A DNA stretch of 63,954 nucleotides, filler included, from Perkinsus olseni (GCA_013115125.1; 4 parts of 4 records of this genome joined end to end with filler, not necessarily neighbours in it); one strand, 5' to 3'; positions 1-63,954 are shown, counted from the first letter of the whole stretch. Notes: generated by a model from the sequence alone, not told the origin. Program-made: numbers and translations.

Positions 1-165
1 ATAAAGAAGGTGCGTGGTAAGAAAGTGAAGGAAGGAATATCTAAGAGTCATGTTACCCCCTATGCGTTGCGGGCCGGGAAGTCAACCTGTGGTATGAATC
101 TACCAGGGGAAGGACCGCGGGATGTCGTTGAGCATGTGAAGAATCTTCGCCCTTTTTATGCTTGA
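1..165 (+). mobile_element. 3' end of an LTR-retrotransposon pol/integrase ORF (Ty3/gypsy-like), 5'-truncated
   Basis: Frame +1 is open from base 1 to TGA at 163-165 and ends ...DVVEHVKNLRPFYA*, resembling the HVxxLKPF C-terminus of gypsy integrases. A purine tract (gaagaggggg) and a TG-starting segment follow directly. Confidence 0.5.
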
Positions 166-189
166 TGAGTGGCGAAGAGGGGGTCGAGA

Positions 190-374
190 TGTAATGTTAG
201 ATGCGCTGTTATTGTGTAGTCGTATCTTTTTCGCCCTAAGCTTTTAGCGAGCTAAGGGGCTGAGTTCATTGGGTGAGAGCCAAGAAGTTATGGTTGTTTT
301 TTATACTTCCTTTTTCCCTTATGAGTTCTGACTTGCGTTCCCCTGGTGAGGCAGTGAGCGACCCTGACACTACG
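190..374 (+). repeat. Putative 3' LTR
   Basis: Starts TGTAATGTTAGA just after the purine tract and ends CCTGACACTACG, an imperfect inverted copy of the start. It ends CG rather than canonical CA, and no second copy is in the window. Confidence 0.35.
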
Positions 375-626
375 TCTGCCACAAACGGTTATTCTCTCAA
401 GCCTTGAGGAACCCTTAGGGTGCCACGTATCAGTCCGGTCAATCTGTGATACTGCGTACTTTGTTCAAATACCCATTCAATCGGTTAGGATTCGCCTACA
501 GGCCTCAGGCTGAGGCTGTATCACGATACCGGAATGGCAACATCTTCCGGATAGACTCTTGCGGCAAGATCGCATGCTCGTTGTGGAATTGATAGGTGTG
601 TTGTCAGTCAGCTCACATCCGTTTCT

Positions 627-3600
627 ATGCGCCACGACACCGGCAGCTTCACGACAGGCGAAGCTATCCGGCCTCCAGCGGCCTTCAATGGCTCTGGTAA
701 ATACAAAACACTGTTCGGCCCGCCGTCGGGTGGTAGCGACCCCGCTTGGGTCCAACAGAAGCAAGACGAGCTGACCCTTCTGCATGACAAATATAAACGA
801 CAGTCGAATCCTCGGAAGACAGTTTCTCGCGACGCAGCATGGGAAGAGAAACGTCGGAAGTTCGTTCAACGACGAGGCAACCAGCCGAGGCCCACGTTGG
901 GAGGATCGAACTATCAGCTCAGCGCGAGAGAGGAATGGCAAGACGCCCAGCCAACGACCATGCACGGTAGACCAGGTGATCAACCCAGTCTTGAGGAGCA
1001 CCGGCACAGGAGTCCACACGACAATCGAGGCATCGAGTCCACGGTGAGGAGGACTGACCACAGCCGGGAGGGAAGTCGTCATAGCATACCCGTGGTGAAG
1101 CAACTCGCTGAAATCGCGGAAAGGGACCACAATAAAGGGCAGGTCGGCTTAGTCGATGAAGGAGCTGCCGTTCCCATTACGGAGGCCCACCCCGAGGGTT
1201 CAAACGAGATAAGTCGGGTGAGCCGCAGAGATAATCATACTCATACGCTGGCCGGAATTGGAGAACACGAATGGATAGCAGAGACCGTTAGGCAGCAAGA
1301 GAGAAAGAATTTACGAGAGTATCTCGGGCAACAAACGGGCGGGTCTAAGGTGAGCTCCGCCGATGAATCTTGGATGTGATGTTGATGCATCAGGTAGTCT
1401 CCAAGCGAGCGGAGTCTCCCGAGGGCGCCGTCTTGCCTGGTATAGGTAGTTCTAGGACGGAAGAAGCCGAGAGAAGGAGGAAAGAAATTCAGGAAGACAT
1501 GAGACGCTTTCTTGCCCAGAAACCGCCAGGTGGGGCCAGGCGGGGATAACACTCTTCCAAGTGTGCCGGGGGCCGAGATCAATGCTTCTCGCGTTGAGTG
1601 AACTTCAACGCAGTGCTAACGCCTTTCAACTGTGTTCCGCAGGTCGACAAGGCCATTCTCGCGTTCCTCCGGCTCCGATAACGGAGCTTACCCCAACCGT
1701 TCGGGATAGCATGAGACGGCAGAGCGGGGCTTCAGATGGCCGTCAAGGTGTCGTGCTCTTCCAAAATCTCGATCAAAGATACTTGTTGTGGCTTCTTCAG
1801 CACCAGTCATCCCAGCAGATGAGGGTTGCGCATTGAAAGGCTTGGGGGACGACGATATGAAGAGAAAGGAGGATATACGAAGGCAGCAAAGGAAGGATCT
1901 TGAAGATCACCTCCGTCACGGGTCTCCCGATACCTGTGAGTTGACGGTCACTCTCGGGCCAAAACTGTACAATCTGCCGCCAAATGATGCATGGTTGATA
2001 GTGTCTCGCCGGGTCGCTCGAGCCCGCTCGAGGTCGGAGTCACCCGTCATTCCCGATCTCGACCTGGACCCGAGAGAACAAGAGCTGCGGCTACGGAGGA
2101 AGCGACAACAGGATGAACAGAGGCAGTGGCTGGATGAACAGGTGAGTGGGCTACCAGTGGCGCCCTGCGTTTTCTTGGACTGCAGCGGGCACAGCGTGTG
2201 ACCCTCAGAAATTTCTGAGAGGGTATGCGATCTTTGCTAAGCCCGTTCATGTTCGTTCACCAAGTTAGGGGTCCACGACGTGGACCCTTAACTTGGTGAA
2301 GCTCACTGCGTGAGGTTCAACCTCAAGCAGCTTGCTTGAGGCTGACACTCTCCACAAAATCCGTGGCACAAATCGTGGTCCACCAATGCGTATTATTCTA
2401 TAAATATTCGTAGCGTCGAGTGGATCACCCGAACGAGCTGTCAGAGCCGTCTGAACCGCGTTCCTTCAAACTCGGCCAGAGCCCGGTCACTCGAAATTTG
2501 CGTGAGTATCACCCACGGGCCCACCTCTGGCTAGCAGCAGTGTCTCCAACGCAATGCGAAGAAAGGAGTGGAAATCTGAGGTCAGGCGGAAGCTGAAAAA
2601 GTCTACTAATATGACAGCAAACGGATGCGTAACTAACTAGTACATCATAGTACAGGGAGACAGCGGTTAGTGATGGTGGCCCGTAAGCGAAGATCACTTC
2701 ATTTCTCGAAGTTCAAGACCCTAGTCACTCGAAGGGACGCCGGTTGTCTTATGAAACCCAAGCAAGAGGGCCATGATATTCGGCATCCGACTATCGTCGT
2801 ACTTCAACACGGGTCGTTACACGGCAAGCTCAGAAGACTCATGATAGCGGAACCGGCGAGGCGACGTTGAGCACTTGCACAGTACCAAAGCTAAACTGAC
2901 GCCGGAAGCTGTACCCCTGGGTATCGATCTCCACAGTCCCTCCACCAACGTTCACTCTTGAGGCCGAGAAGTCTTCGATCGACCACGCTAATAAACGGGC
3001 TGGTAGAGAATAGACACCCTCGCTGATGGCCTTCACCTCGGTGCCGCTTATCACCAATAGACCATCGGGGTACTGGTACACCCTTCTGCAACCTCTGACC
3101 TGCCGAATCAGTCGAAACTGGGCTTGTACGATAGTCAAGTCTGCCGATAGCATGTTGCGTATTCTCAACTTTATAGTCCCTCGTTTGCAGTGTTGCCAAG
3201 GGTCCAGTGTGACCATACCGCACCAAACGTGTTGTTCCAAGACCATACTCTCAATGGAAATCTCCAGGACCGATGGTAGGCGATACGCGATGGTCAGAAA
3301 AGTCCATACGTACCACAAGAGAAGGGCCAGTGGTAGTCCTAACAGGAGAGCCCATGTGACCAGATGATGTGCGGGATATCTCCTCGTTGTAGCTTTGAGA
3401 CCACGTGATAATCTGCGAACCCGTGAGGGCTCGTCTGACGCCGGTCTCGACCATCGAAGAAAGCCAGAGGGAGTATCCGAAGCATCATACTCACGAACAG
3501 GCATCTTCATATCGGACTCTTTTCGACAGGGAGAGTGCTAGCGTGACATAGGTCCGGCGCCATCTGTTGGTTGGGCAAGCAAATACTCCCCGCCAGAACG

Positions 3601-6600
3601 GGTGAGATGATAGATATTTTATGTCAGCGAAGTCAAATTCCGTTAGACAGGATGCGAGAGGCGGCATATTTGAGGGGAGGGAGACGGAGTCCGTCAGGCA
3701 GATGGGACATCAGCACACACGTTCCCGTGACGTATTGGCTGTTGTCCCGTGTCGCGGTACTGACTTGGATATCACTTAGGAGAAACTCAACAAGCGGATG
3801 TCTTGTGCCAGAATAAGCCAATACCACTGCCCTGGGACAGAAGTACCTGCAAGTATCGCATGCAGATCATCATACGACGTTGACTTCGTGAGGGGCTCGA
3901 CTTTCGACTCCGTTTTTCGAGCTTCGTGAAAGTAGTGGCAATATCGTGACCATAAGGACTCCTCGAGGACTCCTCGAGGACTACTCGAGGACTTGTCGAT
4001 GGCACTCCTCATTGAAAGCGCCATCGAGTCGGTGGCATCGACAAGTACCCAGAGGCATGTCTGTCGAAGTTGGAGGATCAAAGGTTCATGATCAACCATT
4101 GATCCGCAGTGCGGACGATAGAAGTCCGAATCGGACTGTCCGATCATCGGACGTAGATCGCTTACTATTGTGAATACCTTGATGCTAATCGAACGGTGAT
4201 GCGCGCTACAGGAACAGGAAACAACAGCTTTAACTCAGCAGCTTGGGATGAATGTGCAACCTGTTTTCAGAACAGGCGCCTCCCTACTCCCTCTACGGGT
4301 GGCTCTACCAGGTAGAGGTTGAGGTAGAGTCTACCTCAACATTGCAACCTACGTCTAGCTTTGCGCCAGCCTAGCTTGCATCATCTTCTCGAACCACTTG
4401 TGCTTGCTGCGTCATACCCGCACCATGGTGCTCAAGTGTTCAATCCTTTGGTCAAGCCGTCGGGGGCAGACTACAGACGGTAGCAGTACCCTTGGCGTGC
4501 CCGATCGATCAACTCAGGAAGCTGATATGTACATACTGGAACCCCTAAAGTGCATCCTCGAGGCCATGATATCCTCTAACCTTTAGGGGTTGAAGGAAAT
4601 CTTAGTGCCTTAGCATATTACCCGAATGGTCGTGTGATTGGCTGGCAGCCTACGATTCCAGTCGGCGTAGGTGCGCTGAGCTGAGCCGCAGTCCAATTAC
4701 ATCCGCCGCAAGGCAGGTGGTCCGATGGTGGTAATGGTTATCAAAGGCTTGATGGTTATCAAGCAGTGGCATCACTGGTGCCGCACCAGGGAATCCATGG
4801 TCCTAGTGGAAACAAAAATGTATCGAAAAACTGCGGGGAATAAGATCAGAGCTCTACGAAAAGCGATCTTGTGTATCCTTTCTCCCGACTCTGGCTGCTC
4901 TGTTGATCCGTGAGTCACGGACCGTGACTACTTAAGTGATGATATTATTGCTAACAATGTTCAATAAAAGCACCAATCTAGGCTTCGACATAATGGACCG
5001 GCAACTCCTGCATTTGGCCTCTTCGCCCACCAGGAATATCTTATCAACAACCACACTTTTAGATTGTCATGAGAGCAAAAGCAAAGGAGATCGAGATTGA
5101 GAATAGAAAGCGACAGGAAGCGGCGGAAGAGGCTCGGATCAGAGCTGAGGCAGGTGGGCCACTCTCACGTGGTTTCCGCATGAGCATTCTTAGATCGAAA
5201 ATGAACGGAAAAGAGTGGAAGAAGAGAAGGCAGCTAGGAGAAAGCGGATCATTAACATGCAAACGTTCAATGTAGCAGAAGCAGGGAGCCGAGCTAGGAG
5301 CCGGTAACGTCGTCAGACGAACAAGCTCGATCTCTCATACGGTACTCAGGCCCACATCCAGGTCTCCGTCGCCTGAAGTCGAGCTGGTCCGGCTGGAACC
5401 CCGACAGGGAAAAGTCAAGATGGACGCGGTCTCGCAGTCGTGTGACTCTCTGTTTAAGCAAGATGCCAACAAGAAGCTACCCAATGATGCCGAGAGTAGC
5501 GCCGCTAATGTGCATGCTGGACCCCGAGACTACGGGGGCTCTGTACATCCTATCCAACCAAGCCATTCGAAGCCCTTCAGCGGTGCTGCCTTGGAGACCA
5601 AGGATCGCACCTCAGTATTATTCAACGCCCTCTTCGAGCAACAAAGGAAACTTGGGGAACAGAACGCGGCGATTGACGAGTTGCGGAGGGCTATGGCTGA
5701 GCGCGTAAGTCGCGGATCGGTTTTTCTTACTCCACTGTAGCTCACTCTGCAGGAGACTCAGAAAAGCGCTGGAAACGTACCGTGCGAGCGCGAGAATCCT
5801 ATGCCATCGCAGCATCGAAAGTTGCAAGAGCTGATGGAAATGCTCCTCACGAAGTTGTCGCCTTCAGAGCAACCAAGCCGTGTAAGACTAGCGATCGGGA
5901 TCCGACTGGATATTTATGGCGCATTCCGGTCAATACTCTCTTCCCTTGTAGGAAGCTGGTAAAACTGAAGCGCTAAGCAACCCCAATGAACGGATGAAAG
6001 GGCCGGACGAGACCGATCGGTCATCGCTGGTATGGCCCTAGTCGTGGCACCAGACCTTTGCTGTCAGTCGTTGATTAGGTCAAACCGATACTCAATAAGT
6101 GGGAAGATGTTTTGGAGGCTTTGCCTTACCGGACGAACTCGACAGTACGTGTGCCGTGCTCGAGGAGAACATAATTTCGCTAGACAGGCTCGGCATGGCT
6201 GCACGGGAGGGAACGTGCCGCCGACGAAATCAGCTGGAGGTGTTGGCGGGCCGTTGGCCATCGACGGCGGCTTCGCACCGGATACTAGCCGGAAGAGTAT
6301 TTTCGAGCGCAGCTTGGTTGGGACGCGTATGTGGTTACCGGTCCCTCACCTCCCTGCGGTTCAACAGAACTCCCAAGCGCATCACCCGAGCACTCGTACC
6401 CCACCTAGGGATTGGACACGAGAGAAAACACCGAGGGTTCAGTCCCGATGGGATGGGAGTTCAGGCAGGGCCGCGTCCTCGTACGATCGGCCCGGAACTG
6501 GTGGGAGCTCGATGGTGGATGCCGATTCTTCGAGCGTGGACGGGGAGAAACTTGAGAGGGTCGTGAGGATGATCAAGAAGATGAGAGAAGCTGATAACCT

Positions 6601-7195
6601 CACGATTTCTTCAAGATCCTCTCCTACCGGGTCGGGGCAACACACGCCATCGGAATTGGAGGACGTCTCTCCTCACCGCAGCTCTACGTCTTCAGCTGCT
6701 GCTCCGCTCTCGAAGCAGCCCTCCATCGCATCAGCGGTGCATCGTGACTCCGATCGTGCACGACAAGCTCCACATGTCGGCCCCCGGAAGGACGCGAGGG
6801 AGTCTCCTGACCCTTTTCTACAGACCGTTGTATTGAGCGAGCACCTGGGCGGGCCTCCGACACCCACAATCAGTCCATCAAAATCCTCCTTGTGGTCATC
6901 TACTCTGAACATCAAAGAAGATCTGCTGGAAGCCGTTGACCGAATCTGCGCGGAGTGCGACGCTACAACAGCACACCTGGGTACTGCGTTTGAGGTCGAG
7001 GAGTCCACGAGGGCTCGGGACAAGGATGAGAAAGAAGAGAAGGATGAGCCACCTGCAGCAAGAGTTCGGCCTTTCAAGGAGCTCCACCGACTACTGTCGT
7101 CCCATGGATTGAGCCTGGACGAAGAAGTGATCGACAAGCTGAAGTCAATGACGTCATTGGAGCACAAAACTTGCTCGAGTGGCGCCCTTCTGTAG
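627..7195 (+). CDS. Multi-exon coiled-coil protein, CCDC66/CSPP1-like (centriolar/ciliary); both ends approximate
   Basis: Repeated Q-x-RK-x-L-x-x-(Y/H)L motifs. The exon ending ...RKRQQDEQRQWLDEQ (2141, donor GTGAGT) joins in phase 0 to IVMRAKAKEIEIENRKRQEAAEEARIRAE (acceptor 5062) and then IENERKRVEEEKAARRKR, resembling the CCDC66 domain. Further short-intron exons appear to run into the 6032-7195 ORF. Confidence 0.5.
2839..3510 (-). CDS. Single-pass membrane protein, LEA_2/NDR1-HIN1-like (paralog A), nested in an intron
   Basis: 223-aa ORF: basic N-terminus, TM helix (LVTWALLLGLPLALLLWYVWTFL), then RLP and a beta-rich domain with LRIRN. Clear homology to 7720-8562 (EYDxSDTPSGFLRWSRPA, YRLPSV, VWCGMV). 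Confidence 0.7.
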   Translation of the reverse strand: MKMPVREYDASDTPSGFLRWSRPASDEPSRVRRLSRGLKATTRRYPAHHLVTWALLLGLPLALLLWYVWTFLTIAYRLPSVLEISIESMVLEQHVWCGMVTLDPWQHCKRGTIKLRIRNMLSADLTIVQAQFRLIRQVRGCRRVYQYPDGLLVISGTEVKAISEGVYSLPARLLAWSIEDFSASRVNVGGGTVEIDTQGYSFRRQFSFGTVQVLNVASPVPLS

Positions 7196-7719
7196 CTGAT
7201 CTGTGTTGGCCCTCTTGAACCCATGTGCCGCGTCATTCGTCAAGAGTCTCGCTAATAGCCTGTAAGTGTTGGCTTTCAATGAGGGTTAACAGACGCCAGT
7301 GGAACCTCTAGTGGTGCATTGATGACGCGGTGGAAACTCGCTAGTGAGTCTGGTCAGTGTCCTAGTGGGGGATTTCCGTCTCGGAAAGGTGTTCTGAGCT
7401 TCTTGCGGATCTCTCGCGCGTTTGTCCAGAACTAACAGAGGTGGTGGTCGTCAATGAAAGGGCATGCTGTGCAGCTCTCTACACGCGACTGGATTCGTTA
7501 TCTCGATGATCAGAACAGGTGTCGAGTTCCCTTCTGACAAATTGTTTCTCGGTTTTGGTCGCGTGCTGTGTAAGAAGTGTAGTGGGCAGCAGCTCATCCC
7601 ACCCGCCCCCTGACGACATCCGCTGGCAATTGCCTGAGTATGGTCTGATATATACTGACCGAGCTGTCGTAGTCCGGATAATAATAGCGGTCAGAGTTGC
7701 CAGCATCCAAGGGCCATAA

Positions 7720-8562
7720 TCACTGAAGGATGCTACAACGCAACGCCCGAGCCAGTACAAATTCAAGTTTGAGAAACGCCTCTGTTAACTCGCAGAGATG
7801 CAATCTCACAATGTAAACGGGAGGACAAGCCAATGGTACATGATGGAGGGGGATATTGGGTTGAGTCGCCATACTGGCATGCTTAATGAACATTTCTGGT
7901 TCACTTGGACGAGGGTGTACACGAGCGGCGCACACCATTTTTAGCAAAGTACGGAACCGGTATCCGAGAGCGCGTAACTCAATGTCGATATCAGAAAAGC
8001 TAAAGCTGGAGATCGAGTACTCCTCAAACGTTGTCCATTGTAAATGAACCGGTAAGATGTAAACGCGCTCGCTCATGGCCTTGACCGTGGTGCCATCAAT
8101 AGTCAAGAAACCCTCGGGGACAAAGTGAGCCTTGGTCTTACGGTCTATAAACATGTATCCCAAGGCTAGCTCGGCTTCTACGATGGTTATATCTGCCCAC
8201 AGATCGTTCCGGATTCTCAAGTCTACTGTGCCTCGTGCACAGTACTGCATAGACGGCTCCAAGCTAACCATACCACACCACACACGCCGGTCCAGGGCGA
8301 TCTTCTCGAGCGATATTCCCACTACCGAAGGGAGCCGATATGTGATGGTCAGTAAGGTCCAAAGGTACCATAAACAGAGGGCTAGGGGTATTCCAGATAG
8401 AACAGCCCAAAGCATCATATAACGCATAGGACTCCGAGTTTTAGCTCTAAGATCTTCCAAAACTTTCCGGACCCGTAAGGGCTCGCGCCTCGCCGGTCTC
8501 GACCATCGTAAGAAGCCCGAAGGCGTATCAGATGGATCGTACTCATGAACAGTACACTCCAT
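7720..8562 (-). CDS. Single-pass membrane protein, LEA_2/NDR1-HIN1-like (paralog B); C-terminus uncertain
   Basis: Aligns with the 2839-3510 protein over about 200 aa, with the same TM + RGTxxLRIRN architecture. Confidence 0.7.
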   Translation of the reverse strand: MECTVHEYDPSDTPSGFLRWSRPARREPLRVRKVLEDLRAKTRSPMRYMMLWAVLSGIPLALCLWYLWTLLTITYRLPSVVGISLEKIALDRRVWCGMVSLEPSMQYCARGTVDLRIRNDLWADITIVEAELALGYMFIDRKTKAHFVPEGFLTIDGTTVKAMSERVYILPVHLQWTTFEEYSISSFSFSDIDIELRALGYRFRTLLKMVCAARVHPRPSEPEMFIKHASMATQPNIPLHHVPLACPPVYIVRLHLCELTEAFLKLEFVLARALRCSILQ

Positions 8563-9698
8563 GTGCGGCTTTCAACCGATGAGTTGGCACAATGCCGGTC
8601 TTGAAACAAGACTCTTGTTTGCTGTCTGATCATTCGCGTGTGAAGGAGACAGCGCCGATTGCGCACAACCCACCCGAAGCCACAACGTTCGAACAGTAAT
8701 TGGAATTCTTTCTTCGAGAGCATCGCAATCCCTCATTCCCATTTCAGTATACCAGTCGACATTCTCGATGCACTGGAGGATCTAGAGTGTGTAGCGGAAG
8801 GGTCGTTCTCCCCTACGAAATCGTGCTGTAGACCTGTACATGTTGTTCGGTCACACATCATGATGAACGACGGAGTTTGAGAGCTTGCGCGGAATGTTTT
8901 TGCCGCAAGACGGGGTCGGCATATGACAAAAGGGATATGCGGCTTCAGAGCCCACATGGCATGTCGGTGCAGTGAGTTGTGGCCTACTATCCAAAAGGAG
9001 GCCTCGGGCACTGCGTCTCACACAGGGTCTGCCTGTGCGGGTCCGTCGGGACAAAGGCTTAGTGTGAGTTTATAGTCCAACGCCGGCTCCGCTTTAGACT
9101 CTTGCCAATGTGCACAGTTAGAGACTCTCTGTAACGTTGATACGCAGAGGAGTATGCTACTGAGGAGTATGGGCCACCTCGGCTTATTGCCGCATCGCGA
9201 GCCGAGGTGTCACCTTCTAAAGCGACCTTCTGCGGCCTTGCTCGATGAGAATTCGGATCCGATCCTCAGGACAGTCTCCTGATATTCGAGCATTGTTCAA
9301 GAACAACACTAATGGAGTCATGATGACTTATGGCTCCAGATGTTACGCTAGTTGACGACTTAGTCCTCAACTAGCGTAACATCTGGAGTACCGAAACCGG
9401 TAGAGGACGCGGAAAAGTGTTAGTATTGAGTACATGCTAATAACAGTGTGCCGGATGCTGACGGATGCCGTGCCTCAACTGTTGTGTCTTCGCAGTAGTG
9501 CTACTCACAAGGCAAATGCACCGAGGTAGCGTGTCCCAGCTGTGATGGTGTTTGCGCAGTAGCGTCGGTGTAGACAACAACTCAACGTCGTTGGGGTATG
9601 AACTTTGCGCCGTTACAATCCCAAGAAGAGAACAACGCTGGTCTAGACTTGAAACCTGTATATGAATTTATGGTACGTTAATAATTGTCACGTCGCGG

Positions 9699-11108
9699 CT
9701 ACGTTTCCTTCAACCTCGGCTTGGCCCGTGGACGGAACCGTTTGAGCTTCTTCTCGTCCATCGTTCTTATCAGAAAACCCGTAACTCCCTCGACCAGCAC
9801 AAAAATGGGTATCTAAGTGAGGCAACAGACAGTATATGATGCATGCAGTCGAAAGCTCTTGGCCCGATTGTTGCATCACGAGAGGCAGCCAAAAGATCAG
9901 TGATACTCCAAACAGTCACCGCGGGTCTTAAGCGGGAGTTGGAACTGAAGTCAGCGGTCGCTCACTTTTCCCAGTGTGGTCATGCCCCGCGGCCTAGCGG
10001 CAACGGCCGTCATGATGCATATTGGGAAGAGCATCGAGAAGATTCCGTTGTCGATGAAGCGCGGGAATACTGAGCAAAGCACGGTCGAAGGGAGACCTGA
10101 GAGTGCGCTGGCCTTCTGACGGGCGAACGAGCCACGAGGGTATACCGAAGCCGATAAAGTACGCCCAGTGCCTCTCGATAAATCGGAGACGGACGTGGGA
10201 CTCCCAGCCAAGGTAAACCCAACGGTACTCGAAGCTGTATGTCGATATCTAAGTCCAGCTGTGCAGACTGAAGAAACCGAGTGGCTTTACCAATAGGCAC
10301 ATGCTGACCAGATTGAGGAAGGTCCCGATGTAGGGCACGAAACTCAGCAGCCAGGTTTGCAGCGCGAAGATGATGTTGAGCAGATTCCGCATCAGCGCGT
10401 CCACGATTCGTGATGTCAAAGTAGTCTTGACCCTCGGATCGGAAGGGGAGAAAATCGCGAAGGTCTCGTTGGCGATGTCCTGAGGGAGAAATTCTGTACG
10501 TATCGTCAGCGCCATCGCGACGGCACCGACTCGACCAGTGTAATACGCTGGCCTGATAATCAGGCCACATCAAACTCAATCGAGCGAGGCGCTCTCGATC
10601 ACAACAGCGAAGCGTCGAGAGGGCAGGCGTGTCTTACTTGATGCCAAGCTATGTTGAGGAGATAGCTGAGCGAATAGACGGGGACGATCCACGTGAACTG
10701 AAGAGGTCAGAGCATAAGCACAGCAGCAGGCAAGGATGACCGCAAAAGTCTCTCACCAGATGAAGGAAGTACAACGCTTCGGTCCACTTCTGCATGGACT
10801 GTTCCTCGAAGCCGCTGATCCAACCCACAACCACCATCAGTAGGGGGTTTACGACCTGACAGGTTCATAAGAGACGGGCAGCAGTCGCGGCAGCAGCTGA
10901 CCAGCCTGAAGACTGCAACAGAGCCGAGAAAGATGACACCGTTGAGGATAAAGCACTGCAACCAGCGGACTCGAATCGTGGGTGACTTGAAGAGGAAGAT
11001 CAGACAGAGGTCCATCCGGATGGCATCCTTCAGTCCGAGGAGGGCCAAGGTCCACACTTCCCGTCCAGCCGATTGCACATACTCAGAAAACGATAAGAGA
11101 GGTCCCAT
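9699..11108 (-). CDS. EI24: Etoposide-induced protein 2.4 (EI24) family membrane protein, spliced
   Basis: Motifs LQCFILNGVIF, DIA, SFVPYIG, YSFEYRW, RLRFIERHWAYFIGFG, FSMLFP and last exon IPIFVLV...KET* (TAG 9699-9701). Confidence 0.85.
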
Positions 11109-12004
11109 CAGAAGACTCTCAACCTACCACGACGATGATATTATGAAACTTTGGAACGACTGTTGAGCCCAACGGGCCTCTTTGTGTGATCAGCGTATGA
11201 TGTTTCGACTATTGAGGGTAACTTTCGCGAGGACCGCAGACACCGCACAGACTCGAGACGAATCGATGCTACTGATAAGCCGCGAGGATCGCTCCCCGCT
11301 GGAGATGAATCCCGCATTGTTATTAGTGGCTCACTAACCCTAAGCCTGTATGAGGCCCTCAATCCATCCCCACCCATGCCCGGTGGAGAAGACACGTGAT
11401 ATCAGCGATATCATACTAACTTCACAGGTATTTCGTCATACTGGTAGTTCTGGTTTCGCTGCTCTTCACGAACAGGGAGAATGCATTATCATATGCCAAC
11501 CTCTTATGGGGAGGGTAATATCTTGTCGATTCATCTGATGCGTATTTGGACACCAATAATGGCGTACCATAGTACAGCCATTGGCCTTGAAACCTGAAGG
11601 CCATACTCGATTGGCCGAGACGCTGCCAGCTTCGTAAAAGAACACTAAGAATCCCCACTATCCTCTCCTAGTTCACCCTCAAATAGAAAGCCACAGTATG
11701 CTCAGTGTAAGAGACGATGCCCACCATCTGCGGCAGCAGCAGCAGCATAGCCACCTAGCCACCACCACGGGACCGAAGCCCTCCCCCAAGTGACATCACT
11801 TAACGCGAGGAGTGGTACACCTGGATGATTATTGTGAGAATTGTGCGAAGCGGTTGTGATAAAATACATAAGAACTGGAGAAATGTGGATATGGTAGCAT
11901 AGTAGTGGAGAGAGGAGGAGGAGGAGGAGGAGCAGGAGGAGGAGAAGGTCTATTAATACACGACCTTCGAAGTGATAGTGAAACTCAATTTATTGGTGTT
12001 TGGT

Positions 12005-15000
12005 TTACATAAGAGAGCAATCGCTATTAAAATCCCCCGCCTGTGACTCGGCCTGGGAGGCACCGGGCTTCGGCCCTGCACCCGACGCTGCTAGGGAGGA
12101 GGACGAAGACCGTTGCTGCTGCTGCTGTTGCTGCTGTGACGTGAAGGAACTGCTTCTGAATGGTGCTTCGTTAAGCCTCTGACGTTGTTTCCGTAGATCA
12201 GCACAGGCAGCAGCGACATCCATATCGTGCAAGTCGAGGGAGGTAATAACGACATCAGCATCGGGCGTCATTACGTCACTCAACTCACACCTGACAATGA
12301 CAGAGCCTCTCCGAACGCGTCTGAGGGCAAACCTACCGGACTCGGACGAAGCGATTAGCCATCCGCTCGGCCAGTTGGAAACAGTCGTGCGGCTGCCACT
12401 GCCCCTGCCGTAGCGCCCAATCCGCAATAGCCGCGCATTCATCGTCCGTCAGGTCGCGAACCTGAGATCTCCTCCAAACCAACTTCCCTCAGCCATTGGC
12501 ATACCTCTCCCGGCGGACCTCCTCCCAGTAGCTGGTCCATAAAACCACCCTTGGCCTGCTTCAAGGCTTCCGTTGCGGTCTGCGAGGCCACGGTCTGCAC
12601 TCGTCGACGGAACTGAGCCACCGAGACCATCTCTGACAGAATCTGTGCATCGCTTCGCTCACTTCCTTGAGAAGCTCTGTGGCCGGGGTAGGGCCGAAGT
12701 CCTCCCTCTTGCTAGCCTCAGCACAAACGGCATAAGGCGGCTCATCATTCAGGTTCTCGTGGACCTGAGAAACGCATGGGGGTATTATTGGCGTGAAGGA
12801 ATGGTGGTGACCTGTATCACAACGCATGCCCTGTCCACATCCCAGTCGACTGTACTCAGAACCGAGGTTGCTTCGCTAGGTGGGTCAGCACACCTGAGAA
12901 TGACCATAGTCGACCTCAAGATTTTAATAAACCCCCCACTTTTCTCGCAGGTTGCAACAAACACGTAGGAGGCGGTACGCCAGCTGGGACTTCTCGAGAT
13001 CCTTTTCGCATGCCTTAACGCAGCCAGCGATGAGTTGGAGGTCGTTACCCGCGCATGTGTCCTTCGTACCATACTGAAGGTGACATTGCTGCTTCGGACA
13101 GGGTTCGTACCACTCCTTACGCTATTCACAATATGCATGACCATGGAGGCCGTGTGAACGTCCCACTTGGACGTGGCCAGACAACTCTGCGCCAAACGCC
13201 TGGTCTCGGACGAGCTCAAGGCCCCGTCCGGCCGCCGCTCAGCCAGTACATCGTTCAAATCATGTACCTGAAAAATAATAATAGAAAAGGCGGAGCGAAG
13301 CAAAACTTACGGCTCTGTCCCAGTCCCACTCAGTGGCCCGGAGTATCTTCACCGCAACTGAGGAGCTCACGACCAAACACAGGGCTTGCGCCATGTGAGC
13401 CACCTGACGGAGTGAGGGCTGGCTATCGCCGCCGATGGACGGCCGACCTTACCTGCGTTACCGAGTCCACCAGAAGTGAATGCGCAGCCGCGGACGGTAT
13501 CCAGTGGTTATCGCGCAGCACACCATTAAGGGTCGAGACTGAGACGAAAGGTAACACAAGAACTGTCCCCCCTTGATACCCTCCTACCCTTGGGAGCATC
13601 CTCGGACGATACATCCGCATCGTGTAAGAGGCCCTTTAGACTCTCTTGGGCTCTGTCCTCATCCACGACGGGGTACCTGTCGGAACAGAAACTGATATCT
13701 CTATACCAACGTTTCCCGAATATATCAAATTCAGTGTGATATACCAGTCTTGTAGTAGTAGTGGTAGTAGTATTAAATCGTCCGGAGTAGTGCCATAGCC
13801 AAGACTTGCGTTCACTTTCTATTCTCTACATTCTTCTTCGTCACAAAGACCAAGAAGAGGGGCGGGCAGTAGGAGTAAGACTCACCATCGCATAAGCCAG
13901 CTCTTGAAGTAGTCCTTATTCTCATCATACAGGCCCGCTAGCTCCTCATCTGTCGCGATGATTTTACACCGATGACCGGGGCTCTCGTCCCTACACAACC
14001 GATTGGGGATATCGGCAAGACCAGCCATGTCTTACTCGTCTCGATGCAGTGAGTCCATCTTCACCCATCCAGCGCCAGCAGGCAGGCGCAGGAGGGACCA
14101 GTAGTGCATGGCCCGGCCTGGGATGCACTCATAGACCAGGAAGCCTCTGAACCAACTGCCATTCCCGTTGTGATCTTCATTGGCAGCAGTAACGAATTTC
14201 TGTCCGGCGGAGCGAGAGAACTCCGGGATTGGTTCGGTCTCGATAATGACGTGCCTGTAGAACACTGCAGAGACGCAGCCGCTTGCCCTCCCTACGCTGC
14301 ATGTTTCTCAGATGCCAACTTGAGAGCCTCTATGTCAAACCAGCCCGTCCGAGCGCTCTCACCGCTCTTACCCGAGGCAGAAGAGGGCATCATCGAGACA
14401 CCTGCAAAAGCACCGGTAGTGATACCAACGGCGTCTCCAAGACGTACCCGATGGTGCGAGAAAACTGCCGCCTCGCTGGAGCAACGCCACCCGGGACTCG
14501 GCAGCTTGGAGGTGTGTAAGCTGATGAAAAAGAAAGCATCTCGCCATGATCGGCCGATGAGCCCTTCCCCCTACTGAGACAGCCTTCCTCTGTGCAAGGT
14601 TGTTGAGAGCATGAATGGCGCAGGTGGCTGTCCCATTGCCTTGGCACTCGAAGTACCTGCGAGTCCTGTGAGTAGTAAAGGAGGCGTACCGCTAGCGTAC
14701 AGTCCCATAACAGCTATATCGGCCGTACTCAGGTACCGGGACGAGGTGGGCGTTGCACTACTGTCATCAAGGACATTCGATGCCTCTTCCAAAGAGGAGC
14801 CACCGCCGGCCTCGTCGAAGGACTGCTGTAGCGCCTGACGCACCATCGGTGATATAATGCAGCACTATGCGTATCCAGCGAGATGCCCATGGTTGTGCTA
14901 TGCTTGGTCTGCATCGACCGCTGATGACGACCCTCTACCGCCCAGAAAGTGCCCCAGACCGTCTCGACGACCCCCTTCCCTCCTCAATACCTCAGCTACA

Positions 15001-16730
15001 GCCTCATCATCCTTCTCCTCATCCTGTATCACCACCGGTGTCACCACTGGCCGAGGAGTGTACCTGACCTCCTCACTAACCCAACAACGGCCTCTGCAGT
15101 CGTAGCAGGGAGTACCTCACTATGAAAGCGTCACCCGGTCGGACACCCTCAGGGATCGAAGTCCGTACAGTCTGACCATCTGGCGTCTGGGCTTGAAGGT
15201 TCGACCCTGGTACGATACCCAAAGCTGCCAAAGATGCCTTCCACTGTCCATTACCTTCGTCGTAACCCTCAGGACACACCACCTGCATCAGACTCACTTC
15301 CGGCTGCTCCGATTTACCGACCGGTGAGCCTTCTGGCAACTCGGCCTCCGCGTCCCCGGTGAGGAGGTCGAGTGCCTTCCCACTGCCCTCCGCAACGCCA
15401 TCAGCTATAGCCTCGGACGAACTCGACACTACTCTCTCCGCACTCCCAACTGTGTCATCAGCCTTCACGGAAGCCTGCTGTAGCCGCCGTCGAGGCGCCG
15501 AGTCATCAACGACGTGCCAGTCTTCAGCTGCCTTCACCTCTGGCCATTCAACCTCAGCAGGAGCAGCGGGGGCCGAGGCCGTATCCTGACCCTTAGTCAA
15601 GGCCTGGCACAGAACACTGCACACCGTCTACCCGACCCACCCATACCACCACAGCCTCCTCCTCCGCCGTCCAATCGTCCAGTCCAGGCGACAGCAGTGG
15701 AGAGCCATCCCCGGTACCCTAAGAGAAGGCCCAATTAGCCACCGTCCTCCTCCCATCAAGCGAGACGTGAGAGGTCCACCACTATCTGGACGGGTAGTGT
15801 CAAGAAGAGAGGTGGGCGTCGAAAGGAAGACAATTCAAGCTTGAGACTCTGCACTACAACGACTCGAAAAATACGCTCGCCTTGTCCCCGGGGACATCTC
15901 CGATTCGCATGAATTTTTGACTGATTGGCCTTAGGCAGACTCATGGAGGTCGGCTGTCCCTAGTAGGAGGCAATGAGTCCATGGCAAACCATTGACACAG
16001 TCCACTGCAACCCTACTGATCGCCACCCGAAGTGAGGTCATAGATGAGGCCACGGCTACCAAAACGCTGCTTGACCCCAGTGCCCGAGTACTACCAATAA
16101 GGCTTCGATTTGGGAGGGACTTCTCTCCTGAGCAACCTGTTCTAATTGGACGTTGAGCATGTCGCGTGCCACTTCCGCCTTCACCTCCATGCCCGGTAGC
16201 ACTTTCTGAGTTAAGAGCACCACCTCACCATCACCGCTGCTGCCGTCTTTGCAGTTACCATCTTATCCATATCGAAGCCGACGGCCAACAACACGTTGAG
16301 GGCCTCGTTGCTCTTTAAAACTAGCTTTCGTTGTGCTGGGGTGCCTTCCTCTTTGAGAATTGCCAATAGCGCCACCATCACGTCCTGGCCGTGAAAGAAG
16401 CAACATTCGAAGCCTCGCCCTGACAGGTCACAGGACCCCCAAAGGACTCGTCTCGTGACAGACAATCTCCAAACCCATCGATTTCTATCGACGTGTCTCC
16501 ACTCCTAACGAGCTGATTTTCCCGACAGAACACCCGAGAACACCATTCAACCCTCATAAACACGAGGCCCCTACCGGTCGACTGTGTAGCTCGGCGCAGG
16601 AAGTGTCCAAGTAGGTGAGGAAGTCCTCGGTAGTCGGGGTCTTATTTCGGGTAGCATCCTCATGCCGGTCACTCGACAAGGCCTGTCCAGCTGACGCTGC
16701 CGAAGAACTTGATCGAGTTCGGTCCACCAT
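12005..16730 (-). CDS. Multi-exon Josephin (MJD-family) deubiquitinase with UBA/CUE-like C-terminal repeats; outer limits uncertain, may be more than one gene
   Basis: Spliced exon YFECQGNGTATCAIHALNNLAQ (Cys 14620-14622), then GWFDIEALKLA, then GFLVYECIPGRAMHYWSLL...WVKMDS (His 14104-14106, Asp 14053-14055). Downstream KWDVHTA, DWDVDRA and DMDVAAA are UBA/CUE-like helices. Confidence 0.7.
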
Positions 16731-16923
16731 TAGAACGGTCAAAACAAGCAGCACTGGGGTATAATGCGCCCTTAGAGTTCGTCCGCTCGGCCTAAGCTAC
16801 TTTATCAACCGACAGGATAGTGAGTACCTTGATCGATAGTTGATAGTGAGGTAGAGTTGGGTAAGCGAGGAGGTTGGACGTTATGGGGACCCGACGAGAG
16901 TTGGCCCGGACCTCACTATCAAC

Positions 16924-17023
16924 NNNNNNNNNNNNNNNNNNNNNNNNNNNNNNNNNNNNNNNNNNNNTTAATTAATTAANNNNNNNNNNNNNNNNNNNNN
17001 NNNNNNNNNNNNNNNNNNNNNNN
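16924..17023. other. Artificial contig spacer
   Basis: 44 N + TTAATTAATTAA (stops in all six frames) + 44 N. Confidence 0.97.

Positions 17024-17096
<73 letters not shown>
17024..17096. repeat. (TAC)n microsatellite at contig end
   Basis: About 24 perfect TAC units next to the gap. Confidence 0.95.
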
Positions 17097-17098
<2 letters not shown>

Positions 17099-17238
17099 CG
17101 AGACGTGTGAGAAGAGACTCTTACGGCGATACTTCTGGGCAGTAGAACCTCCCCATCCCTCAAGGATGGCACCAACTTCCGCAAACACAGGGATATTCCG
17201 ATAGCGAGAATAACTCCGACCCGGGGTCGAGCACCCAC

Positions 17239-18290
17239 CTCGGAGTGTTGAGCCTGAGGTCAGCCGACATGACAGCAGGGAGGGGCAGATGGACCTGACG
17301 GGACAGTTTGGGAATGGGGGCTAGGGTGGAGGCCTCCTCACCTTCTGAATTCCAGTATCTACCTCCCGATCCACTGTCAGCTCAGTATTATCATCAGATA
17401 CAACAACCTGATCAAGTACGCATACATGAGGATATTTCGTACCACTCCTCGCCCACATTGCTAGCACATGTAGCCTGTGGCCAGCCTAACATAGCAGCCA
17501 ATAGCTGACAAGTCTGTCCCATATCGCCGTCTATCGACTGCTTCCCCATCAATACCAATAATGGATCCTGAACGGCAACAACAACCCCCACATACCCCCG
17601 TACGCGCCTCCATCGTTGAAGGGCATCAAGGAAGGCCCACTACCTCCTTCTCGACGATCTTCTTAATCAGCTTAGCAACCGTTAAGGGCTGAAGCTCCTG
17701 GTCGGTCCGCAGATGAGTCTGCAGGTGGATCTGAGAACAAGGCCCAACCCTCGATACCTCACCCGCACAGGTTCGATCCCACCACCTACTGCTCTATCAC
17801 ATCCCATCGCCAATGCTTGACGGAGCTGCTCAGTGGCCCTGAGAGAGAGTTCATCCAACCTTCAACCATCTCATCCGAAGCTGTCCGACCAAGAGAGCAC
17901 GACTGAGGAGCTCACACTGAGATGAGCCCCCCGGGTACAGAAGCGCCAACGCACAGCATCCCAGCATTACTTATCGGGACCAGCACAGACAGCCACAACT
18001 TCAGACAAACGACCTGCTTCCTTCATTCGTAATGCTTCCTGAAACAGCGTATCTTCCGTTCCATCAGCATCAACCTTCAACCTAAGATACTACGAGCCCT
18101 CTGCTAGTACCTCCACAGCAATCTCACAGAAGGGATTGACACTGTGTTTAACATTGGCGATGTCAACGCCCGCCTTGCTCGCCATAACCTACAACTCCAC
18201 TGTCCGCCCGTCACGTCGTGTCACCACACTCACCCGAACTTTCACAGCGTAGTCGACGACGCGCTTGATGCATACCAACGCCTTAGCCAT
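17239..18290 (-). CDS. ETFB: Electron transfer flavoprotein beta subunit, spliced; 3' exons lost at the contig end
   Basis: MAKALVCIKRVVDYAVKVR, NVKHSVNPFCEIAVE, LRQALAMGCDRA, LQPLTVAKL, LMGKQSIDGD, LLAAMLGWPQAT, LNTPR then a GT donor. Confidence 0.93.
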
Positions 18291-18538
18291 TACACACAAA
18301 AAAGTAGAAAAAAACCTGAGTAAAATTGCTCAAAAACAAATTTGGAAGACAAAACAAAACAAAAAAGCCTTGATTTGGAAACGTTGATGAAACCTGAACA
18401 GCATCACACTGACAATATCAGGGTTCAGTTTTGGCCTTCTTGGCCTCCTCCTCGTTCTCTGCCACTCCATCTTGTACGAGTTTATCCTCCGCCGCCGTCA
18501 CCACTTTGATCGCCGTGAGAATGAAGCCTTGAGCTGAG

Positions 18539-19699
18539 TTAGTCGCCGATTGCATTATCTGAGAAGTCCCAACATATAAGAACAGAAATCCTTCCGCGGG
18601 GTAAGGACTGGAAATAGACAGAGGGCCATTCCAAAACGTCTTGCTCTAGCGACCAGTACAAGACAGATGAAGGCTGGCCCAGGGAGAACCGACCATAAAA
18701 TCGATACAGGTGCATCGCTCCGCCTACCGGATGAGTTCGATTTGGCAGGACTTGATGTTCTCTAACGATTGGCTCTGTTAAGGTGACGTTGATCCACTGC
18801 GGTAGTTTGATGAGCTGTCGTTGCAGCTGCTGGACGAGATCCATGTGACGAGCTAATACCACTAGTGTGCCGCAATAGGGAGATATCTCTGACATAAATG
18901 CGCCGTGATGGGATAGAACCAGATACCTCCCGCATGAGAGACCTGCCCTCGACTTACGCTCCATAACAACCGATGCAACCTCGAAGAACTCCTTGGTACT
19001 GCCGGAGATCGCCAAGTCCATCCAGACCATAACACCTCCGTCTGGGTTGATAACCGGATTCCCAACGACCTACCACCATATCCAATAAAACGCTCCTCGC
19101 CGGGAATCGAACCCGGGACCTATTACCGATCTCTTAGTCGAATGCTTATGATAATGTCTAAGCCCATCACTGCCAACTTCATCGTCTTGTTTTCCCTTCT
19201 CTTCCTCTATTCCCTCCGCCTCCACCAGCTGAGTCTTCGACAGCAAAGCCCCCACCACCTCCCCTGGTATTCCCAACTCCGTTACAGCCGCGTCCGGAGT
19301 CGTACCTGATGCCCCTCTAGCTCATCCACGACCGCGCGCCACGAAATTCGTGCCCTTCATTCTGGTGTCATCAGATGAAAGAGGAGCCCACATGCTACAG
19401 CTCGACCTCTACGCTCATTCAAACATCAACATTGGTTCAACCAAGCCATCCGAGGCAATCTCGCTCGCCCTCCGTCTGAGTACCTCTCCCTCTGGCCAAG
19501 CGTTCAACCTTTTGCCCTCGCTGTAGTGCCGCTGCAGTGATGAGCCCGCCGCAACTGTCATCCCATACAACCAGAGAGCTACAATGTGACGTGTGACGTA
19601 GAATGGACCCGACCAGATCGAATCTGAGTTGCCAAAGGAGTGGTACTGGAATTCAGCACACCCGCGCATACCTGGGTCCATTAGCCGCTCCAGGCGCAT
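18539..19699 (-). CDS. Hypothetical multi-exon protein
   Basis: Several ORF pieces separated by short GT-AG segments. No recognisable motif. Confidence 0.3.
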
Positions 19700-21599
19700 A
19701 ATGACAATAATTGAATAAGTTCAACGGCAGCAGGGTGACTTCCCTCAAATACTTCTTCTGCTTCTTCCGCAGATATTTCTCTTGAGAGAATCTGATAGAA
19801 ATAAAGGAAATCAACGTAGATCTTTTTAAGTCTTCGAGCTTGAGCCCTTCTACATCTCAGCGGACACTGTCATGTGGACAAGCATCGCTTAACATCTTAT
19901 CGTATCTTTGGCAGTTCAACCTCCCCGTACAGGTCCAGAATGGAAGATTCCCAATAGCCCAGTACTACTGTGTTTTCATCTCGAACGTTTTACTCTTTAA
20001 TGCGGCGTCGGCGGCCGAAGACGCCCCGATATCCGGTTGGTTATCCTCTGAACTCTGCTCCAGGAACCTGACCACCAAAGGACTCGGGTTCGATCCCTGC
20101 ACCATGAACCCTCGAGCTAAGGGTGAGAATAGCAGCACGCCTTCGCTTTCACGAGGTCGGCTCGGCGAAGACTTTGCATGGGACGCCTCTGCCCCTCCGG
20201 GTGGTATTACTGATTATTAACTGTTGTATCAATCTCCACCGCTGCATCCTCCGAAGTGGATACCTGTAAAAAAGGAAGATATCAAAACTAGAACCAGAGA
20301 CCCTTCGCATAGAAAAGTGGAACACTAACCAACTCACCCACTCACCTTACTGCATTGGCTCCTCACCCATCCATCACCTCCACTGTGATGAATCGTCGAC
20401 CCATACCGTCGACCGATGAGAGCAGAAACTAAAAATCACACCAAAGCTAGCATGGTCAGAATCTACACAAAAAATGTCCCTCTTTCCCGAAAAGCAGAGT
20501 AATCGGAGGCTCCGCTCCGCTGTAACCCCTAAGCAGTGTTGAAAGAAAAGTCCTCACAACTATAAGACGCCCCGCACCGAAAGACAACTACCACCCCGAG
20601 AGAGTAACTTCATGCTGCGTGCATTCGTTTGAAGAGTGAGCCATCAGCCAACACCCATCCCGGCAGACTTATTCAAGTAGTCAATGACACTGTTAGAAAA
20701 ATATCGCCGCCAGGGATTGACCCGGGGACCAGCACTACCTGGGACGACAGTCTTGCCAATCTTAACGTTGTCCTGTCGCTTCGGTCGGGGCTTCTTCCCT
20801 TTCGGGCTATGTTCGCCATCGTTACCAGCGTCACTCCTCGGAGCCTTCGGTATCCGGACCACCTTAGCGCTGCCGTCCGATGCTCTGTACATGAAACAAC
20901 CCAGGTTCGATCCTCACACCTGTCACCTCCGGAGGTCTGTCAATTCTAAGACACTGCTAGCGGCAACGTAAACTCTTCCAACACCGATTTTGGCGTGCTT
21001 AGCGCAGCCGTGTTCTACTGGCACCACCGAACCTCTTCGAATCGGAACGCTGGACTATCGGAAGTACATCTGTTGTATGCCACAGCCCAGAATATTATTC
21101 AACCCACTCCGGGGTTGGACAATCCTGGGAGGAAGAGTCGAGTAGCAACCAACCATCAGCACGTTCGATGCTCCCATTGAATGTGACGTGATGAGGTCGT
21201 ATTATTACCGCACTATCACTGACTTGCCGTAGTCGATCTTATCCCACCCTTTATCATCCCCAGCAGCCGTAGTGGGTAGACGAAGAGTGGCCATGAGGAG
21301 CTCACGAACACTACCGCAATACCCGAAACGTGGCGTTTTCAATACTTTGCTTAGCAAAGTTAGCTATATAACTTATGAATACTTTTTTATAATATAAAAA
21401 ATATTAGACAGTTTATTTAATAGTAGATATGATAAACGGTAGAACGCTGTAGCATCGCGACATGGCCTCTGAACATACCCCTCCTCCCATTGCTCGCTAA
21501 GCTACTAAGAACTCAACAACAAAAAACAAGTGATGACTGTAAAGATACCCTGAATCGATCACGCTATCGATTTTATTATTCGACCACTATACGACAGTA

Positions 21600-24500
21600 T
21601 CAATCCAAATCAGTACGATTCTTAATCCTCTTAATGATATCAGAAGTAGATACACCCTCCGTCCTCGGCATGATCTGTAAGATACCCATTTCCCTCGGAA
21701 CCTGGCAACAACCACAATCTTGCTCCACTTGCATTTCCTCAACGCTAAGCCCTTCATTACCCTGTAGTAGTTATCATCGGGCTTGTCATATTCGGGACTC
21801 GCCAAGACAACATGAATGTTCCACTTTCGGATGAACTCTTTGTCCATACCGAAGCATGGGGCATTCGGTATCACCTTATACACACATCTGAGGAAGTGCA
21901 AGATTGCAAGATTTCAAGCACCACTCCACCCTACCTCAATGACTGTACCTCAGCCACTCTCTCCTCCAACGTCATTATCGGGTCCCTCTTATACCTGCAA
22001 CCTCGTCAATAACAGTATCAATGCGGAGCGTGATTCTAATGACCCCCTCAGGGAAGCCACGAAGCTAATACGATCAACGGGGATTTCCGCGGGGGCTGCC
22101 GCGGAGGGGATACACACGAGAGATTGCCAAGGCAAGCAAACGATCTCGTCTCATCAACTCTGTGAAATACACAGAAATTCCGACTCTCATAGGCCACACT
22201 AGGTCAGCGGTGGAGATAACATTATTTAAAGAAAAGGCCACCAACTGATAGGATTCCCCGTATTACTTCCGCACATCTTCGTCGCTCATGACACCCACAA
22301 AAAGCCTATTACCATAATTCAATGCTCGCGCAATGTGATTCTTATGACCTAGAAAGGATATCGATCACCAGGGCGAGCGCGATTGTGATATCGAGGTTCA
22401 TCCCTTACCCAAATGGCATAGGTCGAACACTCCGTCAATGTAGACGTTCTTGACTGGAGTGAACATCGGCAGGTTCATGTAAGAGCAGATGTCGTAGAAG
22501 ATGGAGCAGTAGTAGAAGACTGCGCAGGCTGATCAACAACAGAAACTTGAACTGCCTTGACCGCTCGAGGCTTGATTGGCTGGCTCACAAGGATATCAAT
22601 ACATGATAAATGATAATAGATGGAAAATCATAATAATACAACGACCATAATTTCTACATTCGATCATTGGTAATTGTATACCAATAAATATCATGAATAT
22701 TGTAGTGCTTGAGTATGATGCTTGAAACACCCCGGCAAAGGCCGCTGGTTCAATCCCGGATTGTACGCATGTTCCGTCCACAACTTTAACTTGAATCGAG
22801 ACTATAAACCGAACGAAGTACTCCACCCCCAACCATATCCTCATCTTACCAATGATAGCGAGCTTGTCGAGTAAAGATACCATCGCCATGAAGACCAGCC
22901 ATCCATGCACATCACGATGGGCCATGCGGGCGACCACTGAGGGAGACACTCAGCCTACCCCACACGCTCTCTACGCCTACCTAAGTCCGCTGTGACGATA
23001 CTCATAAAGAGTCCATCGCAAATAATCGACTCCAATGAGGTAGAGTTGGTGATGCCCAATACGAACAATAAACCTGAGCAGCACGACAACAACAGCACAT
23101 GATAACAACTAAACTCGCCCGAAAATACCAGACACCTCCAAAAACACGGAAGTACCACTCCAGCTACAACTTCGCAGCGTGCCCTATCTCACACGATCAC
23201 ATCGCTCCGCCTCCATCTAGCATTCATCTCACACATTCACCAGGGCCCAAGGGATCGAGACACCACAGGGAATAGAATCTCTCCACCGCCATACTTGGGA
23301 CCGTCCGATAGAGCAGACAGAACAGCAGGATATTCCGTGTGGCAGGATTCTCCTTAATAACCACCACTCGGATGATGAGGGCTATGAGGAAGGCGTAGTA
23401 TACAGCTGAAAGGATATACACAGTCGAAGGTCGGTAGGTGGACTGGATCGGCTATTGGGCAACAATCAACGAACTCCAATTCTAATTTTTGTCATGCTGA
23501 TTGAGGACTGTAGCTACTTCTATATTCCCACAGCAAAAACGGAGAGCATCCGGCTGGTCAGCTGATCTATACAACAGCTTTCGCCGCTGCTTCAACGTCC
23601 ATCGAAGTGCCGTTCACAAGTCGCGCACGCCCGATAGTAGAATCTGCCGCCCTCCCGTTACTACTATGGACTTGGCTCACAGGATCTCCTGACAAAGTAT
23701 CCGGCAGCATAGCCAGGATACGACTGATAGGCCCCCGACTGGAGAACGAACAAGCACAAATTACCGCGCGCCACAAAATTATTAACCTTACAAATAGTCG
23801 AATCCGGTGAGCATCTTAACAACAATAGCCATTTGGAAGACGAAAAGTGCCTCTCCAGGGCCGGTGAAGAGACCATACGTTATGAACCCTTTCTTGAATG
23901 CAGACAGCTGCGACCACAAGAATACCAACTGCCCCGTTTGAACCTGTCAAGTCACGTCATGCTTCGAAAGGTAGTCAATCGAGAAGCGGCTGAACAGTGC
24001 AAAAATCAACATGATTCCGAGCAACGGAGCAAGTTACCCAGAAGGTTCGTTCCGGGCAAAACCGCGAAATAGAAAAAAACAAGCATCAATGACACTCCTC
24101 GCCGACATTGCCCAGCACAATACCATACATCACTGCCACCTTACTATGGCAACGAATACTCAAACCTGACGAAAGCAATTCACTCAGTGACGCTACTACC
24201 ACAACCGGGACCCAGAAGACGCTGGTAATGTATTCTGACAGTTTCCTAGTGAGTATTATTCCTTCGCCAGAATATGCGGAAAAAAGTACGAAAAATAATC
24301 AAAAAAAATCTTAGGGCAATGACCAGTAATACCAGGTAGAGCAGACCCCTCCCCTTTCCCTCAGTATTACCGCATACCATACACATCGGGCATCGGAATC
24401 AATATCTGGATCAAATCCCATTAACATAGCCATCGTTATTATAATAAATATCACAGCTACATTATCACACGCTTGATTAAAAAGATATCCCAACGGCGAC

Positions 24501-25396
24501 TCGTTCCTGACAACGCCGAGCTCGAACGGAAGGCAGCCGTGAACTTAGAAGAATGAAACACCACAGAAATACACCGATTCTACAATTGCTGAGCCGAAAG
24601 GGTGCAAATAAGGGTAGCAGATAAACCAGCTTTCAACGGGATAAACTATCATGTGAACTATCATGGGAGAAAAAGTCTCACACGAAGCCCCACAGCGACC
24701 TCGAAAGACTGATTACCCCATGGACTGACCTGATGTTCTTGGCATGCTTTCCGTCCACACAGTCAAATAGTTGATAGAGCGTGAACATGACTATGGCCGT
24801 GGCAGAGGCGAAGTAGGGATGAGTCTTACGGTACCTAAACAACAACAGACGTGGACCTCCAGGGTCCGGAGATATAATAATGATGATAATTCTACTGCTC
24901 ATGCCAAACGCTTATGGATTACTAATCTCTCATCACCAACCATCACGATTTGCAGAAAATACGAACACGACGGCGGTGGCCACCGGAGAAGCAGCAGCCG
25001 TGGCCTCCATCGATCTTTGCCTTACATGAAGGTGTAGTAGTAAGCCTGCAATGCACATACCAATGATGCCAATGTTAACACGTTCGGTGCCAAGGTCGCC
25101 GGGATATATTTCGCCAAGCTGACAGAAGTGAAAAGATATTCTTTAGAAGTATCTTTGCAGGTCGACCTTACAAGTCGCCGATAGGTGATATGATACGCGT
25201 TGAAAGTGACTTGTCGTAAATATCTAAAACAAAACGAAATTGAAAACGATCCAAGGCGAGTTCAATTTCTACCATTCTTCCAGGTAGATATATTCTTCAA
25301 ATCATTGGGCGTGAGGAACCTGGTCCCGAAAGGCTCCACACCCGTAGTGTTGGTCGGTATTGTCTTATGAGACTGGGCCTCCACGTGCGGTGACAT
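21600..25396 (-). CDS. CDP-alcohol phosphotransferase (CEPT-like) fused to a C-terminal CTP:phosphocholine/phosphoethanolamine cytidylyltransferase
   Basis: N-part: PATLAPNVLTL and DCVDGKHAKNIR|NESPLGYLFNQACD, plus many TM helices. C-part, within the same exon as the last TM region: VYIDGVFDLCHLG|H (HxGH), then LFVGVMSDEDV, YKRDPIMTLEER, RCVYKVIPNAP, MPRTEGVSTSDIIKRI. Confidence 0.85.
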
Positions 25397-26559
25397 AGTG
25401 TTAGGCAAAACAGCAGCAACACTACTAAAATAGTGAACACAGTGAGCTATGGCTAAGTATAATCATCCCGATAGAGAATCTTCAGACTGTGATAGGTGAA
25501 CCACAGTCAGCCAAGGCCGTATCTTGACGTTGTGTATGTCATGGCATAATCGACCTGATGGAGTATCTTCCGGTGGTAGAGGATATATCAAAGTCATTCC
25601 CAGGACGGCTAAAGTAACCGCGACTTGGCCACGCGGGCGAGGTTTCACAACAGCAGACGGAGGTACGCAACTTTAGGCCCAAGTCTGAGAGAACGCCAAG
25701 ACAGCTGCCGGTCGATATTGCCGAGTCCCTTGTAAGTACTTCTAGTAATCCCTCCCTGCGCTGAACGATCCCGTAGTAACATCGCAATTTCGAGGCGCAC
25801 GCTGATTGCATTCGAAAAGATTTAATTTTCGATAAATTGTCGAGGAGCCCCCCGCGCTTTCAGTTTGTAGAGGTTGCGTTGCCTCGACGACCCCAACGAT
25901 CCTAGTCCTACGGCCATCCACGGAAAATGTCAATGAACCCGTCGTCCAGTAAACCTAGGCGGCTGACGAGAGGGAGAAAGGCGATTATTCAGTCAAACGA
26001 ACACGTTGAGGTTTATGATGATAGCCGCCTAACAGGCTAGAAAACGATTTGATGCCATCTGGGGCCCAGCAAGGAGAATCCAAGGTTGAAGCGCAGCAGT
26101 CATGCCACAGGAAACATGTGAGTATTTATTGCAGATCGATGGCAGGGCGTCGTCTTCGCCTCTTGATAGAGAGCTAAGCTTGTGGCACCACGGCCCACCA
26201 CGCAGTACGCCTCTGCAACACACTGGAGTTGGTCACAGCGATGGCGCGTGGGCAGCTGACCGTGGGACAGGGCCTGACGGCGCCGGCAGGGAAGGACCGT
26301 AGCAGCCTTCCCGTAAACCTAGTCCCTAGCGTAAGAGGAGTTTGGACTCGAACTTCGGAGGAGTTTCTTGCTGTTGAGATAGGGCGATATGAAGGGGCCA
26401 TCGGAAAGGGTTCCGGGCGGACTAGGGTGCCCGAGGGTGGAAGTTGGTGATCAACGTCATTCATGTTACTTCAACAAGACTTCATCATTAATACATTCCC
26501 GCGTTATAATACTTTCGTGGATCGTTAGCACGTATCCTCATCGATTAGACTGTACGTCA

Positions 26560-27032
26560 ATGACCACCACCACCACCACCACCACCACGACGACCGCCGC
26601 CGCCGCCTCAGAGTACCGGGAAGTGCTAGCGAGAGCTCAGCGTGAGAGCAACAACGACACCACCAGCACGCCCCCAGAGGCTGTCCTTCAGGCTCGACAC
26701 ATTTCACGATGTCCACCGAGGATGAGGCCAAGCGATTCAATTCCAACTCCTGGGCATCATCATCCCAGCTAGCTCATTCTGATCCAAAAGTAACCCGGAG
26801 CATCATCTCACTAGTCAACTGGCTGAACAGCAACATCGTCGAATTTTCTTTCCTTTCGGCTCAACCGCTTCTGCGGAGGCTCAGTGTGTGCGAGTTTATA
26901 GTCCATCGCCGGTCCGGGTCGGATGTGGCACCCGTGATGGGCCCGTGGTTCCGAGTGGTCCTGTAACTGGCAGGTGTCCTACGTCCGCCGTACCCCTCCT
27001 TATAAGAATGCCTCCAAAGTCAACATCACATC

Positions 27033-27069
<37 letters not shown>

Positions 27070-27786
27070 GACTCGAGCGCATACGAAAGCGAAATGATGG
27101 GTCGATATCGGTGAGAGCTTCCCTTCGAGGTAGGGTCCTCGACTGAGCTCCTCAGAGACAACTTCGTCCTGCCGCCGGCCCGGTGTCCGCAGCCGCCCGT
27201 CCAAGTAGACCTTGGCGGGTGTTGTGACCTTACCCTAGAAGAACGCTATCAGAGCCAAGCCATGAGGGACAACTCGGCCGGCCTGCAAAGTACTCGACGC
27301 AGCGATATCGACGTGAATGCATCTTGCAGGGCGTCCTTCGGGGAAGAATCTTTTCGCTGGGTCATCGACCAGAGTATCGGGCTGTGGCGTTAGAGAGACA
27401 GTCCGGCCGCGGGTAGGAGACATCATCACAGGAGATCAGCAAACGAGTGAGCCCGAGCGGTGGATAGAGTCGCTTGGCGATCCCTGGCAGGTCAAAAATA
27501 TCGACATTTCGATCTTCGAAGAAGCGGCCCAGAGGACTTTCGGGCCCTATCATCAGATTATTCAGCAACTCCACCGTACAGTGTGCCGGGGGCCTATCGA
27601 GATCCCCTCAAGGTGAGCCTCTACCCTGGGACGATGTTGATGACCCTTCTTCAGGGGCAATACGTCCGTACAAGAGAGGCTGACCCGAAGAAGACGTCGA
27701 GCAAGATAATAGCCGCATCTAATAGAGTCGCACCACCTTTAAGGACTTTGGCTGCCCTCAGACCCATGCCGTTGTTACCCATGTGA
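26560..27786 (+). CDS. Hypothetical protein(s) with poly-Thr and poly-Gln tracts
   Basis: Short exon-like ORFs containing (ACC)n and (CAA)n runs. Gene structure not resolved. Confidence 0.25.
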
Positions 27787-28159
27787 TTCCTCATACTCTT
27801 GTGTTGTCTAGTATGATGGTGATGGCGAACTCTATTGAGAAGGACAGGACGTCTCCGAAATTGTAAAATCTAAATACCTACACTGGCCAGCCGAACCCCT
27901 TGCGTCTGCGGTCTCATTGTCTTGAGCATGTCACCCAACTCGCGTTCTTCGTGTCTCGATGCTCCTCTTTCCTTGGAAGGCCCTAAATTTACTATCCCCC
28001 GCTGCGATAACCACGAGAGCATCACAACGATGGTTTCATCGGCGCCGAGGACGCCTCATTCATTAATCCGCGGTGTCCTCGCCGCTATTCTGAACGAGTC
28101 CTCTGTGTGCACTCACTACACAACATCATCTCTCCTCAAGGAACAATACTTTCAAGTAA

Positions 28160-29752
28160 CTATTGGTGTTTCTTACTATCACTTCTGCGCGACTGGCGAG
28201 GACGCATCCAAAGCTTTACAACCAACCACAGTAGGAAACGTATCAAAGTGTACCAGTGGGCGATGTATCCCATATTGGACCAAATCGCAAAGGCTTTAGA
28301 GAGGTCACTCTTGAACATGAAGGCCACACCGTAATAGCTGAGCAAAAAGGTGACTTGGATGTATCCGAAGGGAGGGGGTAGTCTAGGGAAATCGTTGAGG
28401 AAGGTGCTCTCGACAAACATAGACATGAAGAAGATGTAAAGGCCGGACTCCAAGCCATGCCAGTATGCGCTACAACACATCACCACTGCCGCTCTCACAG
28501 GCTTCACGGGAGTCACCGAGCGTAGCGGACGATACACGTAGACAGCGAAGAAGGTTTGAACCTGATGGGACGTCTTCGAAGGCGAGCTCGCAGTACGGCA
28601 GCTGCCGCCTTACCGATTTGTTCCATTCCCTTATGTACTGTGATACGGTGTTAGCTCTCTCAGGTCCCCAGTAATCTGTGTTCCGAGCCTTGATGCCCAT
28701 GGCCGCCAGACCAGCCTCTGAGACGTACCAGCCAGCGAAGCATCGAGCACCGAAGGAGTAGTAGGTCGCCAGTGTGATGTACCTGATGGAGTGCACATAA
28801 GTCACTGGCAGCCGCTGTCCCCGGCTACTTACACGCAGCGCAGCAGTATGGGGTAGAAAGTAAACTCCTCGGTGAGCATGAAGTCCATCGGGAAAAACTT
28901 GAGGGTGGTGATGAAAATAGCCACCCACACCACTGCCCGGTAGAGGCGATTTTCGATCTGATCATAGCAAGTCGAACGAGCAAGGATGTGAGAGAGCACC
29001 TCAGTGACGTCGAGCCCGTGTCCATCATCCTCCAACGCCTGTGTCCAGTCTTTAACGTTATAGACCGGGCCAGTAAGCAGGCCAGGAAAGAAGACCATGT
29101 AGGAGATGTAGTCATAAAATCCTCTGACCGAAACTGCCACCGGGACGAGATAATTTAAAGAGGGCCAAGCCGCTGCCGGTCTACCTTCAAAAGTCCGCAT
29201 CTCATCACGAGCAAACATGGAGTTCCTTAGAGACATGATGAGGAGGCAGGCATTGGAGACGCCATCAACCGTATCTAGACGAAAAACCGGGCTACGGCGA
29301 TGACTTGTTTCATGAAAGTTTCATGAAAGCCTTCGACCACTTCTAACCGAATGAGAGAGGATGGATGAAGTCGTACAGATACGGAACGACGATGGAAGAG
29401 CCTATGATCGCTGCACCGCATCGACTTACGCCACTCCCTAGCTGGGAATAAGAAGGCGAACGAGTAGACGAGGAGCCCCACTGCCATCCAGTCCTTGGGG
29501 ATTATCGCCAATACAATCTGACAGGCAGTTGTCGTAGCCAGTGATCTGCAGAGGTGAACTCACCATTGAAGTGATGAGGAAGATGAACAGGGTTATGTTG
29601 TGTACGAGGAATGCAAGGGTTATAATACCCAAGACGCAACCAAACGCCTGCCGTTCCGACCGGCCCGGCATGCGCCGCATCAAACACGCAAAGAGCAAGG
29701 AGAGCGATAGGAAGCCACCGTAGACGACTTCTACCGGCAGTGCAGCAAGCAT
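28160..29752 (-). CDS. MBOAT-family lysophospholipid acyltransferase (LPCAT/Ale1-like), copy 1
   Basis: YISYMVFFPGLLTGP, RCFAGWYVSEAG, REWNKSV, SAYWHGLESGLY (catalytic His); multiple TM helices. Confidence 0.88.
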
Positions 29753-29926
29753 ATGTGAAAAAAACCTACGGAACCAATGTGGCCAAAACGGGCACCTCCC
29801 TGTGAGCAACCATAGTCCTATTGGAGGTCGCTTGAAACGCAATTCACGAACATCAAGTAGAAACATGAGTACGCGAGAGATACCGACATGGCAACCAAGA
29901 ACGCCAAAGACCACGTTTGGCGCTCA

Positions 29927-32900
29927 CTACGGACACCTTTTAATATGCTTCGCATCACTAGAAGAGGGGCTCATGGCCATGCACAGAACGGCCCTGACGG
30001 CAGTGTACCAATGACCAGCGTGGCCCATGGACGCCCAAACCTTATACGCGTTAGAGATGTCGTTCTTGAAAAGGAATGGCAGAACGTAGTAGCTTCCAAC
30101 GAGACTAACGTGGATGTTAGCGAGAGGAAGGGGGAGGGAGGAAGGGACGGTATCAACGGAGGCTGTCTCGAAAAATATAGACAGAAAGAAGACGTAGAGG
30201 CCAGGCTGTAGGCCGTGCCAATAGGCACTCAGGCACATCACCAAGGCAGCTCGAAGCCGTCGACTGGGAATGGTCGACCGCAGAGGACGATAGACGTAGA
30301 CGGCAAAGAATGATTGTACCTGAGACTCTCAGACTGAGAGGCAATAAACCGTGTAGGTGTGGACAACAACGACCCGCTCGCCCGGAAATCCGGCATCACT
30401 CACCGACATATTCCAACATCTTACATACTCCCCAACCGTCCTAGCTCTCTCAGGCGCTCCGAAGTCCGTATTGCGAGCTTTGATTCCGACAGCGGCTAGG
30501 CCGGCCTCAGCTATGTACCATGCCGCGAAGCAACGGGCCCGGAAATGGTACACAGAAAGAATCAGGTATCTAAAAATAGGGGGAGCAGGGAACTCTAGGA
30601 TGAACGATTGTCGGCAACACGAGCAACGATTGAATTGTTCAGTGACAGCGTCGCCAGGCGGTCAGCAGCTGAGGCTCCAATTTATCAGACATCGATTGAT
30701 AATCAGAGACTGATCATCGGTCGATTCGAGAGTGAGCCTGTAGGTTGACATAGTACACCCACGACAAACTCCACGTGAATCACGTGGAGTTTGCGGCGGG
30801 TCTAGATAGCGTGACGTGATACATGGCATCACATGCAGGGTAAATCATGCACACAGCGAACCACTAAACGCCGTGTAGTACACGGGAATGGCACTTTCAC
30901 TCATTGCAAGTAAGACGAGAGTCTACATCGCTGAAACTCTCGATTGGGAGGGAAATCTGTCCAGAGCTATGCATCACGTGTCACAATTCTAACCGTGCTG
31001 GTTCACCGGAGAGACACTGAGAAGTACTCAGTACAGGAACACCACAGTTCATCTGGCTTGCCTTGGGGATATGCGCCTCGATGGTGCGAACTGGCTGAGG
31101 CATGAAGACTCAGGCAAGTGCCTTGTGTCCTTATGTGCCGTTACCATGCCAAACTGCGTCATGACTGCGCTAGCCCTACTAGGGCTGCCCTAGTGTTCAT
31201 GTAGACCATGTAGCTCACAGCTTGGGTGGGCTCTTTGGACTCGGCGAGCTCGAAGAACCCGATATTCACGGCCACAATCACGAACGGCGTTGAACCAGTG
31301 GGCTTAACATTGTTTACCTCAATCTCGGCACCTTCAGATAGCGAAAGCATGAAGTACCAGAGGTGTGAGCCCATACTATCAGTTCATGAGGAAACGAACT
31401 CGTTCCGGAGAGTAGGCGGAGGCTACTCTGAACTAGCCCATCCAGTCCAATCAGAGAACCGATAAAGATAAAGATCGGTTAGATGACGTTTGACAATAGT
31501 TGAAGGGCTGATGATCTTTGCTGAACATTTGAGAAGTGCCGGCACCTGTGCCGATGAGCAAAAGTGCATGGCACGAGTTATAATATGCTTGGAGGAACTT
31601 TCTTTCTACAACTTAGATCCACGCTACCGCAGCATAAGCGATGGACCTGATCCGTTGCGGATATGGACGACGCATTGGATCATCATCGCGGATAGTATCG
31701 CCTACTGCAACTGAGGCTCAGTCGCGTAGCTGTGACAGCTCAGAAGGAAGGACATACTGCAGCCGATGCATCACTGATACAGGCAACAGGGCTAGCCCCA
31801 TAACCAGATCTTGTGTACTGCACAATTTGCAGTTCGATGAACTGAGTTTACAAGTCACACATCGCGGAACAGCATTGCCACCGCCCCGATGGCACCGCGC
31901 GATACGCGAAATGTGTTCTCACGCCACGTACCCGAATTGTACCGGTAACCAGTGCCCAGCAAAGTCATCGGTGAGCATGTAATCGAGTGGGAAGCAGGTT
32001 ATACTGATGATGAAGGCGACGGCCCAGTATGTCGCAAAGACACCTCGACGAAACATCTGAGCAAGATCGAGTCAAATATCGACCACGGTGCAGGCCCCGG
32101 TTGATCGGAACTGACGATAGCCAAAAAAGACATTTGGCCCGATGAAGCCTTCCTCACGAAGGTTGAAATTGAACACCGCTGGGAACATACATCAGCGAGA
32201 CGATACACGCTAGGGATTATCACCAGTATCGTAGGCCTCACCTCACTGATGTTAACGTCTCGGTCACAGCTTCCGATCGCCTCTCGGTAGTCCTTCACGG
32301 TGTAGACCGGACCAGTGATGATGGCCGGACATGACAGCACATAGGAGAGATAATCGTAGATGCTCCTCAGAGAACCTTAACCACAGCTAACTCGGCTGGC
32401 AGAGTGCACGTATGAGATGAGATAAGACGGCATCGGCCTACTCTCGGCGTCGTGTCCAGCATCAGCAGCGTAAATACAATTACGCAGAGCGAGTATTAGA
32501 AGGCACGCATTAGAAAGGCCATCAATTCCACCTAAAAACTAGACAATTATCTGGGGAGAGGCGTACCCTGGGATGACCGAGCCGAAGTGTAGATCGATGT
32601 CCCATCGTACCGTAGAGTCTGGCTGGCACAAGGAAAGCAAAGGAGTAGACGAAGAAACTGATGCGTACACTGCCGGGAGGTAAGACAAACAGCAGAATCT
32701 GCAAACGAATGCTTCCTTACGCAAGGCGTAAACCGTACTGTTAATCCAGCGAGGACCGAGTAGTGTCGACCAAGCCCTGTGAAGGGTGGCTCCACTGATG
32801 AGGATGTTTACCAACGAGCGACGTTCAAGCATTGTTTCCTAGAAAGCCTCCCATCTACTAGATTTCAGTGGGCAGAAAAGACAATTTTCACTCCATCTCC

Positions 32901-33117
32901 GCCAAGCCTCCCCTACGCAGGATGCCCCTATAAATATTATCAGTGTTGCTGCGCCATCGAGCAATATGATGGTGCCGGTACCAACGAGAAGACCAACAGC
33001 CCTCCGGAGCTCAGGGCTTGGCAGCCTCCTTATAAGGACTGAGCTGACGACGGATGAGAGCAGAAAGGCGGCATAAACCAACTCGATCGGAAGCATGACT
33101 TCAACAGCCCCTGACAT
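29927..33117 (-). CDS. MBOAT-family lysophospholipid acyltransferase, copy 2
   Basis: YLSYVLSCPAIITGP, RCFAAWYIAEAG, RCWNMSV, SAYWHGLQPGLY. Paralogous to copy 1. Contains a 1362-nt intron at 30570-31931. Confidence 0.85.
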
Positions 33118-33938
33118 AGGATTATCCCGATCTGTGTAAAGCATGTGCGGAGACCCCTTATTCGACTGTACTGCGCGAGTCCCTCAGATAGTGAATGATC
33201 GCTTGAACATCACATCCACCATGCAGTGCGGCAAAAGACGAGACCATTCCCGTAAGCAGCAGTACCCCTCTGAATGAGGTACTCGAGCGAGGTCGATCTG
33301 CGTGCAAATGCCACCTCGGAGTAGCTCGACCTTCAGAGAGTTGCACTGCCTCTTTTAAACGCGTCATATGGTCCGCTACAATTACCCAGCAACTAAGCCA
33401 AGCCCGACTCCCTCACGCCGAACTGGAGCTCGAAGGCTGTGTCTTATGCGTGAGAGATGTGGTAGGTTGCCCAAGCTATTACATTAAACTGAAGTCCACA
33501 CAAGGCTGAATGTAACGGTGATTATGTCGGCCCGTAGGCCCTAGGCCCGAGACCTCATTGTATACTACTCTCGGTAACCCCCAACGCCTTCACTAATCAT
33601 ATGCAGAACGATGCAGGAATCATCGTATAACACGGGGTAACTGCCCAACTGTGTCAGTAATGGTGGATGACCGCCTCGGCACGTACCAACCTCAGGTAAG
33701 TCACTGTTTAGTATCCTTGCGTACGATTTGAAAGCCGTCCATGCTGCAGCGTACGGAGAGGAAGAGGGATGCGAGAAGGCGACTGTCAACGTCCGAATGT
33801 CAATGCAACATCATGTCAATGACTAATCTGTTCCCGCTGATGATCGGAATATGCTTGCCGAAGGCTGCGCGGTCACCGCGGTTAACGTGAGCCAAGGAAC
33901 GACGAGTGCGCAAGATTAGTATCTTCGCCCGACGTATC

Positions 33939-34038
33939 NNNNNNNNNNNNNNNNNNNNNNNNNNNNNNNNNNNNNNNNNNNNTTAATTAATTAANNNNNN
34001 NNNNNNNNNNNNNNNNNNNNNNNNNNNNNNNNNNNNNN
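33939..34038. other. Artificial contig spacer
   Basis: N44-TTAATTAATTAA-N44. Confidence 0.97.
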
Positions 34039-34108
<70 letters not shown>

Positions 34109-35311
34109 CGCCCACAACTACGTCCACAACAAGCACTACGTCTGCGACAACTGCGTCCACCACAACAACTATACCTACCACCACTACTACACCTACCACC
34201 ACTACAGCGTCTACAGCAACAACCACCATTACCCCCGTAATAACAACAACTGGAACCACAACGACTGTTTCTACGACAACGATTACGTCCACAACAACTG
34301 CCTCGAGGTCAACCGAGCAGCGGCGCTTCGCCACGTACACGTGGTCTCAGGACTACTGGCGTAAGTCACATTCATCTCGTGAAGTTTGGTGCTTCTGATA
34401 TGGGAAAGTTGTGGAATTCTGGTGATGTCTACATGAACGTCGCTGATGTTACCAATTATGACCGCATTCACAATCAAGAGCGCTTGGTCCCTTGGATGAA
34501 GCAGTGGCGTGAAGAAACGGGGAATGACCAGCGCATCTTCCTGACGTATGGTGATATCAAACAGCATAGCGGGAAGAGAATGCTTGCTTTTGTGGACACT
34601 TTCCGGAAGTTCCTCGAGGAGTCTGTTACAGCGGAAGACATGGCCGTCATCGCTCCAATCGGTTTGAGCTTCGATACAGAGCACATGCAGCCGGAAGATA
34701 TCAAGAAGACTTTACTCAAGGCCCAACAAATGAAGGAGGATGTTAGCAAGAAGATGGGATACCCTACCGGGTCACTGCTCATTGACTTCGCCATCGAGGG
34801 TCAGAAGAATACTCTTGGTACTCAGTATATTATGGAGTATGCTGATCATGCTACGATGATGCTTTATCGTAACGCTATTGATGGCGACTATGCCGATGAT
34901 CTGGTATATCGTATGAACTATATGATGACCGAACAATGTGCGGTTTGTACTCAACCAGGATGGGAGAACTTGAAGGCCAAGATCGCCATCATGCTCGAGG
35001 GCTCCTGCACAGTTGGCAAGTACTGCCATAAACTCTCTACGTGTGCTTTCGACACCGCAGCTTATCCTGATTCTGAGGGAGGTATTGAATATGTTTGGAA
35101 CACTCTGAACACCCTCCGTGAGCGAACCGTTACTGACGGTATTTTGACCCGAGAACAGTTCGATCACTTGTATGATATCAATGGGACGCTTTATGCTGTC
35201 AACGACTGGGAGTGGACTCGCTGTGCATATGGCGACGACTTCTCCAGAGAGAAGGGTTTCTCTAACTGCAACAGTTACCATCTAATGGCCGCACAATGCC
35301 GAGCCCAGTGA
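34039..35311 (+). CDS. Thr-rich mucin-like stalk plus Cys-containing globular domain (probable surface/secreted protein); 5'-truncated, frameshift near 34378
   Basis: (ACA)n poly-Thr reads into RRFATYTWSQDYWR. The 310-aa domain (GDVYMNVAD, GLSFDTEH, DHATMMLYRN) is in the +1 frame. AATAAA follows the stop. Confidence 0.7.
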
Positions 35312-35624
35312 TGTTCACTTCCTAGGATGATACAGTCAGTGAAGGCTGAATGTTTTTGGCTTGTTAAATAAAAGTTTCTTTCCGAATTGATACGTCTCGA
35401 GTCACAGTTGAGAGACCTCTAGTATGATTATACACTTGTTGACAAGCGAGGGTAGATCAACACCGCTCTCGGGTAAACTCGGAATCCACGCGTGGGCGGT
35501 GACTATGATTACTATGTAGTCCGTTTCTGAACACGAGCTGCCATCCCTAAGAAACATTCAACTCTCTCCGGCATGCTCAATCTGTCCCAATCTAATTCGC
35601 AGTAGAAGATCCATCCCGGTATCA

Positions 35625-38600
35625 TCAGCCTCGCATGAGGCACTTCTTAGATGCAGTCGCAGGAGGACCTGCCAGTACCTGGGACTCGAATCGCCAACTG
35701 TCTTCGAGTCGGAAAGGGGACGGGACTCGAAGAGCAACCCGAGGCTCTTTGAACTTTATAACGATTACTTTCTGTTCGGAGGACGGGGCTTCAACATCAC
35801 TCGACTGAGCCCCTCCCGAAGGGGCGACTTGACGCTCTCGTCGACGCACTTAGTCGGCTGGCTGGTCTTCCTTACTGTCTGAGGCACCAAATGCTTCAAC
35901 CCTCTTCAATCCAGAGCGCAAAGCGGTGCGCCCAAATTCACCAATTTCACAGCGGCCCGATGCCGCTGAGACTGCACGAGCTCCGGTGGTGATTCCTGGG
36001 CCGTCACCTATGCAAAACAACCCGCGGATTCTCGCTTTGCCGGCTTCCCCTCTCCCTACTATCTCAGACTCGGAGAGGTCCATGTCTGAGCCTCCAACAA
36101 GAATCGTGAATGGCTCAGTCAAAAACCGAAGATTTGGTATCGTATCGGCGTGCCTGCACACGTTGTGGTGATCTCAGCGAGTGCACGCTCACGGTCAGGT
36201 CCACCGGGCACGTCAACGCGTGATGTATCTCACAACACCCGCGAGGTTCCATAGAGTATCCCGTGCGCTTCAACAATACAGAGGGGACATGTTCAAGACC
36301 ATGATAGTACCTCTTCTCATATTGAGATATCTCACCCGGCCAGTTCGAGTGGCATGGAGGGACGAGCTGTCCCACGTTGAAGTCATCATTCAACCTCGTG
36401 TCGAATCTTACCTGAAGGGTAATAATTCGGACATCTGACAGTGCTCGACGGGGAAGAGACGAAGTCCCCACTTCAAGCTTCATTCGCGGCTAGACGAAGA
36501 TATCCGAAGCGTCTTCGGATATCTCCCCGAGGCGGTATTGTCGCCACAAATGTGATACGCAATCGCTCGAGCACTACGCACTTCAATAGGTTCCGATCTT
36601 GGATTCCTCAGGGTGATGTAGAACTCGAGGTAGTCCTCCTCAACCCGCATGGTTGGCCGTGTGCCACCTGTGCCGTCCCTCAACGCACACAGAGGAACGA
36701 AGTCGCTAGCGTAAGCCCGCATGGAGTACCTGCAGGAGATACCTCGAAGATGCCGGCCGAATTCGTCAGGGGCGTACGGCTGGCTATGGTCTGGAAGTAT
36801 CTGCGACTTCAACAGCAACTTCTTGCACTTCGCCGCATGTCGGTAGCTACGCCGCGCCGCTAGGGGGCTCCGAACGGGCGGCGACGATGTCTGTCTGAGG
36901 AAGCGAGACACGCGGGATACGACGACTATGACAACCGCGCAGGGCGGACAAAGAATGTGAGAAAACCAACAGCCCAAAGCGGCCGAGTTACTACTTTGAG
37001 CCGCTCTTCTCGCGGCGTCGCAGTTCATCAATGGTTGAACCAACGGGAAAAAGTACCTCGAAGGAACGGACTCGCTATTGGCAGCAACGAAAGAGCCGAA
37101 GTGGCCAAGCAGCATATTGGGAAGCGCCAAGACTTGATATGTCTCCGAGTTGATATTGATACTTCGATGATCAGCGCTGATGGATCAAAGTAGTGAACGC
37201 AATTCGACGTTCAGCATCGGCCATAACTAGGAAGAGAAGGCGGGGGGGGGGACATGCCGAGCGCGCCTCGATAGCTATTGGCTCGAGTTGCACGGAACGA
37301 ACAACCTTCACTGATATCCCTTGGTAGGGCAAGTCTAGTAGGGCCGCAGAAGTCCAATATGCACGGCTGATTTCTACAACGTTGACTTCAATACACCACC
37401 TACTCTAACACGGTCATCCTCGCTTCTGCTTAGTGGGAGGCCGTCTCTGACGTAGTCGCCATCTGCCGACGATGAGGAAGCCAGCTTGGCATCCAGATCA
37501 GTTAGGGACCACGGGGTAGAGGGGTCCTTCAGATGCCTCACGCTCCTGCAAGAGCATTGCAAACCAACGGACCGACTGCAACCACGCTGAGTCTTACCTC
37601 CAACCAGAATGCTTCGAGGCTGACCGAGTGCTCGGCGAGGGGTGCTCAGAAGACTTCAAGCACCGTTCGCGATACACTGGTAAGACACCACGCCTGATGA
37701 AAGATTCGTGATCAGAGACATCGCAGCAGAGCCTACATCCACTCAGCATCAACTGCGGCGTCCTCCAGACTCCGCGCCTTAGTCAAAAGAGCATCGGGGG
37801 ACGCCGCAATCGGGAGGCCCGCCGAGCCCGAATGGTAATCACACTCGCCCGACCCACATACCAGCTCGTACGCATCTCCTGAGGAGCTGCAACAAGAGAT
37901 GTAGTAAAGGCAAAAGCCTCGGATCCCACTAGCCATGTTGCGGATGGACAACCCCAAAGAGTGATGATCCTTCGCTCACCTTCGATCTTCTGTGTCCGTG
38001 GCAGTCACCTGAGATGATGAGCGGTGCGAGGAGTTGCTACGACTCGAGCCCGGCCGCTATACCGTGCACGACCCACGAGGCAAAGAGGACCATAGACAGC
38101 TACATCACCACATCACGACGACAATCGAGGATCTTAGAACGGCACCCGAGGAACCTACCTCGAGTATTCGACGACATGTCGGACACTCGAAGCACTTCGG
38201 GCACCTGCAAGATCAAACTAACAAGGGCTCTTCAGCAGTGCCCGAGATAAGTGTAAGTGGTTACGCAAATAACTTGCCACTGAAGTTCCAAGACAATCAC
38301 TACGCTCATCAGTCTCACCTTCCTTTATGGGCGGCCACGGCTGACTGAGGCAGCACTTCAAGACAGTTCGTACAATAGTAGCTCACGACTTCCTCATCGA
38401 TTTCAAAAGGTGAAGCTAACCGGTTACACCTGAGGAAGTTTAATCCAAAATCACATCAACCGAAACTTTGCCACTACCAATTCCGCCTTACCCACTGCAC
38501 ATGAATAACTCATAAACGCTACAGTCCGTTCTCCAGCTCTCAACCGAACTGGACTTCTCAACAGCAGATCCTTTTCGCCGGAAGTCTGACAAATACGGAA

Positions 38601-38768
38601 GACCCAAGGATTGCTTGAACAACCGGCAAGGTAATTTCTTTCAGCATCACCTTCATCGGCCCAGCCAGTAATGTAGGTGATACCGCAAGCGTCATTCTCG
38701 CCCAGAATATCCTTCAGAAAACACCTTGCAGGCAGGTAATCGACGGATGCCGAGACTACTGCGTGCAT
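35625..38768 (-). CDS. DCTN4: Dynactin subunit 4 (p62), spliced
   Basis: ELFMCSG|CNRL, EEVVSYYCTNCLE, RCPKCFECPTCRRIL, YELVCGSGECDYHS, PVRSPLAARRSYRH..CKKLLLK, ITLRNP; matches the p62 Cys pattern. Confidence 0.8.
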
Positions 38769-39077
38769 TCAACTCAAAAGCGAACGACTCTAAAAACACG
38801 ACTACCGGTACTCGTACGTCCCAATTCTTTTGATGTACCCCTCCCCTACAAACCTCTGCTCGCATTCCACTATTTGAACACTACACAAAGGCGGCCAACC
38901 ACTCCCGGAACCGCAAGGCGGTAATTATCTAAACACTCGTTTCTGCCACCCAGCACTCAATAGGCCCGAGAATAGATAAGTAATGGCATTGACAACACTC
39001 AACCAAACACCAAGAAATCTGATGGTGTTCAACAAAGCCTGCAACAAAATTCTACCACCCGGATGCCAGTACGATCA

Positions 39078-39157
39078 GCATTGCAAAGAAGCTTTCAGTA
39101 CGTATGATGCGCGAGGAGCGCTTTGAACACACGACGTCATTCGTTCTCATGCAACAC
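39078..39157 (-). promoter_or_regulatory. SECIS element (type II) in the 3' UTR of the selenoprotein gene
   Basis: Minus strand: helix I GUGUUGCA/UGCAAUGC and GAGAA/UUCUU; core AUGA...UGAA; helix II GUCGUGUG/CAUACGUAC with one bulge; unpaired AAA; GCGC/GCGC apical mini-stem. Begins about 40 nt after the stop. Confidence 0.88.
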
Positions 39158-39197
39158 TTTCATACTAGAACAAACTCGAGTGGGTCTGAGATGGGGA

Positions 39198-39628
39198 CTA
39201 ACCCTCCAATGCTTTCAATATTGACGACGTCACCTTCTCGAAGGACGCCTGAGAACAGCGGCAACCTATAGAAACGAACAAGCCCGTGATGAGCATTACC
39301 GGATTCGAGTGTAGGAAGCCATCACCATTCTGCTTGCTGTGGACCATGGCGCCATCGACTGTCACCTCAAAGTTTCCAGTAACACCTACACACACCGCAG
39401 CTCAACTGCAGAGAGGAAAGACCTGGGACCAACCTGGATCCTTCTTCGGCACGAACTCGACGCTCTCTTGTTTGCTAGCAAGCTTCTCTCTCAACATCGC
39501 TACCGCTTGATTGTAGTACCTGAAAGTATGATTGATCCGCGGAGCCGCTAAATGGGGACTCATTACTTCCCATAGCCTCAGCCGCCACAGTACTGAATCG
39601 AAACTCTGACCTTGCGGGCGGTACCCAT
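39198..39628 (-). CDS. SELENOW: Selenoprotein W-like (Rdx family), 94 aa, Sec at residue 17
   Basis: Exons 39628-39567, 39519-39434, 39385-39300, 39248-39198 (GT-AG introns of 47, 48 and 51 nt) give MGTARKVRVSIQYCGGUGYGKYYNQAVAMLREKLASKQESVEFVPKKDPGVTGNFEVTVDGAMVHSKQNGDGFLHSNPASFEKVTSSILKALEG*. TGA is at 39578-39580. Confidence 0.93.
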
Positions 39629-41207
39629 AGCTGAGGAAAACGTACGGGAGAAAATGTGAAAAATTGAGATTACTGAAGGAAGCGAGACACAAGCCACTCA
39701 AACAGCACATGATTGAGACGCATGCTGCGAGGACCGAATCGCTTAGCGACTACAAAAGATCTGGATCGTTCACGGGAGAATCTTGCACGCACGCCCACGA
39801 ATCCTATGCAGTGCAATTCTCCATGAAACGCTCGCCACATCGGTGATATGTACTCGTCGCGCTAGACGGGATGTTGCAACCCCATGCGTGCGTTGCTCGC
39901 GCTAGGTGTGCTCACGCCGTCCGCTCAATATAATCATCCAGCCGGGCTTGGCAGCTACCCTGAGGTCGTCCTTCACGAAGTCCGATCGCAGACGCACGAT
40001 CAATCAACACGTTCGGAGACCTCCTAATTCAACGCATGTCAGCGTGATGCTAACAACTAGATCAGTAGCGGGGGGAAAGGCGTTTCGGATTGCTAGTGCG
40101 ATACTGGTTCAACTGGTATTGCGCTAGCAACTGGTCCGGCTGAACCACTTACGGAAGTAACACGTCCAAGCGACGCACTGAACCACCTTGACTCCTCAGT
40201 ACTGTTTGTCGTGCTTCAAGATACTCTATTCGCCAAGAAATTGCCTCCGGAAAATTCTTCCCATCAGGCTCGTGAATAACCGACCGATTCTCCCCCGCCC
40301 CCAAAATAACCACTCGCGGGATTAATCGAAACACAAGATCACACTCGGATAGCTCTATCTCTTGGAAACCTCGTCACCGGTTGGGTGCCCGGAAGCAGAA
40401 ACGTCCCTCGTCACTCATACGATGATGATTATTATCATACCAACCGCAGCAGGAGGGCAGAGGCACTAGCAAAAGCGCCACGGCGAAGCAATGTTACACT
40501 ATAGACAACTTCCCATCTGACTCAGCGATCAATGCTGAGACGAAACGAGTAGGACGCTTGCTGTCCACTTCCGCTGCGGCTACTGGCGGTGGTGGAAGGG
40601 GTTCATTGGGACTAGCCACAGTCGACGAGACGATAATTGTAACGAAGAGGGAGTGATAATAATGAGTAGGATGATGATGAAAGTCACATAGTTTACGGGT
40701 CGCCGAGCTACGTCGGCTCGCTAAAAATTGACGACAGTGTCTGACCAGTATCGGTCCCCCCGCTGAGCACGCGAGATGACAGCAGAGGAGAAAACACTGG
40801 CGAAGGGCCGCTACCATTCAATTGCAGAACTGTAGATGTGCTATGTTAATTAGCTACCTCAAAATACACGTAAAACAGATGGCAAGAGTTTACGTGAAGA
40901 ATCCGGCAGCAGCTAAAGAAGGCAATAATATCCTTATGAAAGACTTGAGCCAAACGAATGGGCCAAAAGTCAATGGTCAATCAATCGTCGCCAATTCAGC
41001 TAAACAAACTTTGACTTTGTTTTTTATGATTTTTGTCGAACAACTTCAATTATTACAAGCATTCACTACACCCTGAATGCCATCACTTCTACACCACGGA
41101 CGACATCGTCGTCAGCAGTCACCCAGCAGTAAGAAGCTACTACTGCCTGGGCCAACCGCCACGGGGCTTCGACATCTGATGCGCAACACCTGAATAGAAC
41201 AAAGGGT

Positions 41208-42368
41208 TTATCCCTCAGAGATCGAACAGTCAGAGTCTCCACTACTTCTGAGCTCGTCCGAGCTGTAGTCGGCCAGAGTGCTCATATGCCGCTGCTCTTG
41301 CTGAGCGGAGGCTGCTGCTGCTGCTGCTGCCCGCGTCATGCCGATGTAATTAGCATGGTGACAAGACTGACCATCAAACTCCTTCACCTGCCAACACAAA
41401 TATCTTCCAACCATCATCCAGAAATGACCAGCCCCCCTTGCTACTACCTCAATCGGGAATTCACATCTGCATGGATCCTGTAGCTCGGCATCAGTGTCGA
41501 AGAACCGCACCGCTCCGCCTGTATTAAACTTAACACCCTTCCCGGCGGCCGCCTTCTTCCCGACCTTCGACGATTCGCTCCCAGTTGGCGATTCCACCAG
41601 CGGCACACGATGGTTGACAGCAGCATTGTTATAAGCATCGAGAAGTTGCTTATCCAAACACATCTCATAGAGATCATTGCTGTTCTTGCCCAACTCCAAG
41701 GCCACCAAACTCCTCTGCGCGAAATTGGGCGCCGGCCGATGACTCTGCTGGGGCTGCTGCCTAGCTGCTTGCCCACCGCCAATCGCCGGTCCACTGCCAT
41801 AGAGCACCGCGGGGTCGATGTCGTCATCATCACCATCATCAAGCATATCACAGTCCCCTTCCTCGTCTGTCGTAGTGTCCATCATAAACCAATCCTCGAC
41901 AGGCGTCTCCTGCCTCTGCTGAGCATCATCTTGCGCAGCAGCCTGGGCCTCCCACATAGACCAACAGTCGTCACAAAACGCCTCTCCAGTGAGCTCATCC
42001 TCCCAGAGAGCAACACCAACGCGTTTGCAGTTGTCGCAGCTGCTCATGCTAGCAGCAGCCGAGAACATAGGGTTGGGCACGCTACCAGCCCCAGGGTCTC
42101 CAGCCACTATCGTCAACGCAGGCTCCGATCGCTCCACCACTTGGGTTGGTATCAGTTGAACGCGCTGCAACGGTGCCGACGTCAACTGCCTGGCACCACC
42201 CTCGTGGGACTCCACCATCGACTTCAACTGCGATATCGTCAACTTGCTCTGGCCAGCATTCACTGGTGCTGCTTGAGAACGCCTTGACTTGGTCGTGGTA
42301 GGAGTCCTCGATACACGAGGAGTCCAGGATCGAGGAGCCTGGCTGGGTGACTTCATTGGGCAACGCAT
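41208..42368 (-). CDS. Hypothetical protein with a CxxC...CxxC zinc-finger-like motif and an acidic tract
   Basis: Long ORF containing SCDNCKR...AFCDDCW; probably with a small in-frame intron near the 3' end. Confidence 0.5.
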   Translation of the reverse strand: MRCPMKSPSQAPRSWTPRVSRTPTTTKSRRSQAAPVNAGQSKLTISQLKSMVESHEGGARQLTSAPLQRVQLIPTQVVERSEPALTIVAGDPGAGSVPNPMFSAAASMSSCDNCKRVGVALWEDELTGEAFCDDCWSMWEAQAAAQDDAQQRQETPVEDWFMMDTTTDEEGDCDMLDDGDDDDIDPAVLYGSGPAIGGGQAARQQPQQSHRPAPNFAQRSLVALELGKNSNDLYEMCLDKQLLDAYNNAAVNHRVPLVESPTGSESSKVGKKAAAGKGVKFNTGGAVRFFDTDAELQDPCRCEFPIEVVARGAGHFWMMVGRYLCWQVKEFDGQSCHHANYIGMTRAAAAAAASAQQEQRHMSTLADYSSDELRSSGDSDCSISEG

Positions 42369-43462
42369 AGTGTAGAGGGAAGTTATGCCACAACAAAAAC
42401 AACCACCGGCAACTGCAGAGAAATATCCATCACAAGCGTATGAGGAGAGCAAAGGTGGACTTCCAGCGATGAGTGCTACAGCAGGCGGGATCTAAATGCG
42501 CACATGCGCTTTCCCACGGGAACCTCCACGTCTCCGGAGCTCAATCGTAATCGATCACTTTGGCGAGCGGACTTGGCGGCCGATTCCGTGCAGATTTCAG
42601 CGGATGCGTTGAACTCTGTACGGCGAGCCGACCAACTTGGCGAAATCCCGCCAAACCCCAGGCGTATCACGCATATCGCCAAGTTGCTTAAATTTTGTAG
42701 AAACAAGGAATCGCCAAAGTTGGTGAGTTGGCGAAACCTGGTGCTCCGGTCGATGGCAAGGGTGGTGTCAGATTACTGTGGGGCTGAGTCTTTAATACGA
42801 ATCAGGTTAATAATGATCCTTGATTCACTGGCTGTTTATCAGGGAGAGGCCTGTTGAAATAAGAGCGGCCCGGATCCAATCTTGGAAGCAACCCAAACAG
42901 CAAAAGGTGATGTCTTAGGTGATAAAAATTTCGACTCAGGGACCGCATGCGGATACTGGTGAGTATTGGATGAGGTAGGAAAATAAGTAGGTAAATATTG
43001 ACCCTCGGTTTGCTGGCCTTCAACTAAAGAGATGTTCCAGCAGATCTAGCAGCGGCGCGAAGGCACTTCAGAAATCAGAATGACGATTGAAATTCTCACT
43101 CAGAACATACATAGTTTGGCAACTGGTTTTCTCGAATCTAAGTAATTTCGAGAAGCAGTGAATCATGACACTGGAGCTGGTGTGTTCAACCCCGTGGCAG
43201 TCTTGGTGGTAATGGATTTCGCTGAGTAACGCTGGTCGGCGACCAGGGGGTGCTACCAGGCCTACCGGAGATATCATAACGGTGGCATAGCTGCTTGTTA
43301 TAGTATTATGGCCATTACTCGTTTATCAATGCTTGTTGGACTTGTGCCATGATAATTGCGGTTATCGTGTCCACAGCGTTGTACTCGCCTTTTCTACGCT
43401 TCGCCTTGCATTCATCTTTACTACGAAGCTTTCGGGTTGTAGTGCTTGAGCTGTTCATTCCG

Positions 43463-44605
43463 ATGGCAATACCGTCATCATCATCGTCGTACCTCACACT
43501 AGCAACTTGCCTAGTAGTGTGCGTCATCGGCCCCTGGGCGGTGGACAACTCCAAGACCACAAGCCTCTACACCGTGGACTCCCGGACAGGCAGCGTCATC
43601 GCTACCCGTCCCGCCTACTCCTACGCAATAGCAGCCTTCATGCTGGCCGACCATCTCATCGGCACACTCATGGCGTGCATGGCCGAATACGTACGTAGTA
43701 AACAGGGTCGGGGCAGAGAAGCCTGGGGCATGACTTGGCAGGACTTGAAGTTGATGACACCGTTAGCTGTCCTTTATACCGTCAGCGACCTCTCTACACT
43801 ACAGGCTATCGATCACGGCAATAGTCCAACCATGTCCGTAGTGGCTCAGACAAGGCTGCTATTGGTAGCTGTTCTTTCCTATTACGTCCTGGGCCGCAGC
43901 ATGGACAACCTCCACTCGCTTATCGGTGTTGTGCTATGTGCAGTGGCCTTTACTTTGACCGAGTCCCAAGGGGACGGCATGGACGCCACTGCCATCCCCT
44001 GGAGCGTCTCCAAGGCTCTCTTATCGTCCGTATGCGCAGTGTACTTGGAATGGCTCATGAAGGCAGACAACAGGGGCTTCTACGCTACAGCTGCTCGATT
44101 CAAGCTCATCAGTTTCGTCCTTACTTTTCTCGGCCTGCTGGCGATCCATGGGCCGACCAACGTACTCGGCTCAAAGCCTCTGTGTGAATCTGCGGACTTC
44201 ACGGAAGCGTGTGCCGAGGCTGACACTTGTGATTGCCTTTTGAATACTGGTATGAATCTCCAGTCTTGGATAGCCTTCATCGTTATAGTTGCCAATGGAT
44301 GGATCACGGCCTACGTCTTTAAGAGCGTATCCGCGACCGCCAAGTACATTTGCAGCGCCCTCGCTGCCCCGATACTTTACGTATTGTCATGGCTGGCAGG
44401 CCACCGTGACTTCGCTATAGTACCGTTCCTGTTGGTGTGCTTGTTGGTCTTGCAAGTGTCCGTATATTCTCGCAGTAAGGCAAGTAGTGGACGTAGTAAG
44501 CTGACTAAGGTGGTGTCGACTGGGGACTTCGGGGAGTGGCTCCAAGGGTATCGGGTGGTGGACGTACCTCCTAGTCGGATAGAGGAGAGAAGGGACAGTG
44601 TATGA
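43463..44605 (+). CDS. Nucleotide-sugar transporter (SLC35A/DMT superfamily), intronless
   Basis: About 10 hydrophobic helices; PLAVLYTVSD, VVAQTRLLLVAVLSYYVLGR, SSVCAVYLEWLMK, GWITAYVFKSVSATAK. Confidence 0.8.
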   Translation: MAIPSSSSSYLTLATCLVVCVIGPWAVDNSKTTSLYTVDSRTGSVIATRPAYSYAIAAFMLADHLIGTLMACMAEYVRSKQGRGREAWGMTWQDLKLMTPLAVLYTVSDLSTLQAIDHGNSPTMSVVAQTRLLLVAVLSYYVLGRSMDNLHSLIGVVLCAVAFTLTESQGDGMDATAIPWSVSKALLSSVCAVYLEWLMKADNRGFYATAARFKLISFVLTFLGLLAIHGPTNVLGSKPLCESADFTEACAEADTCDCLLNTGMNLQSWIAFIVIVANGWITAYVFKSVSATAKYICSALAAPILYVLSWLAGHRDFAIVPFLLVCLLVLQVSVYSRSKASSGRSKLTKVVSTGDFGEWLQGYRVVDVPPSRIEERRDSV

Positions 44606-44913
44606 CGCTCCATAGCAGCGGATTATTACTTTTTGTTGTCGGCACATATATCATTTTGCGTGACGTTATTCCCATTTCTTCGACTATTGCGCTTGCATGT
44701 TATCATCTGCGCTCCTTGTGTTTCAAGAACAGTTGGTTCAGTGGGAGCGCGCTAGGCTGTTGACCGTAAGGTACAGGGTTCAATCCTATCATCGATGCTG
44801 GACCGTATTAGAGTGCGCTGTACTCACCGGCAACTGCTGAACGCTTGCGACCAGTAGTAGTTTTGACGGGTCGGAACCCTCAGCATGAATACATCTGGTG
44901 ATGCAAGTTTTTT

Positions 44914-46471
44914 ATGTCATTTAATAAATACCAATTCCCAGATGTCGACCAAGAAGCCATCGACTGCATCCTCGCGGATGAGTCGAGTCGTAAGCACTTG
45001 GTACCACTCCTTACCGAAATCCAGCACGAAGTAAACCCTAGCCAGTCTGCATCGATGGTAAACAAGGTCAAACCAGCCAAGAGTATTAACGAAGATCTCA
45101 TGTGTGAGTACGATACTCGGCAGGAGCGCGCCATTCTGGCGGGCACGACTTTCGTAGAGTTGGAGCATACTCACATCACCGACACTTCCACAGCAACGAT
45201 GACCCTCCCTGACGGGAGGTCCGTAGATCTCCTCACGTCACCGGGCTACGGCATAACGCTAAGGCCGCCCAGCTACGGTTATTACAGCGTGACAGTTAGG
45301 GACGGGGTGGCTGGCGAAGGGTCGGTGTACGGGTTCGTTGCTACGACCCATGTGTCGCGCTTCGGCAGTGCCCTTGATGAGTACCAGGATGCTTCTACCT
45401 TTGCCTGGCGGACTCGTAAGTCGGCTAATGGAAGCTTCGATCCTGAGTGCTACGGCGAGTGGAATGAGGACCTTGCTGGGGCTGTTGTTGGAGTAATGGA
45501 GATCATGGACGATGAGCAATGGCAGGTAGTGCTGCTGGGAACCGGAGGCAATCCGGTACTGGGCCAACCTCTGACTTCTGAGGGAATAGAGCGGACTAGC
45601 CTCACTTTTGGATGATGTTTGCCTCAGTCGGAGCAATCGCTGATCGCTAGGGTGGCCAGTGCCCAGGTCATACCCATGTGTAGAGATCTACTCGACAGGG
45701 TACTCGAGTATCAGGACGGGACAGCCATGGGGCAGCTGGTTGGTACTAGCGGCAGGGCTCCATCCACCAAGAGGCGTCACACGTGTTTTCCAAGGTTCCC
45801 TGCGCGACATGCTCACCTCGGCTCAGCTCACTGGGCGGTCGGAAAGTTGGAGTCGATTTCACGACGCTGTAGTGGCCTTCGAGAGAGCACGGTTTCTTTC
45901 CCTGACACCCGCGGCTAGGGACAGATTATTGAAGCTGCTGCAGCAGCTGATGGACGCTGCAGATCTCTATTATGATGATCCCAATGTTGACGATGGTTAC
46001 TCTCAAAAATGGCGGAGCGGTGCTCGAGACGAACTTGCCAAGCAGCTCAATAAGGGCATTATCGATGACCCGCTAGTAGTGTCCGAGATGGCCTCCAGTG
46101 GAGGTACCCTCGGTGACTGGATGAGCTCGATGGTGATGGTCAGTCAGCGTGGTACGGTCGATACCCCTCACAAAATATGGCCGCCGACTTTCATGATCAA
46201 TCCACTGGACCCCAATCTAGACACTATGTTACTGCACGGGTCGGAGGCGGCCACGGGTGGTGGCTTCGCGATCTCCAAGGGACCTATGATGCCCTTTCTG
46301 TCTAGCATGGAGTCCGTAGACACGATGAGCGAAGTTTTAGGCGCGCTTCTATACGCTGGTATTGGGTACGCTGGCCAAACGCAGCAGTACTCAGGAGACC
46401 AGCAACAGAGTGTTTACCACAGTAAGTTGTGCGAGGTTTGTCGCGCACGGAAAGCATGGGTGGTCAGATAG
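44914..46471 (+). CDS. Hypothetical multi-exon protein, possible SPRY-like beta domain; may extend to about 47150
   Basis: Two long ORFs (233 and 270 aa); the YYSVTV...YGF...YG...GAVVGV pattern is weakly SPRY-like. Confidence 0.4.
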
Positions 46472-48074
46472 TCAGCTGATGGATCCCCAAGGGCTTGGCC
46501 GAGATGCTCTCTGTGGGGTGTGTGAGAGAGCTCGAGCGGTATGCTCGCTCGACTTCCCTCCTGAACTATCTAAGCGTCGAGTGAATAGACTGAAGGATGT
46601 CTGTCGGCTGCTGAGGCAGTTGCAGAAGGGTAGGCCCAATAATAAGTAGAAATACTCGCGCTGGATCTGCTCGCAGGTCCCGATGGTCACCGGAAGGTCT
46701 CCCTATCCGTCAGTACAGAGCCCGACACGTGCATCGGTGACCTCAAGGATCGGAAGGGCGACGAGTGTTGGCTATCCGCACCCTTAGAAACCCTCTGGCG
46801 GACCTGGATAGCTTCCGGCCGGATGTTTGTTTTTGAGCTCTGGTTGCACGACACCTCCGAGCCGTCCAAGAAGACTCTTCTTGCTTGTGATTTTGCCCAT
46901 CCTGTGGGGACCTCGGTTTACGTCGCCACACGTTACTACGATGATCGATACAGAAAGTACCAGCCAGGATTCATATTAGGATTTGCCACCTGCACTTGGC
47001 TAAAGTAAGCTACTCGAGGTCGGGTGAAATCCACACAAAACTCATCTCGGTAGGTCGATGGGTTATTCCCTGTGGGACCTCGGTGGCTACAACGCCTCCC
47101 CCATGATGGCCTACAAGAGTGCTCTGTGTACACTAGTCGACGGCCGCGCCAAGTGAGCTCAGCTTCAGTGTACAGGCGAGACTAGTGTTTGCTCAGATGG
47201 CCGCAATTAATCCGACGCGTTCGGGATCAGAAACCCTCTGGCGGGAGTGTGTCACCGGGTAGCCGGTCTTCAAATGCTCGAAGTTGTCATAACCGTATTG
47301 TGCTCAGGAACGGCGCTTGTGGAGGATCTCAGCGACGATGACATCTGGGGTCTGTATGGCGGCAAACCCGGCTCGACTCGTAAAGGTGCTTCTAACAGGC
47401 CACTACGACATACCCGCCAAGAAGGCTCTTAAAAGGTTGACTTACCATCCTCCAGTTTGATACCATTGTTCGTGCTAACAGTGTTCAGTCTTTGGCCAAG
47501 TGGTGTTGCGTGTGAGAGTAAAGCTGACCAGATGGTGCAGTGGCGCAATATCGACCGCTACATCTAGGAATCTTTCTGGTCATCACCGTTACCCATGGAG
47601 CAGCGCAGCTAGAGTACTCGGATGGATCCAGAAGCGGTCTTGTCAAAACTCAGCGTGCTGCATGTCTGCATAGTCTTCTGCCCACGTCCGCGGCGCGAAG
47701 AATGAAAGAATGGCCCACTATTGGTGCCTCCTGAGACGCGCAACATCCCTTCAAGCCGTTGGTATCATGCTCCTCGAGGCAGTCATTTGCGAGACCCGCG
47801 GTTCAGCCTTATCATTCAAAGAGACCGACTCGGCTGGGTCCCAAGCTAACCGATTCCGCTACATTGAGCAATTCTTGTCTTGTCAACCCAAAACCAATTC
47901 TGACTTGATCGTCGGCTGACGGCGATGAGCGCGTCAACAAACGATACACATTGAGGAGAAAAACGAGCTGTTGACAAAAGATGCTTCAAAGAAGAAAACC
48001 CTCAGTGGCGATGAATAGCTGTTGACAACAGATGCTTCAAAAAGCAATACCCTATATTCCGTGCCACTTCATCA

Positions 48075-48668
48075 CTACTTCAACTTGGCTATGCCGACTC
48101 TAGCGTTCTGCGGTTGGAGCTCCAAGTAATTACCGAAGAGCGTTTTGTCAGGTAGTATCCAGGAACCATCACAACTAGGAGTTATGGCGATCCAACATGT
48201 GTTCGTGATCTCATTGCTGTAGGCAGCTGGATGGATAGTCAGTAGAACGTCCCCCGACCCCAAGATAAACGTTATTGTTGGTAGATGCACAGCATATGCG
48301 CAGTCGAAGACATACTCCTTGAAGTTGGGGTCCCACACAATCCTCACGGCAGTGCGCGCCCTCACCGAGGCTTGGAATTCTATCTCTTTCACCAAGAAGT
48401 CTCTGTACTGACGGGGCGCGATGAGGAAGTTAGTACCAGTATCGATTAGTAGGTCATGATTAATCGCATGCGGAAACGCACCATCACCGACTTGCAGTGA
48501 TCTGAGTCTGACTTTCAGTTCCGCCGGGTTGGTGAACCTCACAAATCTGAGAGGTTTTACATACAACGCCTCGTCTCCTCCCCCCAGCAAGAGCTCTCCA
48601 TTGGACTTGAAGCTTCCCGCTGAGGGTCGGCCCAAGTAAATAGCGAATGTTAGACTGGACACCATAGA
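48075..48668 (-). CDS. Pepsin-like (A1) aspartic protease, C-terminal lobe only
   Basis: FAIYL, GELLLGG, LLIDTGTN (Asp 48441-48443), YVFDC, LPTITF, WILPD, ARVGIAKLK*. No first DTG lobe found upstream. Confidence 0.75.
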   Translation of the reverse strand, partial: SMVSSLTFAIYLGRPSAGSFKSNGELLLGGGDEALYVKPLRFVRFTNPAELKVRLRSLQVGDGAFPHAINHDLLIDTGTNFLIAPRQYRDFLVKEIEFQASVRARTAVRIVWDPNFKEYVFDCAYAVHLPTITFILGSGDVLLTIHPAAYSNEITNTCWIAITPSCDGSWILPDKTLFGNYLELQPQNARVGIAKLK

Positions 48669-50346
48669 TTGTCTACCAGTATGCTGTGCACGCGCAGCAA
48701 ACCTCAAGATGTGAAAATACATACAACATTCAACTCGGCGCTTGAGATCGATGCGAGGCAGAAAGAAGCATGGTCCATCCAGCTTAGCCGTTCTTCAGCT
48801 ACTCGGCAATCGATCGTTCCCCACGGTACGAGCCCACTCGCACGCATGAAGTTTGCAATATTAGTCTCAGCACCTGATCGACATCAGTATTCATCGTGGT
48901 TGGATCAAAAAGTAGGACACAGCACAGATGCCCGGTGTGCAGGGCTTAAGGGCCATGACTCCTCAAAGTAGCGTCTGCTGCGTGAACAGTGAGTGGGGTA
49001 AATCTGACACCTGCGTGACGTCGGCGTGCAGCGCTACGCTGTCCGCTAGCGTCGCTAGCGAATCAAACGTGTGGGCCAGTCAGGACCGACCTGACTTCAG
49101 GGTGAGGTATTCCCGAAATCCAAGGAGAAGGGACAAGTTTCAAGGAGGCCTCTCCTGGGATCTGGTTCGGCACCCAGAGGTCGAGGATACTTGGCTTGCG
49201 GAGTGGCCTACTTTCGGCAATAGCTGTGATGCACAGCTTGTACCATATTGCACGTGACTGTTGTGCTGCTATTTGGGTGGAGCTTTGACCTTGCTTTAAG
49301 GCGCTGGTCGACTCAAGCTATATGCTAAGATGAGTTTTCTATGCTAGAGCACCTCGTCGCTGTTTCAACGAAAAAACGACTATCCGGGTTTTGTGTATGT
49401 TTGCTCTACTGTGGTGAATTGTAGACCACTGGCCTGCGACACTGGCACTGCTTTGAGGCCGGTTATGTTTCGGGAGACGTAGCGTTGGCGAGACGTGCAC
49501 AGCGAGCGAGGTGAAAATGAATTGAAGCGGATGAGTCATCAGCGATTACTACTAGTCAGTTCGAGGGAGAGGGACTTTATCTTCTTCTCAGCTTCAAATC
49601 GAAGCCTTCGATAGCCTTCGATCTGACTAGAACTGGCCAGTGATCCTACGACGCGATCATCCACTGGGGCCAGTGCGGAGTACAGTGAGAAACCCCCTTG
49701 AGACCCTCTCTATGAGGGCTACGACTTAGTCCTGTTTCATGTGGCAGATTAAATAACAACACAACTGTTCATTTTTCTGCAACAGGAGGAATGGTCGGGC
49801 TAGAGCATGTCACGTGGGGAAGCACTTAACTCGTGCAGCGTAGAGCAACGTCCTGACGCGCGCCGGAGAAGTAAAAGTTGTCATCACCGTTCATCTGTTG
49901 TTCAGATTCCGCCCTATTCGCATTCATAAGTTTATGCATGTTGTAGGACTATTACAAGCTTCCTAACCTTTATCTTGGTTAGGACAAAGTTGTGAACATG
50001 CTTGATTCTTCATCACTCATCCAACAACTTCACTACGGTCAACGATTACACGAGATCCCCTGACTCGACTGATATCGCCAACCAACAAGGGCTCAAGTAG
50101 CCGAAGACAAGAAGCCGATCGAAGATAAACGGCCACAATACGACAGCCTCTCTTTCGTTTTTACTTGACATACTCAACAACCCTATAAGGTGAGCATCAA
50201 CACGGGAGGCGAAGAGATTACCCAGAATGTGAAAGTCGGCCATCAAGAAATGGAATGAATGAAAAGAATTTGAGAAGACCCCGTGAGAGAGGGATGCTGA
50301 GAAGAGTATCTACACCCACAGGAATCTTGAGTAATAGCTGTTCTCC

Positions 50347-50950
50347 TCAACAGCTAGTGAGAGTTGTGTCAATAAGTATGCCAGCCTTAATATGAACTTC
50401 AGTTGGGCTGATGATGGTACCATCGATACTCTTGATATGGAAGGCATTCATCAACTTCTGCAGCATAGGATCGTAATTCGAGAAGACGATCTTAGTCCCC
50501 TCAACTTTATAGTCAGCACCAGCACTCTGACCAAGGACGCTGACAGTAGCGTGACCGTCCTCGAAGTCAACACTGAAGGTTCGACCGAAGAGGTTGCCAC
50601 AGTACTTTCCTCCAAACTCCTCGCTAGAGGTGGTACTAGTCGTAGTAGTTGTTGTGGCCTGAGTAGTCGCTACACTTGTGGTAGAGGCAGTAGTCGTAGG
50701 AGTTGTAGTGGACTGAGTTGTCGGAACAGTTGTAGGAGGCATCGTCGTTGTGGTGGTAGTTGTTACCTCCGCCGTGGTAGCAGAAGTAGTAGCTGCGGTA
50801 GTCGCGGTGGCTTCGGTGGTGGTAGAAGCAGTCGTAGAAACAGCAACCTCAGTTGTTGTCGTGGAAACAGCAGCCTCAGTTGTGGTCGTGGAAACAGCAG
50901 CCTTAGTTGTGGTCGTGGAAACAGCAGCCTTAGTTGTGGTCGTGGAAACA
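50347..50950 (-). CDS. Thr-rich mucin-like protein with a small C-terminal beta domain; 5'-truncated
   Basis: T/A-rich stalk followed by GKYCGNLFG...DTTLTSC*, with paired Cys at the domain ends. Confidence 0.7.
50851..50950 (-). repeat. 27-bp coding tandem repeat (T[E/K]AAVSTTT)
   Basis: agttgtggtcgtggaaacagcagcct(c/t) repeated about 3.7 times up to the gap. Confidence 0.9.
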
Positions 50951-51050
50951 NNNNNNNNNNNNNNNNNNNNNNNNNNNNNNNNNNNNNNNNNNNNTTAATT
51001 AATTAANNNNNNNNNNNNNNNNNNNNNNNNNNNNNNNNNNNNNNNNNNNN
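50951..51050. other. Artificial contig spacer
   Basis: N44-TTAATTAATTAA-N44. Confidence 0.97.
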
Positions 51051-52433
51051 CCCCTTGGGTCGCGCCCCCCCACCATTTATCTTTGGGCCCCCCCTCCCCC
51101 CCTATTTTTAACCGCCCCCCCCACCTTTTTTTATCGGGCCCCCCCCCCCCCCCCTTTCGGGCCCCCCCCCCCCCCGGGCCCCCCCCCCCCCCCCCGCCCC
51201 CCCCGCTACCCTGCAAGTGAGTCACCGCATACATGATACCGAGTGAAATAATGTTCTCCTTCAAGGACCACTCCGAAGCGTGTTGAAGCTGGGGGTACGC
51301 AATCATGTGAGAGCTGTCCTGGAGCCTCCAGCACAGCACGGCCTCCCGCCTGGAGGCCCTCCTTCAGGCGGGATGCGGCTGAAAGGCGTTAGCGTGGGTC
51401 AAACCTGGCCGTCGAGACCCTGATGACATCATTGCCGAGTCGAGGCTGCACGTCTGCCGCTTTGAACCAGCAGAATACAGTGATCAGCTCGCAGTGCGAG
51501 CCTCGCACAGGCTATTCTCGTGAAGCAGTAAGTTTCCGCTACACCGTGAGCCTTAAAGCGCGTCATTCTACGGGTTCAAGAAGGAGAAGAAGAAGCAGAA
51601 TAACAACGAACAAAAAGCTATATTTCAAAGGGCTACTTTTTCTAAGCGCGGCCTCGCCTGCCTCGCGTAGCATCGCATACTGTGAGGACAGGCGTGGGAG
51701 AGACCCACGAGATCTTCTTTTTTGCGGGAGTAACTCCGAAATATCCTAACACCGAGTTGTAATTCTTCAGTCTTGATTCGTTGTTTCCAGTCACTGGAAA
51801 CTGGATCACACCACTGTGGTGTGATATGCCCGAGAGCGCTAGTCTTGGTGTTACACCATGGGTAGTCAGTGGGAGTGAGGTTGTCAATCGACCTCTCCAT
51901 GATGTACGCGCCTTCAGAGCGAGCGACGCAGATCTCGGTCAGTCTGGCTGTATCCAAGCTCAGCAGTGACACCTAAGTTCGCTCGGAGGGTTAATCGGCA
52001 AAATGCCGATGGCATTATGCCATGAATGATCTTCCTTTCTGTCAACCTGTGAGTCGCGTTTATGCTTTACGGACTATTTTTGATGGATATGCTTTTCTGT
52101 AGAGAGCCTCTGTGATTCACGTGTATTGCCTGTCGTCCCCGACTTGTCAGCTACTCCGTTCTACACAGATTTTGAACAACTTCAAATCCAGCCTGAATAA
52201 TAATAATTCCAGTCTGAATAATTCGGACGAACTTGATGGATATTCCAGGCTCTGGGATGACTGGTTTGTATTCTTACTCTTCCCGGTTTCTTTAAAAATT
52301 TTTGAGTCGCTTCTTGCGATATTCTTGGAGAACAGTTCATTACCTGGTTTAGTCGAGACCCACATCACGGGCCTTGATTTGTCTCTTTGCGACAGTATCT
52401 TCAAGCTTCACGCTTCAACCGATATACCAAAAG

Positions 52434-54836
52434 ATGGAGTATCCTCTGTCGTCTGCGAAGGGGGAGGTCGCCCAGCTGACAACTACCATCGACGATTATC
52501 TGCAGCACTTCGAGGACTACGGGATAGTTTCTTGCAGGGATCTCACTAAACCGTCATTGGAGAACATGGATGTGATGAGTCGTGGAAGGCCCTATGAGGT
52601 GAGACTGTTGGTTTGTATGGGTCTCTGGTGACCCATTCTGTCACATCCCGAGATGTTCAGCCCACGGTCAGTTGGAACTTCGAACTGAGCGTGGGCTGAA
52701 CTTCAGCCCCTGAAGGGCTTGACGAATCCATACTCCCTTACCCTTTGGCTGAACCCCTTCAAACTTTGAAGAGGTTCACTAAGACGTTCATGAGCGATCC
52801 AGATCTCATTCACGGTTGGCCTCAGCGCGATTTTGTGCTGTTCACAGATTCTATCAGTTGATGACGACCCCATCAACCAAATGGTGATAGCATCAGTACT
52901 GGAGACAGCAGAGTTCGTTGTGCATCAAGCGATGGACGGGTTTGAAGCGTTGGATTTCATGTCCAGCGCCACCACCCTACCAGACCTTATCCTACTTGAC
53001 GTCATGATGCCTGGTACGTTCCTATCATTGATACGCTTGTCTCGAATAGTCGGCGATATCCCCCCAAACCTCGCTTAACCGCGCGCTAGACACAATTTTG
53101 AGATGCTTTAGCTTCTTCATTACCGAGGAATTTCCTCGAGAATTCCTGGTCTCCCTTTATCGTTCATTTTCCTCGGGGGGAAATTAACGATTGCCTATGC
53201 GCTCTTCACTGAGGAGTCCTCAGGGCTGAGCGGCTACGAGGTCTGCGCTAAACTGAGGGCCGATTACCCTCCTGACCTTCCCATTATAATGATATCCGCT
53301 AAGAACTCAAGTGATGACGTCATCAAGGGTCTTAAGTAGGGTAAACTTCAGAGAAGCTCTGTTGACGAGGTCGCTGCAGGTACAAGTGTAATGACTACGT
53401 CACCAAGCCGTTCGAAAAGTCCGAGCTCCTGGCGAGAATAAACACACAAGTCAAACTCCGTCAAATGGTGAATCGTCAGGTAGGACGGTAGCGGCTTCCA
53501 AGGAGCTGAGGCTGAACTTAGGCAAGACACCGTATGGCAGTCGAGGTCCTGCAAAGGATCTTACCTCCTGCTACCGCCAGGAGAATCATCGGTGGAGTCT
53601 ATGATGACTTCGAGAACTACAGGGAGGTTACCATAGTTACTTGGTACGCTAACTCAACGAACGAATGGCGGCTTCGCGCGCTGATCGCCCTGATCATCAT
53701 AGTCTGATATTCGAGGGGCTTCTAACAGCTTCACCTTCAGCTTCATAATAACTCAAGAAGATAATTGCAACCTCCCTTAGCGACTGCCGCTGAGAGTCTC
53801 AGCCTGAGGCATCGCCCGATGATTGAATCTTTCAGCGTGGTAGAAGGCCTGGACTTGAATGACCCACCGGGGGCGATAGCATCTCTCAATAAGTACTTCA
53901 ATGAATTGGACAATGGGTTGAAGGAGAGGGAGGCTCTACTGAAAATGGAATCATGCGACGATTCCTACTCCTTCATATGCGGACTATCTCCAGAGAACGC
54001 GGCTGACCACACCGTCAGTAAGAGAGTTACTTCATCTTGCTTCCGTGTGAAGCATCAGCACTCAGAAGCTCTCGACTTCGCGCGAGCCATGATTGAACTA
54101 GCCGCTGCGACGGTTACTGGCTTAAGAGTCAGAGTTGGCGTCCACGCTATCAGGGGAATGCTAGGAGGACTAATCCGGACGCTCTGCCCGAGGTGACCTG
54201 CTGCCCCTCCATGATGAGCTCGAACCCCAGTAATGGACACTACAGGCTCTGTAGTACAGAGATAGTCGAGAGCAAATGACCAACCTGAATCTGCATGTTG
54301 CGTGTATGCAAACTTTGCATTGCAAATATCTCCGAACTCGTATGCTGTATTACCTGTACAGTACGCCTGTGGATTCGAAGGTCGGGAATTACCTACAGCG
54401 TCTATCGTATTTTAGAGGAATTATTTTTCCAACTTTTTCACTAGCTTTCAGTGGATGCCTGACTTCAAGCCTTGAAGTTCAACACGATATCTGAAAACTA
54501 TGCAACATGACACTAACCAACGCGCACTCTCAGATTAATGTTGTTCAGTGATGAGGTTGAGGAAGCTCGTCATGCAGCAGTGCGCGGTGTCTCCGGTTGT
54601 ATACATCTCAGTAATAATCACCATCCATGCGAAGGAACGCTGAGTTACGGTCATGTCCGACGGACAGCTGTTCCTCTCAGCTCAAGAAGCTAGGGAGAGT
54701 TACGAGAGACAGAAGGCTCCCCTGTGTGATAATCCACCACCGACTTCCGTTGCTGACGAAGGAATCCGCGCGACTGAAGACATCGAGCAGGCAGATATAA
54801 GCGTGGAAGGCTCCATCAAGCCGCCAAGGGCGGTGT
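52434..54836 (+). CDS. Response-regulator receiver domain + signalling helix + degenerate class III nucleotide cyclase; coiled-coil exons probably continue to about 55.7-56.5 kb
   Basis: RPYE|ILSVDDDPINQ...PDLILLDVMMP|GLSGYEVCAKLR...PIIMISAK...NDYVTKPF; then LQRILPPATARRI, YREVTIVTC, KMESCDDSY, LRVRVGVH, PR|LMLFSDEV, GCIHL. Confidence 0.85.
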
Positions 54837-57800
54837 AGGTTTGTCAGACACCGGGAAAGATGCCAAAGTGTGTTAGCTTACCCATTCGTCAACTGTACGA
54901 GGTACGCGTTGGACCCCCGAGGGAGCAGTGAACATTTTAAGAGGGTGGACTGCGCGGGAAAAGAGCGCGATTCAAGAGGTGATACCAATTGGTGTCAGTG
55001 GCAATCGTAGCCTCGACTGCATCACCATTGGTGATCCACAAACCACAGTTGGTGATGCAGTCCGCCACCAACCACAGTTAGCTGAGGAACGTGGCGAGTA
55101 TACCGTGTACTGCGGGAGAAAGTTTCAGTCGATGCAGTGGAGCGATCGAGATCGCCGTCATCTCGTTCATACAGTACTTGCATTTGCTCCTCGCTGCTAG
55201 CCTGGGGATTTGGTGTTCGGACATAACGTCACATGAGGGAGGTATTGAGATAGCTTCGCCTCAGGAGCTCCTATTGGATCCTTTCGATGGCGACCCGTGA
55301 AGAACACCACCGCAGTGCCGGCTGGAAACTCACATAGTGGGAGGAGAATACAGGCTGACAATACTCGAGATGGGCGTGAAGAGAATGATGTTGCTGAGCT
55401 GAGAGCGCGTGTGCAGCAAGTAGGTTTGCGTCGAGTCTGTGTGCCAATTGAGTTGCCTCTGGATACTACAGTATCTCATAGACAGTCAGACTGACTGACT
55501 CAGTCACTGAGTGGGTCGAATAGCCTGTGTCAGCATTCTCGAAGCCGTGTGTCTCCGCTTCGAATGGTGCGTCCTTGGTCTCAGCTTGAAGGCGAGAACT
55601 CGATTCTCCAAGAAAGTATCAGAATTACCACACAGATGACTTACTGGCAGACGTTAAGCGTAGAAGGTAAGGGGAAGACCAACCAACAGCGTCTCGCACT
55701 CCAGTCATGTTCTTGGGGAATCGACCGCGAAAGGCTTTCGCCGAAAGCAGGATGCATCTGGCATATGACGGCAGTCATCATATGCAATAGTCATCAGAGA
55801 CTGGGACCGCTGGTCTCCTGGTATCAGACCGGGCTCAACGCGGCCTTGTCAATGTCAACGCCTGCCCGAGTATCTTCTGAGAAGGGGAGAAATTAAAGCT
55901 CGATGTCTCTCTCCTTCAGAAGATACGCGTGCTCCGATATGCAGTTCTACACTGCACACAACACTGTCTCACACAGTGAGCACAGTTAGAAACTGAGCTG
56001 CACAGAAGTTCAGCTTTTAAAACTGGCATTGCTGTATATAGTCACGAGCGCCTCACGGCAACGAGCGGTTCGACAGGCCTCGAAAATCAGGGGATTCTTC
56101 GCTCCGCCCAGGACTGAACGACGTCGAGGCAGCTACTCCACCCGCACCTAGAGAACTGGATGAGGTACAGCGAGGGATGAACAGTAGCGTGGCGAGAGAA
56201 GGGCACGGGTACCAGCATCTGAGCTCAAGTTGTTGCTCCCCTTCTTCCCTAGTCTCGGGATCCGCGATGGTTAGAGTCGCCCCTCAGCCACCGCGGTTGA
56301 AAATGTGAGCTGATGCCCGGTAGCTGGTTCAGGTCTGGAGCCTGTCTGAGCGCCTCTGGGGCTCCCGGACTCAAATGGAAGTGGCTTGAAGTGGAGAAAG
56401 ACCTGCGCGCCCGACAGGTGGTCACTTGCTGCGATGACTACTACTCTCCAGTCAGAGACGAAGGGATCCCGATTTCCCTACGTCTCGCATGGCCGGATCG
56501 CACTGAATGATTCACTCCGACTGCTCTCCTCAATCGCTCAGGCGTTACGAACTCCCAAAGAGGGAAGCGAGGCCAAGAAGGTAGCGTGATGGTGTCCTGA
56601 CTGCTGCGCCGAATAGTTTTTACTCAGCTTGTCGGAGACTTTCTGGTATGCTTGGAGGAAGCGTGCGAAGTCTGCGATGATGTCGCGAGCCGAGAGTCAC
56701 CGCAGAGCCGGCGTGAGCCCAATCCGGCTACCCCGTACTTCTCGAATGTGTACTTTTCAATTGCAAAATTGTGAATTGCCGATTACGCTGGCAACCGGCA
56801 ACAACACTGAGACGCGAGTTCGTCAATGCCATAAACTCGCGTCCCTCGTGCTCGCGCGACACTTGCATTGGTTCAGCTCACGCGATAGCATTGCCGTCTG
56901 AAACTCGACCGCTATTAGCGCTGATTATCCGTTGTTCGGATACTATAACGACGTGAACTTCGAGCCACAGCCTGGAGCCTCGAGCTCCTCGATCGCAACC
57001 GCCGGGATCACACTGTGTGATCACGATTCTCGCGTGATGACACATGATTATCATGTGTGTGAATCACAGTGATTCACACACCACAATGCGATTTGATATG
57101 CTCGCTCTTGATTGGATCAGCACAGGTTCAGTGGCTAAACGCGAGGTTCCCTGCCTGGATAAGTGGTCCGATTCGGGGAAGACCCAAAATGAACTTAGCA
57201 GGCTATCGGTGAGGCCCAGCTAGGTTGTACCACTGATCATATGGCGTGAGTCATGCCGACCACTTGACGACGTGAAGTTGATAGACAATCTACGAATCGT
57301 AGACTACGATGTTAGATGAATGACTACCGTAGTCTACGGTAGACTACGATGCCACCCTCTACATAAGGCGTACGATTCTCAGTAGTCTCAGGCTGAACAT
57401 CAGCCGCTCAGAAAAGAGAACGAAGCAAGGAGAGGTCGAGAAGTACTTCAAAATGCATGAGGGTATCTTTCGCTTGCGCTTAGGGCACACGAAGCCGACG
57501 CCTCAGCACCTTAACATAAATCAACTGTCCGATGCTGCGGTAGCCGAGTCAATGAGTGATTTGCAGAGCAAAAATGAGAGGATCAGCGCACAGTGAGTCT
57601 TGATCGAGGAAGTAACGTGAACTCTAACTCGTCTTCCGCAGACTGCCAGAGATCAGGTCGGAGACTTCGGCAATACGGACAAGGTTGTTCTCTCGACATC
57701 CTACTCTCCTCGAACTCGAGGAACACGAAGCGATACTCGAAAAGAGGACACGCCATCTGGAGGCATTATCCGAATTCTCCGGGATACTGTAATGATATTC

Positions 57801-58808
57801 CAATCATGACAGACCCTTGAGAATCGTTGATGATCTCATCACATGTGCCGTGTTTGAATTTCAACGGTCATAGCCTTCTTTTGATAACGCTGCTAATAGC
57901 TTCGAATATTGAGTTTGGATGTCAGGGGTTCAACAGTTACTGATAGTGGCACTGACACGGGGTGTTCAGAGAAATAAACCGGAATGCATTATATTCTCTT
58001 GGTCGAGACCTTTGATATGATCAAATTCTCAAAATTTGAATTGGAGAATTTAAATTTCCCTGGCCAAGCCTTGGCGGCCCGCCAAGGCTGTTTCCAAGGT
58101 GGAACAGTGATCTATGATACCTCTCATTCTCGGCCAGAAAAGGTTCCGCTCAGTTTTCGGCGGCAATGCGGCCGCCGCATGAGAGAGACCGCATGCGTCT
58201 CGTCGTACCCGATGTAGGCATTCTCGCTCGCCCGAAGAGACGAGCGAGCCAGTGTGAGGTCACGCCACTGGGGTGTCACGCAGTCGCAGCATGACGTGTT
58301 AGATCTGTAGTTGACAACGCAACCTCCCCCGACTAGATGAATGGAGCTTAATTAGAACGACCGTCCCGGCCTACGGGGCCGGCGGTTTCAGATATACATG
58401 CGAGTATCTTGGCGAGCGATAATAATGCAATAATAAGGAAGCGCAAACAATAGTAGCAACGGTCATATACTCGCATCGTCGTACCCAACAACGTGAGCGT
58501 TCCCCTGCTACTCCCAGCTCAGCTAGGCTCCTGCCGTTCACGTTCTCTAAAGCGTTTCGCAGCAACGCTACATTAAAATGAAAATTCGGGTGAAATGACT
58601 TCTAGAACAGGGGAACGGAGCATGATGAGCAGTCACATTCGAGCTATTGATAGCTCTGTCGTCCTTCTCGGGCAGCACTGTGCACTGCAGTTAGGACTAA
58701 GATTCTGATCAGCCACTGGCCACCCGCTCCCGACTGGTATTCTTGGATAGCTTTGTTTTTTCCGTCGAAGCTTCTCTTGCTCCCTTCAAGACTGGACATT
58801 GATTGCAA

Positions 58809-60305
58809 ATGAGAAGTCCCCTCTGTGCCACAGCCCAGTGCGCCGGTCCAGCAGCAGCTCCCAGTTCGCAGAGTCCCTGTGTTAATAGGCTCCTTCGGGG
58901 CTGCTCCTTATCCACCATCATGTTGGATCGATCTTTCCTTCGTTCCTGTGAGAGCCATGAAGATGCATTCCTGGCCTCGGTACCGGTCAGCTCAGTCAGT
59001 TTTTTCTTGAGCCATTCGTGGTCTGCTGACGGATTCTGGAAACAGATGGCTCTTTTCATCTGCTGCAGTACTAGTCCCGCCTGTAAGGTCACGTTACTCA
59101 CCTCTTTAATTGCAGCGTATGCTCTCCACTCTCCGGCAGGCGGCATCACAATATCCGACCTGATCGTATTAGTCATTGGTTTTCTATCATTTCTGCTCGC
59201 CCTATTCATTGTTCCGCTATTCAAGCATCGCAATACCATGGTCTTTCTCGATAAATGTTGCATTCCACAGAAGGACCCCATTGTCAAGGCCTATGGTATA
59301 TCGAGGCTAGCCGACAACCTGCATGCATCAGACAAGCTACTCATACTCTGGTCTCCTGATTATCTTGATCGCCTGTGGTGCGTCTACGAGTTGGCAGTCT
59401 TCCTGCGGACGCATGATCTGGATGATGTCATCTTGGTGAATATGGATCACTTCAAGCTCTGTGCAACCCTCATGATTCTGCAGTTCTTCAGTATCCTCGC
59501 TCTAGGTCTCACGGAAGATTACGATCCGAGGTCGAAGCTATATGTCGGGTACGTGCTGGTCATAGCGACTAGTCTCCTGATTGGTCGTGGGGCCTTCGGT
59601 TGCAGCCAGGAGTGGCAGAAGTTCTGTTCTAGAGTGAAGCGTTTCAGCGTTCACAAGGCCAAGTGTTCATCTTCAGCGGACTACACTAACCTCAAGCAAC
59701 TCATAAATGATATGTACGGCTCTGAGACAAAGTTCGAAACGGTCGTCAGAGGCCTCTGGTTGGGTGAGGGCCAAAAGAAACACATTCCATCCTGGCTGTT
59801 CTCTGGGGCATCCCTGAGAGTAATTTCTGCGACCTATGTCCCTCTCATCGTTGGTAATATTGTTAAATTTATCGTCAGCGCAGTGAGAGTGGACGCGATA
59901 CCTGCAGCAAGAGTGACTCCTGCAGGTGAAGCCCTTCAGCCCCTGCCGGGGAAGTTACACGCATTACTGTGGAATTCACGTTGCGCAATTATTCCAGTAA
60001 TGATGTTGTGCTTCCGAGCTCCCTTAATGCTGCTCGTAGGCCATGCGCTGGCTTCTTGTCGGATCTCTGAGAAAGTAGGCAGATGGAGTCGTGGTGTCAT
60101 TTTCGCTCTTCGCTTCTGTGCTTACAATTGCCTAACGCAGATGCTATGCGGCTTGCAAATCTTCTATCATCCACTCCGTTCGCCTTCGATAAGCCGACGG
60201 ACGCATGATGCGCTTTTGTGGACAGCCGGAGTCAGCGTTATTACTGTGGTTTCTTTAATCTTACGCCGGTCGTCCGCGTTCGAACTCCTAAATGATTCAT
60301 TTTAG
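58809..60305 (+). CDS. Intronless multi-pass membrane protein with a TIR-like domain
   Basis: FFLSHSW, a two-TM insertion, VFLDKCCIPQ, SDKLLILWSPDYLDRLWCVYEL, then further TM helices. Confidence 0.75.
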   Translation: MRSPLCATAQCAGPAAAPSSQSPCVNRLLRGCSLSTIMLDRSFLRSCESHEDAFLASVPVSSVSFFLSHSWSADGFWKQMALFICCSTSPACKVTLLTSLIAAYALHSPAGGITISDLIVLVIGFLSFLLALFIVPLFKHRNTMVFLDKCCIPQKDPIVKAYGISRLADNLHASDKLLILWSPDYLDRLWCVYELAVFLRTHDLDDVILVNMDHFKLCATLMILQFFSILALGLTEDYDPRSKLYVGYVLVIATSLLIGRGAFGCSQEWQKFCSRVKRFSVHKAKCSSSADYTNLKQLINDMYGSETKFETVVRGLWLGEGQKKHIPSWLFSGASLRVISATYVPLIVGNIVKFIVSAVRVDAIPAARVTPAGEALQPLPGKLHALLWNSRCAIIPVMMLCFRAPLMLLVGHALASCRISEKVGRWSRGVIFALRFCAYNCLTQMLCGLQIFYHPLRSPSISRRTHDALLWTAGVSVITVVSLILRRSSAFELLNDSF

Positions 60306-60676
60306 CCGCTCGGCTGCTCACGTAAAATTCTTCAAATTTTCACCCATATTAATTCCTTCCATTCATACACCGAAAAGTTTGTCGAGTTTTCCAGTGAGGA
60401 GAGCTGACTGGGCTGCTGATGGGTTCGAAGGAAGCAGTCCTCCGCCAAATCATCGTTCCGCGGCGGCACTAATCATGTAGCCGCCGGGTACTACCCGTAT
60501 TACCGCCAACTCGGTCGAACCGACGAACCGAGCAACCTACGGTCGGAGTAACTAACGCTGCTCACGACACTCGATTCAATATAGCGCTAAGTTTCTATAT
60601 GTTTTGGTACGGAGAAACTCAGCAAGCGGATGCATTGATTAAGGATGAGCCGATACAGGGCAGCTCGACTCGTGTT

Positions 60677-63427
60677 ATGGTATCATCTCCTTCTGCTGAA
60701 CAGCGTAGCTCCTGCATCAACGCTTGCATAGAACGGTTGAAGACCACAGTTTACCAGCAGGGGCGAAGCACTGTCTTTGAAGAAACTCGGCGAGCCGTCC
60801 TGGTGGACACGGTCGCCAACGGAGGCTTCAACCCGGTACCCCCCCCTGCGCACCGCCCAACCTGAGATTTCTTGCAGGGCCGCTGCCTCGCTGTTCTGCA
60901 AGACCAGGGCTTGCTGTCGCAGTATCGTCGTAGATTGGCGTTTGAGATAGATGACCATCAATTCAGAGCGCAAAGAGACGCTAGCTTGGAGCAGAGAGGG
61001 TATAAGGCTGGTGAGCTCAACCCGGGGTGGCGTCGAGTGCTTGAGCGAACGGCGTCGAAGTGAATCATTTGAAATTATTCACGAAAAATCAGACTAGCAA
61101 TTCAATGATCGAATTTTGAAAGAAGTCGCGCTATCGTGCTCTCCGTTGCTCAGAAAAAGACGCCCTGTCCGCAGCCCATCGGAGGTTGAGCGAGATTGTT
61201 CTATCAAACCTGCGGCAGCACTTATCGAAAGTGACCAGAGGTCAGCCCTTCGTCCGAGCACGGGAAGCCCGTACTATGAACAGCACCATAGATGGACGAA
61301 TCGAGATGGGACCTATCATCTCAATGGAGGACATTTACATCGCTTTGGTATCCGCTAGAGGGAATCCAGGAGAAGACGCCGCCTTCAGTGACATGTCGAT
61401 AAGTTTGAAGACACCTCCTTTGTCTGAACTCAGAGAGAGGTGAGTCAAACGCGAGCATGGCCCATGAACTCTTCGAGTCGAGTAAATTTCATTTTGTTGA
61501 ATAAGACAGTTTTCTGCCACCATTCAATGATGGCGGTTCAATGACAATGATGATCATTGTGTCATTGTATGAGAGACATTCTAGTGGAAGAACCCCTTTC
61601 TCCGACAGCAACCCAGTGGATAGAAAGTTTCTTAAGTTTAAATTTACGCAGGCCCTAATTCAATTCTCACCTACAGTTGAGGCCGACAGTCGGCCGCCGA
61701 CCAAGCATGAGTTTAAGGTGTTCAGTATCTTGTTGAACCTCGAAGTATATGTTCGCGGTCCACACCATTTCCCGTGCAAGTTTGACCCGTGGACAGGCAA
61801 GAATGACAATGTCACAAGCAAGTTCGACAATGAACACGCAAGTTGGACACATGTCAAATTCGTTAACACCAAGAGTGTCACTGTCAAGTCGTAGTTTGAC
61901 AAGGGCTAAATCATCACATACAACCAAGGGCAAGTTTGACAAGTGCCAATCCAAGTTTGCCAGCGCAGTATTTCCCTCCCAAAACGTGAGCTCGGCGCCA
62001 TTGCCATTGAGAAGAGCCTCGTCTGAAAAGGCCTCGAGTCTCGCATCTTTTTCAGAACCAGGCTCATTCAGTGTGTGGCATACAGAAGGAATCATACCCT
62101 AGTGACTAGGGCCTAGTCCCATTGAAATCCAGTGGCTGGATTAGACTTGCTGTTTCATTTCGTCTCTCACTCCCTTGCACAGTGTCAAAGAGTTCCTTGC
62201 CAGCTCCTCGCTCGGCGATAAATCAGGGTCCTGTCTGGCAATCGCGCAGGCTGTCGGAGAGCCGGTCTGTATAATCTCATTGTTCCTAGGCACAACTCGT
62301 TACACTCCAAAACTGAATAGAAGCTATCAAGTCACCACGACAGATGACCTGTCACAGATACATATCGTTGAACGGCAAAGATAACATAGACGCTGCTGAC
62401 ATCGATGCAACAGACCGCCTCTCATACGCCTGGGAGGCCCATCAAACGAGAACTTTACAGCGAGAATCCGAGGCTGGAGCGCTGATAGCAAGCGGCGCCG
62501 ATCCAGCCAAGATACGCCGATATCTTCGAGGTAGACGGGAATCTCTCGAGTGAGGACGTCAGGAACCTCCCTTGCAGGTGGCGCGCCATCCCAGTCCAGA
62601 CTAGAACTCTGGGCGTTAGCTCTGGACTCAGCAGTACAGCCTGGTGAACTCGAAGATCTCCACGACGGCGTCATTGCGCAGGAGTGGATAACTGATGATA
62701 TAATTCGGTAGCATTAGAAGATGGCATAGTTGGAGTTGACGTTCATCACAGAGACGACGTGGCGGAAAGGACGGCCGACGGCAACTACTTCCCTTTTGAA
62801 GATCTCATCGAATCGCTCTCTCTGACGCTATCCCGTGATCTGTGGGTCGGGACAAATGCCCGCGCAGCACCACATCAATCCATGTCTCCGGATGACGAGG
62901 AAACGTCCGAGGCTGTGCCGCCCTCCTCTCACGTCCCTTTCGAGGGCTGGGCGTGTCTTGCTTGCCCCTTCGCCTATCTTGCCGAGAGTATCAACCCAAC
63001 ACTCTACGGTGTTTACCGGGCCTTCTACTGTCGGTATTGGGTACGGTTAGTTTCGATAGAGGCGGACATCGACTCGCTACCCTACCTTGCTGGCCTCTGC
63101 GAGAATCTTGTATACGATGTAGCGCCGGAACTGGTCGCCCATTTGCAGTCGATCGAGAGTTCGCCGTCCGTGCTTAAAATTGCTTTTCCGTGGATAATCT
63201 GTGGATTCGTCGGGTACATCCGTCCGATGCAATTGCTACTCCTCTACGACCGCATGATCGCGTATGATCGACTTGAGCTCATTGCCATCTTGGCCGCGGG
63301 TATTATTATATCCCGGAGAGAGGCTCTGATGGGTGCTGAGACTATGGACGAAGTCAGAGACGTATTCTCGAATTTGGATTGCATACCGGTCATACCACTC
63401 CTCCAGAACATCATATTTTCTAACTAA
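60677..63427 (+). CDS. TBC1D19: TBC1 domain family member 19-like (Rab-GAP fold), spliced; start uncertain
   Basis: RLELWALAL, DGNYFPFED, YGVYRAFYCRYWVRL, PELVAHL, LKIAFPWI..GFVGY, QLLLLYDRMIAYDRLELIAILA. Confidence 0.75.
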
Positions 63428-63534
63428 TTTGATCTCACGCCAAGTTCAGAGCCATTCGGGTCCCCAACTTCGGGAGACCTCGGGCTGGAACCTGGAGAAT
63501 CACTGTCAGCAACTCATTTTGATGTGTCCTGTCC

Positions 63535-63933
63535 ATGATGGCTTTGGTAACCATACGAACAACGGCCACGACAGCGGTGGTTTGGTACCCCCAATCTCGA
63601 GGGAGTATTTCCACAATAATTCTGGTAACACTGTGGGCGCTGCTAGACTATGTCGATTTCAAGAGTTTTGTTCGACTGACTCTTCCTCGAGGTTCTAATT
63701 ATTTCCGCGTGTTGCCGGTGAATCCGTCGGAAGGCCCTAAGGGAGTGCAGGAAGTTGTCAAGAAGCTCGTAGACATGAAGTCATTCGAAGTTTATCAAGT
63801 CGAGATAGATCACCAGCATTTCCTGCCAGGATCGCGTCACTGCGCCACGAAATCCCAACCAACTCCGAGGAGTTTACGACTGGAGTGGTATGCCACCAGC
63901 ACGCGCATGTCTAGCGCACGCCATAGCTCTTAG
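63535..63933 (+). CDS. Hypothetical protein
   Basis: 132-aa ORF only; no motif recognised. Confidence 0.2.
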   Translation: MMALVTIRTTATTAVVWYPQSRGSISTIILVTLWALLDYVDFKSFVRLTLPRGSNYFRVLPVNPSEGPKGVQEVVKKLVDMKSFEVYQVEIDHQHFLPGSRHCATKSQPTPRSLRLEWYATSTRMSSARHSS

Positions 63934-63954
63934 CGCACGTCCGAGATTGTCTAC

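What the first reader, a model, noticed from the sequence alone, without database searches (positions are those of the whole stretch)
2256..62118. Recurrent perfect palindromes with a single-nucleotide centre in long introns and intergenic DNA
Seen directly, arm length in bp: 2256-2300 (22, one G.T), 4303-4317 (7), 4318-4340 (11), 4907-4921 (7), 30765-30793 (14), 49598-49612 (7), 52655-52701 (23, two mismatches), 53124-53138 (7), 53209-53223 (7), 54462-54478 (8), 55483-55512, 57006-57080, 57289-57348, 62097-62118. They share geometry, not sequence, and occur in at least three unrelated contigs. At equal base frequencies about 0.24 such palindromes of >=9 bp are expected in 64 kb; at least six are visible. 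Inference: an active process writes local fold-back DNA (hairpin-opening excision footprints or snap-back repair synthesis) and expands non-coding DNA, or the hairpins shorten long introns for a spliceosome tuned to ~50-nt introns.
Basis: partly seen in the sequence, partly recalled or inferred. Interest (0 to 1): 0.8.

Follow-up and report, generated by a model that had tools for sequence, protein, structure and literature searches.

The report
Transposon excision scars in Perkinsus introns
The odd-length palindromes are real and are best read as scars left when a cut-and-paste (hAT-type) transposon with an 8-bp target duplication jumped out, and they have piled up in, and lengthened, the long introns and spacers of this Perkinsus genome.

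Summary
Perfect inverted repeats with arms of 7 nt or more number 58 at spacer 1, against 4.0±1.9 in 200 shuffles. Spacers 0 and 2-12 give 1-8 each, against about 3.

The palindromes follow one rule. An 8-bp target t1..t8 is replaced by t1-7 + reverse complement of t1-8 + t2-8, a 22-bp "zigzag". Scanning target lengths 5-13, only k=8 stands out: 7 perfect, 15 with ≤1 and 32 with ≤2 mismatches, 0 in shuffles.

Other sites have long palindromic tracts on both sides of filler, still bounded by the two 8-bp copies. Their centre bases are the complements of t8 and t1. This is the published signature of Ac/Ds (hAT) excision: flank hairpins with a one-base tip (PMC5873905).

Contigs rebuilt from reads in two studies match the window exactly. 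A strain about 5% diverged carries unscarred 8-bp sites at three window scars and a scar of its own.

In a cyclase-like gene, 31 of 32 palindromes lie outside conserved coding blocks, all in gaps of 162 nt or more.

No transposase or intact element was found. The mechanism is known; the density in this genome matched nothing in my literature searches.

The parts
4907..4928 (.). Perfect 22-bp zigzag scar, inferred target TCCGTGAC
   Evidence: t1-7 + rc(t1-8) + t2-8 with 0 of 14 determined letters mismatched. Centres 4914 and 4921 lie 7 nt apart.
4123..4152 (.). Perfect zigzag (4123-4144, target AGTCCGAT) followed by a third palindrome centred at 4145
   Evidence: Centres at 4130, 4137 and 4145.
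31172..31193 (.). Perfect zigzag, target AGCCCTAG
   Evidence: 0 mismatches.
51487..51508 (.). Perfect zigzag, target GCTCGCAC, in the 954-nt gap after coding block 51396-51479
55727..55748 (.). Perfect zigzag, target GCGAAAGC
   Evidence: Lies outside the conserved coding blocks.
57289..57350 (.). Perfect zigzag (57289-57310, target TCTACGAT) plus stacked palindromes (centres 57328, 57333, 57338) and a third copy of t2-8 at 57344-57350
   Evidence: Run X7 has 45 extra letters at 57281/57282.
62097..62118 (.). Perfect zigzag, target CCCTAGTC
4021..4042 (.). Zigzag with 1 mismatch, target CCATCGAC
21345..21366 (.). Zigzag with 1 mismatch, target CTTTGCTA
30319..30340 (.). Zigzag with 1 mismatch, target TCTGAGAG
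   Evidence: Centres at 30326 and 30333.
52694..52715 (.). Zigzag with 1 mismatch, target GGCTGAAG, lying inside the right arm of the long palindrome at 52652-52704
   Evidence: It lies within the 86 nt (52641-52726) that run X7 skips.
53789..53810 (.). Zigzag with 1 mismatch, target GCTGAGAC
   Evidence: Lies in the 162-nt gap 53675-53836.
54306..54327 (.). Zigzag with 1 mismatch, target ATGCAAAG
55483..55512 (.). Zigzag with 1 mismatch (target CAGTCAGT) plus overlapping palindromes centred at 55499 and 55505
61681..61702 (.). Zigzag with 1 mismatch, target GGCCGACT
53202..53223 (.). Zigzag with 2 mismatches, checked against another strain: the window has 14 extra nt where run X7 has the single target CTCCTCAG
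   Evidence: Joint 53122>53217 with its 30 letters between (table 5c), read against the window sequence.
2352..2373 (.). Zigzag with 2 mismatches. Fifteen further 2-mismatch zigzags start at 4768, 8598, 30864, 31878, 32141, 49591, 52002, 54240, 54463, 55021, 58159, 62010, 62339 and 63454, plus the one at 53202 listed above; each is 22 bp long
   Evidence: One search lists them; one search counts 17 with exactly 2 mismatches, against 0.29 in 100 shuffles. The one at 55021 lies in a conserved exon and may be chance.
4303..4340 (.). Full scar without annealing. Target CTCTACCT; left palindrome 4303-4317 (centre A, the complement of t8); right palindrome 4318-4340 (centre G, the complement of t1)
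30754..30820 (.). Full scar with filler. Target CACGTGAT; left palindrome has a perfect arm of 14 (25 nt at 84%), centre 30779 = complement of t8; 16 nt of filler; short right palindrome, centre 30813 = complement of t1; second target copy at 30814-30820
   Evidence: (I12).
51313..51358 (.). Scar checked against another strain. 31 nt (51319-51349) are absent in X7, which has the single target CCTGGAGG. The window has a left palindrome (arm 12, 1 mismatch; centre C, the complement of t8), then ACG, then a right palindrome (arm 9, 1 mismatch)
   Evidence: Joint 51318>51350, with 6 letters fitting both sides; sequence. The right centre is the original base, not its complement.
57006..57080 (.). 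Complex scar checked against another strain. Target ATCACACA; left centre 57014 T = complement of t8; right centre 57073 T = complement of t1; 46 nt of filler holding further palindromes (centres 57049, 57068)
   Evidence: One X7 contig skips 57010-57075 (the unscarred allele). Another X7 contig has 21 other letters here that form a perfect zigzag on a neighbouring target.
2256..2340 (.). Long palindrome (arm 22, 1 mismatch, centre 2278) followed by palindromes centred at 2318 and 2331
   Evidence: (I11). No clear second target copy was found.
9334..9388 (.). Longest palindrome: arm 27, 1 mismatch, centre 9361
   Evidence: (I7). At most 2 nt of a second target copy are recognisable.
52652..52704 (.). 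Long palindrome: arm 26 at 88%, centre 52678
   Evidence: I9. Lies inside the 86 nt that X7 skips.
58062..58089 (.). Palindromes centred at 58069 (arm 6) and 58078 (arm 11), with target-copy geometry GGCCAAGG
51396..62890 (+). Host gene: multi-exon cyclase/response-regulator-like gene. Its long gaps between coding blocks hold the scars
   Evidence: Pfam Guanylate_cyc match on ORF 53765-54196. Perkinsus olseni homologues P0005-P0009 were mapped by tblastn, giving 25 conserved coding blocks totalling 3081 nt.

Best explanation
The palindromes are donor-site scars of a cut-and-paste DNA transposon that makes 8-bp target-site duplications and leaves by forming hairpins on the flanking DNA with one unpaired base at the tip. 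That chemistry is known for the hAT superfamily (Ac/Ds, Hermes).

Proposed steps:
1. The element inserts and the 8-bp target t1..t8 is duplicated.
2. On excision, each flank is sealed into a hairpin whose tip is the base that lay next to the element.
3. Host nucleases open the hairpins several to about 27 nt from the tip. Unfolding and fill-in turn each stem into a palindrome with a single central base, usually the complement of t8 on the left and of t1 on the right.
4. The two ends are rejoined. When both hairpins are opened 8 nt or more from the tip, the two 3' tails are complementary over the 8-bp duplication and anneal. This gives the stereotyped 22-bp product t1-7, t8', t7'-t2', t1', t2-8, a net gain of 14 bp. 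Otherwise the ends join with filler between two unequal palindromes.

Shown here: the sequence geometry, the fixed length of 8, the centre-base rule, unscarred alleles in another strain, and the location outside coding blocks.

Inferred: the hairpin chemistry, distal opening, annealing across the duplication, and the identity of the element. The element was not seen.

Scars accumulate where they are tolerated and lengthen introns and spacers. Some sites have been hit repeatedly.
For: (1) Parity. Spacer 1 gives 58 palindromes against 4.0±1.9 in shuffles; every other spacer from 0 to 12 is near chance.

(2) Fixed length 8. In the zigzag motif scan for k=5..13, k=8 gives 7/15/32 hits at 0, ≤1 and ≤2 mismatches, against 0.0 in shuffles. 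k=7 gives 1/1/6 (2.0 expected), k=9 gives 0/0/1, and k of 10 or more gives 0. With 100 shuffles, k=8 counts at 0-3 mismatches are 7, 8, 17 and 10 against 0, 0, 0.29 and 2.33. The even-geometry control gives 0. The commonest distance between neighbouring centres is 7 nt (12 pairs at arm of 5 or more).

(3) Adjacent target remnants. 18 of 83 palindromes (arm of 6 or more) have 5 or more matching letters, against 0.36 expected.

(4) Centre rule. Of 15 candidate left/right pairs separated by filler, 6 have both centres equal to the complements of t8 and t1. Chance is 1/16 per pair.

(5) Alleles. Run X7 carries the same species label and holds about 0.23 of the sampled words. It has the single unscarred 8-bp target at 51318/51350, at 57009/57076 and at 53202-53223. 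It also carries a perfect zigzag of its own, which from the letters reported lies about 10 bp from the window's scar at 57.0 kb (my reading).

(6) Not an artefact. Logan contigs of runs X1 and X4, from two studies, match the window with 0 differences over 51213-58336, 58461-61822 and 61815-63911.

(7) Target preference. A at position 7 in 18 of 31 inferred targets; symmetrised T2/A7 in 27 of 62. This fits the Ac-type hAT consensus nTnnnnAn, which I recall and did not retrieve from a call.

(8) Literature, passages read. [quoted passage not shown]

(9) Selection pattern. In the gene at 51396-62890, 31 of 32 palindromes lie outside conserved coding blocks (8.6 inside expected at random). None lies in the eight gaps of 38-67 nt; all lie in gaps of 162 nt or more.
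Against: No transposase domain was found in the 30 ORFs scanned with Pfam, out of 45 ORFs of 140 aa or more.

No element with terminal inverted repeats and an 8-bp duplication was found in the window. The one candidate, 2763-7217, is at chance level. The whole genome is not held, so the element is unseen.

Target preference is lopsided: A7 in 18/31 but T2 in only 9/31.

One right-hand centre (51349) is the original base, not its complement.

The longest palindromes (2278, 9361) have no clear second target copy.

A density near one scar per kb, and one per 200-300 bp in some introns, is far above anything I know for footprints.

X1 and X4 may be the very strain that was assembled, so they exclude an assembler artefact but are not an independent strain.

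Which allele is ancestral is inferred, without an outgroup.
Confidence: 0.8

Rival explanations
1. These are the same kind of excision scars, but made by a non-hAT enzyme. Candidates are a Mutator-like or other 8-bp-duplication transposon, or a domesticated transposase or nuclease of the host that cuts with an 8-bp stagger and seals the flanks into hairpins.
For: No hAT transposase was seen. MULEs also have 8-10-bp duplications and flank hairpins (PMC5499845). The T2/A7 preference is only partial.
Against: The Muta1 MULE hairpin runs as 43+43 nt, with no extra tip base, and more than 90% of its excisions in yeast are precise (PMC5499845). The single-base centre that is the complement of the neighbouring base is described for Ac/Ds (PMC5873905).
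Confidence: 0.1
2. No transposon is involved. A polymerase switches template back and forth, by snap-back or theta-type repair synthesis or by a small inverted triplication at a stalled fork, and writes the local fold-back copies.
For: Forward-reverse-forward triplications and templated inverted insertions are known outcomes of template switching (recalled). Some sites hold long filler with further palindromes, for example 57023-57068.
Against: Template switching does not predict a fixed unit of 8 or a strictly one-base centre. It also does not predict the same 8-bp direct duplication bounding palindromes of unequal length with unrelated filler between them, or a target-base preference.
Confidence: 0.06
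3. The palindromes are kept by selection as RNA or DNA hairpins, for example to bring the ends of long introns together for a spliceosome used to introns of about 45 nt.
For: They sit in long gaps between coding blocks and are absent from gaps of 38-67 nt.
Against: They share no sequence. They are present or absent between strains of one species label. They occur as stacked, partly decayed copies. Arms of 7 nt with a one-base loop would not bridge intron ends. The same structures occur in stretches I could not assign to any gene, but I did not classify intron against intergenic outside contig 4.
Confidence: 0.03
4. The palindromes are a library or assembly fold-back artefact.
For: Enzymatic-fragmentation libraries give errors at the centres of odd palindromes (PMC6941819).
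Against: That artefact alters the centre base of palindromes that already exist; it does not create them. Read-based contigs from two studies reproduce the window exactly, and a diverged strain has its own scars built to the same rule.
Confidence: 0.01

Closest known systems
Ac/Ds (hAT superfamily) excision footprints in plants, Saccharomyces cerevisiae and Candida albicans
   Same: An 8-bp target duplication is retained on both sides. Palindromic P-nucleotide tracts are centred on a single base that is the complement of the base next to the element. Joining uses microhomology. Arms reach 20 nt in yeast (PMC5873905, passages read). The arms here are 3-27 nt.
   Different: Here the scars are natural, the element is unseen, and they have accumulated to about one per kb. 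A single 22-bp product (both hairpins opened beyond the duplication, then annealed across it) is the commonest recognisable class. I could not check whether that exact product is reported for yeast: Yu 2004 and Lazarow 2012 are not held.
P nucleotides at V(D)J coding joints (RAG) and Transib footprints
   Same: A flank hairpin is opened off-centre and filled in to give a palindrome.
   Different: In those systems the hairpin joins a base to its own partner, so the palindrome has no central base, and Transib duplications are 5 bp (both recalled). Here even-length palindromes are at chance and the duplication is 8 bp.
Mutator-like elements (Muta1)
   Same: 8-10-bp duplication and a flank hairpin (PMC5499845).
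   Different: The Muta1 hairpin is 43+43 nt, with no tip base, and its excision in yeast is mostly precise.
Introner elements of Amoebophrya (a related alveolate)
   Same: Both are transposon-linked repeats that shape introns in a relative of Perkinsus (PMC7789003).
   Different: Those are families with 8-20-nt inverted repeats at the two intron ends and 3-5-nt direct repeats. Here the arms abut with one base between them, each site has its own sequence, and the duplication is 8 bp.
Short template-switch mutations and inverted triplications (DUP-TRP/INV-DUP)
   Same: Local forward-reverse-forward copies.
   Different: Those have variable length and junctions (recalled). Here there is a fixed 8-bp unit, a one-base centre rule and a target preference.

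Membership tests
hAT-type transposon excision footprint | Two copies of an 8-bp target-site duplication bound the scar | tested here: met
   The k-scan peaks only at k=8. Both copies are seen around filler at 4303-4340, 30754-30820 and 57006-57080.
hAT-type transposon excision footprint | Palindromic tracts are centred on one base, the complement of the base that adjoined the element | tested here: met
   Only spacer 1 is enriched. Both centres are complements in 6 of 15 filler-type pairs, against 1/16 by chance, and by construction in the zigzags. One exception at 51349. The feature is as described in PMC5873905.
hAT-type transposon excision footprint | An allele with the single, unscarred target exists | tested here: met
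   Run X7 at 51318/51350, 57009/57076 and 53202-53223. Which allele is ancestral is inferred.
hAT-type transposon excision footprint | Target consensus nTnnnnAn of Ac-type hATs (recalled; Buster-type is nnnTAnnn according to PMC3499496) | tested here: inconclusive
   A7 in 18/31, T2 in 9/31, symmetrised 27/62. No TA at positions 4-5.
hAT-type transposon excision footprint | A hAT transposase (DDE domain plus hAT dimerisation domain) or non-autonomous elements with short terminal inverted repeats in the same genome | not testable with these tools
   No whole genome is held. Within the window: 0 transposase hits in 30 ORFs and no credible element.
hAT-type transposon excision footprint | An occupied allele: the element sitting between the same two target copies in some strain | not tested
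   X7's 45 extra letters at 57281/57282 were not shown.
RAG/Transib-type footprint | Even palindromes with no centre base, and a 5-bp duplication (recalled) | tested here: not met
   Spacer 0 gives 5 against 3.5 expected. k=5 is at background.
Mutator-like element footprint | Flank hairpin without a tip base and mostly precise excision (Muta1, PMC5499845) | tested here: not met
   The one-base centre is universal here. Only Muta1 is documented, so other MULEs could differ.

The most novel reading that the evidence does not exclude
In Perkinsus, long introns and spacers are built to a large extent from stacked transposon excision scars. Hairpins are opened unusually far from the tip, so every excision adds 14 or more bp of palindromic DNA. 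The scars, or their surroundings, are then hit again, giving self-renewing hot spots. In this reading the process is a leading source of indel differences between strains and of intron length growth, and it leaves a readable fossil record of cut-and-paste transposition that other genomes lack.
Probability: 0.3. Interest if true: 0.75.

Novelty: new member of a known kind. Interest (0 to 1): 0.6.

Why it matters
Excision of DNA transposons is normally almost invisible in genomes, because the scars are only a few bases long. Here the scars are long and stereotyped and can be counted directly. This gives a way to measure past cut-and-paste activity, target preference and donor-site repair in a protist whose DNA repair is little studied.

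The data also point to a concrete mechanism by which short-intron genes acquire long, strain-variable introns. In the one gene mapped, every palindrome-bearing gap is 162 nt or longer, and three of these gaps are 31-86 nt shorter in a strain that lacks the scars.

For annotation and population genetics of Perkinsus, an oyster and clam parasite, these sites are predictable indel hot spots.

Tried and rejected
Whole genome: not held.

Rfam at gathering thresholds and ARAGORN on the whole window gave nothing, so the palindromes are not known RNA genes.

A search for an intact element found nothing with a perfect 8-bp duplication plus 10 of 12 matching terminal inverted-repeat bases. A relaxed search gave one pair, 2763-7217, which is about what chance gives.

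Pfam on 30 ORFs gave no transposase.

A 31-nt similarity between 43796 and 54237 looked like a possible empty site, but the flanks do not align.

ORF-based coding masks were too permissive to classify sites. I replaced them with homologue-based blocks for contig 4 only.

My first spacer table wrongly suggested an excess at spacers 3, 5 and 7; this was nesting, corrected.

The apparent mode at arm = 7 among 'single' palindromes dissolved once zigzags with 1-2 mismatches were recognised.

Literature. Eight full-text searches found no report of such palindromes or footprints in Perkinsus. Yu et al. 2004 and Lazarow et al. 2012 are not held, and supplements were not consulted.

The RNA run X9 covered only 58749-60357 and some repeats, so nothing can be said about transcription or splicing of the scarred introns.

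Full report
WHAT THE WINDOW IS

The window is four contigs (1-16923, 17024-33938, 34039-50950, 51051-63954) joined by N runs and TTAATTAATTAA spacers. GC content is about 51%.

The window's proteins find their closest named relatives in Perkinsus olseni. An aspartyl-protease ORF is 61-92% identical. Exons of a cyclase/response-regulator-like gene are 72-78% identical over the query ORF, and individual tblastn segments reach 100%. The DNA is therefore from a Perkinsus, an alveolate parasite of bivalves. No whole genome is held for it.

THE OBSERVATION

Ten of the 14 listed intervals are single palindromes with one central base, exactly as described. The other four are clusters of overlapping ones.

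I counted maximal perfect inverted repeats with arms of 7 nt or more, by spacer length. Spacer 1 has 58, against 4.0±1.9 (maximum 12) in 200 dinucleotide-preserving shuffles. Spacers 0 and 2-12 have 1-8 each, against about 3. An earlier table seemed to show excesses at spacers 3, 5 and 7. That came from counting longer spacer-1 palindromes again, and removes it.

Fourteen spacer-1 palindromes have arms of 9 or more, where about 0.24 is expected. The general repeat finder independently reports "1 nt between the arms" for the four longest local inverted repeats. All four contigs are affected: 14, 8, 4 and 32 palindromes. The central base can be any of the four.

THE HIDDEN RULE

Two things stood out in the list of palindromes.
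- Arm length has a mode at exactly 7. Counts for arms 5 to 10 are 63, 25, 34, 10, 6 and 4. Even-length palindromes fall smoothly: 44, 16, 3 and 2 for arms 5 to 8.
- Neighbouring centres are most often exactly 7 nt apart.

Written out, such pairs are forward-reverse-forward copies of one short word. They obey the formula t1..t7, complement of t8, t7'..t2', complement of t1, t2..t8. In other words, an 8-bp word is replaced by 22 bp.

I scanned for this "zigzag" with word length k from 5 to 13. Only k=8 stands out: 7 perfect hits, 15 with at most one and 32 with at most two mismatches among the 14 determined letters, against none in shuffles. k=7 gave 1/1/6 (2.0 expected), k=9 gave 0/0/1, and k of 10 or more gave nothing.

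With 100 shuffles, the k=8 counts at 0, 1, 2 and 3 mismatches are 7, 8, 17 and 10, against 0, 0, 0.29 and 2.33. A control with full 8+8+8 copies and no one-base trimming gave none. Most "single" 15-mers turned out to be zigzags in which one outer copy has one or two changes. This explains the mode at 7.

A second class has two palindromes of unequal length separated by unrelated filler, yet still bounded by the two copies of an 8-bp word. Of 15 candidate pairs, six have both central bases equal to the complements of t8 and t1, where chance is 1/16 per pair. Clear examples are 4303-4340 (word CTCTACCT), 30754-30820 (word CACGTGAT, left arm 14-25 nt) and 57006-57080.

Remnants of the second copy directly abutting a palindrome are also far above chance: 18 of 83 have five or more matching letters, against 0.36 expected.

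WHAT THIS MEANS

A direct 8-bp duplication that brackets inverted copies of the flanks, each centred on the complement of the base that faced inward, matches what is published for excision of hAT elements.

[quoted passage not shown] These are explained by flank hairpins that host enzymes open off-centre. Arms reach 20 nt in budding yeast and microhomology is used in most joints (PMC5873905). hAT elements make 8-bp duplications and form the hairpin on the flanking DNA (PMC5499845).

The one-base centre follows from the first nick lying one base inside the flank. I recall this from work on Hermes and did not retrieve it from a call.

The zigzag is then the product expected when both hairpins are opened 8 nt or more from the tip. 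The two 3' tails are then complementary over the whole duplication, anneal, and are filled in. That last step is my inference.

Even-length palindromes would be expected from RAG or Transib chemistry (recalled) or from the Muta1 Mutator-like element, whose hairpin is 43+43 nt and whose excision is mostly precise. Even-length palindromes are at chance here.

The 31 inferred targets show A at position 7 in 18 cases and T at position 2 in 9. Symmetrised, T2/A7 is the commonest base, at 27 of 62. This leans towards the Ac-type consensus nTnnnnAn (recalled), but only partly.

INDEPENDENT READS AND ANOTHER STRAIN

One search for public runs and one laying of contigs on 51051-63954 were allowed.

Contigs built from reads by a different assembler, in runs of two studies (X1, X4), match the window with no difference over 51213-58336, 58461-61822 and 61815-63911. 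Both runs may be the assembled strain itself. They therefore rule out an assembler artefact, but they are not a second strain.

It is informative at four places.
- It skips 51319-51349, leaving a single copy of the word CCTGGAGG. The window has there a left palindrome, three filler bases and a right palindrome.
- One X7 contig skips 57010-57075, leaving the single word ATCACACA. The window has there a 66-nt composite scar whose two centres are the complements of t8 and t1.
- Another X7 contig carries 21 other letters at the same place. Together with the flanks these form a perfect zigzag on a neighbouring word. By my reading of those letters it lies about 10 bp from the window's scar, an independent event in that lineage.
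- At 53202-53223, X7 has the single word where the window has a zigzag plus one later substitution.

X7 also skips or replaces 52641-52726, 55911-55949 and 55969-56004, and it has 45 extra letters at 57281/57282. I could not resolve these in detail.

The scars are therefore real and polymorphic within a species label, and some spots have been hit more than once. Which allele is ancestral is inferred; no outgroup was available.

WHERE THEY LIE

Mapping P. olseni homologues onto contig 4 gives a plus-strand gene from 51396 to 62890, with 25 conserved coding blocks totalling 3081 nt, or 27% of the span.

Of 32 palindromes with arms of 7 or more in that span, 31 lie outside the blocks, where 8.6 inside would be expected at random. 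The exception, at 55028, may be a chance palindrome. The eight gaps of 38-67 nt hold none. All palindromes lie in gaps of 162-3145 nt.

Three of those gaps are 31, 86 and 52-66 nt shorter in X7.

I did not build gene models for the other contigs. There I can say only that palindromes are under-represented in ORFs of 150 aa or more: 7 of 58, against 17.3 expected. They cluster at 4-6 kb and 30-32 kb.

WHAT IS MISSING

The element itself was not seen. There was no transposase domain in the 30 ORFs scanned, of 45 with 140 aa or more. No credible pair of terminal inverted repeats with an 8-bp duplication was found. No occupied allele was seen.

The longest palindromes (2278, arm 22; 9361, arm 27) lack a clear second copy of the target. 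One right-hand centre (51349) is the original base rather than its complement. This is still compatible with a one-base hairpin tip nicked on the other side, but it departs from the usual rule.

The density is far higher than anything I know for footprints: about 31 zigzags plus roughly as many other scars in 64 kb, and more if decayed copies are counted. For example, there is an excess of about 19 zigzags at 4 mismatches.

RIVALS

- A non-hAT or domesticated enzyme with the same chemistry cannot be excluded without the gene.
- Transposon-free template switching does not predict a fixed 8-bp unit, a strict one-base centre, the duplication around filler, or a target preference.
- Selected hairpins are unlikely, given the presence/absence variation and the decay.
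- A library artefact of the kind described for enzymatic fragmentation changes the centre of existing palindromes and does not create them (PMC6941819). It is also contradicted by the read-based contigs.

NOVELTY

The mechanism is textbook for hAT elements. I found nothing in print on a natural genome in which such scars are this frequent, are dominated by one 22-bp product, and are tied to intron length. Eight full-text searches gave nothing for Perkinsus.

Two key yeast papers are not held and no supplements were seen. I therefore cannot say whether the 22-bp product itself has been described before.

VERDICT

- Observation: confirmed.
- Best explanation: excision scars of an 8-bp-duplication, flank-hairpin (hAT-type) transposon, confidence about 0.8.
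- Novelty: a new member of a known kind, of above-average interest because of its scale and its use as a record of transposition.

Noticed in passing
58294-58490: A 197-nt segment is absent from run X7, with 5 letters (ACGTG) fitting both sides of the joint. Its core, 58327-58423, is multi-copy: depth is up to about 1700 against about 90 elsewhere, and other copies differ at 14 of 97 letters. It could be a small dispersed repeat or another kind of mobile element. It has no 8-bp duplication and no obvious terminal inverted repeats.
   Followed up: partly
61762-61900: Very high-copy stretch (depth about 4000 against about 90; 15-30 contigs per run) made of repeats of a CAAGTTTGAC-like motif. It is probably a repeated coding motif of a gene family on the minus strand. 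X7 shows an 'opposite strands' joint at 61890/61966.
   Followed up: no
58749-60357: The only part of contig 4 covered at length by the presumed RNA run X9. It holds a 500-aa ORF (58803-60305, +) with a weak, below-threshold TIR_2 match, and it lies inside a 3.1-kb gap between coding blocks of the cyclase-like gene. It may be a nested gene, or the homologue used as guide may be a fused model.
   Followed up: no
17768-17787, 20085-20104, 20902-20921: Three copies of a tRNA T-arm-like motif (GGTTCGATCC...), one followed by CCA, although ARAGORN calls no tRNA gene in the window. These may be tRNA-derived repeats. Dada transposons that target tRNA genes are reported for Perkinsus marinus (PMC3706591, passages read).
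   Followed up: no
3960-3992, 29308-29329, 49044-49060: Tandem copies of a self-complementary 8-10-mer plus one base, with periods 11, 11 and 9. They score as odd palindromes but are equally direct repeats. It is unclear whether they are scars on palindromic targets or slippage products.
   Followed up: partly
51068-51211: C-rich low-complexity run with GGG islands at the start of contig 4. The read tool skipped it as a repeat, and contigs of X1 and X4 begin only at 51213. It may be an assembly end artefact or a telomere-proximal repeat.
   Followed up: no
17024-17095, 34039-34110, 50804-50950: Contig ends consist of (ACT)n, (ACA)n and a 27-nt coding-like tandem repeat, so the contigs probably break at repeats.
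   Followed up: no
63672: Run X7 has 17 extra letters that look like a diverged direct duplication of the following window sequence. This is an ordinary tandem duplication or deletion, not a palindrome.
   Followed up: partly
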